Below, one piece after another: positions 1 to 64,000 of a stretch of 64,000 nucleotides of DNA. A model generated the notes under the pieces. That model saw only the letters and a list, made by a program, of their open reading frames with translations, ran no database searches and was not told where the DNA came from. Within the stretch, counting starts at the first letter, position 1, and every line of letters begins with the position of its first letter. The position numbers were made by a program, and so were the translations under genes. Location of the stretch: the IMG/VR virus record IMGVR_UViG_3300044641_009805, positions 124,001 through 188,000 of that record; one strand, 5' to 3'.

Positions 1-588
1 AAGATTCAATCTGGTTCTTTAAAACCTAAAGACGAACAAAAAGCAATAGAGAACATAAAAAAAATAAATGGAGCTTTTGCAGGATTTGCCGTGGCAATGA
101 AAAATATTCCAAAAGCAGGAATAGCAATAAAAGACTTCAAGAAAATATTAAAAAAAGAATTAGAAGACAGTAGAAATGATAATAGAACTTCTAAAAAAAT
201 GTCAGAGCTATTTCCAAATGATTATCAGAAATTTTCAGCAGCCTTAAGTTCTTCTTTTAAAACTAAGATTAGCGTTTATGATCCTGTAAAATTGGGAATT
301 CCTTGGGATACAAATGCTGTAGTTTCTGAATTCGTGAACATGCCTGTAAAAGCTTTAAATAGATTTACTGGTAAAGTTCAAGACAGCGAACCGCCTCCAA
401 CTCCTCCTGCACCGACACCACCAGGGTCTCCACCGACACCTGCCGCACCTGATGTGAAAATTAAAGATATTTTCAAAGGTGCAAATGAACAAGACATTAG
501 AAAGTTTAATGAAAAGTTTAAAGAAAAATTTGGATTTGAACTTTCTGATAAAGATGACCTAGCTGCAATACTTGCTAGTATGACATAA
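1..588 (+). CDS. Hypothetical protein, 5'-truncated, with a Pro/Thr-rich linker
   Basis: Frame 1 is open from base 1 (KIQSGSLKPK...) into the tracked ORF 91..588; contains PPPTPPAPTPPGSPPTP. Confidence 0.7.
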   Translation, partial: KIQSGSLKPKDEQKAIENIKKINGAFAGFAVAMKNIPKAGIAIKDFKKILKKELEDSRNDNRTSKKMSELFPNDYQKFSAALSSSFKTKISVYDPVKLGIPWDTNAVVSEFVNMPVKALNRFTGKVQDSEPPPTPPAPTPPGSPPTPAAPDVKIKDIFKGANEQDIRKFNEKFKEKFGFELSDKDDLAAILASMT

Positions 589-1768
589 TGACAGAGTTAT
601 GTATTACTGCACCTAATGAATTTAATTTTTCAAAAAACAATTTAGAATATAAGTTAGAAGAGACATAAGATCCGTAAAGCTTAGAATCATTTATCACTCC
701 AAATTCTATCATAGATTTTATTGATCTAAGACAATAATCAACAGATTGTCTTTTTACGACAAAATCGCTGGTATCTGGAAGTCTAATAATGACATTATTT
801 GCTGACAAAGATCTTATTCTATCTTCATAGATTTCTTCTACATTTTTTGATTCTTCTCTTTTAGATAATAGAAATTTAATATGAGAATTGACATCAGATT
901 TTGATGATTGATTTTTTATGCAAATTGAATTAACGTAAATAGAGATTTCATCTACTTTTCTTGCATCATCTATAGAAATATTAGAAATCAGTTGGCCTAA
1001 ATTGCTAGAAAACAAAGATGCAGAACAAGCTATTGAGATATCATTAAGTTTGTTTATTCCTTCCAGATTAAACTCAACTACAATAGGATAAACTTCAATA
1101 GCTCCTCTAATTCTATTGACTTTCAGTGTATTTAAAACTTCGTCATGAAGTCCTCTAGCTATTAGAATTACAGGGTGTTTTGTTGAACTTGCTCCTTCAA
1201 GCAATAAATTAATCTCAGAAACAGATTCAACAAATCCATCAATAACGATGACTCTAGGATTTACTATTTTTATTGGTTTTTCTTCAAAAGTTTTTACTTT
1301 AAAGGTAAAACCATCAATAGCTTCAATTGAAGTAAAGTTATTGCTAGACTTTTCTACAGATATTCTGCCACCAAACCCAGCTAAAAGCACAGCGTCAAAT
1401 AATAAGTTGCTTAACGTGTTATCGTCTTTTGTTTGAGAAAAAATGATTTTTTTTAGATCATTCAAAGTAGCCTTGTTTGAAGATCTGGTTTTATCATCAA
1501 GATTAGAGTTTAATATCCTGTGTAACGTAAAGTCAAACCCACCAGGAGATATTTTTTCTGATAAAATACAATGTTCTATAATCAACCTATGAATAGCTAA
1601 TTTCAGTTGATTAGAATATTTTAAATTAAAAATTCCTTGAAATGAAGTTTTTAACAAAACTTGATCTTTTTCAAGGAATAATACTTTTTCTGTATTTAAA
1701 AAATTTCTTAAATCATCGCATACTTCTTTAAATGATTCAAGTATTTCTTTTTTTAGAAAAATTGTCAC
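575..1768 (-). CDS. GroEL/Cpn60-like chaperonin, shortened and divergent
   Basis: Apical-domain-like segment PRVIVIDGFVESVSEINLLLE...HPVILIARGLHDEVLNTLKVNRIRG, plus LNDISIAC and YEDRIRSLS (cf. LQERLAKL). Only 397 aa, and no GDGTTT motif. Confidence 0.75.
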   Translation of the reverse strand: MTIFLKKEILESFKEVCDDLRNFLNTEKVLFLEKDQVLLKTSFQGIFNLKYSNQLKLAIHRLIIEHCILSEKISPGGFDFTLHRILNSNLDDKTRSSNKATLNDLKKIIFSQTKDDNTLSNLLFDAVLLAGFGGRISVEKSSNNFTSIEAIDGFTFKVKTFEEKPIKIVNPRVIVIDGFVESVSEINLLLEGASSTKHPVILIARGLHDEVLNTLKVNRIRGAIEVYPIVVEFNLEGINKLNDISIACSASLFSSNLGQLISNISIDDARKVDEISIYVNSICIKNQSSKSDVNSHIKFLLSKREESKNVEEIYEDRIRSLSANNVIIRLPDTSDFVVKRQSVDYCLRSIKSMIEFGVINDSKLYGSYVSSNLYSKLFFEKLNSLGAVIHNSVIMSY

Positions 1769-1774
1769 AAAATC

Positions 1775-1803
1775 ATTGTAGCTTATTTTTGGCTAATGTT
1801 CAA
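1775..1803 (-). promoter_or_regulatory. Sigma70-type promoter, probably leaderless, for the GroEL-like gene
   Basis: Minus strand reads TTGAAC-17nt-TACAAT-6nt-GTG start. Confidence 0.65.
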
Positions 1804-2402
1804 ATAATTTGAATATGCGAATTAATGTAAGCATGTATTATCTTACCAATAGCACCTAAAATTGCTGTACCTACTGCAATTGAAAGCCATCTAGTAAAAG
1901 CTGCTTGTTTTTGATACCAAGATTGTAATTCTTTAATTACTTCAGAATGTTGATTTATAATCTTTGCAAGATTTTCATCATTTAGTTCTTCTTTTTGAGC
2001 TAGTTTTTCTTCATGAATTTTCCAGCTTTGTATCGAATGCAACTGTTCTTCTAACTCTTCAACTCTTTCAATTTCAGCTGTACTATTTTCAACATTCTTT
2101 ATTCTTGCATATAATCCATTATCAGGATTATACAAAACTTCTCTTATTTCGTCAACTTTAAAAACTAATTGAGTCTGTGATTGTTCTATTTTTTCAATTT
2201 TGTACATTAGATTTGAGAATCCACCATTCATTGCGGGAGCTGATAGGATTCTTTTTTGCATCTCTAAAATTTGTTGTCGATTGCTTTCAATAGCATCCAA
2301 AGTTTTTTTTGTTTCAACGTTATCAAGAGGATCTTTTTTGTCAATTTTTGCATCCGAAAAGTTCGGAGAACTTACTTGCGTATTAGTTTTTTTTCTTGAC
2401 AT
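1800..2402 (-). CDS. Coiled-coil protein with one C-terminal transmembrane helix (XhlA/holin-like topology)
   Basis: AGGAGG lies 6 nt before the ATG at 2402; heptad-rich body; WLSIAVGTAILGAIGKIIHAYI at the C-terminus. Confidence 0.6.
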   Translation of the reverse strand: MSRKKTNTQVSSPNFSDAKIDKKDPLDNVETKKTLDAIESNRQQILEMQKRILSAPAMNGGFSNLMYKIEKIEQSQTQLVFKVDEIREVLYNPDNGLYARIKNVENSTAEIERVEELEEQLHSIQSWKIHEEKLAQKEELNDENLAKIINQHSEVIKELQSWYQKQAAFTRWLSIAVGTAILGAIGKIIHAYINSHIQII

Positions 2403-2541
2403 ATACATCCTCCTAGACAATGTTATTTTTTCTAAGATTAAGATTTATAATTTACTAAATCTTATTTCTAAATCTATAAATTTAGATCAATTTACTTATA
2501 GAATTAATTATAATTCTTCAGAGAATTTAAAGAGGTAAATC

Positions 2542-4470
2542 TTGCAAACATTCAATAAAAGCATATTCGAAAATAGTTCTAGACCTCTCATCATTCCTGA
2601 TGAAGTTAAGGTTATTTTTGTAGCTGATCTCTTTTCAGAGGATTATGTCGGTGGAGCAGAACTAACCACGCAGGCTTTGATTGATGAGTGCCCTTTGCCT
2701 TACATGAAAATTCGTTCAAAAGAGCTGACCATGCACTTATTAGCTCAAGGAACTAATAAGTTTTGGATCTTTGGCAATTTTGCTCAAATGAACATGGAAC
2801 TAGTTCCAAGCATAATTGGAAATTTGAACTATTCTATCCTAGAATATGATTACAAATATTGCAAGTACAGATCTCCTGAAAAACATTCTGAAAAAACCGG
2901 ATCTCCGTGCGATTGTCATAATCAATTCAACGGAAAATTAATCTCTGCTTTTTACTACGGAGCAAAAGTTTTGTGGTGGATGTCAGAGGCGCAGAAAGAT
3001 CGTTATCACAGAATGTTCCCATTTTTATCTGAAAAAGATAATGTTGTCTTATCAAGCGTATTTTCGAAAAAAACCCTAGGTACCATCAAGTGGCTTAGAG
3101 AAGTTGTTTCTTCATCAGGATCAGATCGAAAAGGATGGGTAGTCTTAGGTTCAGAATCTTGGGTAAAAGGAGCTCAAGCTGCAGAAAAATGGTGCCTGGA
3201 CAACAAAGTAGAATATGAAGTTGTCTGGAATGTAGCTTACGAAGTCATGTTGGAAAAGCTAGCTAATGCAGAAGGGTTTGTATACCTTCCAGCAGGTGCT
3301 GATACCTGCCCAAGAATGGTCATAGAAGCGAAGCTTTTGGGTTGCAAACTTCATTTGAACGAAAACGTACAACATAAAAATGAAGATTGGTTCTCTACAA
3401 ATAACATTGAAGAGATTGAAGAGTACTTGTTTGGAGCACCAACTCTATTTTGGAATTACATAAAAAAGATGATGGAATATCGTCCTAACATCAGCGGATA
3501 CATGACGGTTTATAACGCATTGTCTCAAGAATATCCATTTATACAGTGCGTTAAGTCTATGCTTCCTTTTTGCGAGGAGGTTTGTATTGTTGATGGAGGT
3601 TCTACAGACGGCACTTGGGAGAAGCTTCAAGAATTGTCATCTACGGAAACAAAGATCAAACTGAAGCAAGTGACAAGAGATTGGAGCCATCCTAGATTTG
3701 CTGTTTTTGACGGAATGCAAAAAGCAGAAGCCCGTTCCATGTGCACAGGAGATTTTTGTTGGCAAATGGATTCAGATGAAATAGTGCACGAAGACGATTA
3801 TGAAAAAATATTAAACTTATGTGCAAAATTTCCAGCTAACGTAGATCTTATATCATTACCAGTTGTTGAATATTGGGGAGGTCCTAAGAAAGTTAGAGCC
3901 GACGTTCTTCCTTGGAAGTGGAGATTAAGTAAAAATAAGAAAAATATCACTCACGGAATACCTTCAGATGCTCGTCGAACTGATGAAAATGGAAATCTTT
4001 ATGCGGCTTATGGAGATGGATGTGACATGATAGATTCATCATCTTACGAAAGAATACCTCACGTAACTTTTTACACTTCTGAAGTTGACAGTGCAAGAAA
4101 GCAAGCAGTTTCCGGTGACGCTGAAGCAATAAAGAATTATCAAGAATGGTTCAACAAAGTCGTCGATAATTTGCCTGGAGTATTTCATTATAGCTGGTTT
4201 GATCTGCCCAGAAAGATTAAACTGTATAAGAAATATTGGACCAAACACTGGGAATCGTTGTCTGGAAAATCTTATGAAGATACTTCAGAATCAAATATGA
4301 TGTTTGATGTTCCTTGGTCACAAGTGACAGATGAAATGATAGAAGCTAGAGCTTCTGAACTCTCGGAAAAATTAGGCGGGTGGATTTGGCATCAAAAATG
4401 GGATGGTAAGACGAAAACTCATCATATAACGATAAGCAAATCTCAACCTAAAATTATGTTAGATAAATGA
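2542..4470 (+). CDS. Two-domain glycosyltransferase (GT-B/GT4-like N-half fused to GT2 C-half)
   Basis: N-half VGGAELTT...DTCPRMVIEAKLLGC; C-half YMTVYNA...IVDGGSTDGT...MDSDE; AGAGGT SD before a TTG start. Confidence 0.85.
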   Translation: MQTFNKSIFENSSRPLIIPDEVKVIFVADLFSEDYVGGAELTTQALIDECPLPYMKIRSKELTMHLLAQGTNKFWIFGNFAQMNMELVPSIIGNLNYSILEYDYKYCKYRSPEKHSEKTGSPCDCHNQFNGKLISAFYYGAKVLWWMSEAQKDRYHRMFPFLSEKDNVVLSSVFSKKTLGTIKWLREVVSSSGSDRKGWVVLGSESWVKGAQAAEKWCLDNKVEYEVVWNVAYEVMLEKLANAEGFVYLPAGADTCPRMVIEAKLLGCKLHLNENVQHKNEDWFSTNNIEEIEEYLFGAPTLFWNYIKKMMEYRPNISGYMTVYNALSQEYPFIQCVKSMLPFCEEVCIVDGGSTDGTWEKLQELSSTETKIKLKQVTRDWSHPRFAVFDGMQKAEARSMCTGDFCWQMDSDEIVHEDDYEKILNLCAKFPANVDLISLPVVEYWGGPKKVRADVLPWKWRLSKNKKNITHGIPSDARRTDENGNLYAAYGDGCDMIDSSSYERIPHVTFYTSEVDSARKQAVSGDAEAIKNYQEWFNKVVDNLPGVFHYSWFDLPRKIKLYKKYWTKHWESLSGKSYEDTSESNMMFDVPWSQVTDEMIEARASELSEKLGGWIWHQKWDGKTKTHHITISKSQPKIMLDK

Positions 4471-5189
4471 AAGGCGTAATATTAGCAGGTGGTACTGGAA
4501 GTCGTTTATATCCTTTAACAAAATCGACCAACAAATGTTTGCTTCCAATTGCAACCAAGCCGATGGTTTATCATGTTTTAGAATTGATGACTTCTTCAGG
4601 AATTGATGACATCATGTTGATCACAGGTCCTGAAAATGCAGGACAAGTCATGAATTTGTTGGGGTCAGGACTTGATTATTCCTGCTCTTTGACTTATAGA
4701 ATTCAAGATAAAGCTAACGGCATAGCAGCAGCAGTAAATCTTTGCAAGAGTTTTGTTGGAAACTCTAAATTTACCGTGTTATTAGGAGACAATATTTTTA
4801 GCGATTTTTCTAAACTAGCATCGCAAATTCGTGAGTTTTATTCATCGAAGGATGAATTTAGACTTTTCTTAAAAGAAGTAATAGACCCTCAAAGGTTCGG
4901 AGTACCAGTTTATCTTAATGATGAAGTTGTAGATATAATCGAAAAACCAAAATCTCCTCCTAGCAATAAAGCAATAGTGGGATTATACTGTTATTCTTCA
5001 AACGTCTTTGATGTGATTGAAGGTTTAAAGCCTTCTTCTCGCGGAGAATATGAGATATCGGAGTTAAATTCTTATCTAGTGAAAAATTGTAGTGGTAGCT
5101 TTTTTGATGTTGAATGTGAATGGGTAGACGCAGGAACTCATGAATCTTACAAAAAAGCTAATGAAATGATTTGGGAAACTTTAAAATGA
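4467..5189 (+). CDS. rmlA: Glucose-1-phosphate thymidylyltransferase
   Basis: MKGVILAGGTGSRLYPLT, LGDNIF, IIEKP, SRGEYEI, WVDAGT. Confidence 0.92.
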   Translation: MKGVILAGGTGSRLYPLTKSTNKCLLPIATKPMVYHVLELMTSSGIDDIMLITGPENAGQVMNLLGSGLDYSCSLTYRIQDKANGIAAAVNLCKSFVGNSKFTVLLGDNIFSDFSKLASQIREFYSSKDEFRLFLKEVIDPQRFGVPVYLNDEVVDIIEKPKSPPSNKAIVGLYCYSSNVFDVIEGLKPSSRGEYEISELNSYLVKNCSGSFFDVECEWVDAGTHESYKKANEMIWETLK

Positions 5190-6007
5190 AAGTAATCATC
5201 GGATCAGGGAAAGTAGCTAACATTATAAAAGATAAAGAAGACATTGTCTTGTCTCATTCGCAAATAGAGATTAAAGATGAAATGTCGATTGACTCGATTC
5301 TTTCTACATTTCCTGAAAAAACAGTAGTTGTAAACACTGCCGCTAAGATTAATCTAGAATGGTGCGAAGAGAACAAAAAAGAATCTGAACTAGTCAACGT
5401 AGTTGGTGCAGTAAACGTTGCAAAAATTTGCAAAAAATATCATCATCATCTATTACACGTTAGCAGCGGTTGCATTTTTGATGGAATGGAAACAGAAAAA
5501 GAGTATACTGAATTAGATGATCCATCACCAGCTTCTTGGTACGCACAAACTAAAGCAAATGCTGATATTTCGATCTTATCTTTGGGATATCAAAATATTA
5601 CGATAGTTCGACCTAGGCAGTTAATATCAGCTGTTCCTAATCCCACAAATATGTTAACTAAGTTTATGAATTTGCAAAAAGGCAATTTTATTGATTCAAA
5701 AAATTCTATTACTTGTATAGAAGATATGAAACTAATGATTGATCACCTGATTAGTAACAAATGTTATGGAGTCTATAATCTTGCAAACGTTGGTTGGATG
5801 AGCCCGTACCAAATAGCCAACAAAATAAAAGCTAAAATTTTTAGTGATTTTATCATCGATAAGATAAGCTACGATGATTATATAAAGAGTATAAAAGTAA
5901 AAAGAGTTAACACTTTACTAAGCGTAGACAAATTAATATCTACGGGATTTGTTCCCAGAAGTGCAGAGGAAGCTTTAGAATGGTGTTTAGAAAATTACGG
6001 GAATTAA
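5186..6007 (+). CDS. NDP-4-keto-6-deoxyglucose reductase of the RmlD superfamily, most like bifunctional 3,5-epimerase/4-reductase NRS/ER
   Basis: NLEWCE, SSGCIF, YAQTK (YxxxK), NPTNMLTK, NSITCIED; ATG at 5186 overlaps the rmlA stop (ATGA). Confidence 0.8.
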   Translation: MKVIIGSGKVANIIKDKEDIVLSHSQIEIKDEMSIDSILSTFPEKTVVVNTAAKINLEWCEENKKESELVNVVGAVNVAKICKKYHHHLLHVSSGCIFDGMETEKEYTELDDPSPASWYAQTKANADISILSLGYQNITIVRPRQLISAVPNPTNMLTKFMNLQKGNFIDSKNSITCIEDMKLMIDHLISNKCYGVYNLANVGWMSPYQIANKIKAKIFSDFIIDKISYDDYIKSIKVKRVNTLLSVDKLISTGFVPRSAEEALEWCLENYGN

Positions 6008-6008
6008 A

Positions 6009-6947
6009 ATGAAGGTAATCATTACAGGAGGAGCAGGATTTATTGGAGGTCATGCTGTTAGACATTTCTTAAGCTTAGGAGATTCTGTTCTTAACATAGA
6101 TAAACTTACTTACGCAAGCAAAAAAACTAACTTTGAAAATTCAAATTTTCTTCAGTTGGATATTTGCGAAACAGAGATTTTGATAGAACAAATCAAAAAA
6201 TACAATCCTGACTTTTTAATTCATTTTGCAGCAGAAACCCATGTAGATAATTCCATATTAGATTGTAATGATTTTATTCACTCCAACGTTAAAGGTGTTG
6301 CCTCAGTCTTAAATGCATGTAAAGCAACCGGTACAAAATTGTGTCACATTTCCACTGACGAAGTATATGGTCCAGCATATGATAGATCTTTTGTAGAAAG
6401 TGATCCATTAAATCCTTTAAATCCTTATTCAGCTACAAAAGCTTCAGGAGATTTGTTGATAAAATCTTATAAAAATACTTACGGGTCAGATTACATCATT
6501 GTTAGACCTTCTAACAACTACGGTCCAAATCAACATTCTGAAAAATTTATACCAAAGTTGATTGATTGCTTGAAAAAAGGTATTCAATTCCCTCTTTATG
6601 GAGATGGACGACAAGAAAGAGAATGGACATACGTAGAAGACACGGTAAAGTTAATAAGGATTTTGTTAACTTCTGAATCTGCAGAATGGAATTCTTGTTA
6701 TAATTTAAGTTCTGGAATGACATTCACAAATATAGAGACAGCTTCTCATGTGATAAAGACCTACAATCTTATTACAAATAACAATTTTGATATTTTTGAT
6801 GTGTTAAAAACATCAAAAGATAGACCCGGACATGACAAAAAGTATTGGATTTCTACAAAAAAGCTAAATTCTGTTGTAGATTTCAAATATATTGGATTTC
6901 AATCTGGGATAGAAAAGACAGTTTCTTCTTATGTCCAAGAACAATAG
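6009..6947 (+). CDS. rmlB: dTDP-glucose 4,6-dehydratase
   Basis: GGAGFIG, DKLTYA, HFAAETHVDNSI, ISTDEVYG, PYSATKA, NNYGPNQHSEKFIP, DRPGHDKKY. Confidence 0.95.
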   Translation: MKVIITGGAGFIGGHAVRHFLSLGDSVLNIDKLTYASKKTNFENSNFLQLDICETEILIEQIKKYNPDFLIHFAAETHVDNSILDCNDFIHSNVKGVASVLNACKATGTKLCHISTDEVYGPAYDRSFVESDPLNPLNPYSATKASGDLLIKSYKNTYGSDYIIVRPSNNYGPNQHSEKFIPKLIDCLKKGIQFPLYGDGRQEREWTYVEDTVKLIRILLTSESAEWNSCYNLSSGMTFTNIETASHVIKTYNLITNNNFDIFDVLKTSKDRPGHDKKYWISTKKLNSVVDFKYIGFQSGIEKTVSSYVQEQ

Positions 6948-7671
6948 ATTCGTTTTTGTATCACCCATGTATAATGCATCCGAAACCTTGCCTCGGATGC
7001 TTCATTCTATTTGTGGTCAATCTTATGATAATTGGCGAGTTATTTTGATCGATGATCTTTCTTCTGAAGAGCACGTCAAGAACTGCAAAAAAATACAAGA
7101 TGACTTTTCTTCAATGTTGGATCAATCCTACAAAAATAAAATTGAAGTTATATGGAACGTTGAAAAAAAATGGGAAGTTGCAAATGTCTTAATGGGAATC
7201 TCTAAATGCAATGATGATGACATTGTTTGTCGGATAGATGCTGACGATTGGTTAACAGATCTTGATGCATTAACGATTATCAATCATGCATATACTGAGA
7301 CAAATTGCGATGCATTGTGGACAGCGCATAGATGGAGTTTTTCTGATAAAAATATCAGCAGACCAATGCCAGATGATGCTGATGTATACGCTTATCCTTG
7401 GGTTTCAAGTCATTTAAAAACCTTTAGAAAAACTTTGATAAATGAAGTTAAAGATGAAAACTTTAGAGGTGAAGATGGAAACTATATTAGAAGAGCAGGT
7501 GATCAAGCGATATATCTACCAGTTCTTCACAAGTCTAAAAAGAGATTGTTTTTACCAAGAGTAATGTATCATTATACCATCAAAGATGTCCCTGAAACGT
7601 ATCAAACTGATGATGCTAGATTTCAAAAAGACGAAGCTATCTTTTTAAGAAAACGTGGGTTTGTAAAATGA
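6931..7671 (+). CDS. Glycosyltransferase family 2
   Basis: SPMYNA, ILIDDLS, RIDADDW (DxD motif). Confidence 0.88.
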   Translation: MSKNNRFVFVSPMYNASETLPRMLHSICGQSYDNWRVILIDDLSSEEHVKNCKKIQDDFSSMLDQSYKNKIEVIWNVEKKWEVANVLMGISKCNDDDIVCRIDADDWLTDLDALTIINHAYTETNCDALWTAHRWSFSDKNISRPMPDDADVYAYPWVSSHLKTFRKTLINEVKDENFRGEDGNYIRRAGDQAIYLPVLHKSKKRLFLPRVMYHYTIKDVPETYQTDDARFQKDEAIFLRKRGFVK

Positions 7672-8030
7672 AACAGCAAAATTTTCATGATTCTATCTCT
7701 AAACTATTGGTCGAAAGACTTTCAAAAAGAAAAAATCAAATTTTGAATAAAGCAACTTGCGTTGAGATTTATAATGATATATTTTTCACATTGTCTGAAG
7801 TGATAAAAACAGCTTCGACGCCTTTGTCAAATGAATCCGTGAATTTTTTAGCTCAAATGTACTATGACTCTATAAACATAAACGAGACTCAAGAATTAGA
7901 TCCTAACATCTTTACTCAAAGAGCTAGTTTAAAAAATATTGAAACTAAAGAAATCGCTTTAATGGCTGTCATGCTAAATGGCACTGAATTCGCTACGCCT
8001 TTCATTTCAGAGGTAAAACGAAGATCGTGA
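7668..8030 (+). CDS. Hypothetical protein
   Basis: 120-aa ORF translationally coupled to both neighbours; no recognised motif. Confidence 0.65.
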   Translation: MKQQNFHDSISKLLVERLSKRKNQILNKATCVEIYNDIFFTLSEVIKTASTPLSNESVNFLAQMYYDSININETQELDPNIFTQRASLKNIETKEIALMAVMLNGTEFATPFISEVKRRS

Positions 8031-8956
8031 AAATACATTTAGACAACGTGAATATGGGATCTAATTCAGGTCCAAATTCTTTTGCAAAGAGACTTGCAAA
8101 AGGCCTTATAGAATCCGGGCATGAGGTAGAAATTTATGATGGAAGAAATTCAGATGTTTCTTTGGTTTTTATTGAACCTAGTGGTAGACCCTTGGCAAAG
8201 AAAGTCATTCAAAGACTTGATGGAATTTGGTTTTCTCCATCTGAATTTCATGTAAAAAATGTTAACATAAAATCATTGTATCAAAAAGCCGATGGTGTGA
8301 TCTGGCAATCAGAATTTGATAAGAATATGGCATCAAAATGGTGGGGAATTCCAAAAAATGGAAAAATCATATTGAATGGCATAAATGCTGAACCCGTTAA
8401 ACAGTTTAAAATTTCTTCATTAGAACAAATTAGACAAAAGTATGAAATGCTTTTTGTCTGTTCAGCAAATTGGCACTCACAAAAAAGACTTGAATCTAAC
8501 GTTGAGTTATTCAAGCATTTACAAAGTTTTTATGGTTCAGCCGCGCTCATAGTGATGGGTTCAAATCCAAAAATGATTCCTGACGTAGACATATTCTACA
8601 CAGGACCTCAACCTCATGAAGTTTGTCTAGAAGTATTCTCTGCTTCAAATTGGATGATTCACCTTGCTTGGTTAGATCATTGTCCTAATACGGTGGTAGA
8701 ATCTTTATCTCAATTTACTCCTGTTATTTGTTCGGAGCAAGGAGGCACAAAAGAACTAGTTAAGAATTTTGGAGTGATTTTAAAAGAGAATCAACCATAT
8801 GATTACGAACTAGTCAACTATGATAATCCTCCAAAAATAGACGTGAGCCAAATAAAAGAAAAACTTCCAGACCTAAAAGACAAAAAGCCTGACACAGACG
8901 TCTCAATGAATAGAGTCATAAATGATTATCTAACATTTTTTAAAGAACTATTATGA
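8027..8956 (+). CDS. Glycosyltransferase, GT4-like
   Basis: SGPNSF, IILNGI, QKRLE, DHCPNTVVESLS...GGTKELV. Confidence 0.85.
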   Translation: MKIHLDNVNMGSNSGPNSFAKRLAKGLIESGHEVEIYDGRNSDVSLVFIEPSGRPLAKKVIQRLDGIWFSPSEFHVKNVNIKSLYQKADGVIWQSEFDKNMASKWWGIPKNGKIILNGINAEPVKQFKISSLEQIRQKYEMLFVCSANWHSQKRLESNVELFKHLQSFYGSAALIVMGSNPKMIPDVDIFYTGPQPHEVCLEVFSASNWMIHLAWLDHCPNTVVESLSQFTPVICSEQGGTKELVKNFGVILKENQPYDYELVNYDNPPKIDVSQIKEKLPDLKDKKPDTDVSMNRVINDYLTFFKELL

Positions 8957-9852
8957 AAATAGCCATAAATAGAAAGCCGATAGACGGACCTTGGGGCGGC
9001 GGAAACAATTTTGTTAGAGCAGTATATGCAACTGTTCCTTCTGGCATAACCATTACTAATAATCTGTCAGAAGATGTTGATTCCATATTTCTAATGGATC
9101 CTAGAAAAGAAAATGGAATGTTTGACGCAAATGACGTCTACAAATTTGTATCTTCTGTTAAAAAAATTCCAGTTGTTCAAAGAATCAATGAATGTGATGC
9201 TAGAAAAGGTACTGAACACATGGATAGTTTGCTCTTACAATGTAGCATCTTAAATACAAAAACAATTTTTGTTAGTAACTGGATGAAAGATTACTTCAAT
9301 AAAAAAGGGTGGAATTGTAAGAAACAATACGTTATGCACAACGGAGTAGATGACACTTTCATTGAAAATAGAAAGAACAACTCATATACTCGTTCAGATA
9401 ATAAACTCAAAGTAGTAACTCATCATTGGTCTAACAATTCTTTAAAGGGATTTGACGTATACGAGTTTATTGATTATTTGACCACGAAAGAAAGAAATAT
9501 TGAATTTACTTACATCGGAAGAGAAAGAGGTACCTTTAACAATACAAAAATAATTCCTCCAATTCACGGAGAAGAGTTAGCAAAAGAGTTAGCAAAACAT
9601 GATGTTTATATAAGTGGATCAAGACATGACCCAGGACCTAATCATGTTTTAGAATCTATTGCTGTAGGTTTGCCAACATACGTTCATGTTGAAGGTGGCG
9701 GATCTGTAGAATTCGCAGGCATAGATCATGTCTATAAGAATTTTTTTGAAATTGAAAAGTTGTTGCTTAGCAGAGATTTGAAGAATAATTCTTATGATAT
9801 TTTAAGATGGTCTGATTCAATGAAACATTTTTGGAATATAATTTTTCAATGA
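8953..9852 (+). CDS. Glycosyltransferase, GT4-like
   Basis: GPWGGGNNF, HNGVD, KGFD, DPGPNHVLESIAVGLP. Confidence 0.85.
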   Translation: MKIAINRKPIDGPWGGGNNFVRAVYATVPSGITITNNLSEDVDSIFLMDPRKENGMFDANDVYKFVSSVKKIPVVQRINECDARKGTEHMDSLLLQCSILNTKTIFVSNWMKDYFNKKGWNCKKQYVMHNGVDDTFIENRKNNSYTRSDNKLKVVTHHWSNNSLKGFDVYEFIDYLTTKERNIEFTYIGRERGTFNNTKIIPPIHGEELAKELAKHDVYISGSRHDPGPNHVLESIAVGLPTYVHVEGGGSVEFAGIDHVYKNFFEIEKLLLSRDLKNNSYDILRWSDSMKHFWNIIFQ

Positions 9853-10751
9853 ATAAGGTGTTTGTCTTACCTCCATCTGAGGATTGGATAGTCGATAGAT
9901 TTGTCAAAGAATGGAATGAAGATAATTCAGACATAAGTGTTAACCACCCAAAAGACGCAAATGTAGTTTGGTTATTAGCTGATTGGGCTTGGCAAAATCT
10001 GTATCAATCAGGTTGGTTAAACGGGAAAAAAGTTTTGACCACCGTTCACCACATTGTTCCTGAAAAATTTAATTCTTTAGCTTATCAAGAATTTATGTTT
10101 AGAGATAAGTTAACGACAGCATATCACGTTTACAACGAACAGACTAAAGACTTTATAAGTAGATTAACAAAAAAAGAAGTATTCGTGGTACCATATTGGG
10201 CAAATCAAAAGATATGGAAAGCAACTGGAAGTAAAAACGATTTAAGAAAAAAATATAATTTGCCGTTGAATTCATACTTGGTAGGATCTTTTCAAAGAGA
10301 CACGGAAGGATCTGATTTGATAAGTCCTAAATTAGAAAAAGGTCCAGATTTGCTGGCCGATTATCTAGAAAAAGTTGTTAAAAAGAATCCTGACTTGCAT
10401 GTTGTTTTGGCTGGATGGAGAAGACAGTATATAATCTCTAGACTAAAAAAATCTGGAATACCATTCACATACGTCGAGAGACCTCCTCATGATGTAATAA
10501 ACGAGTTGTATCAAACTCTTGATTTATATCCTGTGACAGCAAGATGTGAAGGAGGCCCTCAATCTTTGATAGAATGTGGACTATTAAATGTTCCAGTAAT
10601 TTCAAGAAACATAGGAATAGCTACGCAGGTTCTTCCTCTTCATTCTATTCATGACGATGTTAGTTTAGCTATTCCTTCAATTCCTGATGTTGAATCTTGG
10701 AAATTGCCACAAGGATATCAAGGATATCGAAATCTAATATCTGCCATGTAG
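9849..10751 (+). CDS. Glycosyltransferase, GT4-like
   Basis: EKGPD, EGGPQSLIECGLLNVPVIS (Ex7E); ATG at 9849 overlaps the previous stop. Confidence 0.85.
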   Translation: MNKVFVLPPSEDWIVDRFVKEWNEDNSDISVNHPKDANVVWLLADWAWQNLYQSGWLNGKKVLTTVHHIVPEKFNSLAYQEFMFRDKLTTAYHVYNEQTKDFISRLTKKEVFVVPYWANQKIWKATGSKNDLRKKYNLPLNSYLVGSFQRDTEGSDLISPKLEKGPDLLADYLEKVVKKNPDLHVVLAGWRRQYIISRLKKSGIPFTYVERPPHDVINELYQTLDLYPVTARCEGGPQSLIECGLLNVPVISRNIGIATQVLPLHSIHDDVSLAIPSIPDVESWKLPQGYQGYRNLISAM

Positions 10752-10765
10752 ATAAGGAGACAAAT

Positions 10766-11680
10766 ATGTCGATTACAATTGCAGTTACAACTTTTAATAG
10801 ACTAAAGTACGCTAAGTCTCTTTTTAAATCTTTAGAAAATGTAAAAAGCAATAATCAACTTATTGTTGTTGATAATTGTAGCACTGAAAAAGGTTTGCAA
10901 GATTATCTCTTTGATCTCAAGAAATCTAACTTGATAGACGATCTATTTTTGAGAGATCCTAAAGAAAGAAATTGGGTAAATGATGAATATGTTGCTAAGA
11001 ACATGATCATCGAGACTGCAAAAAATGACGTGATTTTATTTTTGCAAGATGATTTGCAGCTGATTGTTAATAATGAAGTTTTTGAAAAAACAGTTCAAGA
11101 TTTTATTAGCTTTGATGAGGCGAAAGCATTAGAAGTAAATGCTGTTAGAAACTCGACCGTATCTAACAGGTATGATGCCGATAACTGCGAAGTTTTTAAG
11201 CTCGAAAATTACAAATATTACAAACCGATAGACAATCATTTTCCCACAATGGGATTCTTCAAAAAAGAAGTTTTTGACTTAATTGGGAAATACCCAGTAG
11301 ATTGGCCTCAGACTCAAGATTATTGGGGAAGATCAGAAGACTGGTACGATAACGAAGTAAAATTAAAATTAAAAGATCAGATGAACTATTCTAGTTGGGT
11401 CCCTCTATTTGCTCCTGTGTGGAATGACCCTAGAGGAGGATATGCTTTCATTAGAGGTAATAAGAGGTATGGTTATTATTTAGACGCTCCATCTACTTCT
11501 GGTATGTACTATGAAAAATTGTCTGATGAACAGTATCAACAAAAACAAAATTCTAGGATTCCATTGGGGTTTACTGACGTTTGTAAATCAGATGGTTGGG
11601 AATACAAGGTGGTTAATAAAGACCAGGTAAAATATCCACAAAACAAAATTCTTTTAGAAGGACCTGAAGAGGAATTTTGA
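10766..11680 (+). CDS. Glycosyltransferase family 2
   Basis: AAGGAG SD; IAVTTFNR, IVVDNCS, FLQDD. Confidence 0.82.
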   Translation: MSITIAVTTFNRLKYAKSLFKSLENVKSNNQLIVVDNCSTEKGLQDYLFDLKKSNLIDDLFLRDPKERNWVNDEYVAKNMIIETAKNDVILFLQDDLQLIVNNEVFEKTVQDFISFDEAKALEVNAVRNSTVSNRYDADNCEVFKLENYKYYKPIDNHFPTMGFFKKEVFDLIGKYPVDWPQTQDYWGRSEDWYDNEVKLKLKDQMNYSSWVPLFAPVWNDPRGGYAFIRGNKRYGYYLDAPSTSGMYYEKLSDEQYQQKQNSRIPLGFTDVCKSDGWEYKVVNKDQVKYPQNKILLEGPEEEF

Positions 11681-12813
11681 TGAACGTTTTAATATTTCCT
11701 ACAGATGATAGAAGTGGACTAGCTTCTATGATCTACCACTATTCAAAATTGGGACATAAAGTTTTTGTTCCTAAAAAAGGAACGCTTGGTCTAAACTGGC
11801 AAAGAATAGCAACTTGGCCTGCTATGCTTTGTAAATCTTTTGAAGACAAAACAAAAAGAAATTTAGAAATTTATCCATTTGAAGAAAATCTTTCTTTTTT
11901 TGGAGAAGATTACTTTTTGAAAGATTTTAAATCTCATAATCTTTATGAAGAAGACATCTATTGTCAAATCATAGATTTGACAAAACAAAAATGTTCAATT
12001 GATGTATTCCACACCTTGCGAGGCGGCGAAAGTTCTTTACGCCAATATTTCAAAATAGCTTCAGAATATTTCCCAAATGCAAAATGGGTATCTTCAACAA
12101 TGAATGCTTGGGATAGTTCACCTGAAAATTACAAAACAAGAAACGCCGCTAAATTTATTCCTGCAAACTATGAAAATAAAAATACAGACGTAAACAATGT
12201 TAATGTCTTTTGTCTGCCATTCGAAAAGTCATTACTTGACATCACGAATGTCTCTATTTCAGGTTACGAAGATGTTTCTTTTGCTTCGTTTAACCACAAC
12301 TTTGAAGTAAGACAACCAGAAGACTATAAGATATTCAAGAAAATGAATTCCTTGCTTAGAGAAATCAATCTACCAGAAGTAATAAACTTCGGTGGAAACA
12401 TCCGTAGCGCAGGAGCTGACATTAGATATTCAAAAGAAAATGGCGTGACTGGTAAATTTCCTACAATCACGCCCAGACAATCTTACAAAATTACGTCTAG
12501 ATTAAAGGCAGCCGTTCATTTCAAGCAGACCGATTGGGGAGGTGGCGTTTTTTATTATTGCTTAAATTCTGGAACTCCCATCATTACGACCAATAGGTAC
12601 GTTAATTCTTCAAACGCTTCAAAGTATCTTATAGATAACATTAATTGTATTCTTGTCGATGATGCTTTAAAAGCATCAAATTCAATTGAAAAATTGTTAT
12701 TTGATGATTCTTACGTTAATAAATTAAGAAATGGAATGTTAGAACTTCAAAAAGAGATTCTTAATAATTCTTATTGGAAAAAGTGGGAAAATTTTATTGG
12801 AGAACTAACATGA
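11680..12813 (+). CDS. Putative GT-B glycosyltransferase
   Basis: C-terminal DWGGGVFYYCLNSGTPIIT...LIDNINCILVDD resembles the GT4 nucleotide-binding region; operon context. Confidence 0.55.
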   Translation: MNVLIFPTDDRSGLASMIYHYSKLGHKVFVPKKGTLGLNWQRIATWPAMLCKSFEDKTKRNLEIYPFEENLSFFGEDYFLKDFKSHNLYEEDIYCQIIDLTKQKCSIDVFHTLRGGESSLRQYFKIASEYFPNAKWVSSTMNAWDSSPENYKTRNAAKFIPANYENKNTDVNNVNVFCLPFEKSLLDITNVSISGYEDVSFASFNHNFEVRQPEDYKIFKKMNSLLREINLPEVINFGGNIRSAGADIRYSKENGVTGKFPTITPRQSYKITSRLKAAVHFKQTDWGGGVFYYCLNSGTPIITTNRYVNSSNASKYLIDNINCILVDDALKASNSIEKLLFDDSYVNKLRNGMLELQKEILNNSYWKKWENFIGELT

Positions 12814-13637
12814 AAGATACTTTATTTCTTTTGGTCACTTGTACGAAAGATGTGACTAGATTTGAGATACTAAAACAAGTTGTTGATAATCTAGTTCATG
12901 TAATTGATAAAAAAACGTTAGATGATTTGTTGGTATTTGATAATGCTTCTTCTTACGAAGGCAGCGTAAAATTATTGACAGACAATTTTGTTAACGTTTA
13001 CCAATCAAAAACCAACATTGGACTTTGGAGCGCAATACATTGGTGCTTAAAAAATTACCAATCTTTGATGAAAAGAGACTACAAATATCTTTACATTATC
13101 GAGTCAGACTTAATTCATTCCAATGACACTCTAAAAAAATTAGAAACATGTGAATCATTTTTAGAATCTAACAGTGAAGTAGGATTTATAAGGACAGAAG
13201 AATTTTTAGTTTCACAAAGACATTTGTACGATAAAGGAAGCCCAAAAAAAGATTCAAGAAAATACGCCTGGGTAACTCAAAATAACTTTATCCAAAACAA
13301 AAGAGTAGAGTTTTTTCAGTCAGATTGTGACGGTATGTATAAATGCAATTTTTTGGCAAAACTACCAGCCCTCAGCAGAATTCAAACTATGAAAGAAGTT
13401 TTTTTAGATCTTTCTAACTTAAAAAAGTTCAATGAGACTGATTATCAAAAGTTGTACTATCAAAGATATAAAATTTCAGCTGTCTTAGACGGAGGCATAT
13501 TTCATTCTAAGTTAGGAAATGAAAATACGGATGTAGTCATCAACGGCAGCAGGAATTACAACCTTAGCATTGATTACAGACCGACTAGATCTGATTCAAT
13601 AACTGAAATTTCTTTAGACGATGTTGTTAAACTTTGA
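12810..13637 (+). CDS. Putative GT2-like glycosyltransferase
   Basis: LVFDNASS, NIGL, YIIESD. Confidence 0.65.
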   Translation: MKDTLFLLVTCTKDVTRFEILKQVVDNLVHVIDKKTLDDLLVFDNASSYEGSVKLLTDNFVNVYQSKTNIGLWSAIHWCLKNYQSLMKRDYKYLYIIESDLIHSNDTLKKLETCESFLESNSEVGFIRTEEFLVSQRHLYDKGSPKKDSRKYAWVTQNNFIQNKRVEFFQSDCDGMYKCNFLAKLPALSRIQTMKEVFLDLSNLKKFNETDYQKLYYQRYKISAVLDGGIFHSKLGNENTDVVINGSRNYNLSIDYRPTRSDSITEISLDDVVKL

Positions 13638-13662
13638 ACAGTTTTTTTCGTGAAAGTATAAT
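13634..13662 (+). promoter_or_regulatory. Sigma70-type promoter, probably leaderless
   Basis: TTGAAC-17nt-TATAAT-7nt-ATG(13670); no SD. Confidence 0.7.
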
Positions 13663-13669
13663 TTGAACG

Positions 13670-14695
13670 ATGAAGTATCTAATATTCGGTGGAACTGGTT
13701 CCTTAGGAAAAAAATTAATTTCTAGATTTTTAAAAAGTGGCGATAAAATCGCTGTTTATTCTAGAGATGAAGCTAAGCATTGGACTATAAAGAACGAACT
13801 CAATTCTTCATCAGAAGTAGAGTTTTTTGTTGGAGACATTAGAGATTATAACCGAGTAAAAGAAGTTATACTTCATTACAAACCTCAAGTCATAATTGTC
13901 GCTGCTGCTTTAAAACAAGTTGATACTTGTGAGCTCAGTCCTTTTGAAAGCGTAATGACCAATTTATTAGGAACTCAAAATGTCGTTAAGTCAGTAAAAG
14001 ACATATCACAGTCTTGGGGATCTGACTGGAGGATAGAAAAAGTTTTGTTTGTTAGCACGGACAAAGCTTGTTCTCCTGTCAACGTTTACGGAATGTGTAA
14101 AGGAATATCTGAACGTCTAGTAACAAGTCAATCTAAAAATGATTCAACTGGCGTTAAATTTTTGTGCACCAGGTATGGAAACGTCCTAGAGTCTAGAGGA
14201 AGCATTATTCCACTTTTCAAATATCAAGCAGAATATTCTGAGAATCTAACAGTGACAGATCCAGATATGACCAGATTTGTTATGACCTTAGATGACAGCG
14301 TAGATCTAATTTTAGAAGCTTTAAAAAGAGGAGAAAGCGGAGAAACCTGGATTCCTAAAATACCTGCAATGAGGATTGGAGATCTAGCTGAAATTTTCTC
14401 AAGTTTGTATAAAAAGCAGATTAAGATCATTGGTCTTAGACCAGGAGAAAAAAAGCATGAAGATCTTATTAATGAGTCAGAGTCTGTTAGAACTAAAGAC
14501 GTAGAAACCCATTACGTAATAGGACCAGCTTATCAAGCAGGTTCTAACGATAGATTCATGTATACAAGCGCTGATGATGTCATGACAAAAGATCAGCTTT
14601 TTGTTAGATTAAAAGAACTTGGAATTATTGATATGTCTTTAGATAATTTTCAAGGATTAAAGATAGAAGAGATTGCAACAAACAGGAAAAACTAA
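13670..14695 (+). CDS. UDP-GlcNAc 4,6-dehydratase (PseB/FlaA1/CapD family)
   Basis: GGTGSLG, YSRDEAK, GDIRD, AAALKQV, STDKAC.PVNVYGMCK, RYGNVLESRGS, MTRF, GLRPGEKKHE. Confidence 0.92.
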   Translation: MKYLIFGGTGSLGKKLISRFLKSGDKIAVYSRDEAKHWTIKNELNSSSEVEFFVGDIRDYNRVKEVILHYKPQVIIVAAALKQVDTCELSPFESVMTNLLGTQNVVKSVKDISQSWGSDWRIEKVLFVSTDKACSPVNVYGMCKGISERLVTSQSKNDSTGVKFLCTRYGNVLESRGSIIPLFKYQAEYSENLTVTDPDMTRFVMTLDDSVDLILEALKRGESGETWIPKIPAMRIGDLAEIFSSLYKKQIKIIGLRPGEKKHEDLINESESVRTKDVETHYVIGPAYQAGSNDRFMYTSADDVMTKDQLFVRLKELGIIDMSLDNFQGLKIEEIATNRKN

Positions 14696-14696
14696 T

Positions 14697-15839
14697 ATGA
14701 ATAAACAATATCATCTTTTCAAAGTTCATATACCTGTAGAAAAAGCATTGGATCAAATCAAAAAAGTTTTTGAATCAGGATTCATAAATGAAGGAATACA
14801 AGTAACTGAATTAACGGAAAAGTTAAAGTCATATCTAAAGACTGAAAACTTGATACTGGTTAACAGCTGTACTTCAGCTTTAACAATGGCTCTACGTCTT
14901 TGTAATGTCACAAAAGATGATGAAGTTATTTCAACTTCTATGACCTGTGTAGCTACCAATACGCCAATTGACAACTTAGGCGCAAAAATAGTTTGGGCTG
15001 ATGTAGATCCTGAAAATGGAATGTTAGACCCAAACGACGTTCTTAATAAAATTACTGCAAAAACTAAAGCTGTCATTGCAGTTGCTTGGGCAGGAACCCC
15101 ACCAAGACTTCAAGAATTAAGCAAGATTTGTAAAGAAAAAAACGTTAAATTAATCTTGGATGCAGCTCATGCTTTTGGCGCATCTTACGATAACCTTCCT
15201 TTACATCATTGGTGCGATTTTGTTTGTTATAGCTTTCAAGCTATTAAACATGTCACTACAGGGGATGGCGGCGCTTTAATCAGTAAGTCTGATGAAGATT
15301 ATAAACGATCAAAATCGATGAAATGGTTTGGCCTAGATAGGGATGTAGCAAAAGACGCCTCAGGAAATTGGAAAGGCCAGCAATGGGATGTTGATATAGT
15401 TGAAGCTGGGTATAAATTTAACATGAACAACGTATCAGCAGCAATTGGATTATCGCAGATTGAATATTTCGATGAGATAATAAATTCTCACGTAAAAAAC
15501 GCTAAGTTGTATAAACAACTTTTTGAAAATGAAAAGTTTGTTTGTTCTGCTTCTATTCCTGAAGGATCTAACTCTACATTTTGGGTTTATACCATGAAAT
15601 TAAAAAATCCAAAATTAACAAGGGATCAACTATTGAAATCTTTAAATGAATTAGGAATACATGCAGGAGTGGTTCATGTTCCTAACCACGAGTATACTGC
15701 ATTTGAAAGCTTTAACACTAATTTGCCTGGTGTCGAAGAATTTTCAAAGAATCAATTTTCTTTACCTTGTGGGTGGTGGTTGGAAGAAAATGACATAATT
15801 GAGATTGCAACAAAGGTGAAAGAAATTGTCAACTGTTGA
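14697..15839 (+). CDS. DegT/DnrJ/EryC1/StrS PLP-dependent sugar aminotransferase
   Basis: NSCTSAL, DAAHAFGA, SFQAIKHVTTGDGG, GYKFNM. Confidence 0.93.
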   Translation: MNKQYHLFKVHIPVEKALDQIKKVFESGFINEGIQVTELTEKLKSYLKTENLILVNSCTSALTMALRLCNVTKDDEVISTSMTCVATNTPIDNLGAKIVWADVDPENGMLDPNDVLNKITAKTKAVIAVAWAGTPPRLQELSKICKEKNVKLILDAAHAFGASYDNLPLHHWCDFVCYSFQAIKHVTTGDGGALISKSDEDYKRSKSMKWFGLDRDVAKDASGNWKGQQWDVDIVEAGYKFNMNNVSAAIGLSQIEYFDEIINSHVKNAKLYKQLFENEKFVCSASIPEGSNSTFWVYTMKLKNPKLTRDQLLKSLNELGIHAGVVHVPNHEYTAFESFNTNLPGVEEFSKNQFSLPCGWWLEENDIIEIATKVKEIVNC

Positions 15840-16362
15840 AGCTAAAGAATTAACACATCAAAAATTCTCATTAAGAGAAGTTTGCGATGATGATCATCTT
15901 TGGTTAGTAGAACTTCATAACGATCCTGAAGTTTTGAAAAACTTAACTAATCCTCAACCTATTACTTTAGAATCTCACTTAAATTGGTGGAATTCTTTGA
16001 ATAAAGAAAAAGAAAAAAGATACGTTTTTTGTGTTAATGAAGAAAAAGTAGGATTTTGCAAAATCTATTCAATAGATCGTAATAACAAAAATTGTTTATT
16101 AGGAGCAGATATACACAAAGACTATAGAGGAAAAGGGTTAGCAAAGCACATGTGGCAATTAATGCTTCATGTTTGTTTTAATGAGTTAAGTCTACACAGG
16201 GTTTCTTTAACCACAGCATCCTATAATTTGATAGGACAAAGAGTTTACAAAAATCTAGGATTCAAAGAAGAAGGTAGACAAATTGAATCGTTGTACAGAG
16301 AAGAAAAATATCATGATTCTATATGCATGTATTTGTTAAAACAAGACTGGAATAACAAATGA
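15826..16362 (+). CDS. GNAT N-acetyltransferase (PseH/RimL-like)
   Basis: ITLESHLNWW, YRGKGLA, VYKNLGFKEEG. Confidence 0.88.
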   Translation: MSTVEAKELTHQKFSLREVCDDDHLWLVELHNDPEVLKNLTNPQPITLESHLNWWNSLNKEKEKRYVFCVNEEKVGFCKIYSIDRNNKNCLLGADIHKDYRGKGLAKHMWQLMLHVCFNELSLHRVSLTTASYNLIGQRVYKNLGFKEEGRQIESLYREEKYHDSICMYLLKQDWNNK

Positions 16363-17063
16363 AAATTTTCGTTGGAACGATGGAACATGGAGAACTAGAT
16401 TTTCAAGCTTCTAAAGAATCAATTCAAAATCAAGTTGGTTTTGAAATAACTCATCACATAGTTTCAAATCATCCAGAAAAAGAAGCTCATGAAAAATTAT
16501 TTTCCGCGTGGAATGAAGCTAAAAAAGATCATCAACTTTTCTTGAAGGTTGATGCCGATACTGTCTTGTCTCATAATGAAGTTATAAAAAACTTTGTTGA
16601 AGTTTTTGAAAGTAACTCTAGAGTAACAGGTGCGCAAGCTTGGTTACACGATTATTTGACAGACAGCTTGATATATGGACTAACTTGCTTAAAAAACACT
16701 GTCAATGTTGCAACAAAAGTTGATAAGTTGTATCCTGATCGAGCAGACACGGGTCATGATATCGTTTTACGCGGAAATCAATTACCTGAAAAGTTAATAC
16801 CTGCCGGGAAGCATTGCTGGTACTCTTCAGAATCTCAAGCATTTCATTACGGCTTTCATAGAGGTAAAAAGAACCAATCAGACATTCTTAATAAGGTCTA
16901 TTCTGCTTGGGAAAAAAACGATTTTGACAGAATCAGAGGCATGTGTCTAATGGGATTTAAGTTGTCTTTATCGTACGAAAATGTTGATTATAGAGATGAA
17001 GATTTTCAAAATGCTTTTGAAATTGCTAAGAGAACTTACTCAAAAGAAAAAGTAAAAAGATGA
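16359..17063 (+). CDS. Putative GT-A glycosyltransferase
   Basis: FLKVDADTVL (DxD motif); operon context. Confidence 0.55.
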   Translation: MKIFVGTMEHGELDFQASKESIQNQVGFEITHHIVSNHPEKEAHEKLFSAWNEAKKDHQLFLKVDADTVLSHNEVIKNFVEVFESNSRVTGAQAWLHDYLTDSLIYGLTCLKNTVNVATKVDKLYPDRADTGHDIVLRGNQLPEKLIPAGKHCWYSSESQAFHYGFHRGKKNQSDILNKVYSAWEKNDFDRIRGMCLMGFKLSLSYENVDYRDEDFQNAFEIAKRTYSKEKVKR

Positions 17064-17965
17064 AATTGCATGTATTGATTGACAACTTGTCTTACATTCA
17101 GTCTAACTGTTATCAACATCAGTTATTCAAAACTTTAAGTCAAGAGTGTGAATTGACCTTTAGCACAATTGATGACATATTGAAGAATAAAAAAATATCT
17201 TCAAACCATGATAGGATATTGTCATGTTTAAAGCTTAGGACAATAAACAACAACGTTCATACAATTAAGAGGTTTTTAGATAATAGAGAAATTTATATCT
17301 ATGAACAGGATCCTTGGGAATCTTTCAAAGATGATTCGCAATATAAGGGTTCATATCATAAGATTTATAACGAGTTGAATGTTTTATCCTTCTTAAATAC
17401 GTCGAAGTGGTGGAGCGACTTTATCAACTCTCAAGGAATAAGGTCTAAATTTGTGAAGATGTGGATGTTGCCAGAATATTGTTCTGCTGTTCCTAATTTA
17501 TCTTCACGACAAATAGATTTAGGCTTTTGTGGCCAACTACATCCTTATAGGAAAAAATTCTTTGATTATCTTAAAAGTGAAGGAATTGTTGTCGAGGTGA
17601 TGAAACCTGCTCCTTACCAAGAATTTTTGCAAAATTTGTCAAATATAAAAATCTATGTGCATAATGAGCAAGTCAATTGGCAGGTGAATGGAAAAAACAT
17701 CTCAGCAAATGCGCTGTGGATTAAAGATGTTGAGGCCGCAGCTAGAGGTTGTATAAGCATCAGAGATTATGAAGAAGAATTAGAAAATTATGTTCCTAAA
17801 AATAATATCTCTACGATAATGACTTATGATTCATTTGAGAATGCAATTGAAGTGATAAGAAGAAACTTGAAAGAAGTGAATCAACTTCAAGACAAAATAA
17901 TTGAATCAGTGAACGCAATAAAGAATGATGTTGGATGGAAAACTGTTATTAAGGCGTTAGAATAA
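17060..17965 (+). CDS. Putative GT-B (CgeB/YkvP-like) glycosyltransferase
   Basis: RQIDLGFCGQLHPYRKK ... KDVEAAARGC. Confidence 0.55.
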   Translation: MKLHVLIDNLSYIQSNCYQHQLFKTLSQECELTFSTIDDILKNKKISSNHDRILSCLKLRTINNNVHTIKRFLDNREIYIYEQDPWESFKDDSQYKGSYHKIYNELNVLSFLNTSKWWSDFINSQGIRSKFVKMWMLPEYCSAVPNLSSRQIDLGFCGQLHPYRKKFFDYLKSEGIVVEVMKPAPYQEFLQNLSNIKIYVHNEQVNWQVNGKNISANALWIKDVEAAARGCISIRDYEEELENYVPKNNISTIMTYDSFENAIEVIRRNLKEVNQLQDKIIESVNAIKNDVGWKTVIKALE

Positions 17966-17967
17966 TC

Positions 17968-17996
17968 TTGATCATTTTTTTATTTTTTCTTATAAT
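17968..17996 (+). promoter_or_regulatory. Sigma70-type promoter, probably leaderless
   Basis: TTGATC-17nt-TATAAT-6nt-ATG(18003); no SD. Confidence 0.7.
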
Positions 17997-18002
17997 CTTT
18001 GT

Positions 18003-18935
18003 ATGAAGAAACAATCTATTGCTGTTGTAGGTCAAGGGTTTGTTGGCGGCTCTCTTACTACTGTCTTTGCTGAAAGAGGATTCGACGTCTTGGTGCATGA
18101 CAAGACAGGAAAAGTCTGTACTGGAGGAAAGCAACCAACAACAACAGAAGGATTACACCCGACTAATGTAAATGAGTTCGTAAAGTCATGTGAAGCATCT
18201 GAAAACTTCTCAAAAGTGTATTTTGTGTGTCTACCGACTCCGATGTATGATGACGGATCTGCGGATCTGTCTATCGTAGAAGGTGTTCTTTCGCAATTGG
18301 CAACTTTACCTGGCGAGAGAATTGCTGTAGTAAAATCCACGGTTCCTCCTGGCTCTACTGAGAGATGGAACAAGATGTTTTCAGAACAAGGCCTTCATGT
18401 AGTTTTTAATCCAGAATTTCTCACAGAGGCCAACGCTCTAGATGACATGAGAAATCAAAATCGTATTATTCTTGGTGGCCCTCGCCCATGGATTAATACC
18501 GTGAAACAAGTTTTTCAAACAGCATTTCCAAAAGTTCCACTCATTAAAACTTCGTCAACGACAGCTGAGATGGTGAAATATGTCACTAATAACTTCCTGA
18601 CAGTTAAGGTTTCGTTTGCAAACGAGATGTATCAGGTTTGTAATGCCCTAGATAAATCCGGATTAAATGTGGATTATGATAAGGTAATTGAATATGCAAA
18701 GTATGATTCTAGGTTAGGATCAAGCCACTGGAGTGTACCTGGACCTGATGGTGACTTTGGCAGCGGGGGTCACTGTTTCCCTAAGGACATCAATGCTATG
18801 ATCGACGTTGCAAAAAATCTTGAAGTTAAACCGACTGTTCTTAAAGCTGCGTGGGAAAAGAATCTTGAGGTTAGAAAAGACAGAGATTGGGAACGTATGT
18901 CTGGCCGCGCAGTTTCTAAAAAATCCAAAGATTGA
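18003..18935 (+). CDS. UDP-glucose/GDP-mannose dehydrogenase family, short form
   Basis: VGQGFVG, CLPTP, KSTVPPGST, NPEFL, KYVTNNFL, catalytic GGHCFPKD. Confidence 0.9.
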   Translation: MKKQSIAVVGQGFVGGSLTTVFAERGFDVLVHDKTGKVCTGGKQPTTTEGLHPTNVNEFVKSCEASENFSKVYFVCLPTPMYDDGSADLSIVEGVLSQLATLPGERIAVVKSTVPPGSTERWNKMFSEQGLHVVFNPEFLTEANALDDMRNQNRIILGGPRPWINTVKQVFQTAFPKVPLIKTSSTTAEMVKYVTNNFLTVKVSFANEMYQVCNALDKSGLNVDYDKVIEYAKYDSRLGSSHWSVPGPDGDFGSGGHCFPKDINAMIDVAKNLEVKPTVLKAAWEKNLEVRKDRDWERMSGRAVSKKSKD

Positions 18936-18939
18936 ACTA

Positions 18940-18963
18940 ATAAGGTAATGTAAATTACCTTAT
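18940..18963. promoter_or_regulatory. Perfect 10-bp inverted repeat overlapping the putative promoter of the nuclease gene
   Basis: ATAAGGTAAT-gtaa-ATTACCTTAT, lying within TTGAAC-18nt-TACCTT-6nt-ATG(18968). Confidence 0.5.
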
Positions 18964-18967
18964 AACA

Positions 18968-19786
18968 ATGCAAGAAAATAATAGTTCCTTCCAAACTTTG
19001 CCTACTGGAAAACCGCATGTTTCTTTTTCTGAGGTAAAGTTATGGAAGGAATGTTCTTTTAGACATCATCTAATTCATATTAAAAAGATTGATTTGTCTA
19101 AACCTTCTCCTGTTTTAGACTTTGGAACCGCTGTCCATGCATCTTGCGAAAAATATCTGTTGACTCGAGAGATGGATCAGCAGGTCGCGTTTAGTCATCT
19201 AGACAATGCTTGGAAGAAGCATGAAGACAATCCTGATTTTTCTAAATCTGCTTTAGAGAAAGCTAAAGTTGAAGTATCTCAAATTCTATCTGAGGTTCCT
19301 GCATTTTTAGATAAAGAGTTTCCTGAATGGCAAGTCGTTGATGCAGAGCATCAACTTTATGAAGCCGTTGAAGGTCATCCTCATGCATTCAAAGGTTTTA
19401 TTGATGGAGTCATTAAAGCCAAGGGTAAAAGAGGAGAAACAGTCTATTGGATTCTCGATTGGAAAACTACTATAAGAGGGTGGTTTCGAGAAAAAAGATC
19501 AGACGACATGGTAAAAGCCCAGCTGGCTCTTTACAAAAACTATTGGTGTCAAAAAAATCCTAATGTTCCATTCAAGGATGTTAGATGCGGTTTTGTGCTT
19601 TTGAAAAAGTCAGCAAAACCAGGAGAACATTGCGAGTTATTTTCTGTTTCTCTTGGTGAGGTCCCAATTAAGAAATCTCTTAAGGTTGTTGGAAACATGT
19701 TGACCTCTGTCAAACGAGGCATTGCCATCAAAAATAGAGATGCATGCACATACTGTGAGTATAAAGGCACTGAGCATTGCACATAA
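18968..19786 (+). CDS. PD-(D/E)XK RecB/Cas4-like exonuclease with probable Fe-S cluster
   Basis: SFSEVKLWKEC, FGTAVH, KGFIDG, ILDWKT, QLALY, C-terminal CTYCEYKGTEHC. Confidence 0.88.
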   Translation: MQENNSSFQTLPTGKPHVSFSEVKLWKECSFRHHLIHIKKIDLSKPSPVLDFGTAVHASCEKYLLTREMDQQVAFSHLDNAWKKHEDNPDFSKSALEKAKVEVSQILSEVPAFLDKEFPEWQVVDAEHQLYEAVEGHPHAFKGFIDGVIKAKGKRGETVYWILDWKTTIRGWFREKRSDDMVKAQLALYKNYWCQKNPNVPFKDVRCGFVLLKKSAKPGEHCELFSVSLGEVPIKKSLKVVGNMLTSVKRGIAIKNRDACTYCEYKGTEHCT

Positions 19787-19846
19787 TTTTTTGTTAGTTT
19801 GATGAATTTTTATTACAACTTTTGAAAAGTAGGTAATATATCGTTG

Positions 19847-21091
19847 ATGCAGAAAAAGACAATATTGTTACTTTCAGATCACCCACTTTCTACGAGCGGA
19901 GTAGGAACTCAAGCTAGATGGTTGATTAATGGATTGATTTCTACAGGAAAATATAAGTTTAAGTGCTTCGGCGGTGCAATGAAGCATGAAGACTATAGAA
20001 CGATTGTAGTAAATGAAGATTTCATTATCAAACCGACTAACGGATTTGGTGACAGAAATCTTTTGCGACAAGTCCTTGCGACTGAACGACCAGACGCTCT
20101 AATGCTATTTACCGATCCTAGATTTTTTATTTGGGTTTGGGAAATGGAGGATGAAATACATCAAATATGTCCAATCGCATACAATCATCTATGGGATAAC
20201 GGTCCTTGGCCAGAATTCAATAAAGTGCTATATGAATCTACTGATTTAGTCAATTGTATAAATTGGCCCACCTATCAAATGGTTAAGGAAAGATTTCCAG
20301 AAAAAACCAACTATATTCCTCATGGAGTTCCAAAAGAAATCTATTATCCTCTACCTGAAGATAATTCTAGAAAAAACAAAGTTAAGATCTTAGGTTCCGA
20401 TAGAGCAGATCACTTTGTGGCTCTATATGTCTCTAGAAATGCTAGAAGAAAAATGCCAAGCGATATTTTAGTGTCTTGGAAGCAATTTTTAGATGCTTTG
20501 CAAGAAAAGCATGGTCATAAAAAAGCTACACTTTTGATGCATACAGATCCTCTTGATCATGAAGGTCCTAATCTTTATCATGTTATTGAGATGCTTCAAA
20601 TAGAAAATCATGTGAAATTTTCTAAGAGTAGAGTTGATTTTAATGAAATGAGAGAAGTTTATTCGGCATGTGATACAATCGTTAATAGAAGCTCTAATGA
20701 AGGATTTGGTTTACCCACTTTAGAAGCTATGATGTGTGGAAAGCCCATTATTGCTATTAAAACCGGAGGGTTAACTAGACAAGTTGAAGATCTAGAGACT
20801 GGTGAACAATATGGGATTGCATTAGAACCTGACGTTAAATCTCTGGTTGGTAATCAAATGGTACCTTTCATTTACGAAGATTTAGTTACTCATGAAAAAT
20901 TAGCAAATGCATTTTTAGAAATGTATGAATGGGGTCCTGATAAGAGAAAGCAAGTCGGAATGAGAGCATTAGAACACGCTCACAAAGACTATGATCTAAA
21001 GAAGATTGTTTCTGATTGGGATGTTTCATTGACAAAACTGATTGAAACTTGGAAAGACCAAAGAAAAGCTTGGGAGGTAAATTCTCTATGA
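19847..21091 (+). CDS. Glycosyltransferase family 4
   Basis: SGVG, IPHGV, RNARRK, EGFGLPTLEAMMCGKP. Confidence 0.92.
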   Translation: MQKKTILLLSDHPLSTSGVGTQARWLINGLISTGKYKFKCFGGAMKHEDYRTIVVNEDFIIKPTNGFGDRNLLRQVLATERPDALMLFTDPRFFIWVWEMEDEIHQICPIAYNHLWDNGPWPEFNKVLYESTDLVNCINWPTYQMVKERFPEKTNYIPHGVPKEIYYPLPEDNSRKNKVKILGSDRADHFVALYVSRNARRKMPSDILVSWKQFLDALQEKHGHKKATLLMHTDPLDHEGPNLYHVIEMLQIENHVKFSKSRVDFNEMREVYSACDTIVNRSSNEGFGLPTLEAMMCGKPIIAIKTGGLTRQVEDLETGEQYGIALEPDVKSLVGNQMVPFIYEDLVTHEKLANAFLEMYEWGPDKRKQVGMRALEHAHKDYDLKKIVSDWDVSLTKLIETWKDQRKAWEVNSL

Positions 21092-22248
21092 AAACTGTAG
21101 TTCTCAGGGGTCCTGTGATGACGCAATCTGGATACGGAGTTCATAGTAGACAGGTAGCAAAGTGGTTAATTAATCAACCTGATATTTCCGTGAAATTTAT
21201 GGCAACTCCTTGGGGAGATACTCCATGGATTTTAGATAAAGATTTTGATGATGGATTGGTCGGAAAAATAATGGAAAGAACGGTTGGTCCTGATTACAAG
21301 GCAGACGTTTCTTTTCAACTTCAGCTTCCTAATGAATGGGATCCAAAATTATCTTTAAAAAATATAGGTTTGACAGCATCAGTAGAAACAGACAAGGCTC
21401 ATCCGTCTTGGGTGACTGCTTGCAACAGCATGGATGCAGTTGTTTTTCCTTCTAATCATGCAAAAGAAAGCATTACTTCAATAGGCGAAGTAACTAAACC
21501 AGTTCACGTAATACCAGAATCTTTTTGCGAAGAAATATTAGGTAATGATCACAACTTAGATTTGTCAAAAGTTGACACTGAATTTAATTTTTTAGTGTTC
21601 GGACAACTTACGGGAAATAATCCACACAATGATCGAAAGAATATTCTGTTTACCATCAAATGGTTGTGCGAAGTTTTTAAGGATGATCCTGATGTTGGAA
21701 TAGTTCTAAAGACTAATTCAGGAAGAAATACTAAAATTGATAGAAATCTTATCATTAAGATTCTAAAAAATGTTTTATCTGAAGTTAGAAAAGGTCCATA
21801 TCCTAAATTACATCTTTTGCATGGCGAACTAAGTAATAAAGATGTAGCTGGTCTTTACACGAATCCTAAAATTAAAGCTTTGGTAACTTTGACTAGGGGA
21901 GAAGGATATGGATTACCAATTTTAGAAGCCGCCGCTTCTGGATTACCAGTCATTGCTACAAATTGGTCAGGACACTTAGATTTTTTGAAGCACACCAAAT
22001 TTACTAAGATTGATAGTAAGATCGTCCCAGTCCATCCGTCGCGCATAGATGATAAGATCTTTGTAGCAGGAGCTAAATGGGCTGAACCCCTAGAGTCAGA
22101 TTTTAAGAAAAAAATTGCAAAGTTTAGATCATCTCCTACTTTGCCTAAAGAATGGGCGTTAGAAGGAGCTAATGTGATTAAAGAGAAATATAGGTTTTCA
22201 GAAGTTGCGAAAATTTATGATGATCAATTAGGACATTTCTTAAAATGA
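21088..22248 (+). CDS. Glycosyltransferase family 4
   Basis: SGYG, DRKN, GEGYGLPILEAAASGLPVIATNWSGHLDF; GGAGG SD. Confidence 0.92.
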   Translation: MKTVVLRGPVMTQSGYGVHSRQVAKWLINQPDISVKFMATPWGDTPWILDKDFDDGLVGKIMERTVGPDYKADVSFQLQLPNEWDPKLSLKNIGLTASVETDKAHPSWVTACNSMDAVVFPSNHAKESITSIGEVTKPVHVIPESFCEEILGNDHNLDLSKVDTEFNFLVFGQLTGNNPHNDRKNILFTIKWLCEVFKDDPDVGIVLKTNSGRNTKIDRNLIIKILKNVLSEVRKGPYPKLHLLHGELSNKDVAGLYTNPKIKALVTLTRGEGYGLPILEAAASGLPVIATNWSGHLDFLKHTKFTKIDSKIVPVHPSRIDDKIFVAGAKWAEPLESDFKKKIAKFRSSPTLPKEWALEGANVIKEKYRFSEVAKIYDDQLGHFLK

Positions 22249-22538
22249 TTTATTTTTTGATATTTTCTAATCTTTTAACATTTTCATGTTTGTTTCTCTT
22301 AGTAAAGAGGCACATGCAGACGTTAGAACAGTTTGAAGATTTGACTGAAAGAATTGAAGAATCTTTAGACGTGCTCGATTTTTCTTATGGAAGAATGACA
22401 AAGTTGTTAGAAACACCAGTTGCATTTGATGATCCAATTGCTGTCGAATTAGTACAAAGCGCAAAGAATGCCCGCGATGCCATGCTTTTAGTAGCTAACA
22501 ACATAGTAAACGAAAAATTACAACCGAACAATGAGTAA
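22245..22538 (+). CDS. Small membrane-anchored hypothetical protein
   Basis: N-terminal hydrophobic helix followed by a coiled coil. Confidence 0.6.
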   Translation: MIYFLIFSNLLTFSCLFLLVKRHMQTLEQFEDLTERIEESLDVLDFSYGRMTKLLETPVAFDDPIAVELVQSAKNARDAMLLVANNIVNEKLQPNNE

Positions 22539-23316
22539 AATTGTGGAAGAAACAAAAACAAAAAAAACTAGAAAAAAGAGAAAAAGTGCGCAAACTGATT
22601 CACCCAATGAAGAAGGAACGCAACAAAATCCTAAATTTTATTTCACTTCCAACACTCAAGAAGCTATTTGCAAGTTTCAAAGTTCGGTGGATAAGATTGA
22701 AAGAGAAAGATTGTATGTAGATGAAATAATGCCAGCTTTTGAAAAGCTGGTTGAAAACCTTATTAACATTCATAAGTTTAGCAGCATGTATGATTCTTAT
22801 GAGGACTTAAAGAGTGATTGCGTAAATTTTTTGTTTGAAACAATTCATAAGTTCAACCAATCAATGGGTACCAATGCATTTTCTTACTTTAACGTTGTAG
22901 CAAAGAACTGGTTGATCATAAAAACGAAACAAAAAGCTCAAAAAACAAAGAGAATGGTTAGTTTGAGCGATGTCGAGATGCTTTCAAACAGTGAAATACA
23001 AATAATAGAAGAGTACAACATGGTACCTTCTCAAGATCATGATCTGGATAAGGCCGCATATACCGCTAAGATACTTAAGATGTTGTATGATATCCGCGCC
23101 AAGGTAAAAGTTGAGAATGAACTAGCATGTATCAATTCGGTTATAACAATCTTTGAAAATATTGATGATATTGACATATTGAATAAAAGCGCAATTTTTA
23201 TTTACATGCGTGAGTTATCAGGTTTAAGCCCTAAACAACTGACGACATCAATACAATCGATAAAAAAGCATTATAACAAGCTAAAATTTAATTCCTTAAA
23301 CGATATCTTCGAATAA
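22531..23316 (+). CDS. Phage RNA polymerase sigma factor (T4 gp55-like, probably late)
   Basis: YFTSNTQEAI, EDLKSDCVNFLFETIHKFN, NAFSYFNVVAKNWLI (sigma region 2-like); lies directly before the structural module. Confidence 0.7.
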   Translation: MSKIVEETKTKKTRKKRKSAQTDSPNEEGTQQNPKFYFTSNTQEAICKFQSSVDKIERERLYVDEIMPAFEKLVENLINIHKFSSMYDSYEDLKSDCVNFLFETIHKFNQSMGTNAFSYFNVVAKNWLIIKTKQKAQKTKRMVSLSDVEMLSNSEIQIIEEYNMVPSQDHDLDKAAYTAKILKMLYDIRAKVKVENELACINSVITIFENIDDIDILNKSAIFIYMRELSGLSPKQLTTSIQSIKKHYNKLKFNSLNDIFE

Positions 23317-23324
23317 TTTCAATT

Positions 23325-23696
23325 ATGACTACAGATCTACATGATGCTTTGGAGTTGAGCGACAAGACCATACAGGAAAAAGTAAAAGATTTTAGCACGC
23401 TATTAAATCAAATAGAATCTTTGACTGATAAGAAAAAGCAACTATGGAAAGAGATATACGAAAACGCTATTTGTGATCGACAAAATGCGTACATAATGTT
23501 CACAAAATTGGTGATGATTGTGCATGATAAGAGCACAGAACATGCAGTGCATGGAAGAAACATTTCGTCATACATTGAAAGAATGAGTAAGGCGAACGAT
23601 CAGCTTATCAAGCTAGCTGAACTCGTAGCAAAGGCTGAGACAGCTTCTGAGACCATAGATCCTGATGAAGTGTTTAGTAAAATAAGGGACAACTGA
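23325..23696 (+). CDS. Hypothetical helical protein
   Basis: 123-aa ORF, no recognised motif. Confidence 0.6.
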   Translation: MTTDLHDALELSDKTIQEKVKDFSTLLNQIESLTDKKKQLWKEIYENAICDRQNAYIMFTKLVMIVHDKSTEHAVHGRNISSYIERMSKANDQLIKLAELVAKAETASETIDPDEVFSKIRDN

Positions 23697-23699
23697 AGA

Positions 23700-25265
23700 A
23701 TGGGTAATTCCAGATTACAATCTGAGATAGCTGAAGGTACCTTTAAGACTAACTCTGCAATTCGTGCTGCTTATAATGAGTTTTCCAACAGCGACATTAG
23801 CCTATTCCCTGTTTTCCAAAAGTTTGTAGTTCTTGAAGTTTTTAATTCTCCTTCTGAATTGACGACTGAATCATTAGATTCGATTCAAAGTGCCTACGGT
23901 GAGTTGACAAACTTTGAATTTTCTAGATCTATGCCTCGTAATTCGATTATTGCTAAGCCTGTTTTATCAGACGTTTTAGCAAATCGAGCTGATGCAGCTA
24001 CAACGATGATATTGTATCCTTTTTTCCCATCTCACTTAGCCATTCCATGTAAGGCAGGCGAGCATGTCTGGGTTGTTTTTGAATCTTTGACTGAAAAGAA
24101 AAGCATAGGCTATTGGATATGCCGAATCGTCGGTTCACAACACATAGATGATGTCAACCACAGTCATGCTCCTCGAGAGTACGATAACAGTTTTAATCCT
24201 ACGTTTTCTCCTGAAACAATTCAAGCGATAAATGAACTTCAGGAACCTACCAAACCTCGTTTTCATTTTAAGAACGGAATTTTTATCAACGTTTTAAACG
24301 AAAATGAAGAACCTGATCAAATCGTAAATGTGGACAGTCAATATATTTTGACAAAACAAGATTTCGTAAATGCTTACGAGAACATTATTTTAAATTCTAA
24401 TGCCGCGTCACTAGAGGTAAGAGAACCGATTCCTCGTTTCAAGAAGAGACCAGGAGATTTAGCCCTTGAAGGAAGTAATAATTCTCTGATTGTGTTGGGC
24501 AGAGATAGGTTCGAAAACTATGGACCCAACCCTTTATCTTCAGGAAATTTTTCTGCTGAAACTGCAGCGGGAGCAATAGACATAGTCGTCGGCCGAGGAT
24601 CAGGAAAAAAATCTGCTGATGAAGAAATCGTAAAGAATGAACAAGGGACATCAGGAAAAATCGTAAATAATGATTTAGGAGAACAAGAACTAGATAAATT
24701 TATAACAAATCTAGAACCTCTTGAAGGTGATCCTGACACGCGTAATGACCGCAGCCGCATCATGATTTCTCAAAGAACATCGCCCGATGCAGCTTTAGGG
24801 TTGAATTTGTATAACAAATCCAACTTTGGTCCTGCAACTGGAGATAACTCAGAAGGAGATGCTGCCATAGTTCTAAAAACAGACAAAGTTAGAATAGTGG
24901 CCAGATCTGACATTCAGTTGTTAGTGAAAGGATTTTCTAGTGATGAAGACGCTAACGGGAACCCGATAAAAGATGAGAGTGATGACTCTACGAAATATGC
25001 ATCTATCACTATAAAATCTAATGGTGACATAGTGTTTACTCCTTCCAAGCTAGGTTATATAAAGCTAGGAGGAGATGATGCAAATAGAGGAATAGTTTGT
25101 TCAGATTTTCCTGTGACACCTACAGGAGGTGGCATCGTGGGAGGACCGTTGCTGACGACCATGGGTGGTCAATTTGCAGGAGCAAAGAGTGCAAATTCAG
25201 CCGGTAACCTAGGGGCTATCGCACCTTCTTTAGGAACCTATGCAAACAAAGTACTAATTAAGTGA
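23700..25265 (+). CDS. Baseplate hub/central spike (gp5/VgrG-like)
   Basis: OB-fold-like PFFPSHLAIPCKAGEHVWV...YWI; PGDLALEGSNNSLIVLG; beta-helix-like IVLKTDKVRIVARSDI; upstream of gp25/gp6. Confidence 0.6.
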   Translation: MGNSRLQSEIAEGTFKTNSAIRAAYNEFSNSDISLFPVFQKFVVLEVFNSPSELTTESLDSIQSAYGELTNFEFSRSMPRNSIIAKPVLSDVLANRADAATTMILYPFFPSHLAIPCKAGEHVWVVFESLTEKKSIGYWICRIVGSQHIDDVNHSHAPREYDNSFNPTFSPETIQAINELQEPTKPRFHFKNGIFINVLNENEEPDQIVNVDSQYILTKQDFVNAYENIILNSNAASLEVREPIPRFKKRPGDLALEGSNNSLIVLGRDRFENYGPNPLSSGNFSAETAAGAIDIVVGRGSGKKSADEEIVKNEQGTSGKIVNNDLGEQELDKFITNLEPLEGDPDTRNDRSRIMISQRTSPDAALGLNLYNKSNFGPATGDNSEGDAAIVLKTDKVRIVARSDIQLLVKGFSSDEDANGNPIKDESDDSTKYASITIKSNGDIVFTPSKLGYIKLGGDDANRGIVCSDFPVTPTGGGIVGGPLLTTMGGQFAGAKSANSAGNLGAIAPSLGTYANKVLIK

Positions 25266-25274
25266 GGTCTTAAC

Positions 25275-27776
25275 ATGGGAATGGGTTGTCAAGTTGCTGC
25301 TGGCATCTTAAAAGAAGATGACTTGACTTTGACTGAAAAAGCAAAAAACAAATTCATAGAAGAGGTCAAGGACATTGTCATAAATGGATCAGAGAACCTC
25401 ACTATACCATCCCCTTTTCCCTGTGGCGATCCTATTCCACCGAATCCAAATATGGATCCGCAGGCATTTAATTTAGAAGTCGAGTCAATCTTTTCAGATT
25501 TTCACAAGAACACAGTAAAAGGCCAGTACGAAAAGATAGCTAAATCTCTCAATCTAGAGTCGACCTTCAGCTTATTGCCAGCTTTGGCGGACCCCATAGC
25601 ATTAGCTGGATCTTTTGGCATTGAAATGCCAGAATTATCATTTCCTAGCGGTTTTATACCGTATTTTACAGGATTGCTTGTTCCCAAGTTTGCCATAGAT
25701 TTGTTAGCAGCAGGAGTTCCAGATTTTTTCCCTCCAGTTTTATTGGTACCAAAGCTCCTTGAACTAGTCAAGGTCCCATCAATACCTTCATTACCCTTGC
25801 CGCCTGATGTACCTTTTCCGCCGCCAATTCCTGGAATACCTAGCCCTCCAATCCCGGAATTACCAGCTCTCCCTTCCATACCAGGCTTAGAGATTCCTCC
25901 AATTCCTGGAATTCCGAATCCTCTTGAGGCATTTTTAGACTTTGTGGATTTACAGGTTGCTTTAGTTACAGGCATTCCTAACTTGTTGGTTGAGATGATC
26001 GCGAAGATACCTGGTTTTTTGCCTAAATTAGGAGATATAAAAGCGATATTAGCAGAAATATGCGGCATGGTGAGAGACTCTGGTATTTTTGGTAACATCA
26101 AACCCACGTCTTCTGTTCAGGCTGCAGCAACAGTGGTGTTGGCAAGAAAAACAGCTGAATGTTTGTTGAATGCAGCCTTTGCCTCAACGATTGGTATGGC
26201 ACCAGGCAGCGCAGGTTGCGCTATCAACCAGCAAATTTCAGGATATGATGTGGTTAAAAAGAAACCTGCGACAAAGGGACCAGATACACCGTCAGAAAGG
26301 GTTCGTCGTTATGCTCGCAGCCTTGCCGGAGTCAGTGCGGGTCAAAATGACGGAGAACCTTACACATCTTCTTTATACTTTGCCGAAGCCGCGCTATCTC
26401 AAATGAATGATGGTTCTGTGAATTTGATAGGAGAACCAATAGATCCTCAAAATGAAATAACAAAAAATTTTAATATAAATAATATTGAATCATGGTCACC
26501 AGAATTTTCTAAATTAGCTCCTGTCGAGAAAGCTTATGGTCAGTATGAGTGGGCTCGCGCGGCTTCTTTAGCGCATTCTTCTTGTGCCTTATTCGCTAGA
26601 GCCTGTTATTACGCTGGCGGGTTTAACGCGGGATTTTTTACATCATTGTATCCTCCATCCACTGCGCAAGCAGGTTTAAGATTTTCTTTCGTATTGCGAA
26701 ATTATAAATGGTTAAAGGATGACGGGACATTTAACGTAGAACTTTACAACATCATGAACGAACTGTTCAGCGGCGTCAAATCTTCTACAGGAAAAGATTC
26801 TTTTGCTATAGCAAACAATGTGTTAGGTGGATTAGAAATAGACATAGGTCCCGATGGTAGAGCTACAACAGTAACGCCTTCATACAACGAACGTTTAAGT
26901 TCATATATAAAACCCTTTAATGAAAGACCGTACATAGGTACCTATGAATTAGCTAAAATAGCGCAAGGTAAACATCCTGATTGTCCAGATTTTCCAGCTT
27001 TATCACCAGGAGATCTTATATACGTCAAAGGAAAAGCGAACAATGATCACGTTTCGGTGCTGGAAGAACCTCGTCCTGCTGGATTTGAGGCAGATCCTGC
27101 CACTAAACTTCTCAAAGTTCCTTTCATCTCTATCGACGGAGGACAGGTCGATCCGGACAATTTAGGTTCAGTAGAAACTCCTGATGAGTATTACGAAGAT
27201 TTTCCTTATAATTTGAATTACATTGATCCTGATACACAAAAAAAATATCCTGATGGTGCTTATATAAAAGTAGGAGACAAAGTCAGGGTTCTGTTTTATA
27301 CAGAAATTAGAGTTATAACAGTCAAAAGAAATGGAATAGATGTTCCAGATATATCTAACTACTACACAGTAGACATTACGGAGGTTTTAAAGGTCGGTAA
27401 ACCCACAGCGATTTTAAGAGTAAACAGAGATTTAGGCGTCCGTAGCTCTGATGGGTTTTCAATAGGTTCTAGAAATATTACATTGACTAATGGTTCTACT
27501 CTTGCCTATAATGACACTAGAAAAATACAGTATATAGTCAGATCCAATATCATGTTGGATGAGAAAGAGAATAGTCAAGAAAAAAGCCCAGGTGCTGGAA
27601 TTGCGGCAGCTGCCCAAGACGACTTGACAGGTTTCCTCTGGAAACGACGCATTGAATTTAATGGCGGAGATGACCAACGTGTATATAATTGTTTCCCGAC
27701 TTTTGGCGCAAAGCAACTAAAAAAAGCTCAAGACAAAGCTTCCAAAAATAAATCTCCTACTACTGAGACCAAATGA
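25275..27776 (+). CDS. Virion protein with a Pro-rich linker and a putative NlpC/P60-CHAP peptidoglycan peptidase domain
   Basis: PPIPGIP repeats; SSCALFARAC (Cys), PGDLIYV...NDHVSV (His), ISIDGGQ. Confidence 0.55.
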   Translation: MGMGCQVAAGILKEDDLTLTEKAKNKFIEEVKDIVINGSENLTIPSPFPCGDPIPPNPNMDPQAFNLEVESIFSDFHKNTVKGQYEKIAKSLNLESTFSLLPALADPIALAGSFGIEMPELSFPSGFIPYFTGLLVPKFAIDLLAAGVPDFFPPVLLVPKLLELVKVPSIPSLPLPPDVPFPPPIPGIPSPPIPELPALPSIPGLEIPPIPGIPNPLEAFLDFVDLQVALVTGIPNLLVEMIAKIPGFLPKLGDIKAILAEICGMVRDSGIFGNIKPTSSVQAAATVVLARKTAECLLNAAFASTIGMAPGSAGCAINQQISGYDVVKKKPATKGPDTPSERVRRYARSLAGVSAGQNDGEPYTSSLYFAEAALSQMNDGSVNLIGEPIDPQNEITKNFNINNIESWSPEFSKLAPVEKAYGQYEWARAASLAHSSCALFARACYYAGGFNAGFFTSLYPPSTAQAGLRFSFVLRNYKWLKDDGTFNVELYNIMNELFSGVKSSTGKDSFAIANNVLGGLEIDIGPDGRATTVTPSYNERLSSYIKPFNERPYIGTYELAKIAQGKHPDCPDFPALSPGDLIYVKGKANNDHVSVLEEPRPAGFEADPATKLLKVPFISIDGGQVDPDNLGSVETPDEYYEDFPYNLNYIDPDTQKKYPDGAYIKVGDKVRVLFYTEIRVITVKRNGIDVPDISNYYTVDITEVLKVGKPTAILRVNRDLGVRSSDGFSIGSRNITLTNGSTLAYNDTRKIQYIVRSNIMLDEKENSQEKSPGAGIAAAAQDDLTGFLWKRRIEFNGGDDQRVYNCFPTFGAKQLKKAQDKASKNKSPTTETK

Positions 27777-27854
27777 AGTTGGTAAATTTACGAGCAAAAG
27801 ACAAGTGGTCTTATTTTTTTCTTTAGATATTTACTCTTGCAAAAGATATTTGGC

Positions 27855-28319
27855 ATGGGTAGCTTTAATTTCAAGAGTTCTGGAAAGCTTGCTTCACAAC
27901 CCACTACGGCTGTTGAGCAGACTTTTTTGCAACCTATTGGTATAAAGACCCCCTTGCAGGTTAGCGATAAGGACATATATGCTATGCATTATAGCTTAGC
28001 TGATCAGATACATGATAATTTGAAGAATTTGCTTTTGACTAACTGGGGTGAGCGTTTAGGTTCGTATTATTTTGGCGCAAATTTAAGAGAATTGACATCA
28101 GAGATATCAAATCTCGATGCATTCGATGAACTAGCTATCACAAGAATAAGAAGCGCTGTTGAAAAATGGATGCCTTTCGTTTCTTTGAAAGATTTTTCTT
28201 CTTCTGCCGATAATGTCAACAATTTTTCTACAGCTATTGTTAAGATTACGATAACTTATACTGTCCCTAAGATTAGCACTGAAATTAGATCATTGCAGAT
28301 AGTCTTGTATGCAATATAA
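27855..28319 (+). CDS. Baseplate wedge / sheath initiator (gp25-like)
   Basis: NLKNLLLTNWGER...FGANL...IRSAVEKWMPFV. Confidence 0.9.
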   Translation: MGSFNFKSSGKLASQPTTAVEQTFLQPIGIKTPLQVSDKDIYAMHYSLADQIHDNLKNLLLTNWGERLGSYYFGANLRELTSEISNLDAFDELAITRIRSAVEKWMPFVSLKDFSSSADNVNNFSTAIVKITITYTVPKISTEIRSLQIVLYAI

Positions 28320-28337
28320 TGTAATGGTGGAACTATT

Positions 28338-30173
28338 ATGGCAATAAATGATTTAAAGAACTATCGTATTAGGACTTATCTAGCAAAAGATTTTGATTCT
28401 CTTCGAGCTCAGCTTGTTCAATACGCAAGGACTTATTACCCTGATAAGATACAAGATTTTTCTGAATCTTCTATGGGAGGAATGTTATTAGACTTAGCCG
28501 CCTATACAGGCGATGTGATGTCTTTCTACTTAGATCATCAATACAACGAATTAGATTACAACGCTGCGATTGAACCGCAAAACATAGAACGAGCTATCAG
28601 ATCTTCAGGGGTTAAAATAACGGGAGCTTCTCCTTCAATAGTTGATTTAACTTTTGTTATCGAAGTTCCATCATCGATAGTTTCTAACGCCATAGTTCCT
28701 TCTGCTGAAGCTCTACCGATCGTAAGGGCAAATTCTATCTTTACTTCTAACTCAGGAATAGACTTTACGTTGCTTTCAGACGTAGATTTTTCCAGAAAAA
28801 GATCAGATGGTACTTTTTTAGCTGATGTTCAAGTTGGAAAGATATCTGGGGATGGTACTCCTCTTAGCTTTGTCATGGTTTTAGATGGACAATGCATTTC
28901 TGGTAAACAAGAAAAAGAATCTTTTTCGTTAAGCGGAGAATTACCATTTAGGACGATTGAATTATCAAGAAGCAATGTCACGGAAATATTATCGGTGTTT
29001 GATAGCAAAGGTAACGTTTATTACGAAGTTAGTTCGTTGACAGATGATGTTGTCTATCGTAACGTATTGAATTTAGCTAGAGATTCTCAAGAAATATCTG
29101 AAGCTATAAAAGTAATACCAGCTCCGTATCGGTACATCACCAATGTTGATCTAAGCACCAGAAAAACCTATATGATCATGGGTGGAGGTTCAGACACCAG
29201 TCTTGAAGACGATGCGGTTCCTGATCCATCTGAGTTTGCAATTAGCTTTCCTTATTCGAAAACGTTCTCTAGAACAACAGTTAACCCTCTTCAAATGTTG
29301 AAGACGAGGACTTTGGGAGTGTATGCGCCAGAGTCTCAATTAACAGTGGTTTATAGATATGGCGGTGGACTATCTCACAACGTTCCTGCAAAGACTATCA
29401 ACACTATCACTAGTATGACAGTGGATTTTCCGCTAAATCCAAAGCTTTCAGTTATAAACGCAGTTAGAAATGGCATGGTCGTCACGAACAAGAAGGTGGC
29501 TTCAGGAGGAGAAGAAGCACCAGGCGTCGACGAGTTGAAATCCTTAATTCCTTCAGCAAGAAATGCTCAAGAAAGAATTGTGACAAGAGAAGATTTGCTT
29601 GCTAGGATCTATTCTATACCTTCTAACTTTGGTCGAGTATTTAGAGCTGCAGTTCGTTCAAATCCCAACAACCCTCTAGCGACTCAACTTTACGTTGTTT
29701 CAAGATCTGCAAATTCCACTTTAATAAATAGTCCTGATACGTTGAAAGAAAATCTTCGAAAATATATTGCCCCTTATCGTCTGGTGAATGATGCAATCGA
29801 TATATTAGACGCTTACATAGTCAATCTATCGATGATTTTCGAGGTCGTTGCCGATCCTTCCTTGAATAAACAAATTTTACTGCAAGAAATCTTGGTAAAG
29901 TTGATCGATCGTCTCAATATTAAGAATTTTTCTATAGATCAACCAATTGTCATCAACGATTTGCAGAATTTGATATATAACACCCCTGGTGTTATCGCTG
30001 TTACTAATATAGAATTCTTTAATTTAAACGGAAAGATAAACAATCTTCAATACAGCGAAAATTCTTTTGACGTAAAAATGCATCTTAGAAAAGGTATGTT
30101 ATATCCACCAGAAGGTGGAATATTCGAATTCAAATTTCCCAACGTAGACATAATTGGAAGGACTAGCATATAA
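28338..30173 (+). CDS. Baseplate wedge subunit (gp6/GpJ-like)
   Basis: KDFDSLRAQL, DFSESSMGGMLLDLAAYTGDVMSFYLD, YRYGGG, ASGGEE, AQERIVTREDL. Confidence 0.9.
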   Translation: MAINDLKNYRIRTYLAKDFDSLRAQLVQYARTYYPDKIQDFSESSMGGMLLDLAAYTGDVMSFYLDHQYNELDYNAAIEPQNIERAIRSSGVKITGASPSIVDLTFVIEVPSSIVSNAIVPSAEALPIVRANSIFTSNSGIDFTLLSDVDFSRKRSDGTFLADVQVGKISGDGTPLSFVMVLDGQCISGKQEKESFSLSGELPFRTIELSRSNVTEILSVFDSKGNVYYEVSSLTDDVVYRNVLNLARDSQEISEAIKVIPAPYRYITNVDLSTRKTYMIMGGGSDTSLEDDAVPDPSEFAISFPYSKTFSRTTVNPLQMLKTRTLGVYAPESQLTVVYRYGGGLSHNVPAKTINTITSMTVDFPLNPKLSVINAVRNGMVVTNKKVASGGEEAPGVDELKSLIPSARNAQERIVTREDLLARIYSIPSNFGRVFRAAVRSNPNNPLATQLYVVSRSANSTLINSPDTLKENLRKYIAPYRLVNDAIDILDAYIVNLSMIFEVVADPSLNKQILLQEILVKLIDRLNIKNFSIDQPIVINDLQNLIYNTPGVIAVTNIEFFNLNGKINNLQYSENSFDVKMHLRKGMLYPPEGGIFEFKFPNVDIIGRTSI

Positions 30174-31717
30174 TGTATAAAGTATTGTTAGCGGATAAAG
30201 ACGCTTATATTACTAACAGATTTGTTAGAAACGCAAGTACTTCGTCCATAAAAACTAGTTCAAATGTTGGCGCGGCTTCTACTTTAGATCTTTTTAAATT
30301 GTACGGATCTAATCTTGATGAGAATGGCAATCCAAGAAAAGAACTCTCAAGAATTCTCATTCATTTTGATCTGCAACCCTTAAAAGACCTAATATCGCAA
30401 AATAAGATAAACATTAATCATTCGTCTTTCAATTGCAAATTGCAACTATTTGATGTGTACGGAGGGCAAACAACTCCAAATAATTTCGACATCTCAGCTT
30501 ATCCTTTGTCCAGATCTTTTGATGAAGGAGAAGGAAGAGATGTAGTTTATTACTCTGATATTGATTACTGCAATTTCTTATCTTCATCTTTCTCTGAAGG
30601 ATCATGGTTTGTTACAGGATGTTCGTTGGCGGGTTATGCTGAATCAAGCTGCGATTATATAACATCATCAAATTTGTTGTCTATTTCTAGCTTTGAGTCT
30701 AAACAACATTTTGCTTCTGGAGAAGAAAATCTAGATTTAGATGTTACAACCATCGTGTCAGCTACTCTTTCAGGTGATTTGCCTGATAACGGATTTAGAA
30801 TTTCTTTCTCTAACGTTGAAGAAAACAACGCTTATTCTTACTTTGTTAAAAGGTTCGCTGCTAGAACGGCTTACAATTCTTCAAAACACCCACGAATGGT
30901 TATAAGATATAACGACTCGATTATTGATGATTCAAGGATATTAAGATTCGACACGACATCAACGATGTTTTTAAGAAATTATCGAGATGATCAACTTTCT
31001 AACATCTTGAGTGGATCTTCTTTATCGCATGTGACTGGTAGCAATTGTTTGTTGTTAAAGCTAAAGACAATGAGGTCTGATGGGAGTGGATCTTACTCAA
31101 TATATGCGACAGGATCTCAACATTTCGACGGCTTGAATTATTTTGCAGGATTATATTCTGCATCATTTGTGCTTCCACAATCGGACTCAATTTTATACGC
31201 TGAACTAGCTAAATCAGGTTCTGTTCTTTTCACTCCTATCTGGAGTTCATTAGATGAATCTGTAGTTTATTACACTGGATCTGACTTGTACGCTTATCCA
31301 CCCAACAGAAGTTCTGCTATACTTGATGGAAAAGAATATGTGATCACGACGACAGGATTACAAAACTTGCATAGGTCGAATGAAGACGTGATAGTTCGTC
31401 TTAACATATTCGATTATACTGCACCTTTTATAAAGTTAGTTAAAAAACCAATTAACTTGCCTGGGATAGTGTTAAAAAGAACTTATTATCAAGTAAGAGA
31501 TTTTTCGACAAACGAAGTAATAATTCCATTTGATGAAGTTTATAACTCAACAAGAGTGTCTAGTGACACCGACGGCATGTACTTTAACTTGGATATGTCT
31601 AGTTTACCGCTAGATAGAAGTTATGTAGTTGATATAATGGTTAACGTGATAGGGTACAAAAAAATCTATAAGGCTGTCTCAAATGTATTTAACGTTAGCA
31701 ACTCTCAAGTTTCGTGA
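30173..31717 (+). CDS. Baseplate-associated virion protein
   Basis: ADKDAYI, SRILIHFDL, HPRMVIRYND; position in the baseplate module. Confidence 0.6.
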   Translation: MYKVLLADKDAYITNRFVRNASTSSIKTSSNVGAASTLDLFKLYGSNLDENGNPRKELSRILIHFDLQPLKDLISQNKININHSSFNCKLQLFDVYGGQTTPNNFDISAYPLSRSFDEGEGRDVVYYSDIDYCNFLSSSFSEGSWFVTGCSLAGYAESSCDYITSSNLLSISSFESKQHFASGEENLDLDVTTIVSATLSGDLPDNGFRISFSNVEENNAYSYFVKRFAARTAYNSSKHPRMVIRYNDSIIDDSRILRFDTTSTMFLRNYRDDQLSNILSGSSLSHVTGSNCLLLKLKTMRSDGSGSYSIYATGSQHFDGLNYFAGLYSASFVLPQSDSILYAELAKSGSVLFTPIWSSLDESVVYYTGSDLYAYPPNRSSAILDGKEYVITTTGLQNLHRSNEDVIVRLNIFDYTAPFIKLVKKPINLPGIVLKRTYYQVRDFSTNEVIIPFDEVYNSTRVSSDTDGMYFNLDMSSLPLDRSYVVDIMVNVIGYKKIYKAVSNVFNVSNSQVS

Positions 31718-31731
31718 TGTAAGGCAAACAA

Positions 31732-34700
31732 ATGGCTAATTACAGTTTCACTCAGTACGTACCTTCTTTTATAAAGGCAGTTGGAGATAACAACAGATCT
31801 TACGTATTGAAGTTTGCAGATTTACCTGAATCTGACTCCAGCAACGAAAACTCATTTGCAAACGACATTCAGGGAACAGGATTAAAATCTACTCAGCAGC
31901 TCGACATAGACTGGTCAAAATTTGAAAATCATACTTTCTTTATGTCAGCGGAAGCTAAAGTTAACTTAGCTTTTGAGTTGATAATTAACTCTTATCCTTT
32001 CGACGGTAGTAAAGAAGAAATAGATTCATTTTTTTCGAACTTGACTGGATTTGAAAAATGGGTTTTTGATCAAATTCCGAAGTACAAAGGAGAGTTGCTT
32101 TTTTCAGGAACCCAGCTATCCGAAACGACTCCTGACAAAGGAACTTATATAGTCGTAAAAGACATCCCGGGATCGATGTTTCCATCACTTAACCCTGATG
32201 CGTTAGTAAAGTCTTCAGTTCTTAATCCAAAGAATGATAAGTCACTAAGCGTAGAAATGCAGCTTTTCATTCCAAGCATACAAACTGCAGGAACGCAAAT
32301 AGTCTTTCAAAAAATAAATGCCAGCAACAACCACGGAATATCTTTGCGATTGAATCCTACAACTTCGACAGATGAAGTTGAGGCACAGTTTGACGTGTTT
32401 TCAGGATCAGCTGCAATGACGGTTTCATCGCAAATTAAAAAAGGCGAATTTAATCATTTATGCGTGGTGTTGGATAAAGAATCTAACAACAATGTTTTAA
32501 GATTTTATAATAATGAAATTTTAAAAGCTACTTCTGATAGCATGTATTTAACCAATCTTGATATCGACTATAATGATTTTGTCATAGGTAGCGGAACGTC
32601 TTACAAGGTAGCTTCTACTATAGTCACCCCGCAACAGACGTTATCAGGGGTTCTTGATGAGTTAAGAGTTTTTCATAGCGTTAGAAGCGTGCTCCAACAA
32701 ACTTCTTACGCAAAAAAATCAATTTTTTCTACTCCTGATTTAAAGTTATATTATCGATTCAATGAACCAGCCCCTCCGCTGTCACCAATCAACAATGACG
32801 TAACGAACACGATCGTTCTTGATAGCTCAGGAAACTCTTTACATTCCTACGTTAGAAATTTCGAAGATTCTTTAAGGATTGACGCTGCTGCTGATACAAC
32901 AAGCAACATGACATATGAAAAGCTGTCGACTTGTCCGGTTCTATTCCCAGCCTATGCAGGAGTCGTTGCTTTAAATAATGATCTTTTAAACGAAGCTGCT
33001 GATTTTGATGCAGAAAATCCCAATTTGATAACGAAGTTAATTCCCAGACACTATCTTTTAGAAGGTGCTGCGTTAGAAGGGTTCAATACTGCGTTACAAA
33101 ATAACGGTTCTCAGTATTCAGGTACAGGAATTCCTGGACAAGGTAAGTTAAATAACGTTCAATTGTTGCTGTCTTTGCTTTATATTTGGGCAAAGTTTTT
33201 TGATGAAATTAAGTTGTTTCTTGACACGTTTAGCACAATCAAGTACGTCTCTTATGATACTAGAGAAAGTGCTCCTGATAATTTTCTTTTTGACATAGCG
33301 AAAAGCTATGGATTCTATATTCCTCCGCTGTTTGCCAATTCTACAGTCGAACAATACTTGCAGGGAGAAAATATCGATCCTCTATTTAAGAGCAATGAAT
33401 CTCTGTCTTTACAGCAAGTTCAAAATTCAATACTACGTAGAGTTCTAGTCAATTTACCGTCGGTCATACGTTCAAAAGGGACTCAACATAGCATAAAATC
33501 ATTTCTCAGAGCAGTAGGAATAGATCCAGACAGCAGCATGAGATTTAGAGAGTACGGTGGACCTACTTACAAAGTTCTATCAAAATCTAGAGAGCTGAAG
33601 TCTGACGTAACTACGATGATTAACTTTACCTCTTCTTCGTTAGTAACGTCTCAATACCTTTCAGGTTCTAGAATAGAGGTAGGAAAACCAAAAATCGCAG
33701 GAAATTATGTTCAAGATCCTTCATATGGATTTCACGGAATTTCTGATGACCCGAATGATGGGCTCTTTACTTCAGGTTCTTGGACTTTTGAGACCGCTGT
33801 CAAATACGGATCAATCAATTCTGGTGTTATATTATCAACGACACAATCTTTAGCTAGATTGTGCGTGACTGGTTCTGGCATACAAAATCCTGGATTGGTT
33901 GCAAATTTGGTTACTTACAACGATGACAATGATCCAAGAATTGATTTGTTTTTGCGGCCTGGCAATTCGACTTCTGCGCCTCTTTTCAAACTACGTTTGA
34001 ATTTAGATAAGTCTTCTATTTTCAATGGAGACGTGTGGAACGTTTCGTTCGGATGTATAAGGAATGATGAGATAGAATCTTTAGCTTCATCTTCTTATTA
34101 CATTCGAGCAGGATTTCAGAACGAAGGAGAAATTCAAGCATATTACACGACTTCATCTTACTTTTTTGAACTAGCTGGGATGGGATCTCCTGATGAAAAT
34201 GCTTTCAGAAGCCTTAATTCAACATTAAATGCTTCTGGAACTTTTTTGAGCGTAGGTTCCAATCAAGTAATTCCAGATGGAACTACTTCGACTTATCTTT
34301 ACCTTAACAACTCTTCAGTTGTTGCCGACGAAGCAGCTAGAAGCGTTGTCTTTGAAGGAAGGTTAGCTAAGACAAGATTTTGGTCAAAGTCATTTACCAC
34401 CAAAGAATGGTCGGAACACATACGAAACTATCAGTCTTTGGGTGTGTCTGATCCATCCAAAAACTACAATTACGTGTACACGGTATCAGGTTCTTTCGAA
34501 AAGCTAAGACTAGATTCTTTATCTAAACAATCGAATAGAACGGCTTCTGCTCCTGACGGAAGCATCACGTTCTTGGATTTCAGTGAAAATAACATGCACA
34601 TGTTGGGAACGGGATTTCCAACGGCCACTGACTTTTTCTTACCTGAAATTATTAGGTATTCACACTTGTCTTCGTACTATGATGAAGCGCTGTCTAACGA

Positions 34701-35232
34701 TAAGATAAGAGTTCGTGGATATCTAGAAGATTCTTTGATTGATGCAAACCCTTGGGCTTCGAGAGCGCCCGTTCATCAGATATCTAGATCGGAAAGCCCA
34801 ACAGATGATACTAGATTTTCAATCGATTTTTCTTTGGTTGATTCTTTAAACAATGACATAGTGAACATGTTCTCAACGTTTGAAGCGCTAGAGAATGCGA
34901 TAGGAAATCCTGATTTAGTCTATTCCCCTGATTATCCAGATCTAGAAACTTTGAGAAACGTGTACTTTAATCGTTTGAAAGAAAAACTAAATTTCAAGGC
35001 TTTTTTTGAGTTCTATAGTTGGTTTGATAATTCGATAAGCAATTTTATAGAACAGTTGATACCTAGAAAGACAGTGTATAAAGGTACTAACTTTATCGTA
35101 GAGTCTCACATGCTTGAAAGGCATAAGCAAGAGTATTATTCTAGCGAGATATATCTAGGCGAAAATGATCGCAATAGAATTAGAGACAATTTGTTGCTTC
35201 AACAAATAGCTGGAACGATAAGGAGATTCTAA
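31732..35232 (+). CDS. Large baseplate protein with LamG/concanavalin-like domains and a gp7/GpI-like segment
   Basis: FNHLCVV, SGVLDELRVF, LKLYYRFNE, VLDSSGN; NLPSVIRSKGTQHSIKSFLRAVGI. Confidence 0.75.
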   Translation: MANYSFTQYVPSFIKAVGDNNRSYVLKFADLPESDSSNENSFANDIQGTGLKSTQQLDIDWSKFENHTFFMSAEAKVNLAFELIINSYPFDGSKEEIDSFFSNLTGFEKWVFDQIPKYKGELLFSGTQLSETTPDKGTYIVVKDIPGSMFPSLNPDALVKSSVLNPKNDKSLSVEMQLFIPSIQTAGTQIVFQKINASNNHGISLRLNPTTSTDEVEAQFDVFSGSAAMTVSSQIKKGEFNHLCVVLDKESNNNVLRFYNNEILKATSDSMYLTNLDIDYNDFVIGSGTSYKVASTIVTPQQTLSGVLDELRVFHSVRSVLQQTSYAKKSIFSTPDLKLYYRFNEPAPPLSPINNDVTNTIVLDSSGNSLHSYVRNFEDSLRIDAAADTTSNMTYEKLSTCPVLFPAYAGVVALNNDLLNEAADFDAENPNLITKLIPRHYLLEGAALEGFNTALQNNGSQYSGTGIPGQGKLNNVQLLLSLLYIWAKFFDEIKLFLDTFSTIKYVSYDTRESAPDNFLFDIAKSYGFYIPPLFANSTVEQYLQGENIDPLFKSNESLSLQQVQNSILRRVLVNLPSVIRSKGTQHSIKSFLRAVGIDPDSSMRFREYGGPTYKVLSKSRELKSDVTTMINFTSSSLVTSQYLSGSRIEVGKPKIAGNYVQDPSYGFHGISDDPNDGLFTSGSWTFETAVKYGSINSGVILSTTQSLARLCVTGSGIQNPGLVANLVTYNDDNDPRIDLFLRPGNSTSAPLFKLRLNLDKSSIFNGDVWNVSFGCIRNDEIESLASSSYYIRAGFQNEGEIQAYYTTSSYFFELAGMGSPDENAFRSLNSTLNASGTFLSVGSNQVIPDGTTSTYLYLNNSSVVADEAARSVVFEGRLAKTRFWSKSFTTKEWSEHIRNYQSLGVSDPSKNYNYVYTVSGSFEKLRLDSLSKQSNRTASAPDGSITFLDFSENNMHMLGTGFPTATDFFLPEIIRYSHLSSYYDEALSNDKIRVRGYLEDSLIDANPWASRAPVHQISRSESPTDDTRFSIDFSLVDSLNNDIVNMFSTFEALENAIGNPDLVYSPDYPDLETLRNVYFNRLKEKLNFKAFFEFYSWFDNSISNFIEQLIPRKTVYKGTNFIVESHMLERHKQEYYSSEIYLGENDRNRIRDNLLLQQIAGTIRRF

Positions 35233-36128
35233 TGGGAAATGAAGTTAGCAAAGCTTTACAGCTATTGACACCCAAAAAAAATACTAATTTTTTCTATGGT
35301 TTCTTACCTAGAATTAATAAAGAATATTTTGATGATGGTCAGGGTGAAAGCAACGATCTAAAACTCAAGCCTTCGTCAACTGAATTCGTTTTAACTGGTT
35401 CGATGGATACATCTGCCATCGACGCTTTTAGACAAGGCGTAGAGATCACAAGGTCTCAACATTTTGACGCGGGAACTTCTTTAAAAATTCACGCAGGTGA
35501 ACCCGGAGGGGTCGTCAGAAAAAATTCTTATGGATATGATCGTAATTTTAGAAAAGATAATTTTTATAGCGATATTGATTATTTTGATCCTGTCGACTAC
35601 CTGACGTCAACTCGAGTTTTTTCATATCCTATTATTACTGGTGATAATGATGAAACTGAAAATTATAACTTCAACGGCGTAATTGAGCCTTTAACCATAA
35701 GAGCTCTAGTTTCGTTTTTTAGCATTGACGTTCCCTTCGAAGCTCACGACGTGAAAGCCAACCTAGAGGACGGCAACAGCACCATAATTCGATCTAATGA
35801 TAGAATTAAGACGGTTCGAGAAAGAAATGAGAACAGGATTGTTCCTTGGTTGGACATGATAGACATGGTGGGAGAAGTCAAGAAAATCCCAACGATGGGA
35901 TATTTTAACGACGATCGTACTTTTATTGCTCCGTTTAACGATCAAAAGTATAAGTTAGAATTATCATCAAACTTAGAAGGTACAATGCTTTTAGCCGCAA
36001 GACTGTTGAATGGGTCAACCGATAACTACGTTGCTGACGGGTACATATCTGCAACGGCAGGGTGGACGTACGATGACGTGACGGTTCATGGAACTGATTC
36101 GATTGCATTTGGAGGGTTTGGATACTAA
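35232..36128 (+). CDS. Virion structural protein, unknown function
   Basis: Coupled ORF within the baseplate module. Confidence 0.6.
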   Translation: MGNEVSKALQLLTPKKNTNFFYGFLPRINKEYFDDGQGESNDLKLKPSSTEFVLTGSMDTSAIDAFRQGVEITRSQHFDAGTSLKIHAGEPGGVVRKNSYGYDRNFRKDNFYSDIDYFDPVDYLTSTRVFSYPIITGDNDETENYNFNGVIEPLTIRALVSFFSIDVPFEAHDVKANLEDGNSTIIRSNDRIKTVRERNENRIVPWLDMIDMVGEVKKIPTMGYFNDDRTFIAPFNDQKYKLELSSNLEGTMLLAARLLNGSTDNYVADGYISATAGWTYDDVTVHGTDSIAFGGFGY

Positions 36129-38986
36129 TGCCTTCCGCAAGATCTTCTAGAACGCCTCCGCAGAGGTTATTCAAAGATTATATTTTAACCAAAGAAATAG
36201 GTAGAGGTCTTTCTGGGGTCGATGCATCGTTATTCGTACCAATCCCAGGTTCAGTTGGACAACCAAGCGCTGATGATGCAGTTTCTTCTGAGCTGGACAT
36301 CGGATTTGGATTTCAGATCAACGGCATCACATACAATAAGTTCGTCGTTTCGACAAACGGATGGATGCTTCTTGTCGATCCTTCGTTCGCATTTTCTTTG
36401 GGTGATATTTTATCTTCAACTTCTGGAGAAAATTGGTCTATAAATTCAAGCTTTGGAGGTAAGCAACATCTCTTGCTTGCCCCATGGTTTGATGATTTAA
36501 AAAACAAATACGATCTAGCTTCTCTCTTCACGACAGTCCAACAAGACTCCGTGAACAAAGGGCTTTTCCCCCTCACTGATGCCTACCATCCTACAGCAAA
36601 TGGAGTGATGTATTGCATCGACAAAAATTCTCCTTTAGGAAAAAGGCTTATCATTAGATGGCATTCAATTTCCTTAGCCGAAGACAACGTTTTGATTTTT
36701 GAATGTATAGTTTATGAGAACGGCCGCGTTGAGTTTAGATACTCACCTCGTTCTGGTTGGAGATTATACACTGGCGGATCGAACGATAATGCGACCGTAG
36801 GAGTCTTTCTTGACGGCTATTATCAAATGCGTGATTTTGCTACTGAACTAGATTATTCTAAGTCTGCAAGAAAATTATCTACTTATGGCGGAGCAGAATA
36901 CGATTCATCCTACTCTGACACCGACACGGCTTTAAATGTAGCTAGTTATTCTATAGGTCTACGTCCTTTGCTTAATTGGCCAGGTCAAAAAAACTTTGGA
37001 TCAACTTTGGTATTCCAACCTCCGTTGAACAAGCGAAGAATATTGCCTAGACAAAGTTTACGAAACCTAGATTGTAAGAGTTCTCTACCCACTACTGCTC
37101 GTACAGGGGATAATAGGCTAGGGAACAAGAATATCATTTTCAATGATAATAATTCTATTTTGTATGGAAAAAGAAAGAACGCAAAATCTGGAATTGTTAT
37201 AGATGGTCAACAGCCCGTTAATTACCCGACAACTTTACCTAGGTTTTACGGAAATTCCACTTCAGATTCAACTCATCGTCAGGATTTGTTTTCAGGAGAT
37301 TTTTTAGTAACAGGAAGTGTCGTGAAATCTTTGGTTCAAGATTTCTTGGTTTTGAAAGATGATTCTAAAGTTCCTGCTTTTGAAGATCACAAAAGGTATG
37401 AGATTGAATCTAGAGAAGACAGCTTTTTTTCTGTTGGAACATCTCCAGTAGACGTAGGGTTTGGTTTCTCTCACCCACTACAGTCGAAAACTCAAATAAG
37501 AATGTCGTTCCGCGTGGATCATAAAACCACCATGTTCGGCGCTTCTTCAAGCATTTATTACTATAACTCCACCACAAAACGATGGCAATATCCGACTTCT
37601 TCTTTTGCAGAGGGATTCGATATAGCTAATCACTATGAAGACACTTATTACAATCGTCTGACTGAGGTAGATAGAGGATTTAACGCATTCGGTTTTAATA
37701 TTTCTTCAGGATCTAATAGTGACGATTTTCGCATCAATTTCAGTTATCCGACTGACGATGTTTTTAATAAAGGTTGGACTAGAGACAATGAAACCTTAGC
37801 TTTAAATAAATACTACAGTAAAAGCATACAAAACGATCCAAGATATGCAGCAATTAAAGATGAAACTATCGTGGTTCCAATTTCTCAACCTTTCTTGTTA
37901 GAAAAAGCAGTTATAGAAATTCCTTTTGAAATGGGTCCAGGATGGTTTAACGATAAAACGCAGTGTTTCTTGCCGATAGGAAATCTTATCGATTCTTCAT
38001 ATAGCCCGTCAGCGTTAAGTACACCTTTTGACATAGGAGGTCCTGGAATAACTTTCGCATTGTTCAACCAAATAAACATAGGAGGAAGAACTCGTAGAGA
38101 TTTAATCATGTCTGGCACAATCACACATTCGTTAGACAATGAAACGAAAATAGTGTATTCTAGATCACCAGACTTAGTTTCTTTAGGTGGTGATGTTTGG
38201 CAAATTATCCCTCAAGGATTTAATGCCTATGGTACACCATCAGCCGTGGTGACAGGAAACTCTGGATCTGTAGGATATTATTTCACCGGTAGTGTTCGTT
38301 TAAAATGCGAATCAGCCATATCTAACGGAGTCCTGGTCAGAGATACAATCTACATGAATCAAACTTTGGGGTATTTGACTGCTTCATTAAAGACAGTTTT
38401 CAACAGTCCAGAATGGAGTTTAATAGGCAGAGGATCAATAGAAAATTTTAATCAAGATCTTGGTGGAAATGGATTTAGAGCAAGAACGATTGTTGCAGCT
38501 AATAACTTAGGTAGAGGTGGCACAGGATTCGAACCATCAGGCAGATCGACGTTTGGTAAAGAGTATGTTACTTCTCAAGGACTTTCTCAAGGAAACTATT
38601 CAAATGTTTTCTACAAGTACAAAGACGGAAATATATTATCTGAGCTAATCGATCTAGCGACAGCAGCCTCTCCAACACCGGAATTTTATGCAACTTCCGC
38701 AATTAACCAACAGAAAACTTTAACTTCTCCTTATTTGTTATTCCCAAACGATAGACTAGTTTTTTCTATCTCCAAATCAAGACCTCATTTCTTTTCCACT
38801 GAAGTCGCTAGGCCATACACCTCTGGGTCAATACAACATGACGTTAAGTTATCAACTGGAAGCATCAACATTACGTTATATGGAAGCTTGATTTCTAATG
38901 GTAGAGAATTTCACGATCCGCTGAACCAAGAACTGTCTTCAGACGCAATTCATGAAGTAGTTATAGGAGAGACAAAAACATGGTAG
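36128..38986 (+). CDS. Large virion protein with an N-terminal nidogen/NIDO-like beta domain
   Basis: DIGFGFQINGITYNKFVVSTNG, LAPWFDDL, FECIVYENGRVEFRY, ATVG. Confidence 0.6.
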   Translation: MPSARSSRTPPQRLFKDYILTKEIGRGLSGVDASLFVPIPGSVGQPSADDAVSSELDIGFGFQINGITYNKFVVSTNGWMLLVDPSFAFSLGDILSSTSGENWSINSSFGGKQHLLLAPWFDDLKNKYDLASLFTTVQQDSVNKGLFPLTDAYHPTANGVMYCIDKNSPLGKRLIIRWHSISLAEDNVLIFECIVYENGRVEFRYSPRSGWRLYTGGSNDNATVGVFLDGYYQMRDFATELDYSKSARKLSTYGGAEYDSSYSDTDTALNVASYSIGLRPLLNWPGQKNFGSTLVFQPPLNKRRILPRQSLRNLDCKSSLPTTARTGDNRLGNKNIIFNDNNSILYGKRKNAKSGIVIDGQQPVNYPTTLPRFYGNSTSDSTHRQDLFSGDFLVTGSVVKSLVQDFLVLKDDSKVPAFEDHKRYEIESREDSFFSVGTSPVDVGFGFSHPLQSKTQIRMSFRVDHKTTMFGASSSIYYYNSTTKRWQYPTSSFAEGFDIANHYEDTYYNRLTEVDRGFNAFGFNISSGSNSDDFRINFSYPTDDVFNKGWTRDNETLALNKYYSKSIQNDPRYAAIKDETIVVPISQPFLLEKAVIEIPFEMGPGWFNDKTQCFLPIGNLIDSSYSPSALSTPFDIGGPGITFALFNQINIGGRTRRDLIMSGTITHSLDNETKIVYSRSPDLVSLGGDVWQIIPQGFNAYGTPSAVVTGNSGSVGYYFTGSVRLKCESAISNGVLVRDTIYMNQTLGYLTASLKTVFNSPEWSLIGRGSIENFNQDLGGNGFRARTIVAANNLGRGGTGFEPSGRSTFGKEYVTSQGLSQGNYSNVFYKYKDGNILSELIDLATAASPTPEFYATSAINQQKTLTSPYLLFPNDRLVFSISKSRPHFFSTEVARPYTSGSIQHDVKLSTGSINITLYGSLISNGREFHDPLNQELSSDAIHEVVIGETKTW

Positions 38987-40419
38987 CCGTCTTAGATCAA
39001 TTTGAAGTAGAGTACAAAGAATCTTATATCTCAGGAACTTATGATCAAGTGGTCATGGGTAATATGATTTTTCTAACGACGGCGGGCGGAAAAAGAAATT
39101 ATGTTTACGGTAACAGGGGAGTAGTCTACGGTTCGATCAATAGCAATCAACCTCAGCAACCTGGGACTAGCATTTTTGACTTTTCTACTTCTGTCTCTTA
39201 TCGGTCTCAACCTTACAAAGAGAAAGCTGGAAATTGCAGAGCGGCTAAGCACACCTGCTACAATGAAAGAATTTATGATACGTTGGCTCCTGATGCTCTT
39301 TCATGTTTTAAGAGAAATGGAGCAGAACCTTTCTTTTTCACAGGGTCTGCAAATGAAATACCAGGAGTCGGTGTATTTTCAGGACTCGATAGTAACAACG
39401 CTGGATTTATCATGTTTGATAATTTTATTCCAACGTCGAATGGTAGCAGAAGCAATTTCAATAAAGGCGTAGACAGAAACTGGACGCGTTCTTTTCCTTT
39501 TGAACCCAGATACTCGGATGTTTCTAGAAAATCTCAACAAAAATTTTTTAATGGTAACGTTGAAGCTGCTTATCATGCTAACTTTTTAGACAACACTGGT
39601 AACAACTTCACAAAAGTAACGAAACGAAGAAAAGTTAAGTCTCTTATAGTAGGCACGGTCGGTCCAAACGCTGTCTACAGTAACAGACATAATACTTTAA
39701 CTTTAAATACAATATTTTTACCCCCTGGTCAAAATTGGTATCATCATTGGGTTGTTGACAGAGATGCTAACAAAAAATACACTTTTTCTGGTAGGTTTTT
39801 GACAGGATCTTGTTCCGACAGTGACACGATGAAAGTGTTATTCGGGTATGGAGACGTCAATACTATAGTTTATTCATCTTCTTACGTAAATTCAAATAAC
39901 ACTTTTGGATATGCGATGAGAGGTTCTAACAACTGGCCTGATTTTAGGTTAAAAGACAGTACGAATGTAGGAGGTGCGCCACTCGGGGGTACATACGAAG
40001 GAGTGACAGGTAGTATTTGGAATATCTCTCCAGTCATACGAGGATGGAAATACGGATTACACAGCGCGTTGGAGGATTATACGTCTGCATATTATCGTCA
40101 AGGTAGATACGGACAATTCAGAGACATGTTGGAGCAAAGAAAATTTACAAAGATCTTTACTCCAAATTCTCAAGATAGACTGCAGACCATTCAACAAACG
40201 GTCTCAAATTCACCAGTTACAGTAAAGTTTGTCGATTCAGAAGGCAAATTAACAACGCCAGAAAATACTCAATCTCAAAATTTAAGCGTGGAAGCTACTT
40301 CTTCTTTACCATATTTTGATTTGATTTCTCGTAATAGACCTGTACAATCGACGATAAAAGCAACGAATCTAAAGCTTATCAATTTTTCAGTAGATGGATT
40401 TGGAAATACGCGGGTGTGA
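38980..40419 (+). CDS. Virion structural protein, unknown function
   Basis: AGGAG SD; module context; YGQFRDMLEQR. Confidence 0.6.
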   Translation: MVAVLDQFEVEYKESYISGTYDQVVMGNMIFLTTAGGKRNYVYGNRGVVYGSINSNQPQQPGTSIFDFSTSVSYRSQPYKEKAGNCRAAKHTCYNERIYDTLAPDALSCFKRNGAEPFFFTGSANEIPGVGVFSGLDSNNAGFIMFDNFIPTSNGSRSNFNKGVDRNWTRSFPFEPRYSDVSRKSQQKFFNGNVEAAYHANFLDNTGNNFTKVTKRRKVKSLIVGTVGPNAVYSNRHNTLTLNTIFLPPGQNWYHHWVVDRDANKKYTFSGRFLTGSCSDSDTMKVLFGYGDVNTIVYSSSYVNSNNTFGYAMRGSNNWPDFRLKDSTNVGGAPLGGTYEGVTGSIWNISPVIRGWKYGLHSALEDYTSAYYRQGRYGQFRDMLEQRKFTKIFTPNSQDRLQTIQQTVSNSPVTVKFVDSEGKLTTPENTQSQNLSVEATSSLPYFDLISRNRPVQSTIKATNLKLINFSVDGFGNTRV

Positions 40420-40422
40420 TAT

Positions 40423-40881
40423 ATGGCTGATGTAAAATCAGATGTAGATAAAAATCTTTTCTTGATTATAAGAAATTCGTTGAACGATGCAGTTAATTTA
40501 GTTGCAAGCCCAGCTAGCTTTCAAGTCGGGTTGAGTGATTCTCCTTCTGATTTAACTTTGATGGGCAGATTTTCGTTATCATCTAAAGTCTATTATGCGA
40601 CAAGCGAGAATGGATATACCGTCAATTTAAGCAATGATGCAAGCATTGCTCTTATATCTATACCCATAAGAAACTCTGCTAAGGTGCTTTTGCCTTCTGG
40701 CCCTCGTGAAGGTCAAATAATCTTTATTAAGGATAGAGAAGGAATATGCTCTTCGGCACCAATGGTTATATCTGCATCTGAAAGTTTAATTGATGGAGCT
40801 TCTTCGATTGCTATAACTTCAGACTATGGTAAGAAGTGTCTGTGCTGGAATACTGACAGGTGGTCTGTCATCTCTGATTGA
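40423..40881 (+). CDS. Small virion protein with a gp9/gp10-like fibre-connector domain
   Basis: LLPSGPREGQIIFIKD...IDG...Y...W pattern. Confidence 0.55.
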   Translation: MADVKSDVDKNLFLIIRNSLNDAVNLVASPASFQVGLSDSPSDLTLMGRFSLSSKVYYATSENGYTVNLSNDASIALISIPIRNSAKVLLPSGPREGQIIFIKDREGICSSAPMVISASESLIDGASSIAITSDYGKKCLCWNTDRWSVISD

Positions 40882-41019
40882 TTCTATTGTTATCAGCTGC
40901 AACTGAAGTTCATCAATCGTAGTTAAATTTTCTGCTTCTTTATGTTCTTTTTTTGTTGGGGTGATTGTTTCCTCTACGAACAAACCGTCTGATGATTCAT
41001 ATAAGTTTATTGAGATCAT
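40819..41019 (-). CDS. Small acidic hypothetical protein
   Basis: Preceded on the minus strand by ATACTTAT (late-promoter-like) and AAGGGGA SD; convergent overlap with 40423..40881. Confidence 0.5.
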   Translation of the reverse strand: MISINLYESSDGLFVEETITPTKKEHKEAENLTTIDELQLQLITIESIRDDRPPVSIPAQTLLTIV

Positions 41020-41043
41020 AAAGTTCCCCTTTTTATATAAGTA

Positions 41044-41553
41044 TCAATTTAATTCACACTGCAAGTTTTTCTTTACGATATCTTCGATAGTTTCATTATC
41101 TTGGAATAAATCAGCAAATTCAAACTGTTCATCTTCTTCAGATAAAGTTTGTATTTTTATTCCTTCTCTAACACCATCGATTAGTCTCAAATGATCGCTC
41201 AATATCCACCCAAAGTGAATCGAGATCAGTGATCCATCATTGGTTTTTTTTGCAGCAGATGCAGCTTTTATTAATCTTAAGAATGTAGTAGAAACGTGCT
41301 TGTTGTCAATGTAATCGATGTGGCACCCGTTCCATTCGACTTCTAACCATTGTCCTCTTTTCAAGGTGATGACTTCAACCTCTGGATGGGTTTTCAATAA
41401 GTTGTTTAAATTTTTCTTTGAAGATTTTTTGACTAAATTGTGAAGGACTGTCGATTCTGGAAACAAATAGAAATATTTTGTCTTTGTTTCGTTATCAGGT
41501 AACGTAATTTTGTGCTTTTTCATTTCATTCTTTGAAATTCTAACACAAATCAA
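41044..41553 (-). CDS. Hypothetical protein
   Basis: 169-aa ORF; TAAACT 6 nt before the TTG start. Confidence 0.6.
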   Translation of the reverse strand: MICVRISKNEMKKHKITLPDNETKTKYFYLFPESTVLHNLVKKSSKKNLNNLLKTHPEVEVITLKRGQWLEVEWNGCHIDYIDNKHVSTTFLRLIKAASAAKKTNDGSLISIHFGWILSDHLRLIDGVREGIKIQTLSEEDEQFEFADLFQDNETIEDIVKKNLQCELN

Positions 41554-41572
41554 TGCAATAGTTTATTCTAAT

Positions 41573-41935
41573 TTAAATGGGTTTTAACTTACTAACAATC
41601 TTTTCAATTAATTTTGTATTGTCAGGTCCTAATGCTACACACACTAATTCGTTACCCTTTGTATTAGAGTGAGCCTCTATTCCCATGAACTCCGCTCGAT
41701 TTAAAATATCATGTAGTTGTTCTTCGGAATCTACCCCTAAGATAATTTGCGAAAAAGACCCAGTTAGCCATGAAACTTCGTCATTCGAGAGATTGACAAA
41801 AACCTGATCTGGTCTGGCGGCTTCATTATTTTCTATTAAAAACTTTACGGAAGCTGCGGCAACTTGTGAAGCGATTTCTCCTCTTCTCATGTTTAGATCG
41901 TTGCGTACCACTATGAATTGTTTTACATCTTCCAT
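41573..41935 (-). CDS. Peptidyl-tRNA hydrolase type 2 (Pth2)-like protein, degenerate active site
   Basis: KQFIVVRNDLNMRRGEIASQVAAA, IILGVDSEEQL, CVALGP; GAGGTG SD before the ATG at 41935. Confidence 0.8.
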   Translation of the reverse strand: MEDVKQFIVVRNDLNMRRGEIASQVAAASVKFLIENNEAARPDQVFVNLSNDEVSWLTGSFSQIILGVDSEEQLHDILNRAEFMGIEAHSNTKGNELVCVALGPDNTKLIEKIVSKLKPI

Positions 41936-41960
41936 TGTAACACCTCGTAAACAAGCCACG

Positions 41961-42464
41961 TCATTCTTCTTGATCATCTTGAAGAATTTCTTTTCTTACT
42001 TCCTCCAATATTTTACCAAGCCAGTTTTCTCCTACACCTCCTACTGTTCCCCAAAATCTATCGTTCCACCGATTTTCATTAATCAGTGGTCTGTTATCTG
42101 TTCCTTTTAATCTACAACGAATAAAAGGATTTTCAAACTTTTTTCTTATCAAATCCTTCATGATAGAGATTTTTTCTTCTTTCCAATCTTCTCTAACAAT
42201 GACAGATTGTCCCAATCTTTTAGCAAGATTGGGATTTTCAGCTTTTCTTATTAGTTCCCTCGTTTCTTGATTCAAGCTTTTTGCAGCTTGATATGCATGC
42301 TCAACAGAGGGATATAACTTTCCTTCAAAAGTTATCGACGAATTATAAAAATTAGAAAGGAACTCAAATCCATTTTTTTTAGAAAATCCTACAATCGGAT
42401 TACTCTCTTCTCTTAAATTCTTTGGATTTTCTAAGTCCTTTTGCATATAAATTTGATAATGCAA
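41961..42464 (-). CDS. NADAR (YbiA/DUF1768) family protein; start codon uncertain
   Basis: FLSNFY, YPSVEHAYQAAK, AKRLG, REDW, KKF, NDRFWG, GENWLGKILEEVR. Confidence 0.9.
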   Translation of the reverse strand: MHYQIYMQKDLENPKNLREESNPIVGFSKKNGFEFLSNFYNSSITFEGKLYPSVEHAYQAAKSLNQETRELIRKAENPNLAKRLGQSVIVREDWKEEKISIMKDLIRKKFENPFIRCRLKGTDNRPLINENRWNDRFWGTVGGVGENWLGKILEEVRKEILQDDQEE

Positions 42465-42936
42465 TTGAGTAATCTTCTTGATTCGATCTATAATAATTAC
42501 ATCTTTTCAACGAAAGAGACGCCTCTTTAGGATTGCCTGATCTAAAATTTTTCAAAGCGATTGAACATCTTGACATGAATCTCCAATACTCTTCTCCGCC
42601 CGTTACGAAGTTTTTATGAGATCTATATTTCGCTTTCCCAAAATGACTATAATACGGACCGGGAGTACCAGCAGGTAAATTTCCTATATTACCTAAATTA
42701 TGATTCCAGATTTTACGACCATGTTGGTTTTCCAACGCAATATGTGACCATGCACCTGCTAGCAAATTTTCATGCGGCAAGTTTCCGTAGACATTTACAT
42801 AAGATTCATTTAAAATTTTTACAAGATCATCGCTATCGATCGGCGTAAGTTTTCTCTCTACTTTACATTCTTTTGCTGGAAAAGCTAGAATGGAAAAAGA
42901 GATTATCAAATTCATAAAAATCGTCGCGTTAATCAT
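42400..42936 (-). CDS. Secreted glucosaminidase-like peptidoglycan hydrolase (GH73/FlgJ-like)
   Basis: N-terminal signal-like segment; SHIALENQHG, NHNLGNI, KYRSH, LKRCNYY..NQEDY. Confidence 0.65.
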   Translation of the reverse strand: MINATIFMNLIISFSILAFPAKECKVERKLTPIDSDDLVKILNESYVNVYGNLPHENLLAGAWSHIALENQHGRKIWNHNLGNIGNLPAGTPGPYYSHFGKAKYRSHKNFVTGGEEYWRFMSRCSIALKNFRSGNPKEASLSLKRCNYYRSNQEDYSIALSNLYAKGLRKSKEFKRRE

Positions 42937-43108
42937 AGATTGTAATTATACAATGTAATACAAAAGTATACATAAATGGAATTTCATTAATTTGTGTGGT
43001 CGTGTATTTGTGCGGGTAGATAAATACTGAAAGTATGGTTTTGTGTATTTAACGTTTTCCGGAATGTCATACATTTGATGATACGTGCCTGGAGCATTAA
43101 GAATTTAA

Positions 43109-44866
43109 ATGTCAACAAACGACAAGAATAGATTTAGAAAAACTTATTCTTTTTTTAGACAGCAACCCATCTTTGCTTCAGGCGGTGGGGGCGGCGGCGG
43201 TGGTGGGGGTAATGGAGATCAATTTTGGTATTCTACCACCAATGATTCGATCTATACTACTGGGTCAGTTATAATTCGAGGAGATGAAACGGGGTTAGAC
43301 TCTCCTTTTGATGTTGGATCTGACGTATTTTTCTATGTCAGCGGTTCTATAGACGCCATTAATCCTAATGACAGCAAAGTGGCAGTTTTTGGTGGAGATC
43401 TTGTTGTCAGTGGTGCCTTTTTACTAGAAAGCGATTATCTTGAAATAACTGGCACGTTGGTCGTTACAGAAGGTGTCAGCGGATCCATTACAAAACTTGC
43501 TGATGGCACTTCTTATCTTGTAGCAGGTAGTAACATTACGATAACTTCTCAATCTAATGGATCTATTGTAATCTCTTCAACTGGTGGTGGTGGATCTTCA
43601 ATTAACTTTTTTGATTCTACGACTGCCGGATCAGTTTACACGACGGGATCATTTGCCTTTAGAGGTCAAGAGCTAATAGATTCTCCTTCTGACGTTGGAA
43701 CTGACGTCTTCTTTTTTGTCAGCGGTTCTACGGGCGCGGTCAGCAATCAAAAATCTCTTTTTGGAGGTGACGTAGTCGTAAGCGGTTCTTTCTTTGCGGA
43801 AGGCGACCGCCTAGAGATGACAGGAACTATCCTGGCGACTTCAGGGTTTAGCGGTTCGTTAACAAAACTCACTGATGGTACGTCTTATTTAGTCGCAGGA
43901 AACAATGTTAACATCGTTTCACAGTCCAATGGATCGATAGTAATATCTTCAACAGGTGGCGGAGGAGATAGCTTCTTTTCCTCAACGACGGCTGGTTCAA
44001 TTTATACAACGGGGTCAGCTGCATTCAGGGGTCAAGAATCTATAGATTCTCCAATAGACAAAGGTACGGACGTATTCTTTTATGTCAGCGGTTCCAAAGG
44101 TTCTCGAGACACGTCCGTAGCAGGCTCTTCGCTATTTGGAGGAGATGTAATAGTCAGCGGATCGACTTACATGTTGTCGGGTGCCATTGTACAAAATGGT
44201 CTCAGGGTCACAGGATCGTTAGATGTCGAAGGAGACATCGTCGACATATCTGGCTCTCTCATCGTCACGGGTTCCACTTACCTATCTGGTACTTTATTCC
44301 TTACGGGATCTATGTTTTCTGAAATGGGCAGCATTACAGCTGTTCAAGGATTCAGCGGATCATTAACAAAGTTGGCAGATGGAACTTCATACCTGGTGGC
44401 AGGAAACAATGTTAACATTGTTTCGCAGTCCAATGGTTCTATTGTGATCTCTTCTACGGGAGGAGGATCAAGCACAGTAAATCTCCAGTTCCTTGCTGGC
44501 ACGGTTTCTTCAGCAGCGCCGTCAGGGTCTATGGAATCGATCGGGATGGATTATCTGAATCTTTCAGCATTACCACCGGTTCCAACAAACTACACATTCT
44601 CAGCAATTTTAGCTACAACAGTTGGCACGACTGCATACATGGATCTTTACGATTACAATGGAATATTCAGCGGCGGTTCTCCTGGGCCCATATCCGGATC
44701 GGTGTTGACAGGATCGAGTCAGTCTTATACTTACCTAACAGCAAACTTGACGACTGCGATGTCTTCTCCTTCTGGCAACGGAATAATAGAAGCGAGGATA
44801 TGGTGCGATCCGACTGGATCAAATTTGAACGCAATATGTAAGTCAGCTAAACTGACGATAAGTTAA
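43109..44866 (+). CDS. Tail/head fibre-like protein with three internal repeats
   Basis: Three copies of STTxGSxYTTGS...DVFFxVSGS...FGGDxxVSG...SGSxTKLxDGTSYLVAG...SQSNGSIVISSTGGG; poly-Gly linker. Confidence 0.75.
   Translation: MSTNDKNRFRKTYSFFRQQPIFASGGGGGGGGGGNGDQFWYSTTNDSIYTTGSVIIRGDETGLDSPFDVGSDVFFYVSGSIDAINPNDSKVAVFGGDLVVSGAFLLESDYLEITGTLVVTEGVSGSITKLADGTSYLVAGSNITITSQSNGSIVISSTGGGGSSINFFDSTTAGSVYTTGSFAFRGQELIDSPSDVGTDVFFFVSGSTGAVSNQKSLFGGDVVVSGSFFAEGDRLEMTGTILATSGFSGSLTKLTDGTSYLVAGNNVNIVSQSNGSIVISSTGGGGDSFFSSTTAGSIYTTGSAAFRGQESIDSPIDKGTDVFFYVSGSKGSRDTSVAGSSLFGGDVIVSGSTYMLSGAIVQNGLRVTGSLDVEGDIVDISGSLIVTGSTYLSGTLFLTGSMFSEMGSITAVQGFSGSLTKLADGTSYLVAGNNVNIVSQSNGSIVISSTGGGSSTVNLQFLAGTVSSAAPSGSMESIGMDYLNLSALPPVPTNYTFSAILATTVGTTAYMDLYDYNGIFSGGSPGPISGSVLTGSSQSYTYLTANLTTAMSSPSGNGIIEARIWCDPTGSNLNAICKSAKLTIS
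43220..44470 (+). repeat. Three imperfect intragenic repeats of about 125-165 codons
   Basis: Protein-level repeats above; DNA shares e.g. gcaggaaacaatgttaacat. Confidence 0.8.
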
Positions 44867-44883
44867 TGAAAGAATGAAATAAC

Positions 44884-46080
44884 ATGGCAAAGTATAGAGC
44901 AAGAGTAGATTGTTACTTAGAACCTACGTTGGCAGATAGCGTCGGTGTTAACTCTAGAGCTAATGGCGAGTTCTTCGTGAATCTGGTACAACATATTTCA
45001 TCCAGTATGAATGACCTTGGGATCGAGATGCTTGCCTGGAACTATGGTCAAGGAGGTTCAGATTGGTCTTTTTGGAATGAACCTGGGTCGACAGGTCGAT
45101 ATGCTTTTGCTTGTTTTAGATTTCATTCGGCGTCTTTCGGCAAGTTTGATTGTTTGATCTACGAAAACACGGGTTCTTTCAACGGTCATACAGGCTCTAT
45201 TTATGTAAACAATCAAAACAGTAATTATTTTCAAGAAACATGTTTTTTTCAGGTTGGTATAGCGTTTGCATGTCATCCGAGTGGATCAGTACCTGACGTT
45301 TATCCATATACAGGAGGTCCTTGGGATGGCAGCTATGGACCTGGTGCGGATATTCAGACAGTAACAGAACTTTGGAAAACCACACCAGAAAGCAAAGGTG
45401 CTTTCTTCCCACGCCCAAATGGAATTTCAGGAGAAAGCTCTGGTTCAAGGGCCACCCTACAAGGTCTCGGCGGATATGACATGAATGGATCTAGAAATCA
45501 CTTCATCGTGTCCGAAGACAGTTTGACGATTCTCACGGATTCAGCAATGGATGGCCGTCATAGAATCATGCATTTCGGCCCATACACACCTCGTTCAGGT
45601 ACGACACCTACTCCTGAAAGCCCATACGTCATGTGGTCAAGTAACAATCCAGACAGCTTCTCACCATGGGTTCACTTCTATGGTGGTCAAATAGGCACAA
45701 CCTCTAGAAACGATGACAACATATACCAAGGAGCTCTTGCGCATCCTGATCTGTTGTCGGGATCAAGACGTTTCAGTTGGAATACTGTCGTAACAAGTGA
45801 CATGTTTTTAGGGTTGAATAAGTTTGTAGAGAATGGATCGTACGAAAAATTCCCTGTATGGGTCACTCTCAATGAAGGAACCGACTGCGGGACTTTAGGG
45901 ATCTTAAATCATCTCTGGTATGGAATAGGAATGCCAAATCTAAGCGTCTCTGTAGTCTCTTCATCAGCTGCATTCGGTAGAATGACGATGAATGAAAACA
46001 AGGTCATTGTTCCTTGGAGCGGAGATCCTCCAACCACCACGCCGTGGACGAGAAAAGGTAGAAACTTTAGCATAGGATGA
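44884..46080 (+). CDS. Virion protein, paralogue A
   Basis: Collinear with 46096..47286; near-identical N-terminal ~95 aa and C-terminal GRNFSIG. Confidence 0.7.
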   Translation: MAKYRARVDCYLEPTLADSVGVNSRANGEFFVNLVQHISSSMNDLGIEMLAWNYGQGGSDWSFWNEPGSTGRYAFACFRFHSASFGKFDCLIYENTGSFNGHTGSIYVNNQNSNYFQETCFFQVGIAFACHPSGSVPDVYPYTGGPWDGSYGPGADIQTVTELWKTTPESKGAFFPRPNGISGESSGSRATLQGLGGYDMNGSRNHFIVSEDSLTILTDSAMDGRHRIMHFGPYTPRSGTTPTPESPYVMWSSNNPDSFSPWVHFYGGQIGTTSRNDDNIYQGALAHPDLLSGSRRFSWNTVVTSDMFLGLNKFVENGSYEKFPVWVTLNEGTDCGTLGILNHLWYGIGMPNLSVSVVSSSAAFGRMTMNENKVIVPWSGDPPTTTPWTRKGRNFSIG

Positions 46081-46095
46081 CAAGAGGAATCTAAC

Positions 46096-47286
46096 ATGAC
46101 AAAGTATAGAGCAAGAGTAGATTGTTATTTACAACCCGCAGTGGGAGATTCAGCTGGTGTCAATTCCAGAGCAAACGGTGAATTCTTTGTTAATTTGATT
46201 CAACACATGTCTTCTAGCATGAACGACCTTGGAATCGAGATGCTAGCCTGGAATTACGGCGATGGCGGATCAGATTGGTCTTTTTGGGATGAACCTGGAG
46301 CGACAGGCAGAAATGCTTTTGCATGTTTTAGATTTCATTCTGCGTCTTTTGGAAAATTCGATTGCTTGATCTATGAGAACACTGGGTCCAATACTTCCGT
46401 ACGTACGCACACAGGATCTATCTTCATAGACAATCAAGACAGGCAATTCTTCGAGCAAGAAGGTTACTATCAAGTAGGTATTGCCTTTGCATGTCATCCA
46501 AGCGGATCTGTTCCTAACACATATCCTTATGTCGATGGCCCATGGAATGGTGGTTACGGAATGAGCGCTTCTATAGAGACCGTAGGTCCTGTTTGGAAAA
46601 CAACTCCAGCCGGCAAAGGAGCATTCTTCCCGAGACCGAACGGTGTACTAGGTCAGCTGTCTAGCTCAAGATCTTCTCTATCTGGAATTGCGGGTAGCAG
46701 TATGGATCAAAGCAAAAATCACTTCATTTTGTCTGAGGACAGCGTCACGATTCTTGTTGATGATGCTTCTGACGGTTATTCTAGAGTGATGCACTTTGGT
46801 CCTTACATTCCGAGGTCTGGATCTAACCCTGAAAGTCCGTATGTCATGTGGAACACGGGAGATGATAATGTTGCTCCTTGGATTCACGGATACGCCAACA
46901 CAATTGGAAGCTTCACCCTCGTTAGCAATGCACCACAAGGAGCCATTGCACACCCAGACTTGTCCAAAGGAGCTTTAAAGTTAAGCTGGGGGTTTTTAGC
47001 TCATGATTCTTCTAACGGATATAACAATTTCATCAACAGCGGATCATTTGAAAAATTCCCTGTGTGGGCTATTGTTAACGAAGGTACAGAAAGAGGAATC
47101 CTTGGTACTCTTAAACATCTAACACTTGGCGTTGGGATGAATAGTCTCACTGTCTCTACACTTTCTTCTTCAGCCGCGTTTGGACGTCCGACCACAGCAG
47201 AATCAAAAGTGCTGGTTCCGTGGGATGGAGTTCCTCCTCAATCATCTTCGCCTAATAGAACTGGTAGAAACTTTAGCATAGGTTGA
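46096..47286 (+). CDS. Virion protein, paralogue B
   Basis: GAGGA SD; tandem duplicate of 44884..46080. Confidence 0.7.
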   Translation: MTKYRARVDCYLQPAVGDSAGVNSRANGEFFVNLIQHMSSSMNDLGIEMLAWNYGDGGSDWSFWDEPGATGRNAFACFRFHSASFGKFDCLIYENTGSNTSVRTHTGSIFIDNQDRQFFEQEGYYQVGIAFACHPSGSVPNTYPYVDGPWNGGYGMSASIETVGPVWKTTPAGKGAFFPRPNGVLGQLSSSRSSLSGIAGSSMDQSKNHFILSEDSVTILVDDASDGYSRVMHFGPYIPRSGSNPESPYVMWNTGDDNVAPWIHGYANTIGSFTLVSNAPQGAIAHPDLSKGALKLSWGFLAHDSSNGYNNFINSGSFEKFPVWAIVNEGTERGILGTLKHLTLGVGMNSLTVSTLSSSAAFGRPTTAESKVLVPWDGVPPQSSSPNRTGRNFSIG

Positions 47287-47288
47287 TC

Positions 47289-47651
47289 ATGTCAGGAAAC
47301 GACTTTGCAGATTTCTTTCCGCCTGAAGTACAAAATCAGGTCTTTCCAGAAGTGTTCCAATCTAATGGTCAACACTCTTCTGCTGCTGAATTTACAAACT
47401 TAATTCCTGAGATTTTTCAAGATGCTGGTGCTTTAAAGACCGCAACTGAATTTGACCACACGACTCCTGAGGTATTCAAATATCAAATAATCACCACGAC
47501 GGGAGGAGCTCCTGCAATCAAGTATCGAATGAGAGGATACTATGTTGGAGGTTCAACGTACGAATTTTGGATTACAACGAATCCTGATTCAGCCAATCCC
47601 AGCGGGAATCCTCTTATCAACAAAGTTATCGACTCGATCATTGCATCATAA
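47289..47651 (+). CDS. Hypothetical virion protein with short PE(V/I)F repeats
   Basis: PEVQNQ / PEVFQ / PEIFQ / PEVFK. Confidence 0.55.
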   Translation: MSGNDFADFFPPEVQNQVFPEVFQSNGQHSSAAEFTNLIPEIFQDAGALKTATEFDHTTPEVFKYQIITTTGGAPAIKYRMRGYYVGGSTYEFWITTNPDSANPSGNPLINKVIDSIIAS

Positions 47652-47686
47652 AAGTATTATAATGAGACAATAAAAGACAAATTTAT

Positions 47687-48664
47687 ATGCCTGTCAAATT
47701 TAGAAGAATTGGAATAACCAACAACATTTATAATTCTGGATTCCCAGTTGGAAGACCAGTTCTCGGTCCTACTGGGCCGCAAGGGGAAACAGGGCCAGCT
47801 GGTCCGACAGGCCCCACCGGTCCGACAGGTCCTACCGGACCAACTGGTTCCGCCGGTTCAATAGGTCCTGTTGGTTCTACTGGGCCAACAGGACCGACTG
47901 GTCCATCAGGATCAACTGGCCCACAGGGAGATAAAGGTGAAACAGGCGCTACGGGTGATCGAGGCGAAACAGGCCCAGCAGGACCTACTGGTTCGACCGG
48001 CCCGCAAGGCGACCGAGCAGACAATGGCGCAACTGGTGCCACAGGTGATCAAGGTCCCACAGGCGCAACTGGCCCCACCGGTCCGACGGGACCTCAAGGT
48101 GACAGAGGAGATAATGGTGCGACCGGTGCCACAGGAGACAGAGGCGAAACAGGAGCAACTGGGCCCACGGGTCCGACGGGACCTCAAGGTGACAGAGGAG
48201 ATAATGGCGCAACTGGCGCAACTGGTGCAGCGGGCGATCGTGGTGCGACAGGAGCCACAGGTGCTACAGGCCCGACAGGAACAGCGGGTGGTAGTTTCTT
48301 GTTTTACTTCGGTGCCACAAGCATAAGCGTTGATGCGACGAGATATTTGTATCCTGGAAGTTCTACTTCAGCAGCATCATCTACTATCATTGAAATTCCG
48401 ATGCCGATAAGAGGTAATGTCACTAAGATGTATCTTGCTCAATTGGCTGGTTCAGGAACTAGATCCATCGACTATAAACTATTCGTAAATGGATCTGCAT
48501 CAGGCATGGGTGTGTCAACAACCACAAGCGGCACTGGCGCAAATACGACGGACTCAATAGCGATATCATTTGGTGATAAAATTTCCGTGGCGTCAGTACC
48601 AGCTTCAGGAACAGGCACAACCCCATCTAATATAATGATAGTCATAGTTCTTGAGCCGACATGA
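47687..48664 (+). CDS. Collagen-like fibre protein (Gly-X-Thr rich) with a C-terminal beta domain
   Basis: Continuous Gly-X-Y from about 47765 to 48290, dominated by GPT/GAT/GET/GST; ~120-aa beta-rich C-terminus. Confidence 0.9.
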
Positions 48665-48708
48665 TTCAATTAATTTACTTTAACAAAAACAGAAATAACA
48701 TATAAGTC

Positions 48709-48888
48709 ATGCCAGCAACAACAGACGTATTATTGATGAAGATAAAGCAATTAGAGCTTCAAATTCAAGAAACCATCAAGCAAGGTCAAGATGCTTCTGC
48801 TTTGCAAGAACAATTGAACGAAATGAAAAGTTCTTTTATGTTAAAGAATGAAGCTTTGAGCAACAAATCTAACATTCTAAAAGGGTAA
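48709..48888 (+). CDS. Small coiled-coil protein, 59 aa (below the ORF-track cut-off)
   Basis: MPATTDVLLMKIKQLELQIQETIKQGQDASALQEQLNEMK...ILKG*; fills the gap between two genes. Confidence 0.6.
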   Translation: MPATTDVLLMKIKQLELQIQETIKQGQDASALQEQLNEMKSSFMLKNEALSNKSNILKG

Positions 48889-48902
48889 TAGAAATAAATA
48901 AT

Positions 48903-49121
48903 ATGCAAAAGGTAGACTTATATCAACCAATGATCAGCAATCGAGTCGGAGCACCTCCGCTAGTTCTCAACGTGGGTGTACAAAGAAGTTCTGCTGAAGT
49001 TATGGGAGGCCCAGTGGAGAATGCTCTGCGTGCAGAACACTATGTGTTGTTGTCAGCTCTTCCTGATGAACTTAGAGAAAGAGTGAAGACTGCGGTTCAA
49101 GCTTTGTTGTCTTCCATTTGA
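48903..49121 (+). CDS. Hypothetical protein
   Basis: 72-aa ORF immediately before the endolysin. Confidence 0.55.
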   Translation: MQKVDLYQPMISNRVGAPPLVLNVGVQRSSAEVMGGPVENALRAEHYVLLSALPDELRERVKTAVQALLSSI

Positions 49122-49125
49122 TATT

Positions 49126-49914
49126 ATGAAAACGTTATATCCAGGAATGAAAGGTGCCGATGTAAAACGTTGGCAAATTTTTCTTAGAGGGTTATCCAAC
49201 GACTCTAATGTAATCGTCAATGGCGATTATGATTTGATTACGCTTGATGCGACAAAAGCATTCCAAACTTCTAAGGATCTCGACGCGGATGGCATAGTAG
49301 GTCCTAAAACCATATCTGCAGCTTTGTTAGATGGATTTGACGTAGTAAAAGATAATTCAGATGGTGATCTCGGACCTAATTGGCCCCCACGGCCTGATAA
49401 TAATCCGCTGACTATTCTTGAAAGAATGAAATTATTTGGAAAGTTCTCTTTTGTTTCTTCCCCGACGCAGACAAATCCAGAGGCAATAAAGATCACTGAC
49501 GATTGGTCAAAAGATAATATAGTCGTGGTGCAAGTCCCTCAACTAATTGGAGTACCAGGGTCTTTACAAAATGGTGCCGCCCATGTTCACAGGAAGATAT
49601 CAAAACAATTCTTAAAATTGTTTGATGATTGGCAATCAGCGAATTTAAATGAAAAAATTCTAACCTGGGGTGGATCATGGGTGCCTCGGTTTGTGAGAGG
49701 ATCAAGAACTTCTCTATCAAACCATGCTTGGGGCACAGCATTCGACATAAACCACCAGTGGAATGGGTTGGGCATACGTCCTGCTCTTCGGGACGAAAAG
49801 GGATCAGTCAGAGATCTGGTTGACATCGCATACCAAAACGGGTTTTATTGGGGCGGATGGTTTAAGTCCAGACCTGATGGAATGCACTTTGAGGCTTATA
49901 AAATAATCGAGTGA
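49126..49914 (+). CDS. Endolysin: PG-binding domain plus M15 Zn peptidase
   Basis: GMKGADVKRWQ...FQ...LDADGIVGPKT; SNHAWGTAFD; WGG...DGMHFE. Confidence 0.9.
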   Translation: MKTLYPGMKGADVKRWQIFLRGLSNDSNVIVNGDYDLITLDATKAFQTSKDLDADGIVGPKTISAALLDGFDVVKDNSDGDLGPNWPPRPDNNPLTILERMKLFGKFSFVSSPTQTNPEAIKITDDWSKDNIVVVQVPQLIGVPGSLQNGAAHVHRKISKQFLKLFDDWQSANLNEKILTWGGSWVPRFVRGSRTSLSNHAWGTAFDINHQWNGLGIRPALRDEKGSVRDLVDIAYQNGFYWGGWFKSRPDGMHFEAYKIIE

Positions 49915-49932
49915 TTATTTAATCAACATCAT

Positions 49933-50316
49933 ATGGCATTTAGAGACGCCTCACGAACTAGAAAAGCATATTCGTATTACAGGCCACGTCCGCGTTTGCA
50001 ATACGTATCAACTCCTGAAGAGACGCAACAATTATTACAGACAATCAATAATTTAGCGTCATTGACAACGGTGACCATGATATGGAATGAGACTTTAACT
50101 GGTGTGACCGATGATTTGAACACCATTTTTGAACTGTCTTATACTCCCGTCGCTGACACTGAAGTAATGTTATTCGTGAACGGAGTTCTTCAACACAGAA
50201 ATAATGGAGAAGCTAAAGATTTTAGCATATCAGGCAAAGTAATCACCATGAATTTTCCTCCGCACACGGGAGATGAAGTCACCGCGACGTACGCATACGA
50301 TCCTAACGATCCTTAG
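49933..50316 (+). CDS. Small virion decoration/fibre-type protein
   Basis: ETLTG...FVNGVLQ...DFSISGKVITM..PP..GD..TATY beta module; N-terminal motif shared with 43109. Confidence 0.6.
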   Translation: MAFRDASRTRKAYSYYRPRPRLQYVSTPEETQQLLQTINNLASLTTVTMIWNETLTGVTDDLNTIFELSYTPVADTEVMLFVNGVLQHRNNGEAKDFSISGKVITMNFPPHTGDEVTATYAYDPNDP

Positions 50317-50379
50317 ACAATAATTCAGTTATTGGTTCTCAGCAAACGAAAATTATTGTGTTCGAAGATACGTAGTATT

Positions 50380-51555
50380 ATGTCTACGTTTTCAACGACG
50401 ATTGGTCCTACGCCGTTCGGATTTTTTGATTCGGACGCAACTTTTCAATCAGAAGCCGACGCAATGGTCTTGTTCGTCAAGCGCAAACTCGGTGATGATG
50501 TGTTGTCTGTAGAATTGACCAAAAAAGAGATATGGGCATGTTTTGAAGAAGCTTGTTGTGAATATAGTCGTTTAATACATGAGACAAAAATAACGTCCGA
50601 ATTGACAAACTTGTTGGGCTTGCCTACAGGAAGTGCAGATCTGACGAACAAATATGCCAGACAAACGCTGGAACACTTGTTACGTATGGCAGAACCATAC
50701 GCTTCCCAAGCTTTCGTAGGAGGATCTTACGATGCGACGTTAGGGTATCTTGACCTCGCCACTGGTCGACAAGATTATGACATTTATTCTGAAGTAAAAG
50801 ACAACGAAACAGGAATTGGAATCTATGATTCCATGGTATCAGGATCAAAAGGCAAGTTGAAGATTGCTGAAGTTTTTCATTTTGAGCCCCTTGCCGCTCA
50901 ACACTTTTTATTAAATGCATCTAATATTACTAACTTTTTGGCAACCAATTTTAATTACGAATCTTATGTTAACTCTACAGTTTTTTATGTGTTGCCTGTT
51001 TTTGAAGACGTGTTAAGAAGAGGGATGCTAGAGACAGCTTTTAGGGTTAGAAGGTCAAATTATAGCTACGAAATTATGGGCAGAAAGTTGAGAATTTATC
51101 CCATACCCACCACAGATTTGCAGACAGGAAGGCTGTACATCAAAGTCGTAAAACCGCAGAATCCTCTTATGCCAGCTTACCATGATGATTCAATTTATGG
51201 TATATCTGGTCCCAGTAACGTTCCTTTAGGTAATATTCCATTCGCGTCGATAAATCAACCTGGGAGACAATGGATTAGACAGTTTACTTTAGCCTTATGT
51301 AAAGAGTTGTTAGGATTGATTCGATCAAAATTTCAAACAGTTCCCATACCTAATGCCGATCTTCAGCTTAATGGCGAGGCTTTAATTACTCAAGCTCGCG
51401 AAGATAAAGAGAGATTAAACACTCAGATGAAAGAATTTTTGGCAAATTTGACATATGCAAAATTGCTTGAGACAGACGCCCTCGCCGCTGAAAACTTGAA
51501 CAAGCAGCTTAGATTTATCCCTATGCCGTTAGGCAAGGCTATTTCGATAGGATAG
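50380..51555 (+). CDS. Neck / head-tail adaptor (gp13-like)
   Basis: KRKLGDDVLSVEL, KLRIYPIP, WIRQFTLALCKELLGLIRSKF..VP.P...QLNG. Confidence 0.85.
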   Translation: MSTFSTTIGPTPFGFFDSDATFQSEADAMVLFVKRKLGDDVLSVELTKKEIWACFEEACCEYSRLIHETKITSELTNLLGLPTGSADLTNKYARQTLEHLLRMAEPYASQAFVGGSYDATLGYLDLATGRQDYDIYSEVKDNETGIGIYDSMVSGSKGKLKIAEVFHFEPLAAQHFLLNASNITNFLATNFNYESYVNSTVFYVLPVFEDVLRRGMLETAFRVRRSNYSYEIMGRKLRIYPIPTTDLQTGRLYIKVVKPQNPLMPAYHDDSIYGISGPSNVPLGNIPFASINQPGRQWIRQFTLALCKELLGLIRSKFQTVPIPNADLQLNGEALITQAREDKERLNTQMKEFLANLTYAKLLETDALAAENLNKQLRFIPMPLGKAISIG

Positions 51556-51570
51556 ACTGGAGAATAATTT

Positions 51571-52236
51571 ATGGCTCGTCTTTTTATCACACAAAGAGAA
51601 ATTAATTTCATTTCTGACATCACAAAAGAAGTGATAAAAGATGTGATCGGCCAAAAGATCTATTACTATCCTATCTCAGAAACTAAGACCAAGACTCATG
51701 AAGTTTATGCTGAAGCTATGCAAAAAATATTCGATAATCCAATCGTTATTGATGTTTTAGTAAGCAATGAATTTCAGATCGATACAAAGATAGATAAGTT
51801 TGGAGTAGACACTAATTTTAAATCAGAGGTTTACATCCAACATAGAGACATGATAGAAAAAGGTATTAATCCTGCAATCGGCGATTATTATTCTTTTAGC
51901 GATGTTTTTTATGAAATAACTGAATACAGATTCATGAGAAACATTTACGGACAGGCTGAAAACATTGACGGAGTCGCGTTGGTGGGACTCAGGGTACGTG
52001 ATAGTCAATTCAAGGCTCTTGTTAAAGGCCCGACTGGCATTGAGTACACCGATAAAGATGCTACGCAAACCACATTCGTACAGCAAAGAGGTGTTGAAGA
52101 AAATGCCGAAGGTCCGACAGCCGACGTTAGAGATTTGGTGAAGCAAGGGGTTCTTGACCCACCAATCTCAGGTCCCAGAGAAGTTTCCAGCAAAGGAGAT
52201 TCTACTGGTGCTGGTAATTCTTTTTATGATGAATGA
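51571..52236 (+). CDS. Neck / head-closure protein (gp14-like)
   Basis: GQKIYYY, EVYAEA, KFG, PAIGDY...FYEI; follows gp13. Confidence 0.7.
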   Translation: MARLFITQREINFISDITKEVIKDVIGQKIYYYPISETKTKTHEVYAEAMQKIFDNPIVIDVLVSNEFQIDTKIDKFGVDTNFKSEVYIQHRDMIEKGINPAIGDYYSFSDVFYEITEYRFMRNIYGQAENIDGVALVGLRVRDSQFKALVKGPTGIEYTDKDATQTTFVQQRGVEENAEGPTADVRDLVKQGVLDPPISGPREVSSKGDSTGAGNSFYDE

Positions 52237-53573
52237 GCAGAACTATGCCTACCAGATTTAATTCTAACAGCAATCCTCAGTTTGGCGTGCCAGGGTTAAT
52301 TGATAAAACGCACCAAGGAACGGCTGAATTTACAATCCCTCCCGTCGGATTGGAAGACGTTGATGTTTCGATTTTTAATTTGTTTGATAAAGAGTTAACC
52401 TTGCAAGTCAATGGTGATAATTCAGTACCAAAAAATGTTCCTGTTATCTTTGCGTCGGGAGAAAAATGGGCAATCTTGAAGAAGAGAAAAGCCTTAAGAG
52501 ATAGAAATAATTCTTTGATACTTCCTTTGATCACTATCGTAAGGACGGGAATTTCCCAAAATTCAGACGAAGACATCGCCGGTAGAGGTATAAATCAACA
52601 AACCGGTGAAATCATCATAAAAAGACGCCTTGATAAATCCGATAGAAAATATCAAAATCTTATTAATCGATTTTTATTAAAAAACCAACTGAATGTAGCG
52701 ACTAATCCCAACAAAGAATACGTCGATGGTCAGATCTTGACTGACAGAACTGTCGGAGAAGATGAAGAATCATCAGCCATAATAGATGGAGCTTGGCTTG
52801 CAGATATCAAGAAAAAAAATATCTATGAGACCATAGTCATTCCTGCTCCTCAATTTTATAACATTCGTTATGAGATTACTCTGTGGACTCAATACACGCA
52901 ACATATGAATCAGATTTTAGAAAATATTGTTGCTTCTTTTTTACCGCAAGGTAATTCTTGGAAGCTTAACACGACCAAAGGATACTGGTTCATCGCTAAA
53001 GTTGAGGATAATTCATACGAACCCGAAAATAACGTCGATGACATGTCACAAGAGGAGAGAATCATCAAATATAAATTTAATGTAAAAGTTCTCGCTTACT
53101 TGTTTGCCACGCAGTCTCCTGGAACTGGGGTTCCAATAAAACGTTATGTTTCATCTCCGATTATAAAATTTGAAACCGTTGCGCCAAAAGACGATGATCC
53201 CGCGTCGCCTATCAATTTAGTTGAAGATCCTTTCCTCGGATCCGATGATCCGACTCTTCCGTTGTCTGACACCAAAAATAATAGAGAAGATCAACGCAGA
53301 AGCGGTACTAAACTATATTCTCCAACGGACTCTGCTGTCTCAAATGATCCTGCACTACAAACCAGGTCATCCAAACAAAATAGACCAGTGTACCAAAAAA
53401 TAATTACTCAAAACTCTTCAGGTAAAAATGTTGCGACTTACGCTAGGGTTTTTAGAACATCCAATGCGTCAGGAGAAACTGTCATAAAACCGTCAAATGA
53501 TTTTTCTTCAAAATCTAATCCTGCGGCTGCTGACACGCTACTAGGTGATCTAACATACGAAACTACTAAGTGA
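52233..53573 (+). CDS. Tail terminator / sheath stabiliser (gp15-like)
   Basis: VPVIFASGEKW, LPLITIVRTGI, P.FYNIRYEITLWT...MNQILE. Confidence 0.75.
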   Translation: MSRTMPTRFNSNSNPQFGVPGLIDKTHQGTAEFTIPPVGLEDVDVSIFNLFDKELTLQVNGDNSVPKNVPVIFASGEKWAILKKRKALRDRNNSLILPLITIVRTGISQNSDEDIAGRGINQQTGEIIIKRRLDKSDRKYQNLINRFLLKNQLNVATNPNKEYVDGQILTDRTVGEDEESSAIIDGAWLADIKKKNIYETIVIPAPQFYNIRYEITLWTQYTQHMNQILENIVASFLPQGNSWKLNTTKGYWFIAKVEDNSYEPENNVDDMSQEERIIKYKFNVKVLAYLFATQSPGTGVPIKRYVSSPIIKFETVAPKDDDPASPINLVEDPFLGSDDPTLPLSDTKNNREDQRRSGTKLYSPTDSAVSNDPALQTRSSKQNRPVYQKIITQNSSGKNVATYARVFRTSNASGETVIKPSNDFSSKSNPAAADTLLGDLTYETTK

Positions 53574-53601
53574 CCACTCCAGTTTTTTAGAATTCTCTTG
53601 A

Positions 53602-53609
53602 ATACTTAT
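53602..53609 (+). promoter_or_regulatory. Putative late promoter ATACTTAT
   Basis: ATANTTA motif recurring upstream of sheath 1, 2, 3, the tube, gp25 and the 41019 ORF. Confidence 0.55.
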
Positions 53610-53648
53610 ACGAAGAAATTCCCAGTGTATTCATGAAGGAGCAGGAGA

Positions 53649-56600
53649 ATGGCTGAACAAGTTTTTAGATCACCTAATTTTTTTGAAAGAGAAATTGAGC
53701 TTAAGGCACCGCCTCCGTCAGGACCCGTCGGAGTTCCTGCAGGCGTGATTGGTACTTCTAAAAAAGGACCGGCTTTCGTACCAGTTGCTGTTTCTAACTT
53801 TAACGAATTCGTAAGCATTTTTGGCGATCTAGATCCAAAAAAGTTTGGTCCCTATGCCGTCAATGAGTTTTTGAAAAATAGAACAGCGTTAACGTATATG
53901 CGCGTCCTAGGCGGAGGCTCTAATCGTTCTTTAAGCGACGTGCAAACGACGCTTATAACTGGTAAGGTAAAGAATGCCGGATTTAAGACGATCGGGACTA
54001 AAACTGATTTAACCGAGGATCAATACAAACGACATGTCGGGGGTGTGCAGTTCATCGTAGCTGATCACACGATCGATACGGCGGATGAACCAGCAGGAAT
54101 GCCTATGTTCACTGACAATGATTCTAGGACTCAAACCAGCAACGTTTCGCTTGTTAGAGGCGTCGTTCTTATGGCATCTGGCGCTAGAATGCTTGTTTTA
54201 GACGGAGATCAAAGCATAGGAACCAGCTTCGATGGTGTGGTTTCTGTTGATGATGAAGGAGCTGTAAAGAGCGGAAAAGTCAAGTTAGTCATTTCATCCA
54301 CTTTAGGATCAGCTTTCTCTTATGATGATGGGAAAGCAGGATTGAAGGTTTATACAGCATCTCTTAACCCTACTAGCGCAGATTACTTTGGTAAAGTGTT
54401 AAATAAGGATCCTGAAAAATTTGCGCAGTATCAGCACTTGCTATACACGGACTTTGCTGTAGATGATGAAGTTGCCTCGGTTCTTGATAATGATAAGGTA
54501 GCAATATTATCAGGATCAAGCTTTAATAGTCCAGCATCTGGAGATCCATCACTTCATTTCAGCGGAGCATTTGGTTCATTCGATACTAGATTCACGGCAC
54601 CCAAAACTCCGTACTTTATTTCTCAGCCTTTCGGAACGTCAGAATATGATTTGTTTGCCGTTGAATCTATCGACGATGGAGAATACGCAAACAGTCTTTA
54701 CAAGGTGTCGATCAGCAATCTTAAGGTTTCTGAGAATGACGCATATGATTATGGAACATTCAATCTACAAATTCGCGATTTTAATGATACGGACGTAAAT
54801 CCAGTTATCATAGAAGAGTTTGTAAATTGTTCACTCGATCCCGACGCCGACAACTATGTGGCAAAGTTAGTAGGAGATCGCAAAGTGACTTATGACTTTG
54901 ATCAAGACATATTGGTAGAAAGACGCATCGTTACGACAGGAAAGTACCAAAATATTTCAAAGTTTGTCAGAGTAGTCATGTCTCCCGCTGTGGAAGAGAA
55001 AAAAATCCCTGCAAAATCTTTGCCTTTCGGTTTCAGAGGGTTTGAGCTTCTGAAGACAAACGATAATTTGAAAGATTCTGTTCCAACAAGAAATAGACTA
55101 TGGGGATCAGTAGGTACCGGAGGCTCAAGTTTAGCAAGTTCTATTCTTCCTCCTGTACCTTACAGATATAAGGTAACCCGCGGCGCAGTTTCATCCGCTG
55201 CAAACTGGAGTGGCGAACCTGGACCTCTTGAGTCTACAAATCCAGCTTATTACTGGGGCGTGAAGTTTGAAAGGAATACAGAACCCTTAAACAACAACCT
55301 GAGTGAAGAAAAGAACGTTCTCATTGAAAGCTTCACAAAGTTCATGGGAATCAAAAAGCTAGATGTTCTAGTCACGGGTTCTGGTGCTGACACTTTCAAT
55401 AACAACAAATTCAGCCTTTCCAAGGTCGCTTTTGCAAATGGATCTATAGCTGAGTTAACTGGCACAGTTAGAACTCACATGAGAGAAGCAGCATATATCA
55501 GAAATGCCAAGGTTGATCCATCAACTTACACGATCTACGATTCAGGATTCGGAGATAGAATCACTTTAGCGAGCTTACTATCAAATGGAGAATCCTATCA
55601 GTTCAACAGATTCTCAACGTTTGCAAAGTTCTCAACATTCATGTGCGGAGGATTCGACGGATTGAATATCCTAGACCCAGCTGCCCGTCGAATGAATGAT
55701 AAAGCAACTTCATTTGAAACTCCTAAGGGAGCAGCCTCAACCACATATACATCACCAGGTCTTGCTTCTAACGTGGCTGGAACTGGAGTTGACAATAACT
55801 CAGTTAGTTCTTATGTCACAGCAATTGACGTAATGACTGATCCTCTGCAGGTCAATGTGAATCTGCTTGCCCTCCCAGGTATTCGTGAGGATTATCTCAC
55901 GAATTACACATCAAAGAAAGTAAGAGATTATGGATTGGCCATGTACATCATGGACATACCAAATTATGACGACAACAGTGATAGAATCTATGATGATTCT
56001 ACGAACAGAATCAACATCGAAAATACAGCAGCTATCTTCGAAGAAAGAACGTTCGATAACAACTACGTCGCGACCTACTTCCCCAACGTCTATGTCAATG
56101 ATACGACGAACAGCAGATACGTGAAAGTTCCTGCGTCTGTTGCAGCTCTCGGTGCATTAGGGTTCAACGACTTTATTGCATATCCTTGGTTTGCACCTGC
56201 AGGATTCAACCGCGCCGCGCTTGACTTCGTTAACAACGTAGAGGTCAGATTGAACGTCTCGGATAGAGATCGTCTATACGACGCTAGAATCAATCCTATA
56301 GCGACATTCCCAAGATTGGGATTCGTTATCTACGGACAGAAGACGTTACAAATAAGAAAGTCTGCTCTTGATAGAGTTAATGTGAGACGTTTGCTCTTAG
56401 AGGTTAAGAGATTAATCATCAACATAGCTAACAGGATCATATTTGAACAGAACACACCAGCCGTCAGAAACAAGTTTGTGGCGGATGCAATTCTTCAACT
56501 CAGCCTTATTCAGACCCAGGCAGGCATTGAGGCCTACCAGGTCATCATGAATGAGACGAACAACACACAAGAGGACATCGATCTCAATCGTTTGAATGGT

Positions 56601-56684
56601 CGAATCGTCGTCGTCCCAACGAGAGCAATTGAATTTATTGCGATCGATTTCATCGTAACAAACGCCGGCGTCGAATTTGTCTGA
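53649..56684 (+). CDS. Tail sheath protein 1 (gp18-like)
   Basis: SPNFFEREI, GTSKKGPAFVP, GGFDG, PWFAPAGFNR, INPIATF, YGQKTLQ, LDRVNVRRLL, IEFIAIDF. Confidence 0.95.
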   Translation: MAEQVFRSPNFFEREIELKAPPPSGPVGVPAGVIGTSKKGPAFVPVAVSNFNEFVSIFGDLDPKKFGPYAVNEFLKNRTALTYMRVLGGGSNRSLSDVQTTLITGKVKNAGFKTIGTKTDLTEDQYKRHVGGVQFIVADHTIDTADEPAGMPMFTDNDSRTQTSNVSLVRGVVLMASGARMLVLDGDQSIGTSFDGVVSVDDEGAVKSGKVKLVISSTLGSAFSYDDGKAGLKVYTASLNPTSADYFGKVLNKDPEKFAQYQHLLYTDFAVDDEVASVLDNDKVAILSGSSFNSPASGDPSLHFSGAFGSFDTRFTAPKTPYFISQPFGTSEYDLFAVESIDDGEYANSLYKVSISNLKVSENDAYDYGTFNLQIRDFNDTDVNPVIIEEFVNCSLDPDADNYVAKLVGDRKVTYDFDQDILVERRIVTTGKYQNISKFVRVVMSPAVEEKKIPAKSLPFGFRGFELLKTNDNLKDSVPTRNRLWGSVGTGGSSLASSILPPVPYRYKVTRGAVSSAANWSGEPGPLESTNPAYYWGVKFERNTEPLNNNLSEEKNVLIESFTKFMGIKKLDVLVTGSGADTFNNNKFSLSKVAFANGSIAELTGTVRTHMREAAYIRNAKVDPSTYTIYDSGFGDRITLASLLSNGESYQFNRFSTFAKFSTFMCGGFDGLNILDPAARRMNDKATSFETPKGAASTTYTSPGLASNVAGTGVDNNSVSSYVTAIDVMTDPLQVNVNLLALPGIREDYLTNYTSKKVRDYGLAMYIMDIPNYDDNSDRIYDDSTNRINIENTAAIFEERTFDNNYVATYFPNVYVNDTTNSRYVKVPASVAALGALGFNDFIAYPWFAPAGFNRAALDFVNNVEVRLNVSDRDRLYDARINPIATFPRLGFVIYGQKTLQIRKSALDRVNVRRLLLEVKRLIINIANRIIFEQNTPAVRNKFVADAILQLSLIQTQAGIEAYQVIMNETNNTQEDIDLNRLNGRIVVVPTRAIEFIAIDFIVTNAGVEFV

Positions 56685-56703
56685 TGCAAACGTCGGGAAT
56701 CTT

Positions 56704-56711
56704 ATACTTAT
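56704..56711 (+). promoter_or_regulatory. Putative late promoter ATACTTAT
   Basis: Same motif; AGGAG SD follows. Confidence 0.55.
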
Positions 56712-56736
56712 CATGCAAAGCGTAGGAGCGATATAA

Positions 56737-59700
56737 ATGGCACAGCTCAAATTTGGAAGCGCAGGAGTAACAACAAGAGAAATAGACTTAACGGGCCCCG
56801 TCGAAACAGGACCGACGGGGGTCCCCGCGGGGGTCATCGGCACGTCATTAAAGGGACCAGCATTCGTACCACTAACTTATGGAACGCTCAAGGACTTCTT
56901 CGCGAAGTTCGGTGAGAGCGATTCTAAGAAGTTTGGACCGATAGCTGTCTCTGAATGGCTGAGCCGTTCAACCGCAGTGACTTACCTTAGAGTCTTAGGC
57001 GTTGGTGATGGAAAGCAACGTCTTAAAACTGGAACAACCGCTGGTGAAGTTAACAATGCAGGATTCGTCGTAGGCGAAGAACAACCTGCAGAAGACGGAA
57101 CTTTATCACCGAATCCATATGCTGTTTCAGGAGGACCACTGGGTAGAACATACTTCTTAGGATGTTTTATGTCAGAGTCCGTAGGGTCAACTTTCTTAAG
57201 TGACGCTGGTCTTCAAGGAACAAGAAGGGTTAACTCTCCTTCTGTCTTATCAGCTTCAGTTCCAATCGTCAGAGGCGTGTTGATGGCTCCTTCAGGAGTC
57301 GTCTTGCGCTTGTCGGCAAGCTATGCTACGTCCGCCGTTCCTGGTTCTGCAACACCTGCAACACCCGCAAACCTGTTTGGAGCTTCGGTGGGAACGATCG
57401 TTCTTTCTGCTTCCAACGCACCTTCCAAACAAGAGTTCACGATGTTGCTTTACGGGCACAAAGGAACAGACGTTGCGTATCCAAACGTTCTAACTGCATC
57501 TTTTGACGTTAACTCAGCGAACCACATATCCAAGGTTCTTAACACAGATCCTTATAAGATGCAGCAAGCAGGTCACTATCTTGCAGCAAGCTGGGATATA
57601 CATCCTTCGTTGGCAGTCATTACTGGAACAGGATTCTTACCAGTAGACGCAGGATATAACTGTGTATCTAGCTTAACACACTCACTTGGATCAGAGAATT
57701 CGGTCTTCTTGTTAACTTCGTCTTTGGCAAGAAACTCAGGATCACAGACTGTACCCAATTACGAGTCCTTCCGCGATAGATTCTCCAATGCCAAGACCCC
57801 TTGGGTTATCTCTCAAAAGTTCGGCGGAAAACCAGTTAACTTGTTCAGATTCCACGCTCTAGACTCTGGAGCCAACATCTCTAACAAGGTCAAGATTGGA
57901 ATCGCCAACATCACTCCTTCAAATGCGGCTAATTACAAATACGGTTCATTCAACGTCGTTCTTCGTCGCATGGATGATACGGATATCGAACCTAAGGTTT
58001 TGGAGAGCTTTAATGGAGTCAACCTCGATCCATCTTCTGATCGTTACATCGGAAAAGTAATGGGCGACATAAATGCCTACTACGATTTTGATCGTGATGA
58101 CTCAAGCCAAAAATTGGTCATTGAAGGAAATTACACATTAAGATCCAGACACGTTAGAGTTGAGGTTTCTGATGAAGTGATAGATCTATCAGTCGATCCA
58201 ACTGCATTGCCAATGGGTTTCAGAGGTATTGCTCACCTCATGACATCAGGATCAGCTATCTTTAATGTGGATAATGCGGCATTAATAGACGGCGGATTGA
58301 TCCATAACGTGGTTGAACCACCTCTTCCATTCAGAAAGAACATTTTTGATGGCGTCGGTGCTCAAGCTCAAGAAAATTCTAGGTACTACTGGGGTGCAAA
58401 GTTCGAACACGTCGTAGATGTGAACGACCAAAACAGCAACGTAACACCAGACAAATCATTCAACAGCTTCACAAGCTACTTCCCGAATTTCTCGACTGCA
58501 TTCATGAACTTCGTGGTGGGTGACAACGCTGGTGCTGCGACGACTGACGAAAATGGAATCGTAGATTCTGACAAATTCTGTAACAACTTGTTCTCTCTAG
58601 AGCATGTTCAGATCAGAACAGGTTCTAACGGTACCGTTGAGCAAGCTGACGATTGGAAACATGCGACATACGTCAGAAATGGTGATATACAACCAGACGA
58701 TGGTGCCAAGACAAGAGCAGTGAAGGTCGACGATCTATCATTCTCGCTGAACAGAAGATTCCTTAAGTTCTCTTTGATCATGCAGGGTGGATTTGATGGC
58801 GTCAATATCTTTGATGAGGATGAACATCAGATCAATAATGCTGCTGTCACAGCAGACATGAACGACGCTGATAGAGGTCGCGAAAAGGGTCCCAACGTAT
58901 CCGCTTATCTCAAGGCCCTCGAGGTCATGAAGAACACGACCAATGTTGATATTCAGCTTCTCGCGATACCCGGCATCAGAACGCCTGTCGTTACAGATGC
59001 TGCAATCACGGCGACTGAAGAGCGTTTCGATGCTCTGTACATTATGGACATGGAACAGGTAGACAAGGACGGAAACCTGATCGATATCACGGGAGTCGTC
59101 AAACCTTCAGTCACGGAAACAATCCTGCAGCATAAGGCACGTAACCTCAACACGTCCTTCGCGGCAGCTTACTTCCCAGACGTTCTAATGAGAGATCCTT
59201 CAAAGCAATCGAACACAGTGGTCGTTCCACCTTCGGTCGTGGTCCTCGGAGCTCTAGCCTTGAATGACTCACTAGGATATCCTTGGTTTGCTCCAGCAGG
59301 TCAAACCCGCGGCGCTCTCCCCACGACTCTTGAGACAAGCATACAGCTCAAGGATCAGGACCTAGATTCGCTTTACGATGAGGACATCAACCCCTTGTAC
59401 GCTCAAATTATAAACGCACAAGGCGGATTGAACCCACGCGGCGGAGTGGTTGTTTGGGGTCAAAAGACGATGCTACAAGCTGCTTCTGCTCTTGATAGAA
59501 TCAACGTCCGCCGTCTCCTCATCGACGTTCGTCGTCAGGTTCGCGAGATTGCTCAAACGATCATCTTCGAGCCCAACCGCGAAGCAACCCTCGCAAGGTT
59601 CTCTGCAGCTGTCACACCACGTCTCCAGAGAATCCAAGCCCTCGCCGGTCTCGATCGTTTCAGAGTCATCATCGATTCTTCTACGACCACACAGGCCGAC

Positions 59701-59808
59701 GTCGAGAACAACACGGTCAGAGGTAAGATATTCCTGCAGCCAACAAAGACAATCGAGTTCGTCTCACTCGACTTCGTCGTTGCAAATAACCTGCAGTCAG
59801 TGACCTGA
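56737..59808 (+). CDS. Tail sheath protein 2 (gp18-like)
   Basis: SAGVTTREID, KGPAFVP, PWFAPAGQTRG, WGQKT, LDRINVRRLL, IEFVSLDF. Confidence 0.95.
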   Translation: MAQLKFGSAGVTTREIDLTGPVETGPTGVPAGVIGTSLKGPAFVPLTYGTLKDFFAKFGESDSKKFGPIAVSEWLSRSTAVTYLRVLGVGDGKQRLKTGTTAGEVNNAGFVVGEEQPAEDGTLSPNPYAVSGGPLGRTYFLGCFMSESVGSTFLSDAGLQGTRRVNSPSVLSASVPIVRGVLMAPSGVVLRLSASYATSAVPGSATPATPANLFGASVGTIVLSASNAPSKQEFTMLLYGHKGTDVAYPNVLTASFDVNSANHISKVLNTDPYKMQQAGHYLAASWDIHPSLAVITGTGFLPVDAGYNCVSSLTHSLGSENSVFLLTSSLARNSGSQTVPNYESFRDRFSNAKTPWVISQKFGGKPVNLFRFHALDSGANISNKVKIGIANITPSNAANYKYGSFNVVLRRMDDTDIEPKVLESFNGVNLDPSSDRYIGKVMGDINAYYDFDRDDSSQKLVIEGNYTLRSRHVRVEVSDEVIDLSVDPTALPMGFRGIAHLMTSGSAIFNVDNAALIDGGLIHNVVEPPLPFRKNIFDGVGAQAQENSRYYWGAKFEHVVDVNDQNSNVTPDKSFNSFTSYFPNFSTAFMNFVVGDNAGAATTDENGIVDSDKFCNNLFSLEHVQIRTGSNGTVEQADDWKHATYVRNGDIQPDDGAKTRAVKVDDLSFSLNRRFLKFSLIMQGGFDGVNIFDEDEHQINNAAVTADMNDADRGREKGPNVSAYLKALEVMKNTTNVDIQLLAIPGIRTPVVTDAAITATEERFDALYIMDMEQVDKDGNLIDITGVVKPSVTETILQHKARNLNTSFAAAYFPDVLMRDPSKQSNTVVVPPSVVVLGALALNDSLGYPWFAPAGQTRGALPTTLETSIQLKDQDLDSLYDEDINPLYAQIINAQGGLNPRGGVVVWGQKTMLQAASALDRINVRRLLIDVRRQVREIAQTIIFEPNREATLARFSAAVTPRLQRIQALAGLDRFRVIIDSSTTTQADVENNTVRGKIFLQPTKTIEFVSLDFVVANNLQSVT

Positions 59809-59828
59809 TAACCTCTGTCAAAACAGAC

Positions 59829-59864
59829 AGGAACCGCCTCTTTTAACGGGGCGGTTTCTTTTTT
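59829..59864 (+). terminator. Intrinsic terminator after sheath 2
   Basis: AGGAACCGCCTC-ttttaac-GGGGCGGTTTCT followed by a T run. Confidence 0.85.
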
Positions 59865-59983
59865 GTCGAGGGCATTAATTAATGTCAACAATTGCACGTG
59901 GTAAAACAATCAAGGACATATTGCAAAATATTCCCATGACATCTGATGATGATTCTTACATGTCAGATGTCTGAAGCAGGATT

Positions 59984-59991
59984 ATAGTTAT
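59984..59991 (+). promoter_or_regulatory. Putative late promoter ATAGTTAT
   Basis: Motif variant; the leader resembles that of sheath 2. Confidence 0.5.
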
Positions 59992-60010
59992 GGAACGTAG
60001 AGCGATATAG

Positions 60011-63000
60011 ATGGCTAAATTCGAATTTTCAAGCGCAGGAATATCAGCACAAGAGATCGGGACGATTGGTCCTGTCAAGACCCAACCGAGTGGTCTTTCG
60101 GCTGGCGTCATTGGAACTTCAAATAACGGTCCCGCTTTCGTTCCCTTTACGTTAGGATCTCTCACTGATTTTATCGACAAGTTTGGGACCATCGACGGCA
60201 AAAAGTTTGGTCCCCTTGCGGTCGCAGAGTGGATGAGAAATGCAAACTCTATCACCTACATTCGCATCCTCGGAGCAGGCGACGGAAATAAACGCCTGAC
60301 GTCTGGCGAGGTCACCAACGCAGGTTTCACTGTCGGAGAAGAACAACCTATCAACTCTAGTTCCTTAGGGTCCAATCCATATGCAAATCTCAATGGTCCT
60401 CTAGGCAGGACTTACTTTTTGGGATGCTTCATGTCAGAATCTGCAGGATCAGTCGTGTTCAGTTCGGCTGGGCTGCAAGGAACAGGCAGCATCAATGGGA
60501 TAACGGCAGGAGCCGTTCCCATCATCAGAGGAGTTCTGATGGCACCTTCGGGGGTGATCTTACGTTTATCTTCATCAGGAGGAGGATACGATTCATCGGC
60601 TCCCTTATCAAACTTTGTAGCCGATGAATCAACGGCTCACGGTACGACTTTAGGCTCCATCTCGCTTAGAAAAGATCAAACGCCATCACAGGAATTCGTT
60701 CTGCTGATGAATGGTCACAAAGGCACGACCTCAGCTCCTAATTTCATCACGGCTTCCTTCGATATGTTCTCCACCAACTACATATCGAACGTATTCAATC
60801 TCACGGCTTCATTGATACAAGAAAAAGGTCACTACCTTGCAGCTCATTGGGACATCTACCCCTCTCACGCTGTCGTGACTGGTACGGGAGTCGTATCTGC
60901 TGGCGCCGACGTGGCTTCAGATTCAAATAGAATACTAGACACTGAGAGATCAGTCTTTTTGATCACGTCTTCGTTGTCTAGAAACGTTGGATCGACGACG
61001 GTCCCAAATTATGAATCTTTCAGAGATCGATTCACTCACGCATCCACGCCTTGGATAATTTCTCAAAAACTTTTAGGAAAGCACGAAAATCTTTTCAAGC
61101 TCCATGCCCTTGACGCGGGGGCGAACGTATCCAACAGCTACAAGGTGACAATTCATGACGTACGTCCTAAGTCAGAAGGAAGTCCATACAAGTACGGTTC
61201 GTTCAGCCTGTCTGTGAGGTTGATAGATGATCCAGATAACGAAGACTCTAAACCGCTTGAAACCTTCAACGACCTGACGCTGGATCCATCTTCTGCCACT
61301 TACATCTGTAAAGTGATAGGAGACGTAAACGTCTACTACGATTTTGACAGACCTCCTGACGACCAAAGGATGGTGATCGAAGGCAATTATCCCTTAAAGT
61401 CTAGATACGTTAGAGTTGAAGTATCTGAAGAGGTTCATAACGCTACTCTGAATCCTGCGGCCATCCCGATGGGGTCCCGAGGAATTTCACACATAGTTAC
61501 TTCCGGCTCGGCTCCGCTAGCTCCATTGGGCGGCTCGGATATTCTACCTCTGGTCGATCAATACTACCTGCGAAATTCCGTGGTTCCTCCTCTACCAATG
61601 AGGCTAAACAACAAGGCAGCAGGTAACAACACGGACCCCCCGACGAAGAAGCCTTGGGGACCTATATTCGTTCACTCAAGTCCATTCGACTCGAACGATT
61701 TGCCAAACTCAAATCTCAATAAATCTTTCAACGCTTTTGCGCTTCACTATCCTGACCACTCGACGACAACTCTAAACTTTTCCGTGAGAGACAACGAGGG
61801 AACGCCCGACTCTACCACGAATGGGATATTGGACGCCGATAGGTTCTGTAACAACCTATTCACTTTAGAAAATGTCAAGGTGTTGACCGGTAGCAGCGGA
61901 ATCATCGAGTGGGGCTCTGCCGAGTATGTTCGTCACGGCTTCGTCGCGGTCGATGATGATGCAAAGACACGAGGGATCAACGTCTCTGATCTTCTATTGA
62001 AGAAAAACAGAGACTATCTAAGCTTTAATGTGATGTTCCAAGGAGGATTCGACGGGATCAACATCTTCGACTCTGATGAAGCTGCCATCAATGACGTCGC
62101 CGTCAGAGGAGACATGGAGGACATTGCACGAGGCGGATTGAACGGTTCAGCCGTGGTCTCTCACAGAAAAGCGATAGACATCATCAAGAACACAGTCAAT
62201 GCGGACATCGGCGTCATGGCCATCCCTGGAATAAGAGAACGCGTGATCACTGACGTCGCCGTGCAGGCGGCGGAAGAAAGAATGGACACTCTCTATATCA
62301 TGGACATAGAACAGTACGATTCAGGCTCAAATCCCATGTCCATGTCGGCTCTAGGCAAGTCCAACGCACCCTCAACGTCATTGACCATTGCGGCTCTTAA
62401 AGAACGCGGCGTGAACTCATCCTATGCAGCCGCATACTACCCCGACGTGATAATAACCCCTGATCAATTGCCTGATCAGGAGATAATCGTCCCACCCTCC
62501 GTGGCCGTCCTCGGCGCCATCTCACTCAATGACTCTGTCGGAGCTCCATGGTTCGCTCCCGCCGGCATGACCCGAGGCCGTCTCACAACGGCCCTACAAC
62601 CCGTGATCAACTTCGACGAACCCACGATCGATAACCTGTACATCAACAACATAAATCCACTCTACGCGACGACAAACATAAAACAACTATCCCCAGCCCA
62701 AACGTCAGGCGTCGTCATCTGGGGTCAAAAGACGCTGCTGCTATCGACAGAATCTTCTCTAGGCAGAATAGCCGTCCGCAGGCTTCTCATCGACGTACGC
62801 AAGGCCGTCAGACAAATCGCGCTACAATTCCTCTTTGAACCAAACGTAGAGAGAGTGTCAACCGTCTTCGCCTCACAGATCACAGAATACCTGTCGTCCG
62901 TCCGCGCCCGCAACGGCCTCCAATCCTTCAAGGTGAACATAGAATCACCCCTAAAATCTAGACAAAACGTCGAAAACAACTTGCTCAAGGGCAAAATCTA

Positions 63001-63076
63001 CCTCCAACCCCCAAAGACCCTTGAATTCGTCTCACTGGATTTCATCATCTCGAACGGTCTACAGTCCGAGATTTGA
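60011..63076 (+). CDS. Tail sheath protein 3 (gp18-like, closest to sheath 2)
   Basis: SAGISAQEI, NGPAFVP, PWFAPAGMTRG, WGQKTL, IAVRRLL, LEFVSLDF. Confidence 0.93.
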   Translation: MAKFEFSSAGISAQEIGTIGPVKTQPSGLSAGVIGTSNNGPAFVPFTLGSLTDFIDKFGTIDGKKFGPLAVAEWMRNANSITYIRILGAGDGNKRLTSGEVTNAGFTVGEEQPINSSSLGSNPYANLNGPLGRTYFLGCFMSESAGSVVFSSAGLQGTGSINGITAGAVPIIRGVLMAPSGVILRLSSSGGGYDSSAPLSNFVADESTAHGTTLGSISLRKDQTPSQEFVLLMNGHKGTTSAPNFITASFDMFSTNYISNVFNLTASLIQEKGHYLAAHWDIYPSHAVVTGTGVVSAGADVASDSNRILDTERSVFLITSSLSRNVGSTTVPNYESFRDRFTHASTPWIISQKLLGKHENLFKLHALDAGANVSNSYKVTIHDVRPKSEGSPYKYGSFSLSVRLIDDPDNEDSKPLETFNDLTLDPSSATYICKVIGDVNVYYDFDRPPDDQRMVIEGNYPLKSRYVRVEVSEEVHNATLNPAAIPMGSRGISHIVTSGSAPLAPLGGSDILPLVDQYYLRNSVVPPLPMRLNNKAAGNNTDPPTKKPWGPIFVHSSPFDSNDLPNSNLNKSFNAFALHYPDHSTTTLNFSVRDNEGTPDSTTNGILDADRFCNNLFTLENVKVLTGSSGIIEWGSAEYVRHGFVAVDDDAKTRGINVSDLLLKKNRDYLSFNVMFQGGFDGINIFDSDEAAINDVAVRGDMEDIARGGLNGSAVVSHRKAIDIIKNTVNADIGVMAIPGIRERVITDVAVQAAEERMDTLYIMDIEQYDSGSNPMSMSALGKSNAPSTSLTIAALKERGVNSSYAAAYYPDVIITPDQLPDQEIIVPPSVAVLGAISLNDSVGAPWFAPAGMTRGRLTTALQPVINFDEPTIDNLYINNINPLYATTNIKQLSPAQTSGVVIWGQKTLLLSTESSLGRIAVRRLLIDVRKAVRQIALQFLFEPNVERVSTVFASQITEYLSSVRARNGLQSFKVNIESPLKSRQNVENNLLKGKIYLQPPKTLEFVSLDFIISNGLQSEI

Positions 63077-63105
63077 AATATTTTTTGTTATATCATCTTT
63101 TGTGA

Positions 63106-63113
63106 ATAATTAT
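63106..63113 (+). promoter_or_regulatory. Putative late promoter ATAATTAT
   Basis: Motif variant 30 nt before the tube ATG; AGGAG SD. Confidence 0.5.
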
Positions 63114-63142
63114 GTTAGTTCCAATAGCAGGAGAATTCTACA

Positions 63143-63631
63143 ATGGCCGAAACTCTTGACGTCACGTCAATGATTCCAAACAAGTTTGAACCAAAGCGTA
63201 AGAACCGCTGGGTCCTCATGATTGAAGGCATCGACGCCTACATCATCAAGACAGCGGCTCGTCCACAAATCACGACAGAAGAAGTCCCAGTCCCGTTCAT
63301 CAACTCAACCCGCTACCTCGCAGGCAAAACGACGTTCAGCACCATGGGCGTCACCCTCCACGACCCAATCGCTCCATCAGGCGCGCAACAGGTCATGGAA
63401 TGGATCCGCCTCCACTTCGAATCGGTCAGCGGCCGCGCGGGCTACGCCGACTTCTACAAGCGTGACATCCAACTCAAGATGCTCGACCCCGTCGGCACCG
63501 TCATCGAACTCTGGGACATCAAAGGCGCATTCATCACGGATGCTAACTTCAACGAGGTCACCTACGAGGACGGAAACCCAACGGAAATATCACTAACTCT
63601 CCGTTTCGACAATTGCGTGCTGCAGTTCTAG
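63143..63631 (+). CDS. Tail tube protein (gp19-like)
   Basis: FEPKRKNRW, YLAGKT, LHDPIAPSGAQQVMEW, YKRDI...DPVG...W.IKGAF, ISLTLRFD. Confidence 0.92.
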   Translation: MAETLDVTSMIPNKFEPKRKNRWVLMIEGIDAYIIKTAARPQITTEEVPVPFINSTRYLAGKTTFSTMGVTLHDPIAPSGAQQVMEWIRLHFESVSGRAGYADFYKRDIQLKMLDPVGTVIELWDIKGAFITDANFNEVTYEDGNPTEISLTLRFDNCVLQF

Positions 63632-63639
63632 AAAAAGTC

Positions 63640-63696
63640 TTATACCAAATCATAAAGTGATGTATAATTACCTCTGTGGCGTCAAGCTGCAGAGGT
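63640..63696 (+). promoter_or_regulatory. Sigma70-type promoter plus an SD-sequestering hairpin (possibly also a terminator)
   Basis: TTATAC-17nt-TATAAT (63640-63668); hairpin ACCTCTGTGGC-gtcaa-GCTGCAGAGGT (63670-63696) contains AGAGGT just before the ATG at 63700. Confidence 0.6.
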
Positions 63697-63699
63697 TTT

Positions 63700-64000
63700 A
63701 TGCTTAAATGTCCCCAATGCGACTTTCAAATTGAAAGCATCAATTCCCTTAGAATTCATGCTTCAAAAAAACATGATATTTCAAGCGAAGATTTATACAT
63801 TCAAGTTGTGCTAAAAGGAATTAAACCAACGTGCGAATGTGGGTGTGGTTCCGATACAAAATTTAACGGATTGGTGAATGGATACTCTAAGTTTGTATGG
63901 GGTCATGCTTCGAAAGTGAACAATAATTGGGGTCACAACAAAGAAGCCTTCAAGAAAAGTCTCACAACCAGAAGAAAAATGTGGGAAAATGGTGAAATTC
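63700..64000 (+). CDS. Zinc-finger protein, probable free-standing homing endonuclease, 3'-truncated
   Basis: Own translation: MLKCPQCDFQIESINSLRIHASKKH (C2H2) ...PTCECGCG...FVWGH; open to the end of the window; nuclease domain not visible. Confidence 0.6.
   Translation, partial: MLKCPQCDFQIESINSLRIHASKKHDISSEDLYIQVVLKGIKPTCECGCGSDTKFNGLVNGYSKFVWGHASKVNNNWGHNKEAFKKSLTTRRKMWENGEI

What the first reader, a model, noticed from the sequence alone, without database searches (positions are those of the whole stretch)
5186..6007. Rhamnose pathway without RmlC: reductase resembles eukaryote/giant-virus bifunctional NRS/ER
Seen: rmlA, this gene and rmlB are adjacent, with no cupin RmlC in the window. 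The protein has NLEWCE, GCIF, NPxNxxTK and NSxT motifs that I recognise from plant NRS/ER (UER1)-type 3,5-epimerase/4-reductases rather than typical bacterial RmlD (STDYVF). Its glycine-rich loop is reduced (IIGSGKVA). Inference: a three-gene L-rhamnose route like that of Mimivirus and chloroviruses, here in a bacteriophage.
Basis: partly seen in the sequence, partly recalled or inferred. Interest (0 to 1): 0.65.

Follow-up and report, generated by a model that had tools for sequence, protein, structure and literature searches.

The report
Phage rhamnose pathway without RmlC
A freshwater jumbo phage carries a tight three-gene operon (rmlA, an unusual RmlD-like reductase, rmlB) whose reductase has the catalytic Cys/Lys pair of plant and Mimivirus two-in-one epimerase/reductases, so it probably makes an activated L-rhamnose-type sugar without the RmlC enzyme that bacteria and known phages need.

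Summary
rmlA (4467-5189), the SDR "X" (5186-6007) and rmlB (6009-6947) form a translationally coupled operon in a tailed jumbo phage. No RmlC was found in the window or in the 278 kb record, which is 84% complete. All four motifs and the IIGSGKVA loop are present.

X fails the RmlD equivalog model (95 bits against a cut-off of 224). Its Cys96 and Lys159 align with Cys108 and Lys175 of Mimivirus L780, the residues shown to be needed for epimerisation. In trees X falls with Cys/Lys-bearing proteins, including NRS/ER, apart from canonical RmlD (support 100/99).

X is not close to the eukaryote/giant-virus NRS/ER clade. It is a deep phage lineage in a large clade of mostly uncultured phages and Patescibacteria. 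Its partners are bacterial-type RmlA and RmlB.

- **Phage loci:** none of 87 viral or metagenomic loci carrying such genes has RmlC nearby.
- **Patescibacteria:** 3 of 23 genomes with the Cys/Lys type have RmlC, against 6 of 7 with the canonical type.
- **Control:** cultured phages with canonical RmlD keep rmlC in the cluster.

The most likely function is a bifunctional 3,5-epimerase/4-reductase. Activity, product and nucleotide are untested. I rate it a new variant of a known kind.

The parts
2542..4470 (+). Glycosyltransferase (GT2 domain at residues 322-443), first gene of the co-directional block. Its stop overlaps the rmlA start (ATGA).
   Evidence: the same 638-648 aa GT2 gene precedes rmlA in related phage contigs L001 and L003
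4467..5189 (+). rmlA-like glucose-1-phosphate nucleotidylyltransferase, 240 aa. It corresponds to the catalytic domain only of the 'long' RmlA type. Nucleotide specificity is untested.
   Evidence: PF00483 165.9 bits; TIGR01208 209.6 and TIGR01207 197.1 bits, both below their equivalog cut-offs
5186..6007 (+). X: an RmlD-fold SDR of the Cys/Lys (NRS/ER-like) clade, 273 aa. Proposed NDP-4-keto-6-deoxy-D-glucose 3,5-epimerase/4-reductase.
5201..5218 (+). Dinucleotide-binding loop G6-S-G8-K-V-A11 (GxGKxx), one residue shorter than the GxxGxxG of RmlD and NRS/ER. Gly6 and Gly8 are invariant.
   Evidence: the AF2 model places strand 2-5 and helix 9-14 here
5471..5473 (+). Cys96 codon (in SSGCIFD). 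It aligns with Arabidopsis NRS/ER Cys115 and Mimivirus L780 Cys108.
   Evidence: invariant in A1/A2; role of L780 Cys108 from PMC9614988
5540..5554 (+). Tyr119-x-x-x-Lys123, the SDR catalytic pair for 4-keto reduction. Ser94 (5465-5467) supplies the third residue of the triad.
5660..5662 (+). Lys159 codon (in NPTNMLTKF). It aligns with NRS/ER Lys183 and L780 Lys175.
   Evidence: invariant in A1/A2; role of L780 Lys175 from PMC9614988
6009..6947 (+). rmlB, an NDP-glucose 4,6-dehydratase of the bacterial/archaeal type, 312 aa.
   Evidence: TIGR01181 289.8 bits; best PDB matches are bacterial/archaeal RmlB at 205-215 bits, Mimivirus R141 at only 115 bits
6931..7671 (+). GT2 glycosyltransferase overlapping the rmlB end. 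It is a candidate user of the sugar made by the operon.
   Evidence: PF00535 64.6 bits; conserved after rmlB in L001/L002
7668..22248 (+). Rest of the glycan island. It holds GT4/GT1 and GT2 genes, a PseB-like dehydratase (13670-14695), a DegT aminotransferase (14673-15839), a GNAT (15826-16362), a UDP-glucose-dehydrogenase-like gene (18003-18935), a PD-(D/E)XK nuclease (18968-19786) and two GT1 genes (19844-22248).
   Evidence: low GC of 0.30-0.35

Best explanation
X is a bifunctional NDP-4-keto-6-deoxy-D-glucose 3,5-epimerase/4-reductase of the NRS/ER (UGER) mechanistic type. It works in a three-gene, RmlC-independent route.

1. RmlA activates glucose-1-phosphate, most likely to dTDP-glucose and possibly to UDP-glucose.
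2. RmlB makes the 4-keto-6-deoxy intermediate.
3. X alone epimerises C3 and C5, using Cys96 and Lys159 as the acid/base pair, and then reduces C4 with NAD(P)H through Ser94/Tyr119/Lys123.

The product would be NDP-L-rhamnose, with 6-deoxy-L-talose as the less likely stereochemical outcome. The flanking glycosyltransferases of the phage's 20 kb glycan island would use it.

Shown here: gene order and coupling, fold, residue conservation, clade membership, and the lack of RmlC in the phage record, in related phage loci and in most Patescibacteria that carry the same enzyme type. Inferred: the two catalytic activities, the product, the nucleotide and the acceptor.
For: 1. Cys96 and Lys159 align with L780 Cys108 and Lys175 and with NRS/ER Cys115 and Lys183. 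The L780 pair was identified as catalytic and confirmed by mutagenesis (PMC9614988). Both residues are invariant in the family. Canonical RmlDs have Tyr/Phe and a variable residue at these positions.
2. X fails the RmlD equivalog model, at 95.2 against 224 bits. Its best PDB sequence matches are NRS/ER (E = 1e-19) and L780 (E = 5e-17).
3. Of the 144 best full-length representatives among 1.8 billion proteins, 114 have the Cys and 127 have the Lys.
4. An IQ-TREE analysis separates canonical RmlD from the Cys/Lys clade at 100/99. The split holds at SH-aLRT 99 after adding six independently chosen RmlDs.
5. All 28 loci holding the family (the window's own record and an identical copy, L008, included) have rmlB immediately downstream and 23 have rmlA immediately upstream. 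None of the 87 fetched loci or records scanned has RmlC within +/-10 kb. Five large related viral records and the window's own record lack PF00908.
6. As a control, GenBank phages with canonical RmlD (156 records) are the same groups that carry RmlC (169 records), and rmlC lies in the same cluster (rmlC-rmlD in phAPEC8; rmlB-rmlD-rmlA-rmlC in the Acinetobacter phage).
7. In 251 Patescibacteria genomes, 23 of the 30 best loci are the Cys/Lys type. They typically sit in rmlB-X-rmlA operons, and only 3 of the 23 genomes have RmlC, never on the same contig. Of the 7 non-Cys/Lys loci, 6 have RmlC in the genome. Fisher's exact test gives p = 0.0009.
8. X-RmlA and RmlB-X fusion proteins exist.
9. The AF2 model is confident (pLDDT 96.9) and shows the RmlD/NRS-ER fold, with TM 0.87 to 7jid.
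Against: - There is no biochemical evidence for any member of this phage or Patescibacteria lineage.
- Overall similarity does not favour NRS/ER. The family profile scores 4qqr at 104.5 bits and B. anthracis RmlD at 103.4 bits. Home-made HMMs, which are not comparable in breadth, score X higher on the RmlD set. Foldseek ranks RmlD structures first.
- The phage family is a deep branch next to the RmlD branch in the unrooted tree, so 'Cys/Lys clade' depends on the root lying on the RmlD side.
- The phage record is 84% complete and the host could supply RmlC.
- Patescibacteria genomes are incomplete MAGs.
- Retrieval of the viral loci used a pattern containing the Cys motif, so the Cys in those loci is not an independent observation. 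The Lys is independent.
- Rhizaria carry RmlC-NRS/ER fusions (PMC6556577), so the two enzyme types are not universally exclusive.
Confidence: 0.65

Rival explanations
1. X is only a 4-ketoreductase with canonical RmlD function. The phage boosts the host's dTDP-L-rhamnose pathway and relies on host RmlC, or on an rmlC gene in the unsequenced ~16% of its genome.
For: X has the RmlD fold and matches PF04321. The family profile scores Gram-positive RmlD as high as NRS/ER. The record is 84% complete. Phages often carry partial pathways; that last point is general knowledge, not tested here.
Against: X scores far below the RmlD equivalog cut-off. It sits on the other side of a 100/99 split from 13-19 canonical RmlDs. 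The epimerase Cys/Lys pair is invariant, which RmlD does not need. No rmlC is found in any of the 87 fetched loci or records, whereas phages with true RmlD keep rmlC in the same cluster. Free-living carriers of the same enzyme type mostly lack RmlC and have no host to borrow it from.
Confidence: 0.12
2. X is an RmlC-independent 4-ketoreductase that does not epimerise. It would make NDP-D-fucose or NDP-D-quinovose directly from the RmlB product, as Fcd-type enzymes do.
For: This reading equally explains the three-gene operon and the absence of RmlC. No assay excludes it.
Against: It gives no reason for strict conservation of Cys96 and Lys159 at exactly the positions shown to drive epimerisation in L780. 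The only characterised members of the Cys/Lys clade are bifunctional epimerase/reductases. I could not fetch an Fcd reference sequence, so Fcd's own residues at these positions were not compared.
Confidence: 0.13
3. X is an epimerase/reductase with a different outcome. It might epimerise C3 only or C5 only (like Megavirus Mg535, a C3-epimerase/4-reductase), or reduce with the opposite C4 stereochemistry. The product would then be 6-deoxy-L-talose or a rarer 6-deoxyhexose rather than L-rhamnose.
For: The phage family is a separate deep lineage, only 22-24% identical to 7jid and 4qqr in the Foldseek alignments. RmlD-fold enzymes with a conserved Cys that perform only one epimerisation are known (Mg535; PMC9614988). 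The island contains many glycosyltransferases of unknown specificity.
Against: Both members of the acid/base pair are conserved, as in the double epimerases. The upstream enzyme is an ordinary retaining RmlB, not a 4,6-dehydratase/5-epimerase like Mg534.
Confidence: 0.1

Closest known systems
Mimivirus L780 (UGER, UDP-L-rhamnose synthase; PDB 7JID)
   Same: RmlD-type SDR fold (TM 0.87). The catalytic Cys and Lys are aligned, as is the Tyr-x-x-x-Lys pair. It is virus-encoded and works without RmlC. L780 accepts dTDP- as well as UDP-linked substrate (PMC9614988).
   Different: Only about 22-24% identical (Foldseek alignments). L780 lies in the eukaryote/giant-virus clade, which excludes the phage family (100/99). 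Its partner is the eukaryote-type UGD R141, not a bacterial RmlB. Mimivirus encodes no RmlA for the pathway and L780 is not clustered with R141 (PMC9614988). Its glycine loop is GxxGxxG, against GxGKxx here.
Arabidopsis NRS/ER (UER1; PDB 4QQR) and the C-terminal domain of RHM
   Same: It is the best single-sequence PDB match (E = 1.1e-19). It shares the motifs N[LV][ED]WCE, GCIF, NPxNxxTK and NSxT. Cys115, Lys183, Thr113, Tyr144 and Lys148 align with Cys96, Lys159, Ser94, Tyr119 and Lys123. The roles of the Arabidopsis residues are from my own recollection of Han et al. 2015; the numbering agrees with the alignment.
   Different: It belongs to a different subclade and to a eukaryotic UDP-sugar pathway. 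In RHM the domain is fused to a UGD-type dehydratase. Here the enzyme stands alone between bacterial-type rmlA and rmlB.
Bacterial and phage RmlD (dTDP-4-dehydrorhamnose reductase; e.g. E. coli RfbD, phage phAPEC8 gp100)
   Same: Same fold, same Pfam family PF04321, same catalytic Tyr/Lys, and the same neighbours rmlA and rmlB.
   Different: RmlD has Tyr or Phe in place of Cys96 and no conserved Lys159. It is always accompanied by rmlC in the phage controls. X fails the TIGR01214 cut-off and is separated from RmlD in trees.
Uncharacterised Cys/Lys-type RmlD homologues of Patescibacteria (CPR), including RmlB-X and X-RmlA fusions
   Same: Same catalytic residues, the same three-gene rmlB/X/rmlA module, the same lack of RmlC and the same shortened GxGxxG-type loop.
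   Different: They are cellular rather than viral. The gene order is rmlB-X-rmlA rather than rmlA-X-rmlB. They branch apart from the phage family, whose nearest sisters P0135, P0137 and P0139 also sit in phage-like contigs. None is characterised.
GDP-L-fucose synthase (GMER/WcaG/FX)
   Same: It is a mechanistic analogue: one SDR active site performs 3,5-epimerisation with a Cys plus a base, followed by 4-reduction. The L780 residues were identified by comparison with it (PMC9614988).
   Different: It belongs to a different SDR family, uses a GDP-mannose-derived substrate and uses His rather than Lys as the base (my own knowledge). X gives no significant match to NF047922.

Membership tests
RmlD, dTDP-4-dehydrorhamnose reductase (NCBIfam TIGR01214 equivalog) | Score at or above the curated equivalog cut-off (224 bits) | tested here: not met
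   95.2 bits, matching profile positions 23-252 only
RmlD, dTDP-4-dehydrorhamnose reductase | Extended-SDR RmlD fold with a catalytic Tyr-x-x-x-Lys | tested here: met
   PF04321 93.7 bits; AF2 pLDDT 96.9; Foldseek TM 0.85-0.88 to RmlD structures; Y119/K123
RmlD, dTDP-4-dehydrorhamnose reductase | Groups with characterised or canonical RmlD in a tree | tested here: not met
   The split between RmlD (13 rows) and the Cys/Lys clade (54 rows) has support 100/99. With 19 RmlDs the SH-aLRT is 99. X lies on the Cys/Lys side.
RmlD, dTDP-4-dehydrorhamnose reductase | Works downstream of a separate RmlC (an rmlC gene in the cluster or genome) | tested here: not met
   No PF00908 in the 278 kb record, in 5 related viral records or in the 87 fetched loci or records. 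The record is 84% complete, so absence is not absolute.
NRS/ER / UGER bifunctional 3,5-epimerase/4-reductase | Catalytic Cys and Lys for epimerisation (L780 Cys108/Lys175; NRS/ER Cys115/Lys183) | tested here: met
   Cys96 and Lys159 align to them and are invariant in the family
NRS/ER / UGER bifunctional 3,5-epimerase/4-reductase | Ser/Thr-Tyr-Lys triad for NAD(P)H-dependent 4-reduction, and a dinucleotide-binding loop | tested here: met
   Ser94, Tyr119 and Lys123 are conserved. The loop is present but is the variant GxGKxx rather than GxxGxxG.
NRS/ER / UGER bifunctional 3,5-epimerase/4-reductase | Falls in the same clade as the characterised enzymes, to the exclusion of RmlD (broad Cys/Lys clade) | tested here: met
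   The reference P0190 matches 4qqr at 305 bits and 7jid at 218 bits. This depends on rooting on the RmlD branch.
NRS/ER / UGER bifunctional 3,5-epimerase/4-reductase | Member of the narrow eukaryote/giant-virus NRS/ER-RHM clade | tested here: not met
   The NRS/ER clade (100/99) lies inside a 31-row clade (100/99) that excludes the phage family
NRS/ER / UGER bifunctional 3,5-epimerase/4-reductase | Partnered with a UGD/RHM-type UDP-glucose 4,6-dehydratase in a UDP-sugar pathway | tested here: not met
   The neighbour is a bacterial/archaeal-type RmlB (205-215 bits to bacterial/archaeal RmlB structures, against 115 bits to Mimivirus R141), and an RmlA-like nucleotidylyltransferase is present
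NRS/ER / UGER bifunctional 3,5-epimerase/4-reductase | Converts NDP-4-keto-6-deoxy-D-glucose to NDP-L-rhamnose without RmlC (enzyme activity) | not testable with these tools
   Only indirect evidence is available: the anti-correlation with RmlC in viruses and Patescibacteria

The most novel reading that the evidence does not exclude
The Cys/Lys-type RmlD homologues of uncultured phages and Patescibacteria would be a widespread, so far undescribed prokaryotic and viral RmlC-independent route to L-rhamnose (rmlA + rmlB + one bifunctional enzyme). They would also be the long-missing prokaryotic stock from which the eukaryotic NRS/ER and RHM enzymes arose. In the trees the eukaryote/giant-virus clade is nested among them. 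RmlB-X fusions built on a bona fide bacterial RmlB already show the RHM architecture.
Probability: 0.3. Interest if true: 0.75.

Novelty: new variant of a known kind. Interest (0 to 1): 0.6.

Why it matters
RmlC is treated as an obligatory step, and as a drug target, in prokaryotic L-rhamnose synthesis. The surveys I read assign the one-enzyme epimerase/reductase route to eukaryotes and giant viruses only, and the rml route with RmlC to bacteria and phages (bioRxiv 10.1101/854612; PMC6556577). A conserved rmlA-X-rmlB module without rmlC in many uncultured phages and Patescibacteria would add a third, hybrid layout.

It would also bear on an open question. Yin et al. 2011 (PMC3220709) wrote that it is unknown how and when the first 3,5-epimerase-4-reductase arose, and at that time they found only four bacterial homologues. 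The enzymes found here are small, well-folded candidates on which that question can be tested directly.

There are practical consequences too. Automatic annotation calls these genes 'dTDP-4-dehydrorhamnose reductase', so pathway reconstructions that require RmlC will wrongly score such genomes as rhamnose-negative. A single enzyme replacing RmlC and RmlD could also simplify enzymatic synthesis of NDP-rhamnose.

Tried and rejected
- **Fold comparison.** Foldseek against the PDB cannot separate RmlD from NRS/ER, because all score TM 0.8-0.88. It is therefore not used as evidence either way.
- **Home-made HMM contest.** The NRS/ER HMM was built from 110 close relatives of one clade. The RmlD HMM was built from 13 diverse sequences that had themselves been selected as top hits to X. 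X scored higher on the RmlD HMM (171 against 116 bits). I do not treat this as a valid test, because the two models differ in breadth and in selection bias, but I report it as a warning that overall similarity is not decisive.
- **AU test of 'RmlD + phage family as one side of a branch'.** It did not finish. It is also not informative, because the phage family is the branch next to RmlD in the unrooted tree in any case. I dropped it.
- **The search for related loci with the broad alignment A1.** It failed for lack of a conserved stretch. With A2 the genome collection gave only one locus, from a Peregrinibacteria genome.
- **GenBank phages.** They hold no member of the family. The only hits are 7 weak ones, in human faecal 'Bacteriophage sp.' records, at least five of which also rank among the listed E. 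coli RfbD matches.
- **Other searches.** No FdtA-type isomerase was found and the window has no tRNAs. The Bockhaus 2020 paper is not held, and no open paper naming Cys115/Lys183 was found.
- **Not attempted.** I did not try complex prediction or the read-mapping tools, because no claim here rests on binding or expression. I did not compare with Fcd-type reductases, because I had no reference sequence.
Full report
**1. What is there**

The window is bases 124001-188000 of a 278,435-base IMG/VR virus record estimated to be 84% complete. A tail sheath (53649-56684) and a baseplate wedge protein (28338-30173) mark it as a contractile-tailed jumbo phage. Its nearest cultured relative by sheath protein is Microcystis phage Mel-JY01, at only 31% identity. 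Related contigs (L001, L004) come from JGI environmental metagenome samples; the sources do not name the habitat.

Four co-directional genes are packed without gaps at 2542-6947:
- a GT2 glycosyltransferase at 2542-4470;
- an rmlA-like nucleotidylyltransferase at 4467-5189;
- the flagged gene X at 5186-6007 (273 aa from the ATG);
- rmlB at 6009-6947.

The first two junctions are ATGA overlaps and the third has a 1-nt spacer, so this is an operon.

Family scans support the assignments:
- rmlA matches PF00483 at 166 bits and TIGR01208/TIGR01207 at about 200 bits.
- rmlB matches TIGR01181 at 290 bits. Its best solved relatives are bacterial and archaeal RmlB at 205-215 bits, with Mimivirus R141 far lower at 115 bits.
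- X matches PF04321 (RmlD_sub_bind) at 94 bits but only reaches 95 bits on the RmlD equivalog model, whose cut-off is 224.

No RmlC was found. PF00908 has no match in the whole record. A maximum-sensitivity phmmer search with E. coli RfbC finds nothing better than E = 0.8. There is no FdtA-type cupin either.

**2. The residues that matter**

In a phmmer search of the PDB, the best matches of X are:
- Arabidopsis NRS/ER (4qqr), E = 1.1e-19;
- Mimivirus L780 UDP-L-rhamnose synthase (7jid), E = 5e-17;
- bacterial RmlD (4wpg), E = 6e-15, ranked after both.

In those alignments, X Cys96 (SSGCIF) pairs with 4qqr Cys115 and with L780 Cys108 (chain numbering is +3). X Lys159 (NPTNMLTK) pairs with Lys183 and Lys175. 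X Ser94, Tyr119 and Lys123 pair with Thr113, Tyr144 and Lys148.

The Chem Rev review PMC9614988 reports that L780 is bifunctional, accepts both UDP- and dTDP-linked 4-keto-6-deoxyglucose, and that Cys108 and Lys175 are key catalytic residues confirmed by mutagenesis. Cys96 and Lys159 are invariant in alignments of the family and its nearest relatives, and GCIF occurs in 127 of 128 full-length family members. Canonical RmlDs carry Tyr or Phe at the Cys position and no conserved Lys at the other.

The glycine loop is a variant, not a ruin. RmlD and NRS/ER read GxxGxxG, the phage family reads GxGK[VF]x, and Patescibacteria relatives read GxGxxG. Gly6 and Gly8 are invariant. The AlphaFold model (pLDDT 96.9) shows a normal strand-loop-helix there.

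**3. Relatives and phylogeny**

The word-based search found 194 relatives of 270-286 aa at 46-77% identity, all metagenomic and several on contigs of 100-280 kb. The protein atlas labels the nearest clusters as mostly Uroviricota, followed by Saccharimonadota and Bacillota.

The exhaustive representative search gave 10,015 hits. Of the 144 best full-length hits, 114 carry the Cys and 127 carry the Lys. Among them are 611-716 aa proteins in which an RmlB domain is fused to an X-like domain. In three of these (P0144, P0148, P0149) the RmlB domain scores above the equivalog cut-off, and P0144 is from a Patescibacteria bacterium.

For reference NRS/ER sequences I used P0190 (305 bits to 4qqr and 218 bits to 7jid, with no RmlD hit below 1e-10) and its relatives. 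These include a Pithovirus protein, a MMETSP eukaryote transcript and a Dependentiae protein.

A careful IQ-TREE analysis (67 rows, LG+C20+F+G4 PMSF) gave these results:
- Canonical RmlD (13 rows) and the Cys/Lys clade (54 rows) are separated with ultrafast bootstrap/SH-aLRT support of 100/99.
- The phage family is monophyletic (96/96).
- Its sisters are P0135, P0137 and P0139 (98/94), which also sit in phage-like contigs next to rmlB and, for P0137, rmlA.
- The eukaryote/giant-virus NRS/ER clade (100/99) lies inside a 31-row clade (100/99), together with Patescibacteria and other viral sequences, that excludes the phage family.

Adding six independently chosen RmlDs (Enterococcus, Listeria, Klebsiella phage, Acinetobacter phage, phAPEC8 and a faecal contig) left the RmlD versus Cys/Lys split at SH-aLRT 99.

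It is also not a close relative of plant or Mimivirus enzymes. It is a deep, phage-borne branch of a large and mostly prokaryotic/viral Cys/Lys clade.

Two cautions apply. In the unrooted tree the phage family is the lineage next to the RmlD branch. Overall similarity does not discriminate either: the family profile scores 4qqr at 104.5 bits and B. anthracis RmlD at 103.4 bits, and Foldseek ranks RmlD structures first.

**4. Does the enzyme type do without RmlC?**

I tested this in three ways.

(a) Related viruses. Eighty IMG/VR loci were fetched with up to +/-10 kb flanks and analysed together with seven other loci. In all 28 loci holding the family (the window's own record and an identical copy, L008, included), rmlB lies immediately downstream on the same strand. 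In 23 of them rmlA lies immediately upstream. Thirty of the 59 more distant Cys/Lys loci also have rmlB within the locus, mostly adjacent. None of the 87 has an RmlC. PF00908 is also absent from five related viral records of 107-181 kb.

(b) Control. In GenBank phages, tblastn with E. coli RfbD finds 156 records and with RfbC finds 169. These are the same phage groups (Escherichia 107 and 106, Klebsiella 8 and 8, Campylobacter 5 and 5, Acinetobacter 3 and 3), and rmlC lies in the same cluster. phAPEC8 reads rmlB-rmlA-rmlC-rmlD, and the Acinetobacter phage reads rmlB-rmlD-rmlA-rmlC. Phages with a true RmlD thus keep rmlC, and the RfbC query detects phage RmlC readily.

(c) Cellular carriers. 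I searched an even sample of 251 Patescibacteria genomes.
- Of the 30 best matches to the family profile, 23 are the Cys/Lys type. They commonly sit in rmlB-X-rmlA operons, and two are X-RmlA fusions.
- Only 3 of those 23 genomes contain RmlC, never on the same contig.
- The 7 matches without the Cys/Lys pair have RmlC in 6 genomes, and in 3 of them RmlC lies within the 1.5 kb flanks of the match.
- Fisher's exact test gives p = 0.0009. The background rate is 94 of 251 genomes with RmlC.

These genomes are incomplete MAGs. Even so, the contrast and the operon structure point the same way.

**5. Mechanism proposed**

RmlA makes NDP-glucose. It is most likely dTDP-glucose, because the best family matches are thymidylyltransferases, but they fall below the equivalog cut-offs, so UDP remains possible. 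RmlB makes NDP-4-keto-6-deoxy-D-glucose. X then epimerises C3 and C5 through Cys96 and Lys159 and reduces C4 through Tyr119 and Lys123, using NAD(P)H, to give NDP-L-rhamnose. The activities, the product and the nucleotide are inferred, not shown.

Rivals:
- An ordinary RmlD relying on host RmlC (confidence 0.12).
- A non-epimerising reductase giving D-fucose or D-quinovose (0.13).
- An epimerase/reductase with a different stereochemical outcome, such as 6-deoxy-L-talose or a single epimerisation as in Megavirus Mg535 (0.10).

The sugar is presumably used by the surrounding 20 kb glycan island (2542-22248). The island holds at least eight glycosyltransferase-like genes and a second PseB/DegT/GNAT-type amino-sugar pathway. 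The acceptor, whether virion proteins or the host surface, is unknown.

**6. Comparison with what is known, and novelty**

The surveys I could read state that the one-enzyme epimerase/reductase (udp) route is confined to plants, fungi, algae, nematodes and Mimivirus, and that bacteria, archaea and phages use the rml route with RmlC (bioRxiv 10.1101/854612; PMC6556577). Yin et al. 2011 speculated that a prokaryotic donor might already have had an integrated 3,5-epimerase-4-reductase, but found only four bacterial homologues and called its origin unknown (PMC3220709).

My literature searches found no description of a phage or Patescibacteria enzyme of this type. GenBank phages contain no member of the family. 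The library searched is incomplete, so prior description cannot be excluded.

I therefore rate this a new variant of a known kind. The catalytic solution (NRS/ER/UGER) is known. The lineage and the pathway layout, with bacterial RmlA and RmlB, are new to phages and ultra-small bacteria.

**7. Verdict**

- My confidence that X is a bifunctional, RmlC-independent epimerase/reductase is 0.65.
- Interest is 0.6.

Noticed in passing
window 53649-56684, 56737-59808, 60011-63076 (+): Three tandem paralogous tail-sheath-like genes of 1011, 1023 and 1021 aa. The first and second are 32% identical and the second and third are 52% identical. Only the first was scanned against PHROGs, where it matched tail sheath. 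A triplicated sheath gene is unusual.
   Followed up: partly
window 2542-22248 versus 44000-64000: The glycan island has a GC content of 0.30-0.35, while the structural module further along has 0.44-0.48. This suggests the island has a different origin or composition from the rest of the phage.
   Followed up: no
window 13670-16362 (+), 18003-18935 (+): A second nucleotide-sugar pathway lies in the same island: a PseB/FlaA1-like dehydratase (PF02719, 277 bits), a DegT aminotransferase (273 bits) and a GNAT acetyltransferase. It resembles the first steps of pseudaminic-acid or bacillosamine-type sugar synthesis. There is also a short (310 aa) UDP-glucose/GDP-mannose dehydrogenase-like gene.
   Followed up: partly
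window 18968-19786 (+): A PD-(D/E)XK nuclease gene (PF12705, 64 bits) sits in the middle of the glycosyltransferase island, between the dehydrogenase-like gene and two GT1 genes. Those two GT1 genes give weak sub-threshold hits to the 'GT4 in conflict systems' family PF20706.
   Followed up: no
proteins P0144, P0148, P0149 (locus L128:3182-5143); loci L094 and L098: Prokaryotic fusions occur in Patescibacteria and other MAGs. One kind joins a bona fide bacterial RmlB (TIGR01181, 432-467 bits, above its cut-off) to an X-like domain, giving 622-716 aa proteins with an RHM-like architecture. The other kind is an X-RmlA fusion of 544-552 aa.
   Followed up: partly
proteins P0179, P0191, P0202, P0214, P0222, P0250, P0273, P0276; P0144, P0150: Inside the Cys/Lys clade, one subclade has Met and another has Tyr in place of the catalytic Cys while keeping the Lys. 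These may be secondary losses of the epimerase function. I did not check whether those lineages have regained an RmlC partner.
   Followed up: no
loci L030-L087 (IMG/VR): A second, distinct group of viral contigs carries Cys/Lys-type genes only 27-35% identical to X. About half have rmlB within the locus, mostly adjacent, and none has RmlC. In the tree they branch nearer to the eukaryote/giant-virus NRS/ER clade than the window's family does. I did not determine whether they are phages or giant viruses.
   Followed up: partly
window 1-588 (+), 575-1768 (-), 1800-2420 (-): The ORF that runs off the window start contains a proline-rich stretch (PPPTPPAPTPPGSPPTPAAP). The two minus-strand ORFs upstream of the island (397 and 206 aa) have no Pfam match.
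   Followed up: no

Follow-up and report, generated by a model that had tools for sequence, protein, structure and literature searches.

Do the structural proteins of an uncultured aquatic jumbo phage carry a short peptide signal at which the phage's own enzymes could attach sugars to the virion? The window considered here is a stretch of 64,000 nucleotides (IMGVR_UViG_3300044641_009805, positions 124001-188000) from a 278-kb genome, and it contains both a sugar island and a block of structural genes. An earlier note on this DNA had claimed that [S/T]-G-S and S-A-S tripeptides pervade unrelated structural proteins but are rare in enzymes and scarce in tube and neck proteins, as expected of an acceptor motif of phage glycosyltransferases (GTs). 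To our knowledge, only a few systems are known in which phage enzymes glycosylate the virion, and for none of them has a sequon been defined. Judged from the sequence, [S/T]-G-S is a strong candidate for a site of sugar attachment, though an unproven one.

The [S/T]-G-S motif in virion proteins

In the structural block of the window (22.5-64 kb) 65 [ST]GS tripeptides are found compared to 19.2 expected from each protein's own composition. The remainder of the genome contains 76 compared to 57.4 expected, and 53 compared to 52.9 if four virion-like proteins encoded outside the window are set aside. The excess is confined to virion proteins and amounts to approximately three- to fourfold over chance in tail, baseplate, sheath and capsid. 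The rarity claimed for enzymes applies roughly, with the exception of the sugar island (7 vs 3.2 expected). The tail tube protein has no [ST]GS at all, and of the three neck/tail-completion proteins two have none and the third has two. The second proposed motif does not hold since SAS (9 vs 7.3) and TAS (6 vs 5.1) occur at expectation.

Within the ten proteins listed in the earlier note TGS (26 vs 5.3 expected) and SGS (32 vs 8.6) rank second and third among all tripeptides, whereas TSG, GTS, GST, STG, SGT, SSG and GSS are found approximately at expectation, so the excess depends on residue order. A reduced set, without the repeat protein encoded at 43109 and the collagen-like protein and with one paralogue per family, retains 30 compared to 8.8 expected (p = 2e-8). 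Shuffling this set within windows of 15-60 aa leaves about 9.7 (maximum 23 in 1000 shuffles), and shuffles that preserve dipeptides yield 37.9 vs 64 observed (z 5.7), or 16.1 vs 30 for the reduced set (z 4.5). The observed count was never reached by either local or dipeptide-preserving shuffles, and the enrichment survives every composition control that was run. Gly/Ser linkers and low complexity were rejected as a source because no enrichment of GSG, SGG or GGS is found and shuffles in 15-aa windows fall short of the count. A DNA-level motif was rejected as well: the nine bases underlying [ST]GS use many codons at background proportions, which places the signal at the protein level.

The carriers in the window are listed below with observed and expected [ST]GS numbers.

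30173..31717, + strand: baseplate/fibre-module protein, 514 aa; six vs 0.78, all between residues 280 and 370
31732..35232, + strand: concanavalin-like lectin domain protein (PF13385), 1166 aa; five vs 1.4
36128..38986, + strand: 952-aa protein; six vs 1.7
38980..40419, + strand: 479-aa protein; three vs 0.7 (family 16 vs 3.3)
43109..44866, + strand: fibre-like protein, 585 aa, with three internal repeats of about 123 aa; nineteen vs 4.0
44884..47286, + strand: two paralogous baseplate-type proteins, 398 and 396 aa, 63% identical; five each vs 0.9 and 1.0
53649..63076, + strand: three tandem sheath paralogues (phrog_23), 1011, 1023 and 1021 aa; two, three and four, at residues 158-771

Across metagenomic relatives each of eight families (fibre, four baseplate/fibre, baseplate paralogues, sheath and capsid) is enriched three- to sevenfold. 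The fibre-like 43109 family, with more than 1000 metagenomic homologues, contains 1673 sites compared to 427 expected and these mark its most conserved columns. Totals for the other families are 402 vs 109 (sheath), 234 vs 55 (44884), 80 vs 20.2 (36128), 55 vs 9.0 (31732), 20 vs 2.8 (30173, with two homologues carrying 9 and 5) and 15 vs 4.8 (capsid). For the 43109 protein tblastn against cultured phages gave no match and a PDB sequence search nothing useful; its AlphaFold monomer model was poor (pLDDT 60) and was left out of the fold search. A hidden domain shared by the carriers was rejected: BLASTP recovered the two paralogue groups already known and no others, and hhalign profile-profile comparison remained below 3% probability in all 28 family pairs. 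The carriers are thus non-homologous, as had been claimed, but inside the individual families many sites are inherited and did not arise by convergence.

Conservation and turnover are found side by side. In the 44884 family four of the five query sites recur in 28-42 of 49 homologues, and at further columns 14-24 of them show the motif. Of the sites in the 36128 family, those at residues 527, 720 and 910 recur in 8-10 of 12 sequences, and many of the rest occur in one sequence only. Motif instances are retained in homologues two to three times more often than tripeptides of the same composition in three of four families (0.35-0.55 vs 0.16-0.18). Many sites are lineage-specific, yet the number per protein stays high, and at the sequence level this is consistent with selection for the number of motifs and also for their position.

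Hydrophobic residues are enriched at positions -3 to -1 and +3 of [ST]GS (0.47-0.56 vs a background of 0.33). At conserved sites, counted with bias in columns picked for carrying the motif, position 1 is Ser or Thr in 75-92% and Asp or Asn in 0-8%, Gly follows in 84-95% and position 3 is Ser in 70-79%. In the one confident model, that of a 44884-type protein (pLDDT 88), all five [ST]GS are situated in loops beside strands, which is an assignment to loops and not to solvent exposure in a model of which an estimated 57% is loop; its sole significant fold match is a JBD30 baseplate chain. Among 96 non-redundant sheaths from the clade the motif reaches 4.24 times expectation in the middle part (10-70% of the length), 0.08 times in the N-terminal 10% and 1.5 times in the C-terminal 30%. 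In the capsid protein it occurs at residues 153-212, a stretch that matches T4 gp23 poorly.

The sugar island and its paired GT4 genes

The island and the gene adjoining it are composed as follows.

2542..4470, + strand: soluble 642-aa protein with a GT2 domain (PF00535) at residues 322-443 and an N-terminal domain of about 300 aa
4467..6947, + strand: dTDP-sugar genes, namely RmlA-like nucleotidyltransferase (PF00483), RmlD-like reductase (PF04321) and 4,6-dehydratase/epimerase (PF01370/PF16363)
6931..11680, + strand: variable middle with GT2 (6931), GT4-like (8027, 9831), GT2 (10697) and two ORFs without family (Pfam)
13670..16362, + strand: amino-sugar genes, namely Polysacc_synt_2 dehydratase (PF02719), DegT-family aminotransferase (PF01041) and GNAT acetyltransferase (PF13302)
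18003..18935, + strand: UDP-glucose/GDP-mannose dehydrogenase (PF03721, PF00984)
18968-19786, + strand: PD-(D/E)XK nuclease, start of the conserved cassette (Pfam)
19844-21091, + strand: GT4, first of the cassette pair, candidate protein glycosyltransferase (Pfam)
21049-22248, + strand: GT4, second of the cassette pair, candidate protein glycosyltransferase (Pfam)
22531..23316, + strand: gp55-like late sigma factor (phrog_234) directly downstream of the GT4 pair, an adjacency that is conserved

The window encodes at least eight GT2/GT4 genes, and the island provides dTDP- and UDP-type sugar pathways. No membrane segment is predicted in any of the 21 ORFs between 2.5 and 22.2 kb; this means that the island has no flippase, polymerase or priming transferase and points to a cytoplasmic acceptor. 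PF00534 is matched at genome positions 144408 and 145814, and the E-G-x-G-L-P-x-L-E-A (E-x7-E) motif is intact in both GT4s of the cassette. Homologues of the cassette, with gene order unchanged, are found in G017 (a complete relative), in Flavobacterium phage immuto and in Microcystis phage Mel-JY01. The GT4 at 19844 has homologues in 15 of 21 clade records, which are exactly the 15 that possess the late sigma gene. The variable middle has few or no homologues in G017, and the DegT-family aminotransferase has one in the island of immuto.

The 642-aa GT2 protein forms one conserved end of the island. Its family was found in viruses only, with full-length homologues (52-72% identity) in 21 of 40 related records including all three complete ones, and among named PDB entries the GT2 domain is matched best by RmlT, a rhamnosyltransferase of Listeria (E 4e-4). 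As key enzyme it was rejected, since it is conserved in the clade but missing from the motif-bearing immuto and Mel-JY01.

Several ORFs in or beside the island have no family. A Ser-rich protein, encoded on the minus strand (575-1768), is found again close to fibre genes in 14 related loci. Regarding co-expression of the island and late genes, a single copy of the T4 late promoter TATAAATA is present compared to 4.6 expected; CTTATA upstream of some sheath and island genes is a weak signal (10 genes vs 4.6 expected).

Occurrence in other phages

Nine other large phages (T4, S-SZBM1, KVP40, PAU, HTVC008M, phiKZ, S-SSM7, Aeh1 and P-SSM2) show no order-specific [ST]GS excess. T4 contains 8 compared to 12.6 expected, and the cyanophage baseplate module 29 compared to 20 with permuted tripeptides being equally common. 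In eight of the nine no GT2/GT4 match exceeds the Pfam cut-off, and those of P-SSM2 are unrelated. By contrast, two cultured phages are enriched, namely immuto (2.43 times vs 1.14 for permuted tripeptides) and Mel-JY01 (3.30 vs 1.01), and the sequence context of their motifs matches that in the window. The third enriched lineage is the window's own clade, which is uncultured and about 290 kb in size (complete relatives 284-298 kb). A Paraglaciecola virus was left out of the comparison since the region examined had too few structural proteins.

The nuclease-GT4-GT4 cassette is present in the enriched lineages only (3 of 3 vs 0 of 9, Fisher p = 0.0045, the positive lineages being related). By similarity of sheath, tube and gp6 these three are mutual closest relatives, which means that motif and cassette may have been co-inherited and effectively represent a single evolutionary event. 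The suggested link between motif and transferases, as it rests on these three lineages, is confounded by relatedness. What is left of the proposed connection with the phage's GTs is an association with one specific conserved GT4 pair and not with GTs in general. Six clade records are enriched without a detectable GT4 pair, including G016 (87% complete, 157 vs 67 expected); the late sigma gene that adjoins the pair is absent from these six as well, so the records may simply not include this region. For the same reason G016 and G013, both without a GT2/GT4 match, were rejected as counter-examples; both have sugar epimerases and G016 additionally a GT8. Digested DNA of immuto contained canonical dA, dC and dT plus only formyl-preQ1 and no glycosylated base (PMC10516641), which gives no sign of its transferases modifying DNA. 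None of the refutation tests of the earlier note that were run refuted the idea.

Sugar acceptor, structural turn or other role

The reading we favour, at about even odds, is that [ST]GS serves as the acceptor for O-glycosylation of virions in the cytoplasm. In such a system, selection would maintain hydrophobic-[S/T]-G-S-hydrophobic where strands meet loops in the exposed domains of virion proteins, across a group of related aquatic T4-like myoviruses, i.e. the uncultured clade, immuto and Mel-JY01. Folded or folding subunits would be modified in the cytoplasm, the first sugar presumably being attached by the conserved soluble GT4 pair (19844, 21049) beside the late sigma gene. The island's sugar-nucleotide genes and variable transferases would then extend it to a glycan coat that differs between phages. 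The enrichment with its order dependence, its confinement to virion proteins, its conservation and turnover and its coincidence with the cassette are observed; modification as such, the enzyme responsible and the one of two hydroxyls that would accept the sugar are what we infer here. To a bolder reading we would give somewhat less than an even chance: a true O-glycosylation sequon, the first to be defined for a phage, would be read by the GT4 pair, which would coat fibres, baseplate, sheath and capsid, swaps of the island middle would vary the glycan like a serotype locus, and hundreds of uncultured aquatic jumbo phages would have the system in common with the two cultured ones. Counting against a sequon, the phage's own non-virion proteins do not avoid [ST]GS (see the 53 vs 52.9 above), and a strict sequon is absent from most known bacterial O-glycosyltransferases (PMC12645811).

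The Gly tight turn with hydrophobic strand flanks also resembles a purely structural element, and it may be asked whether [ST]GS is a Ser/Thr-capped Gly turn or bulge that closes β-strands in fibre, baseplate and decoration domains, inherited and multiplied by domain duplication and unmodified. The position at strand ends, the conserved Gly, the coincidence of the motif with the most conserved columns of the 43109 repeats and the retention of some 44884-family sites in more than 80% of homologues speak for this role. Ser/Thr-Gly ST-turns are universal in β proteins, and their Ser/Thr is readily exchanged with Asp/Asn. The motif resembles them in having a small hydroxyl residue followed by Gly at a strand end, but it is lineage-specific and order-specific, needs Ser at position 3 and rarely shows those usual stand-ins at position 1. 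Additionally, it occurs in eight families without detectable mutual homology, is not in excess in other phages, not even in T4's homologous sheath and capsid or in the baseplate/fibre modules of T4 and a cyanophage, turns over at many sites while the count per protein stays high, and is missing from the conserved core of the sheath. We regard a purely structural role as rather unlikely.

Clearly less probable still is that the motif is read by a factor other than a GT (another modification enzyme, an assembly chaperone or a decoration protein), with the sugar island serving a different target such as the host envelope. The selection pattern says only that the motif matters and not why, and both the family-less ORFs of the island region and the Ser-rich protein leave room for such a factor. 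However, the GT4 cassette is the sole gene set seen tracking the trait, no kinase or other modification enzyme was noticed doing so (an incidental observation and not a systematic search), and the island is devoid of export or lipid-carrier genes. Finally, an artefact of chance or composition in Ser/Gly/Thr-rich fibre proteins, repeats and paralogues is hardly credible and already contradicted by the controls. It is true that the internal repeats of 43109 supply 19 of the 65 sites and that paralogues share sites, but the excess persists in the reduced set, is matched neither by shuffles nor by permuted tripeptides and is replicated in hundreds of relatives and two cultured phages.

If [ST]GS is a sugar acceptor, known systems offer partial parallels. 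HMW1C-like N-glycosyltransferases (GT41) are soluble cytoplasmic enzymes that act on Asn in N-x-S/T and hyperglycosylate adhesins. Similarly, a soluble cytoplasmic enzyme would here read a three-residue sequon at many sites of large β-rich surface proteins, but the candidates are GT4, the linkage would be to Ser/Thr and the sequon would be [ST]-G-S. The autotransporter heptosyltransferases AAH/TibC recognise a strand-loop-strand element, and the acceptor here would likewise be Ser/Thr in a short loop between short β-strands; in contrast to them the island makes dTDP-/UDP-type sugars, and Pfam scans detected no heptose pathway in it. GtfA/GtfB, which O-glycosylate serine-rich repeat proteins, are an adjacent GT-B pair of one catalytic and one degenerate substrate-binding partner acting on S-A/V/E-S dipeptide repeats. 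The two GT4 genes are adjacent as well, but the E-x7-E motif is intact in each of them, SAS and TAS occur about as often as expected, and PDB sequence searches gave generic GT4 enzymes and a chlorovirus transferase and no entry named GtfA/GtfB. The glycosylation motif of the Lactobacillus S-layer is SASSAS, whereas S-A-S is not enriched here. As in flagellin islands, sugar-nucleotide genes and soluble transferases are found together and would decorate exposed domains of a polymerising surface protein, and the amino-sugar genes resemble those for protein-linked sugars. Flagellin systems have no recognised sequon (PMC12645811), in contrast with the defined tripeptide of this phage, and no Maf-type enzyme was found in Pfam scans of the island. 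In mycobacteriophages, according to Freeman et al. 2023 as cited in PMC12619734, glycans are located at the C-terminal ends of capsid and tail-tube subunits. Phage-encoded GTs are present in both cases and would modify virion proteins in the cytoplasm, giving a glycan surface, but the candidate sites described here are internal, number dozens, are defined by a tripeptide and are distributed over fibre, baseplate, sheath and capsid with none in the tube.

If the acceptor reading is true, a three-residue motif would predict sites from sequence and make glycosylated phages recognisable in metagenomes, it would explain why a widespread aquatic phage group retains large sugar islands, and it would offer a soluble enzyme-and-tag pair for glycoengineering. 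If the motif is unmodified, a lineage-specific and order-specific tripeptide across eight families without detectable homology still needs explaining. “Moraphages” are aquatic jumbo phages of 200-307 kb with a T4-like structural core and GTs among their core genes (PMC12619734). By traits and not by sequence, the phage of the window may be likened to them, as it agrees in structural core, size of about 300 kb, GTs and aquatic source.

Enrichment of the tripeptide in the structural block

The phage, whose source record comprises 278,435 bp (84% complete by CheckV) with the window taking in bases 124001-188000, is a distant T4-like myovirus. Its genes are arranged as follows (window coordinates).

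2.5-22.2 kb: sugar island, upstream of the structural block
22531-23316: gp55-like late sigma factor, in the structural block
27837: gp25-like baseplate wedge protein
28338: gp6-like baseplate wedge protein
30173-47286: several large proteins without PHROG family
47687-48664: collagen-like fibre protein, after the large proteins
between this fibre and the sheaths: neck proteins and a gp15-like protein
53649-63076: three tandem sheath paralogues of ~1000 aa each (at 53649, 56737 and 60011)
63143: tail tube

The T4 late promoter TATAAATA occurs once in the 64-kb window (4.6 expected) despite the gp55-like sigma factor. A different late promoter must serve this lineage; a weak candidate for it is CTTATA, which precedes some of the sheath and island genes.

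ORFs were called across the entire genome and counts of Ser/Thr-Gly-Ser ([ST]GS), a candidate O-glycosylation motif, were scored against each protein's own composition. From 22.5 to 64 kb there are 65 occurrences versus 19.2 expected, and in the rest of the genome 76 versus 57.4. This out-of-window excess is supplied by four virion-type proteins (the capsid, the neighbour of the gp4-like head-completion gene, a repeat fibre and a small repeat protein); with these set aside the remainder amounts to 53 versus 52.9. Residue order matters: TGS (26/5.3) and SGS (32/8.6) rank second and third among all tripeptides while seven other orderings stay near expectation. In a reduced set, which omits the collagen-like protein and the repeat protein and keeps one paralogue per family, the motif is found 30 times versus 8.8 expected, and shuffles of this set in 15-60 aa windows reach a mean of 9.7 and a maximum of 23. 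Dipeptide-preserving shuffles give 64 versus 37.9 for the structural set and 30 versus 16.1 for the reduced set. Codon usage under the motif is ordinary, and typically hydrophobic residues precede it and one hydrophobic residue follows. The recurrence of [S/T]-G-S in structural proteins, as proposed in the earlier note, is thus borne out and survives composition-controlled shuffles, but S-A-S, which had been put forward together with it, shows no enrichment and neither does T-A-S.

Distribution among phages and protein families

Enrichment of [ST]GS is not general to phages. T4 virion proteins show no excess (8 versus 12.6), the baseplate/fibre module of one cyanophage has 29 versus 20 with permuted tripeptides equally common, and no order-specific excess was found in the whole genomes of P-SSM2, KVP40, PAU, HTVC008M, phiKZ, S-SSM7 and Aeh1. 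Five genomes of the uncultured ~290-kb clade to which the window phage belongs reach 2.1-3.0x in ORFs of at least 400 aa versus 1.2-1.4x for permuted tripeptides. Two cultured phages share this property, namely Flavobacterium phage immuto (2.43x versus 1.14x permuted; nine proteins with p<0.01, the sheath among them) and Microcystis phage Mel-JY01 (3.30x versus 1.01x permuted, one collagen-like protein set aside). In both the flanking pattern is that of the window and the enriched proteins likewise lie downstream of gp25/gp6. The immuto sheath (KNV73_gp041) has 7 motifs, a 373-aa immuto protein at 135075-136196 has 12 and one of 1053 aa at 97658-100819 has 26.

The sites are both inherited and convergent. 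In the fibre-like family of the protein at 43109, with more than 1000 metagenomic members, [ST]GS occupies the most conserved columns of a ~120-aa repeat. The family of the proteins at 44884 and 46096 retains four of five query sites in 28-42 of 49 homologues, and further columns bear the motif in just 14-24 of the 49. Homologues of the proteins at 36128, 31732, 38980 and 30173 each contain 3-14 motifs versus 1-3 expected, with few conserved columns and many singletons. Three of four families retain the motif 2-3x as often as tripeptides of the same composition. Where a site is conserved, S/T takes the first position in 75-92% of sequences (D/N in 0-8%), Gly follows in 84-95% and Ser occupies position 3 in 70-79%. 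When the profiles of eight enriched families, sheath and capsid among them, were aligned with one another, no pair reached a probability of 3%, which means that enrichment arose in families without detectable mutual homology. The suggested convergence holds between families; within each family many sites are inherited.

Location of the sites in virion proteins

In the confident predicted model of the 398-aa protein at 44884 (pLDDT 88, pTM 0.91) all five sites lie in strand-adjacent loops; the model has one significant fold match, to a chain (8rk3_K) from the baseplate of siphophage JBD30. Such a chain is an unexpected part of a T4-like baseplate, and both paralogues at 44884-47286 show a near-invariant R-F-H-S-A-S-x-G-K at residues 79-87. 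Among 96 non-redundant clade sheaths the motif reaches 4.24x expectation in the middle of the protein (10-70%) but drops to 0.08x in the N-terminal 10%; the C-terminal 30%, the part matched by the sheath profile, stands at 1.5x. By analogy with T4 gp18 we take the middle to represent the outer domains. The three sheath paralogues, with 28-52% mutual identity, are ~350 aa longer than T4 gp18, and IMG/VR contains more than 595 related sheath genes. Upstream of the window, the gp23-like major capsid protein (genome 86442-88328) has four motifs within 60 residues (153-212), where its match to T4 gp23 is poor; of four clade relatives, three have 3-5 motifs at partly different positions and one has none.

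Two further repetitive proteins are encoded outside the window. A 669-aa protein (genome 261364-263373) with 36-aa repeats like D-L-G-V-S-G-S-L-T-V-A-G adjoins the gp5-like lysozyme gene (9 motifs versus 1.3), and a 170-aa protein (genome 44439-44951) consists almost entirely of similar rungs (5 versus 1.0). The collagen-like protein (23% Gly, 16% Thr), in which G-P-T triplets are strung together, resembles BclA of Bacillus spores, which is collagen-like and rhamnose-decorated, and the phage also encodes a dTDP-rhamnose-type pathway.

Glycosyltransferases and the putative acceptor

Co-occurrence with glycosyltransferase genes, which the earlier note offered as a check, applies to one particular pair and not in general: enrichment is absent from phages without a GT2/GT4 match above the Pfam cut-off, and P-SSM2 lacks it despite GT2/GT4 genes, which are unrelated to the GT4 pair of the window. 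It is the specific cassette PD-(D/E)XK nuclease-GT4-GT4 (window 18968-22248) that tracks the trait. It adjoins the late sigma gene in the window and the clade, occurs in the clade records G001 and G017, and keeps its gene order in immuto (48008-51927), where the GT4 pair is gp181/gp180, and in Mel-JY01 (81375-86302). A homologue of the first GT4 was found in 15 of 21 clade records, precisely those 15 with the sigma gene, including all three complete genomes. The other six stay enriched (157 versus 67 in G016) but are uninformative because they also have no detectable sigma gene, PHROG profile included. All three lineages with the cassette are enriched versus none of nine without it (Fisher p 0.0045), but as the positives are mutual nearest relatives this association is worth hardly more than a single evolutionary event.

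The sugar island contains RmlA/RmlD/dehydratase genes, a Polysacc_synt_2 dehydratase, DegT aminotransferase, GNAT and UDP-glucose dehydrogenase besides at least eight GT2/GT4 genes. Its ends are conserved (a 642-aa GT2 protein at one, the cassette with the sigma factor at the other) while the middle is almost wholly different between window 2542-22248 and the complete relative G017 (125310-150016), a layout resembling surface-glycan, serotype-type loci. Membrane segments are predicted in none of its 21 ORFs between 2.5 and 22.2 kb, and no flippase, polymerase or priming transferase is found among them, so that an acceptor in the cytoplasm is favoured. The obvious alternative acceptor for these sugars would be DNA. 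Digested immuto DNA revealed canonical dA, dC and dT with formyl-preQ1 as the only addition (PMC10516641), and G017 has the island, yet no thymidylate-synthase-family gene able to make hydroxymethyl pyrimidines.

Enrichment of [S/T]-G-S is genuine, strong and lineage-specific, and it is under selection in parts of virion proteins predicted to be exposed. Its best reading, in which we place about even confidence, is a candidate glycosylation acceptor motif that would be read by the conserved GT4 pair. The main rival, a structural turn specific to this lineage, seems rather unlikely to us. Known systems follow a similar logic but differ from a phage motif system of this kind in enzyme family, residue, site position or absence of a sequon.

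Immediately outside the island a Ser-rich 397-aa protein without family is encoded (window 575-1768, minus strand). In 14 related loci a homologue lies within 10 kb of the fibre gene, and immuto has one as well. A second sugar cluster (genome 233939-239676, window coordinates 109939-115676, outside the window) has two epimerase/dehydratase genes directly adjoining a thymidylate-synthase-family gene. This trio, which could be a DNA base-modification module, is found in clade record G007 (84017-88490) and is missing from the complete G017. In immuto (L321, 46500-61000) the island takes a compact form of 12 kb and comprises nuclease, GT4, GT4, GT2, WecE-like aminotransferases, methyltransferase, mannosyltransferase, a gene annotated as 'pilin glycosylation protein', epimerase and an additional GT. 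In G016 (L091:10238-13765) a DnaE-type DNA polymerase III alpha subunit, GMP reductase/IMPDH, thymidine kinase and ThyX are clustered, a replication and nucleotide gene set unusual for a T4-like phage.

What the first reader, a model, noticed from the sequence alone, without database searches (positions are those of the whole stretch)
41573..41935. Pth2 homologue with its catalytic residues removed
Seen: the family motif GKxAAQxxH reads GEIASQVAA (Lys to Glu, His to Ala), and the DAGxT loop is absent (EAHSNTKGNELVCVALGP). The rest of the fold pattern and a good SD are retained. Known: that Lys and the Asp/Thr of DAGxT are needed for Pth2 activity. Inference: a repurposed pseudo-enzyme, e.g. 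a tRNA-binding, decoy or anti-defence protein.
Basis: partly seen in the sequence, partly recalled or inferred. Interest (0 to 1): 0.6.

Follow-up and report, generated by a model that had tools for sequence, protein, structure and literature searches.

The report
Catalytically dead phage Pth2 homologue
A 278-kb jumbo phage carries a peptidyl-tRNA hydrolase (Pth2) look-alike that keeps the enzyme's fold but has lost its whole active site, and a whole clade of related phages keeps this version under strong selection, so it probably does a job other than hydrolysis.

Summary
The minus-strand gene at 41573-41935 (120 aa) is a true PTH2-family protein. Pfam PF01981 scores E 2e-17. The AlphaFold model has pLDDT 95 and matches S. 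solfataricus Pth2 at Z 18.4.

The catalytic Lys is Glu, the motif His is Ala, and the strand-loop carrying Asp-x-Gly-x-Thr is replaced by a tight turn (an 8-column gap). About 15 positions that are invariant in active phage Pth2 proteins are lost.

This copy is not drifting:
- At least 28 distinct homologues from many metagenomes share the loss.
- They form one clade (support 97/92) nested inside canonical phage Pth2.
- dN/dS is 0.02-0.05, tighter than the neighbouring genes.
- It is the only Pth2 gene found in each of the six genomes checked.

Lys and His were lost stepwise after the loop. Selection now preserves the fold core and a lineage-specific polar segment (residues 31-60) that predates the loss.

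Best reading: a hydrolase-dead pseudoenzyme that keeps a binding role. Yeast Pth2 D174A, which is inactive as a hydrolase yet still performs a second function, is a precedent. The partner is unknown. An intact NADAR gene always sits immediately upstream, but this is lineage synteny, and the complex prediction gave no verdict. This is a new variant of a known kind. Public databases annotate these proteins as active hydrolases.

The parts
41573..41935 (-). CDS of the Pth2-like protein (120 aa plus stop; P0001). Gene callers that use the upstream ATG at 41977 give a 134-aa form, which overlaps the end of the NADAR gene.
   Evidence: ORF list, translation, Pfam PTH2 E 2.3e-17. All 15 close homologues start at the position of Met at 41935.
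41941..41946 (-). Shine-Dalgarno-like GAGGTG, 5 nt upstream of the ATG at 41935
   Evidence: Read directly from the sequence.
41855..41881 (-). Degenerate N-terminal helix motif, residues 19-27 (GEIASQVAA). It stands in place of G-K-x-A-A-Q-x-x-H. The Glu20 codon is 41876-41878 and the Ala27 codon is 41855-41857.
   Evidence: HMMER alignment to solved Pth2 structures. Column statistics: Lys is 97-100% and His 97-100% conserved in canonical phage Pth2, and both are lost in the degenerate clade.
41624..41677 (-). Shortened beta-hairpin, residues 87-104. A tight Lys93-Gly94 turn (41654-41659) replaces the D-x-G-x-T-E-F active-site loop, an 8-column gap against canonical phage Pth2.
   Evidence: Alignments. 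The model shows strands 88-93 and 96-106 joined by a two-residue turn at pLDDT above 90.
41756..41845 (-). Residues 31-60, a lineage-specific conserved polar segment (F32, N36, N37, E38, R41, V47, L49, S50, E53, W56). It is invariant or nearly so in the degenerate clade and is shared with the canonical sister clade. It is the candidate for the retained functional surface.
   Evidence: Column conservation in three groups and invariant columns in A1. That it forms a surface or binding site is inference.
41961..42464 (-). NADAR-domain gene immediately upstream on the same strand. Its family motifs look intact. Its stop lies 25 nt before the Pth2-like start.
   Evidence: Pfam NADAR E 3.8e-23, phrog_1017 E 1.7e-37, alignment A3. 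It is directly upstream in every degenerate-clade locus recovered.
41044..41523 (-). Conserved downstream gene of unknown function (ORF169 family). Homologues start at the internal Met, giving about 159 aa.
   Evidence: jackhmmer found it in 32 loci. Alignment A4. Model pLDDT 86. No clear fold match: best VIA Z 5.3, to SH3b-like cell-wall-binding repeats.
42400..42936 (-). First gene of the four-gene minus-strand cassette (178 aa, hydrophobic N-terminus, no family hit)
   Evidence: ORF list. No Pfam, PHROG, NCBIfam or PADLOC hit. Homologues in 15 loci.

Best explanation
The gene encodes a pseudoenzyme. It descends from the peptidyl-tRNA hydrolase (Pth2) that many large phages carry. It keeps the compact Pth2 alpha/beta fold but no longer hydrolyses peptidyl-tRNA, because the catalytic Lys, the Asp-x-Gly-x-Thr loop and the rest of the conserved pocket are gone.

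In one lineage of uncultured jumbo phages this dead version replaced the enzyme. It is the only Pth2 copy found in each genome checked, and it has since been kept under very strong purifying selection.

Selection now preserves the fold core and a polar, lineage-specific segment (residues 31-60: F32, N36, N37, E38, R41, S50, E53, W56). This segment already existed in the still-active sister proteins. The most likely mechanism is therefore that the ancestral phage Pth2 had two roles, catalysis and binding of a partner through this second surface, and that only the binding role survives. The partner could be tRNA or a ribosome-associated component, or a phage or host protein.

Shown: the loss of residues, the retained fold, a single origin with stepwise decay, purifying selection, and single copy. 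Inferred: absence of activity, that the conserved segment is a binding surface, and the identity of the partner.
For: - Family and fold: Pfam PTH2; pLDDT 95; Z 18.4 to 1xty.
- Active-site loss: searches show about 15 positions lost that are 97-100% conserved in 50 canonical phage Pth2 proteins (M16, G19, K20, H27, K63, D93, G, T, E, F, T96, T98, D111, T114, G115).
- The wider family almost never loses them: 118 of 120 representatives keep K-Q-H-D-G-T.
- The Asp is required: yeast Pth2 D174A is hydrolase-inactive yet still performs a separable second function (PMC9892010). S. solfataricus K18/D86/T90 being catalytic (Fromant et al. 2005) is from my own knowledge.
- One clade of 28 sequences, support 97/92, is nested in canonical forms. 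The G-x-T loop was lost at the base. Lys and His are still present in L029/L030/L032, Lys alone in P0017, and both are lost elsewhere.
- dN/dS: 0.030 (49 synonymous against 10 non-synonymous changes), 0.027, 0.046, 0.044 and 0.023 in five pairs. NADAR gives 0.06-0.13 and ORF169 0.05-0.12 in the same genome pairs. Canonical sister Pth2 gives 0.05-0.15.
- One PTH2 hit per genome in six records of 65-278 kb. The own genome has no Pth1 and no RF-1-domain hydrolase.
- The NCBIfam Pth2 equivalog models score below cut-off: 57.6 against 126, and 53.1 against 82.
Against: - No activity or binding was measured.
- The genomes are 20-84% complete, so an intact Pth elsewhere cannot be excluded.
- The binding-surface idea rests on sequence conservation alone. 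I could not inspect coordinates.
- The segment could be conserved for folding rather than for binding.
- Within the shallow deletion subclade, Glu20, Glu87 and His89 are conserved. This leaves room for a rebuilt catalytic site there.
Confidence: 0.6

Rival explanations
1. It is still an enzyme. The Pth2 fold was re-tooled, with relocated residues, to hydrolyse a different ester. One candidate is an ADP-ribose-linked or other ribose-ester substrate, acting in series with the adjacent NADAR enzyme, which removes ADP-ribose from bases or processes ADP-ribose derivatives.
For: An intact NADAR gene lies directly upstream in every degenerate-clade locus. Glu20, Glu87 and His89 are conserved within the deletion subclade. 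Selection is very strong, as expected for an enzyme.
Against: Across the whole degenerate clade no polar residue is conserved at or around the old pocket. Site 20 is E/D/Q/T/R/K, site 27 is A/G/K/Q/R/T, and site 89 alternates His and Tyr. The NADAR linkage predates the loss: it is also present within 4 kb in canonical sister loci, separated there by a homing endonuclease and other insertions, and it is mostly absent from more distant phages. That pattern is lineage synteny and not independent co-occurrence.
Confidence: 0.15
2. It is a non-catalytic subunit or regulator of a neighbouring gene product (NADAR upstream, or the ORF169-family protein downstream) and forms a stable complex with it.
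For: The order NADAR, Pth2-like, ORF169 is invariant and tightly packed in all degenerate-clade loci. The intergenic gaps are about 20-50 nt.
Against: The complex prediction for NADAR plus the Pth2-like protein scored ipSAE 0.00-0.01. The tool rates this as no verdict, so it is not evidence against binding, but it gives no support. The synteny is confined to one phage lineage. ORF169 was not tested.
Confidence: 0.12
3. It is a substrate-trap or decoy in the arms race with the host. It would bind tRNA 3' ends or peptidyl-tRNA without cleaving them, or mimic Pth2 to distract a host defence. These are the first reader's specific examples.
For: The phage invests in translation: the genome has 14 tRNA genes. 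Canonical phage Pth2 is proposed to act in tRNA and ribosome rescue during conflicts (PMC7824862). The gene lies in a small opposite-strand accessory cassette between structural genes.
Against: The pocket that would hold the CCA-peptidyl end is neither conserved nor basic any more: K20 and K63 are lost, and pI is about 5. There is no PADLOC or anti-defence family hit. No host or defence system is known for this phage.
Confidence: 0.1
4. It is a decaying remnant with no function, a pseudogene in the making.
For: The catalytic residues are lost. An unrelated single case (L081, with K to E plus a 4-residue loop deletion) has no conserved relatives and could be such a remnant.
Against: The frame stays open across at least 28 distinct sequences at 44-73% identity (per-sequence identities). 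Thirty-one columns are invariant among the 16 nearest. dN/dS is 0.02-0.05, lower than for the neighbouring genes. The model is confident and compact.
Confidence: 0.02

Closest known systems
Archaeal/eukaryotic peptidyl-tRNA hydrolase 2 (Pth2; PDB 1xty, 2zv3, 3erj, 1wn2, 1rlk, human Bit1/PTRH2 1q7s)
   Same: Same Pfam family (PF01981). Same four-strand, four-helix fold (Z 17-18, rmsd 1.6-1.9 A). Same length class. The N-terminal K-x-x-I-V-V-R-x-D-L strand and the C-terminal G-P-D and L-K elements are retained.
   Different: It lacks the catalytic Lys, the motif His, and the Asp, Gly and Thr of the beta3-beta4 loop (8-column gap), together with about 10 further pocket positions. It scores below both NCBIfam Pth2 equivalog cut-offs.
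Canonical Pth2 of jumbo and other large phages (phrog_1866; described in Iyer et al. 2021, PMC7824862; annotated in Atu_ph07, XacN1, phiM12, and mycobacteriophages Myrna and Baka)
   Same: Direct evolutionary ancestor: the degenerate clade nests inside these proteins. It shares the lineage-specific N-N-E...R...E..W segment with the nearest canonical sisters, and it shares synteny with NADAR and the ORF169 family.
   Different: The canonical proteins keep K-Q-H-D-G-T without exception in 48 of 50 loci examined and in 118 of 120 wider representatives. The window's clade has lost all of these residues except the Gln, which about half the clade, the window copy included, still keeps.
Yeast Pth2, with its hydrolase-independent role (UBL-domain binding and removal of non-imported mitochondrial precursors)
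   Same: A precedent that the Pth2 fold can carry a second, non-catalytic binding function. That function survives loss of the catalytic Asp: D174A is hydrolase-inactive but still rescues one phenotype (PMC9892010).
   Different: In yeast the two functions coexist in one active enzyme. In the phage, the catalytic half has been discarded by evolution. No ubiquitin-like partner is known in this phage. The equivalence of yeast D174 with the missing loop Asp is from my own knowledge of the motif and was not aligned here.
Atu0240 / DUF2000-type Pth2-like fold proteins (PDB 2gax)
   Same: Bacterial proteins with a Pth2-like fold and no assigned activity. This is the next-best structural match (Z 11.7).
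   Different: Only 18% identity. It is a different family, is not matched by sequence, and is not the origin of this gene.

Membership tests
PTH2 family (Pfam PF01981): homology | Significant full-length match to the family profile, above the gathering cut-off | tested here: met
   63.7 bits against a cut-off of 23, E 2.3e-17, profile positions 1-113 of 115. phrog_1866 E 9.9e-18.
PTH2 family (Pfam PF01981): homology | Pth2 alpha/beta fold | tested here: met
   Predicted model pLDDT 95.1. Z 18.4, rmsd 1.9 A over 111 residues to 1xty. TM 0.80-0.85. The structure is predicted, not solved.
Functional peptidyl-tRNA hydrolase Pth2 (enzyme, equivalog level) | Score above the NCBIfam equivalog cut-offs (NF003314, TIGR00283) | tested here: not met
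   57.6 against 126 bits, and 53.1 against 82 bits.
Functional peptidyl-tRNA hydrolase Pth2 (enzyme, equivalog level) | Catalytic Lys at the N-terminus of helix 1 (S. solfataricus K18) | tested here: not met
   Glu20 aligns with it. Lys is 97-100% conserved in canonical phage Pth2.
Functional peptidyl-tRNA hydrolase Pth2 (enzyme, equivalog level) | Asp and Thr of the D-x-G-x-T loop (S. solfataricus D86/T90; yeast D174) | tested here: not met
   The loop is absent: a 7-8 column gap, with a Lys93-Gly94 turn in its place. D174A abolishes hydrolase activity in yeast.
Functional peptidyl-tRNA hydrolase Pth2 (enzyme, equivalog level) | Conserved His of G-K-x-A-A-Q-x-x-H | tested here: not met
   Ala27.
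Functional peptidyl-tRNA hydrolase Pth2 (enzyme, equivalog level) | Hydrolysis of peptidyl- or N-acyl-aminoacyl-tRNA | not testable with these tools
   Needs an enzyme assay or pth(ts) complementation.
Pseudoenzyme (catalytically dead homologue retained by selection) | Clear homology to an active enzyme family together with loss of residues required for catalysis | tested here: met
Pseudoenzyme (catalytically dead homologue retained by selection) | Maintained by purifying selection across a clade, not as a lone decaying copy | tested here: met
   One clade of 28 sequences. dN/dS 0.02-0.05.
Pseudoenzyme (catalytically dead homologue retained by selection) | Demonstrated lack of the ancestral activity, and a demonstrated new role | not testable with these tools
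   Biochemistry and genetics are required.

The most novel reading that the evidence does not exclude
The dead Pth2 is a dedicated conflict protein. One version: it is a binder that neutralises or decoys a host immunity component that acts on, or senses, the tRNA 3' end or Pth2 itself. The other version: together with the always-adjacent NADAR, it forms a two-part system that recognises and reverses ADP-ribosylation (or another ribose-linked modification) of RNA. In that case the Pth2 shell would serve as the RNA or ribose recognition module.
Probability: 0.15. Interest if true: 0.8.

Novelty: new variant of a known kind. Interest (0 to 1): 0.5.

Why it matters
Pth2 in jumbo phages has been read as a translation-rescue enzyme (PMC7824862). 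Here a whole phage lineage has thrown away the chemistry and kept the protein under tighter constraint than its neighbours. That implies phage Pth2 proteins have a second, selectable, non-catalytic function, as yeast Pth2 does. It also supplies a natural separation-of-function allele with which to find that function.

There is a practical consequence as well. Public resources label these proteins 'peptidyl-tRNA hydrolase' or 'PTH2 family peptidyl-tRNA hydrolase', which is probably wrong for this clade. Counts of 'translation genes' in huge phages inherit that error.

Tried and rejected
- Complex prediction of NADAR with the Pth2-like protein: ipSAE 0.00 and 0.01, which the tool rates as no verdict. 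I do not use it as evidence either way.
- Nearest cultured phage through a large structural protein: no match in the phage collection. Host and taxon remain unknown.
- Promoter and terminator scan of 40800-43200: no more sites than in shuffles.
- A second hydrolase that might have replaced the lost activity: no Pth1 and no RF-1/ArfB-type domain in the 278-kb record, which is 84% complete.
- A change of net charge as a clue to lost tRNA binding: no difference. The degenerate and canonical sister clades are both acidic, pI about 5.1.
- ESM Atlas look-alikes outside PF01981, for the Pth2-like protein and for ORF169: only sub-threshold hits to unnamed viral clusters.
- ORF169 fold: Foldseek found nothing at E of 0.001 or better. 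The best VIA Z is 5.3, to SH3b-like repeats, below the level at which such matches mean anything.
- Genes lying between NADAR and Pth2 in canonical sister loci, as possible lost partners: a GIY-YIG/NUMOD3 homing endonuclease, a Phi_1-domain protein, a SPASM-domain protein and unknowns. None is an obvious partner.
- L081 as a second, convergent dead clade: rejected. It has one near-identical relative and then only canonical proteins at 54% identity or less.
- No claim here rests on an absence of relatives.

Full report
**What is there**

The window is bases 124001-188000 of a 278-kb viral record, classed as linear and about 84% complete. It is a jumbo phage with no close cultured relative and 14 tRNA genes elsewhere in the genome.

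The finding lies in a four-gene cassette on the minus strand (41044-42936). The cassette sits between large plus-strand genes, most with no family match, that look like tail or fibre genes. In transcription order the cassette is:
- a 178-aa protein with a hydrophobic N-terminus;
- a NADAR-domain protein (Pfam E 3.8e-23);
- the Pth2-like protein;
- a conserved protein of about 159 aa with unknown function.

The Pth2-like CDS is 41573-41935 (120 aa, P0001). All close homologues begin at this Met, and GAGGTG lies 5 nt upstream. The 134-aa form from the ATG at 41977 is a gene-caller extension.

**Checking the observation**

The protein matches Pfam PTH2 over the full length of the profile (E 2.3e-17, 63.7 bits against a cut-off of 23). 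It also matches the phage family phrog_1866.

HMMER alignments to solved archaeal Pth2 proteins show three things:
- Glu20 stands opposite the second Lys of G-K-G-K (K18 in S. solfataricus 1xty numbering).
- Ala27 stands opposite the motif His.
- A 7-residue gap sits where the end of strand 3 and D-A-G-x-T lie.

The AlphaFold2 model, built on a 78-sequence alignment, is very confident (pLDDT 95.1). It shows strands 88-93 and 96-106 joined by a two-residue turn, so the active-site loop has been excised cleanly and not disordered. The model superposes on S. solfataricus Pth2 at Z 18.4, rmsd 1.9 A over 111 residues, and on five other Pth2 structures at Z 16.8-18.1 (Foldseek TM 0.80-0.85).

**Is this copy drifting, or is it a conserved variant?**

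A word search found 15 further clusters at 47-73% identity. Fourteen of them share Glu at site 20, and the 13 nearest share the deletion. A scan of IMG/VR returned 80 loci.

In the joint alignment, canonical phage Pth2 proteins read R-K-D-L-N-M-R-K-G-K-I-A-A-Q-V-A-H-A ... D-x-G-x-T-E-F ... P-T-x-T-C-x-A-x-G-P. Of 50 canonical sequences, 48 keep all of K-Q-H-D-G-T. In an independent set of 120 cluster representatives of the wider group, 118 keep all six.

All degenerate sequences (28 distinct rows) form one clade with support 97/92. The clade is nested within canonical proteins, and a fully canonical sequence (L005) is its immediate outgroup.

The decay was stepwise:
- Every member lacks the Gly and Thr of the loop.
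- One sub-branch (L029/L030/L032) still has Lys, His and Asp.
- P0017 has only Lys.
- The rest have lost everything.
- The window's subclade has in addition deleted the loop.

At the former pocket positions the clade is variable. Site 20 is E/D/Q/T/R/K and site 27 is A/G/K/Q/R/T. In all, about 15 positions that are 97-100% conserved in active proteins are lost.

**Selection**

I computed Nei-Gojobori estimates on closely related pairs inside the degenerate clade:

| Pair | dN/dS | Note |
|---|---|---|
| L083/L084 | 0.030 | 49 synonymous, 10 non-synonymous differences |
| L085/L087 | 0.044 | |
| L009/L012 | 0.027 | |
| L007/L010 | 0.046 | |
| L029/L030 | 0.023 | |

In the same genome pairs the neighbouring NADAR gene gives 0.06-0.13 and ORF169 gives 0.05-0.12. 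Canonical sister Pth2 pairs give 0.05-0.15. The dead protein is therefore at least as constrained as the live enzyme and more constrained than its neighbours. The internal branches leading into the clade are long (0.24-0.32 substitutions per site), which is consistent with a burst of change followed by renewed constraint.

The degenerate gene is the only PTH2 match in the own genome and in five related records of 65-213 kb. The own genome has no Pth1 and no RF-1-domain hydrolase. These records are incomplete, so absence is provisional.

**What is still conserved**

Three kinds of position stay conserved:
- The fold core: K5, Q6, I8, R11, D13, W56, C99, G103, P104, L117, K118.
- A polar segment between helix 1 and strand 2: F32, N36, N37, E38, R41, V47, L49, S50, E53. 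These are 96-100% conserved in the degenerate clade.
- The same polar segment is present in the 13 nearest canonical proteins (N37 and E53 at 100%, N36 and E38 at 85%). In more distant phage Pth2 proteins the region is variable, with insertions of up to 30 residues.

The segment therefore predates the loss of catalysis and is specific to this phage lineage. I infer that it marks a second functional surface that the ancestor already used. I could not inspect coordinates, so this is inference from sequence only.

**Mechanism**

The best-supported reading is a pseudoenzyme that has kept the non-catalytic half of a formerly bifunctional protein.

Evidence that the residues matter: yeast Pth2 D174A is hydrolase-inactive (PMC9892010). 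From my own knowledge, K18, D86 and T90 were identified as active-site residues of S. solfataricus Pth2 by Fromant et al. 2005.

Evidence that the fold can carry a separable binding function: the same D174A mutant still rescues the import-quality-control phenotype, and yeast Pth2 binds UBL domains (cited in PMC13023423).

The partner of the phage protein is unknown. The variable and no longer basic pocket (K20 and K63 lost) argues against a simple trap for the peptidyl-CCA end.

**The NADAR neighbour**

An apparently intact NADAR gene lies directly upstream in every degenerate-clade locus, 20-40 nt from the Pth2-like start. Its conserved motifs are visible in alignment A3.

NADAR is also within 4 kb of the canonical sister genes. 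There it is separated by a homing endonuclease and other variable insertions. It is found near only 2 of 37 distant canonical genes. The linkage is thus synteny within one lineage and is weak evidence for a shared function. A complex prediction gave no verdict. I keep a functional link to NADAR as a rival and as the novel case, and I do not count it as a finding.

**Comparison with what is known, and novelty**

Pth2 in jumbo phages is known and has been interpreted as a ribosome and tRNA rescue enzyme (PMC7824862). My literature searches found no description of a conserved, catalytically dead phage Pth2 clade, though the library is incomplete.

The protein is a member of the PTH2 homology family (profile and fold tests met). 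It fails every testable criterion for the enzyme: the equivalog cut-offs, Lys, His, Asp and Thr. It should not be filed as a peptidyl-tRNA hydrolase, although databases do so. I rate it a new variant of a known kind and of moderate interest. The evolutionary case is clean and gives a natural separation-of-function allele, but the function remains open.

**Limits**

- All sequences are metagenomic.
- There are no expression, host or biochemical data.
- The structure is predicted.
- dS is near saturation for several pairs, so dN/dS values are approximate, though all are far below 1.

Table 11 was used throughout, and nothing suggested another genetic code.

Noticed in passing
window 41961-42464 (-): NADAR-domain gene with conserved family motifs. 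It also gives a sub-threshold match to the NCBIfam model 'NADAR family anti-phage protein' (47.7 against 240 bits) and to PADLOC PDC-M42C (E 4e-8). A phage NADAR could reverse host ADP-ribosylation; this was not tested.
   Followed up: partly
window 41044-41523 (-): ORF169 family: conserved in 32 related loci, with invariant E-x-E-W-x-G, R and G-W motifs. No family hit. Confident model (pLDDT 86) without a clear PDB match. The best weak matches are SH3b-like cell-wall-binding repeats (Z 5.3), plus a weak GroES profile hit (E 0.0075).
   Followed up: partly
window 42400-42936 (-): 178-aa protein with a hydrophobic N-terminal segment (possibly a signal peptide or membrane anchor). Conserved in 15 related loci. 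No hit in any family library.
   Followed up: partly
window 43109-44866 (+): 585-aa protein that begins with a run of 11 Gly. It contains at least three internal repeats of about 130-150 aa, each ending in S-N-G-S-I-V-I-S-S-T-G-G-G. There is a weak CBM_X2 hit. It looks like a repetitive fibre or adhesin.
   Followed up: no
G000:C1:52059-53806, 62143-62217 and 82717-82789 (outside the window): Fourteen tRNA genes, twelve of them in one 1.7-kb cluster on the minus strand. The phage invests in translation although its Pth2 is dead.
   Followed up: partly
L081:4001-4366: An independent case in a distant phage Pth2 lineage: Lys to Glu at the same site plus a 4-residue deletion in the G-x-T loop. 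It has only one near-identical relative, so it may be a recent inactivation and not a second conserved clade.
   Followed up: yes
L018:2005-2700: A GIY-YIG/NUMOD3 homing endonuclease is inserted between NADAR and canonical Pth2 in a sister phage. This shows that the region is a hotspot for mobile insertions.
   Followed up: partly
window 2542-22248 (+): About twenty consecutive, often overlapping plus-strand ORFs of 230-420 aa, many with TTG or GTG starts, in a region of 30-35% G+C. This is lower than the 44-48% G+C at the 3' end of the window. Not examined.
   Followed up: no
window 41936-41977 (-): Public gene calls (P0002, 134 aa) start the Pth2-like gene at an upstream ATG that overlaps the NADAR stop. 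The homologues and the Shine-Dalgarno position favour the 120-aa form.
   Followed up: yes
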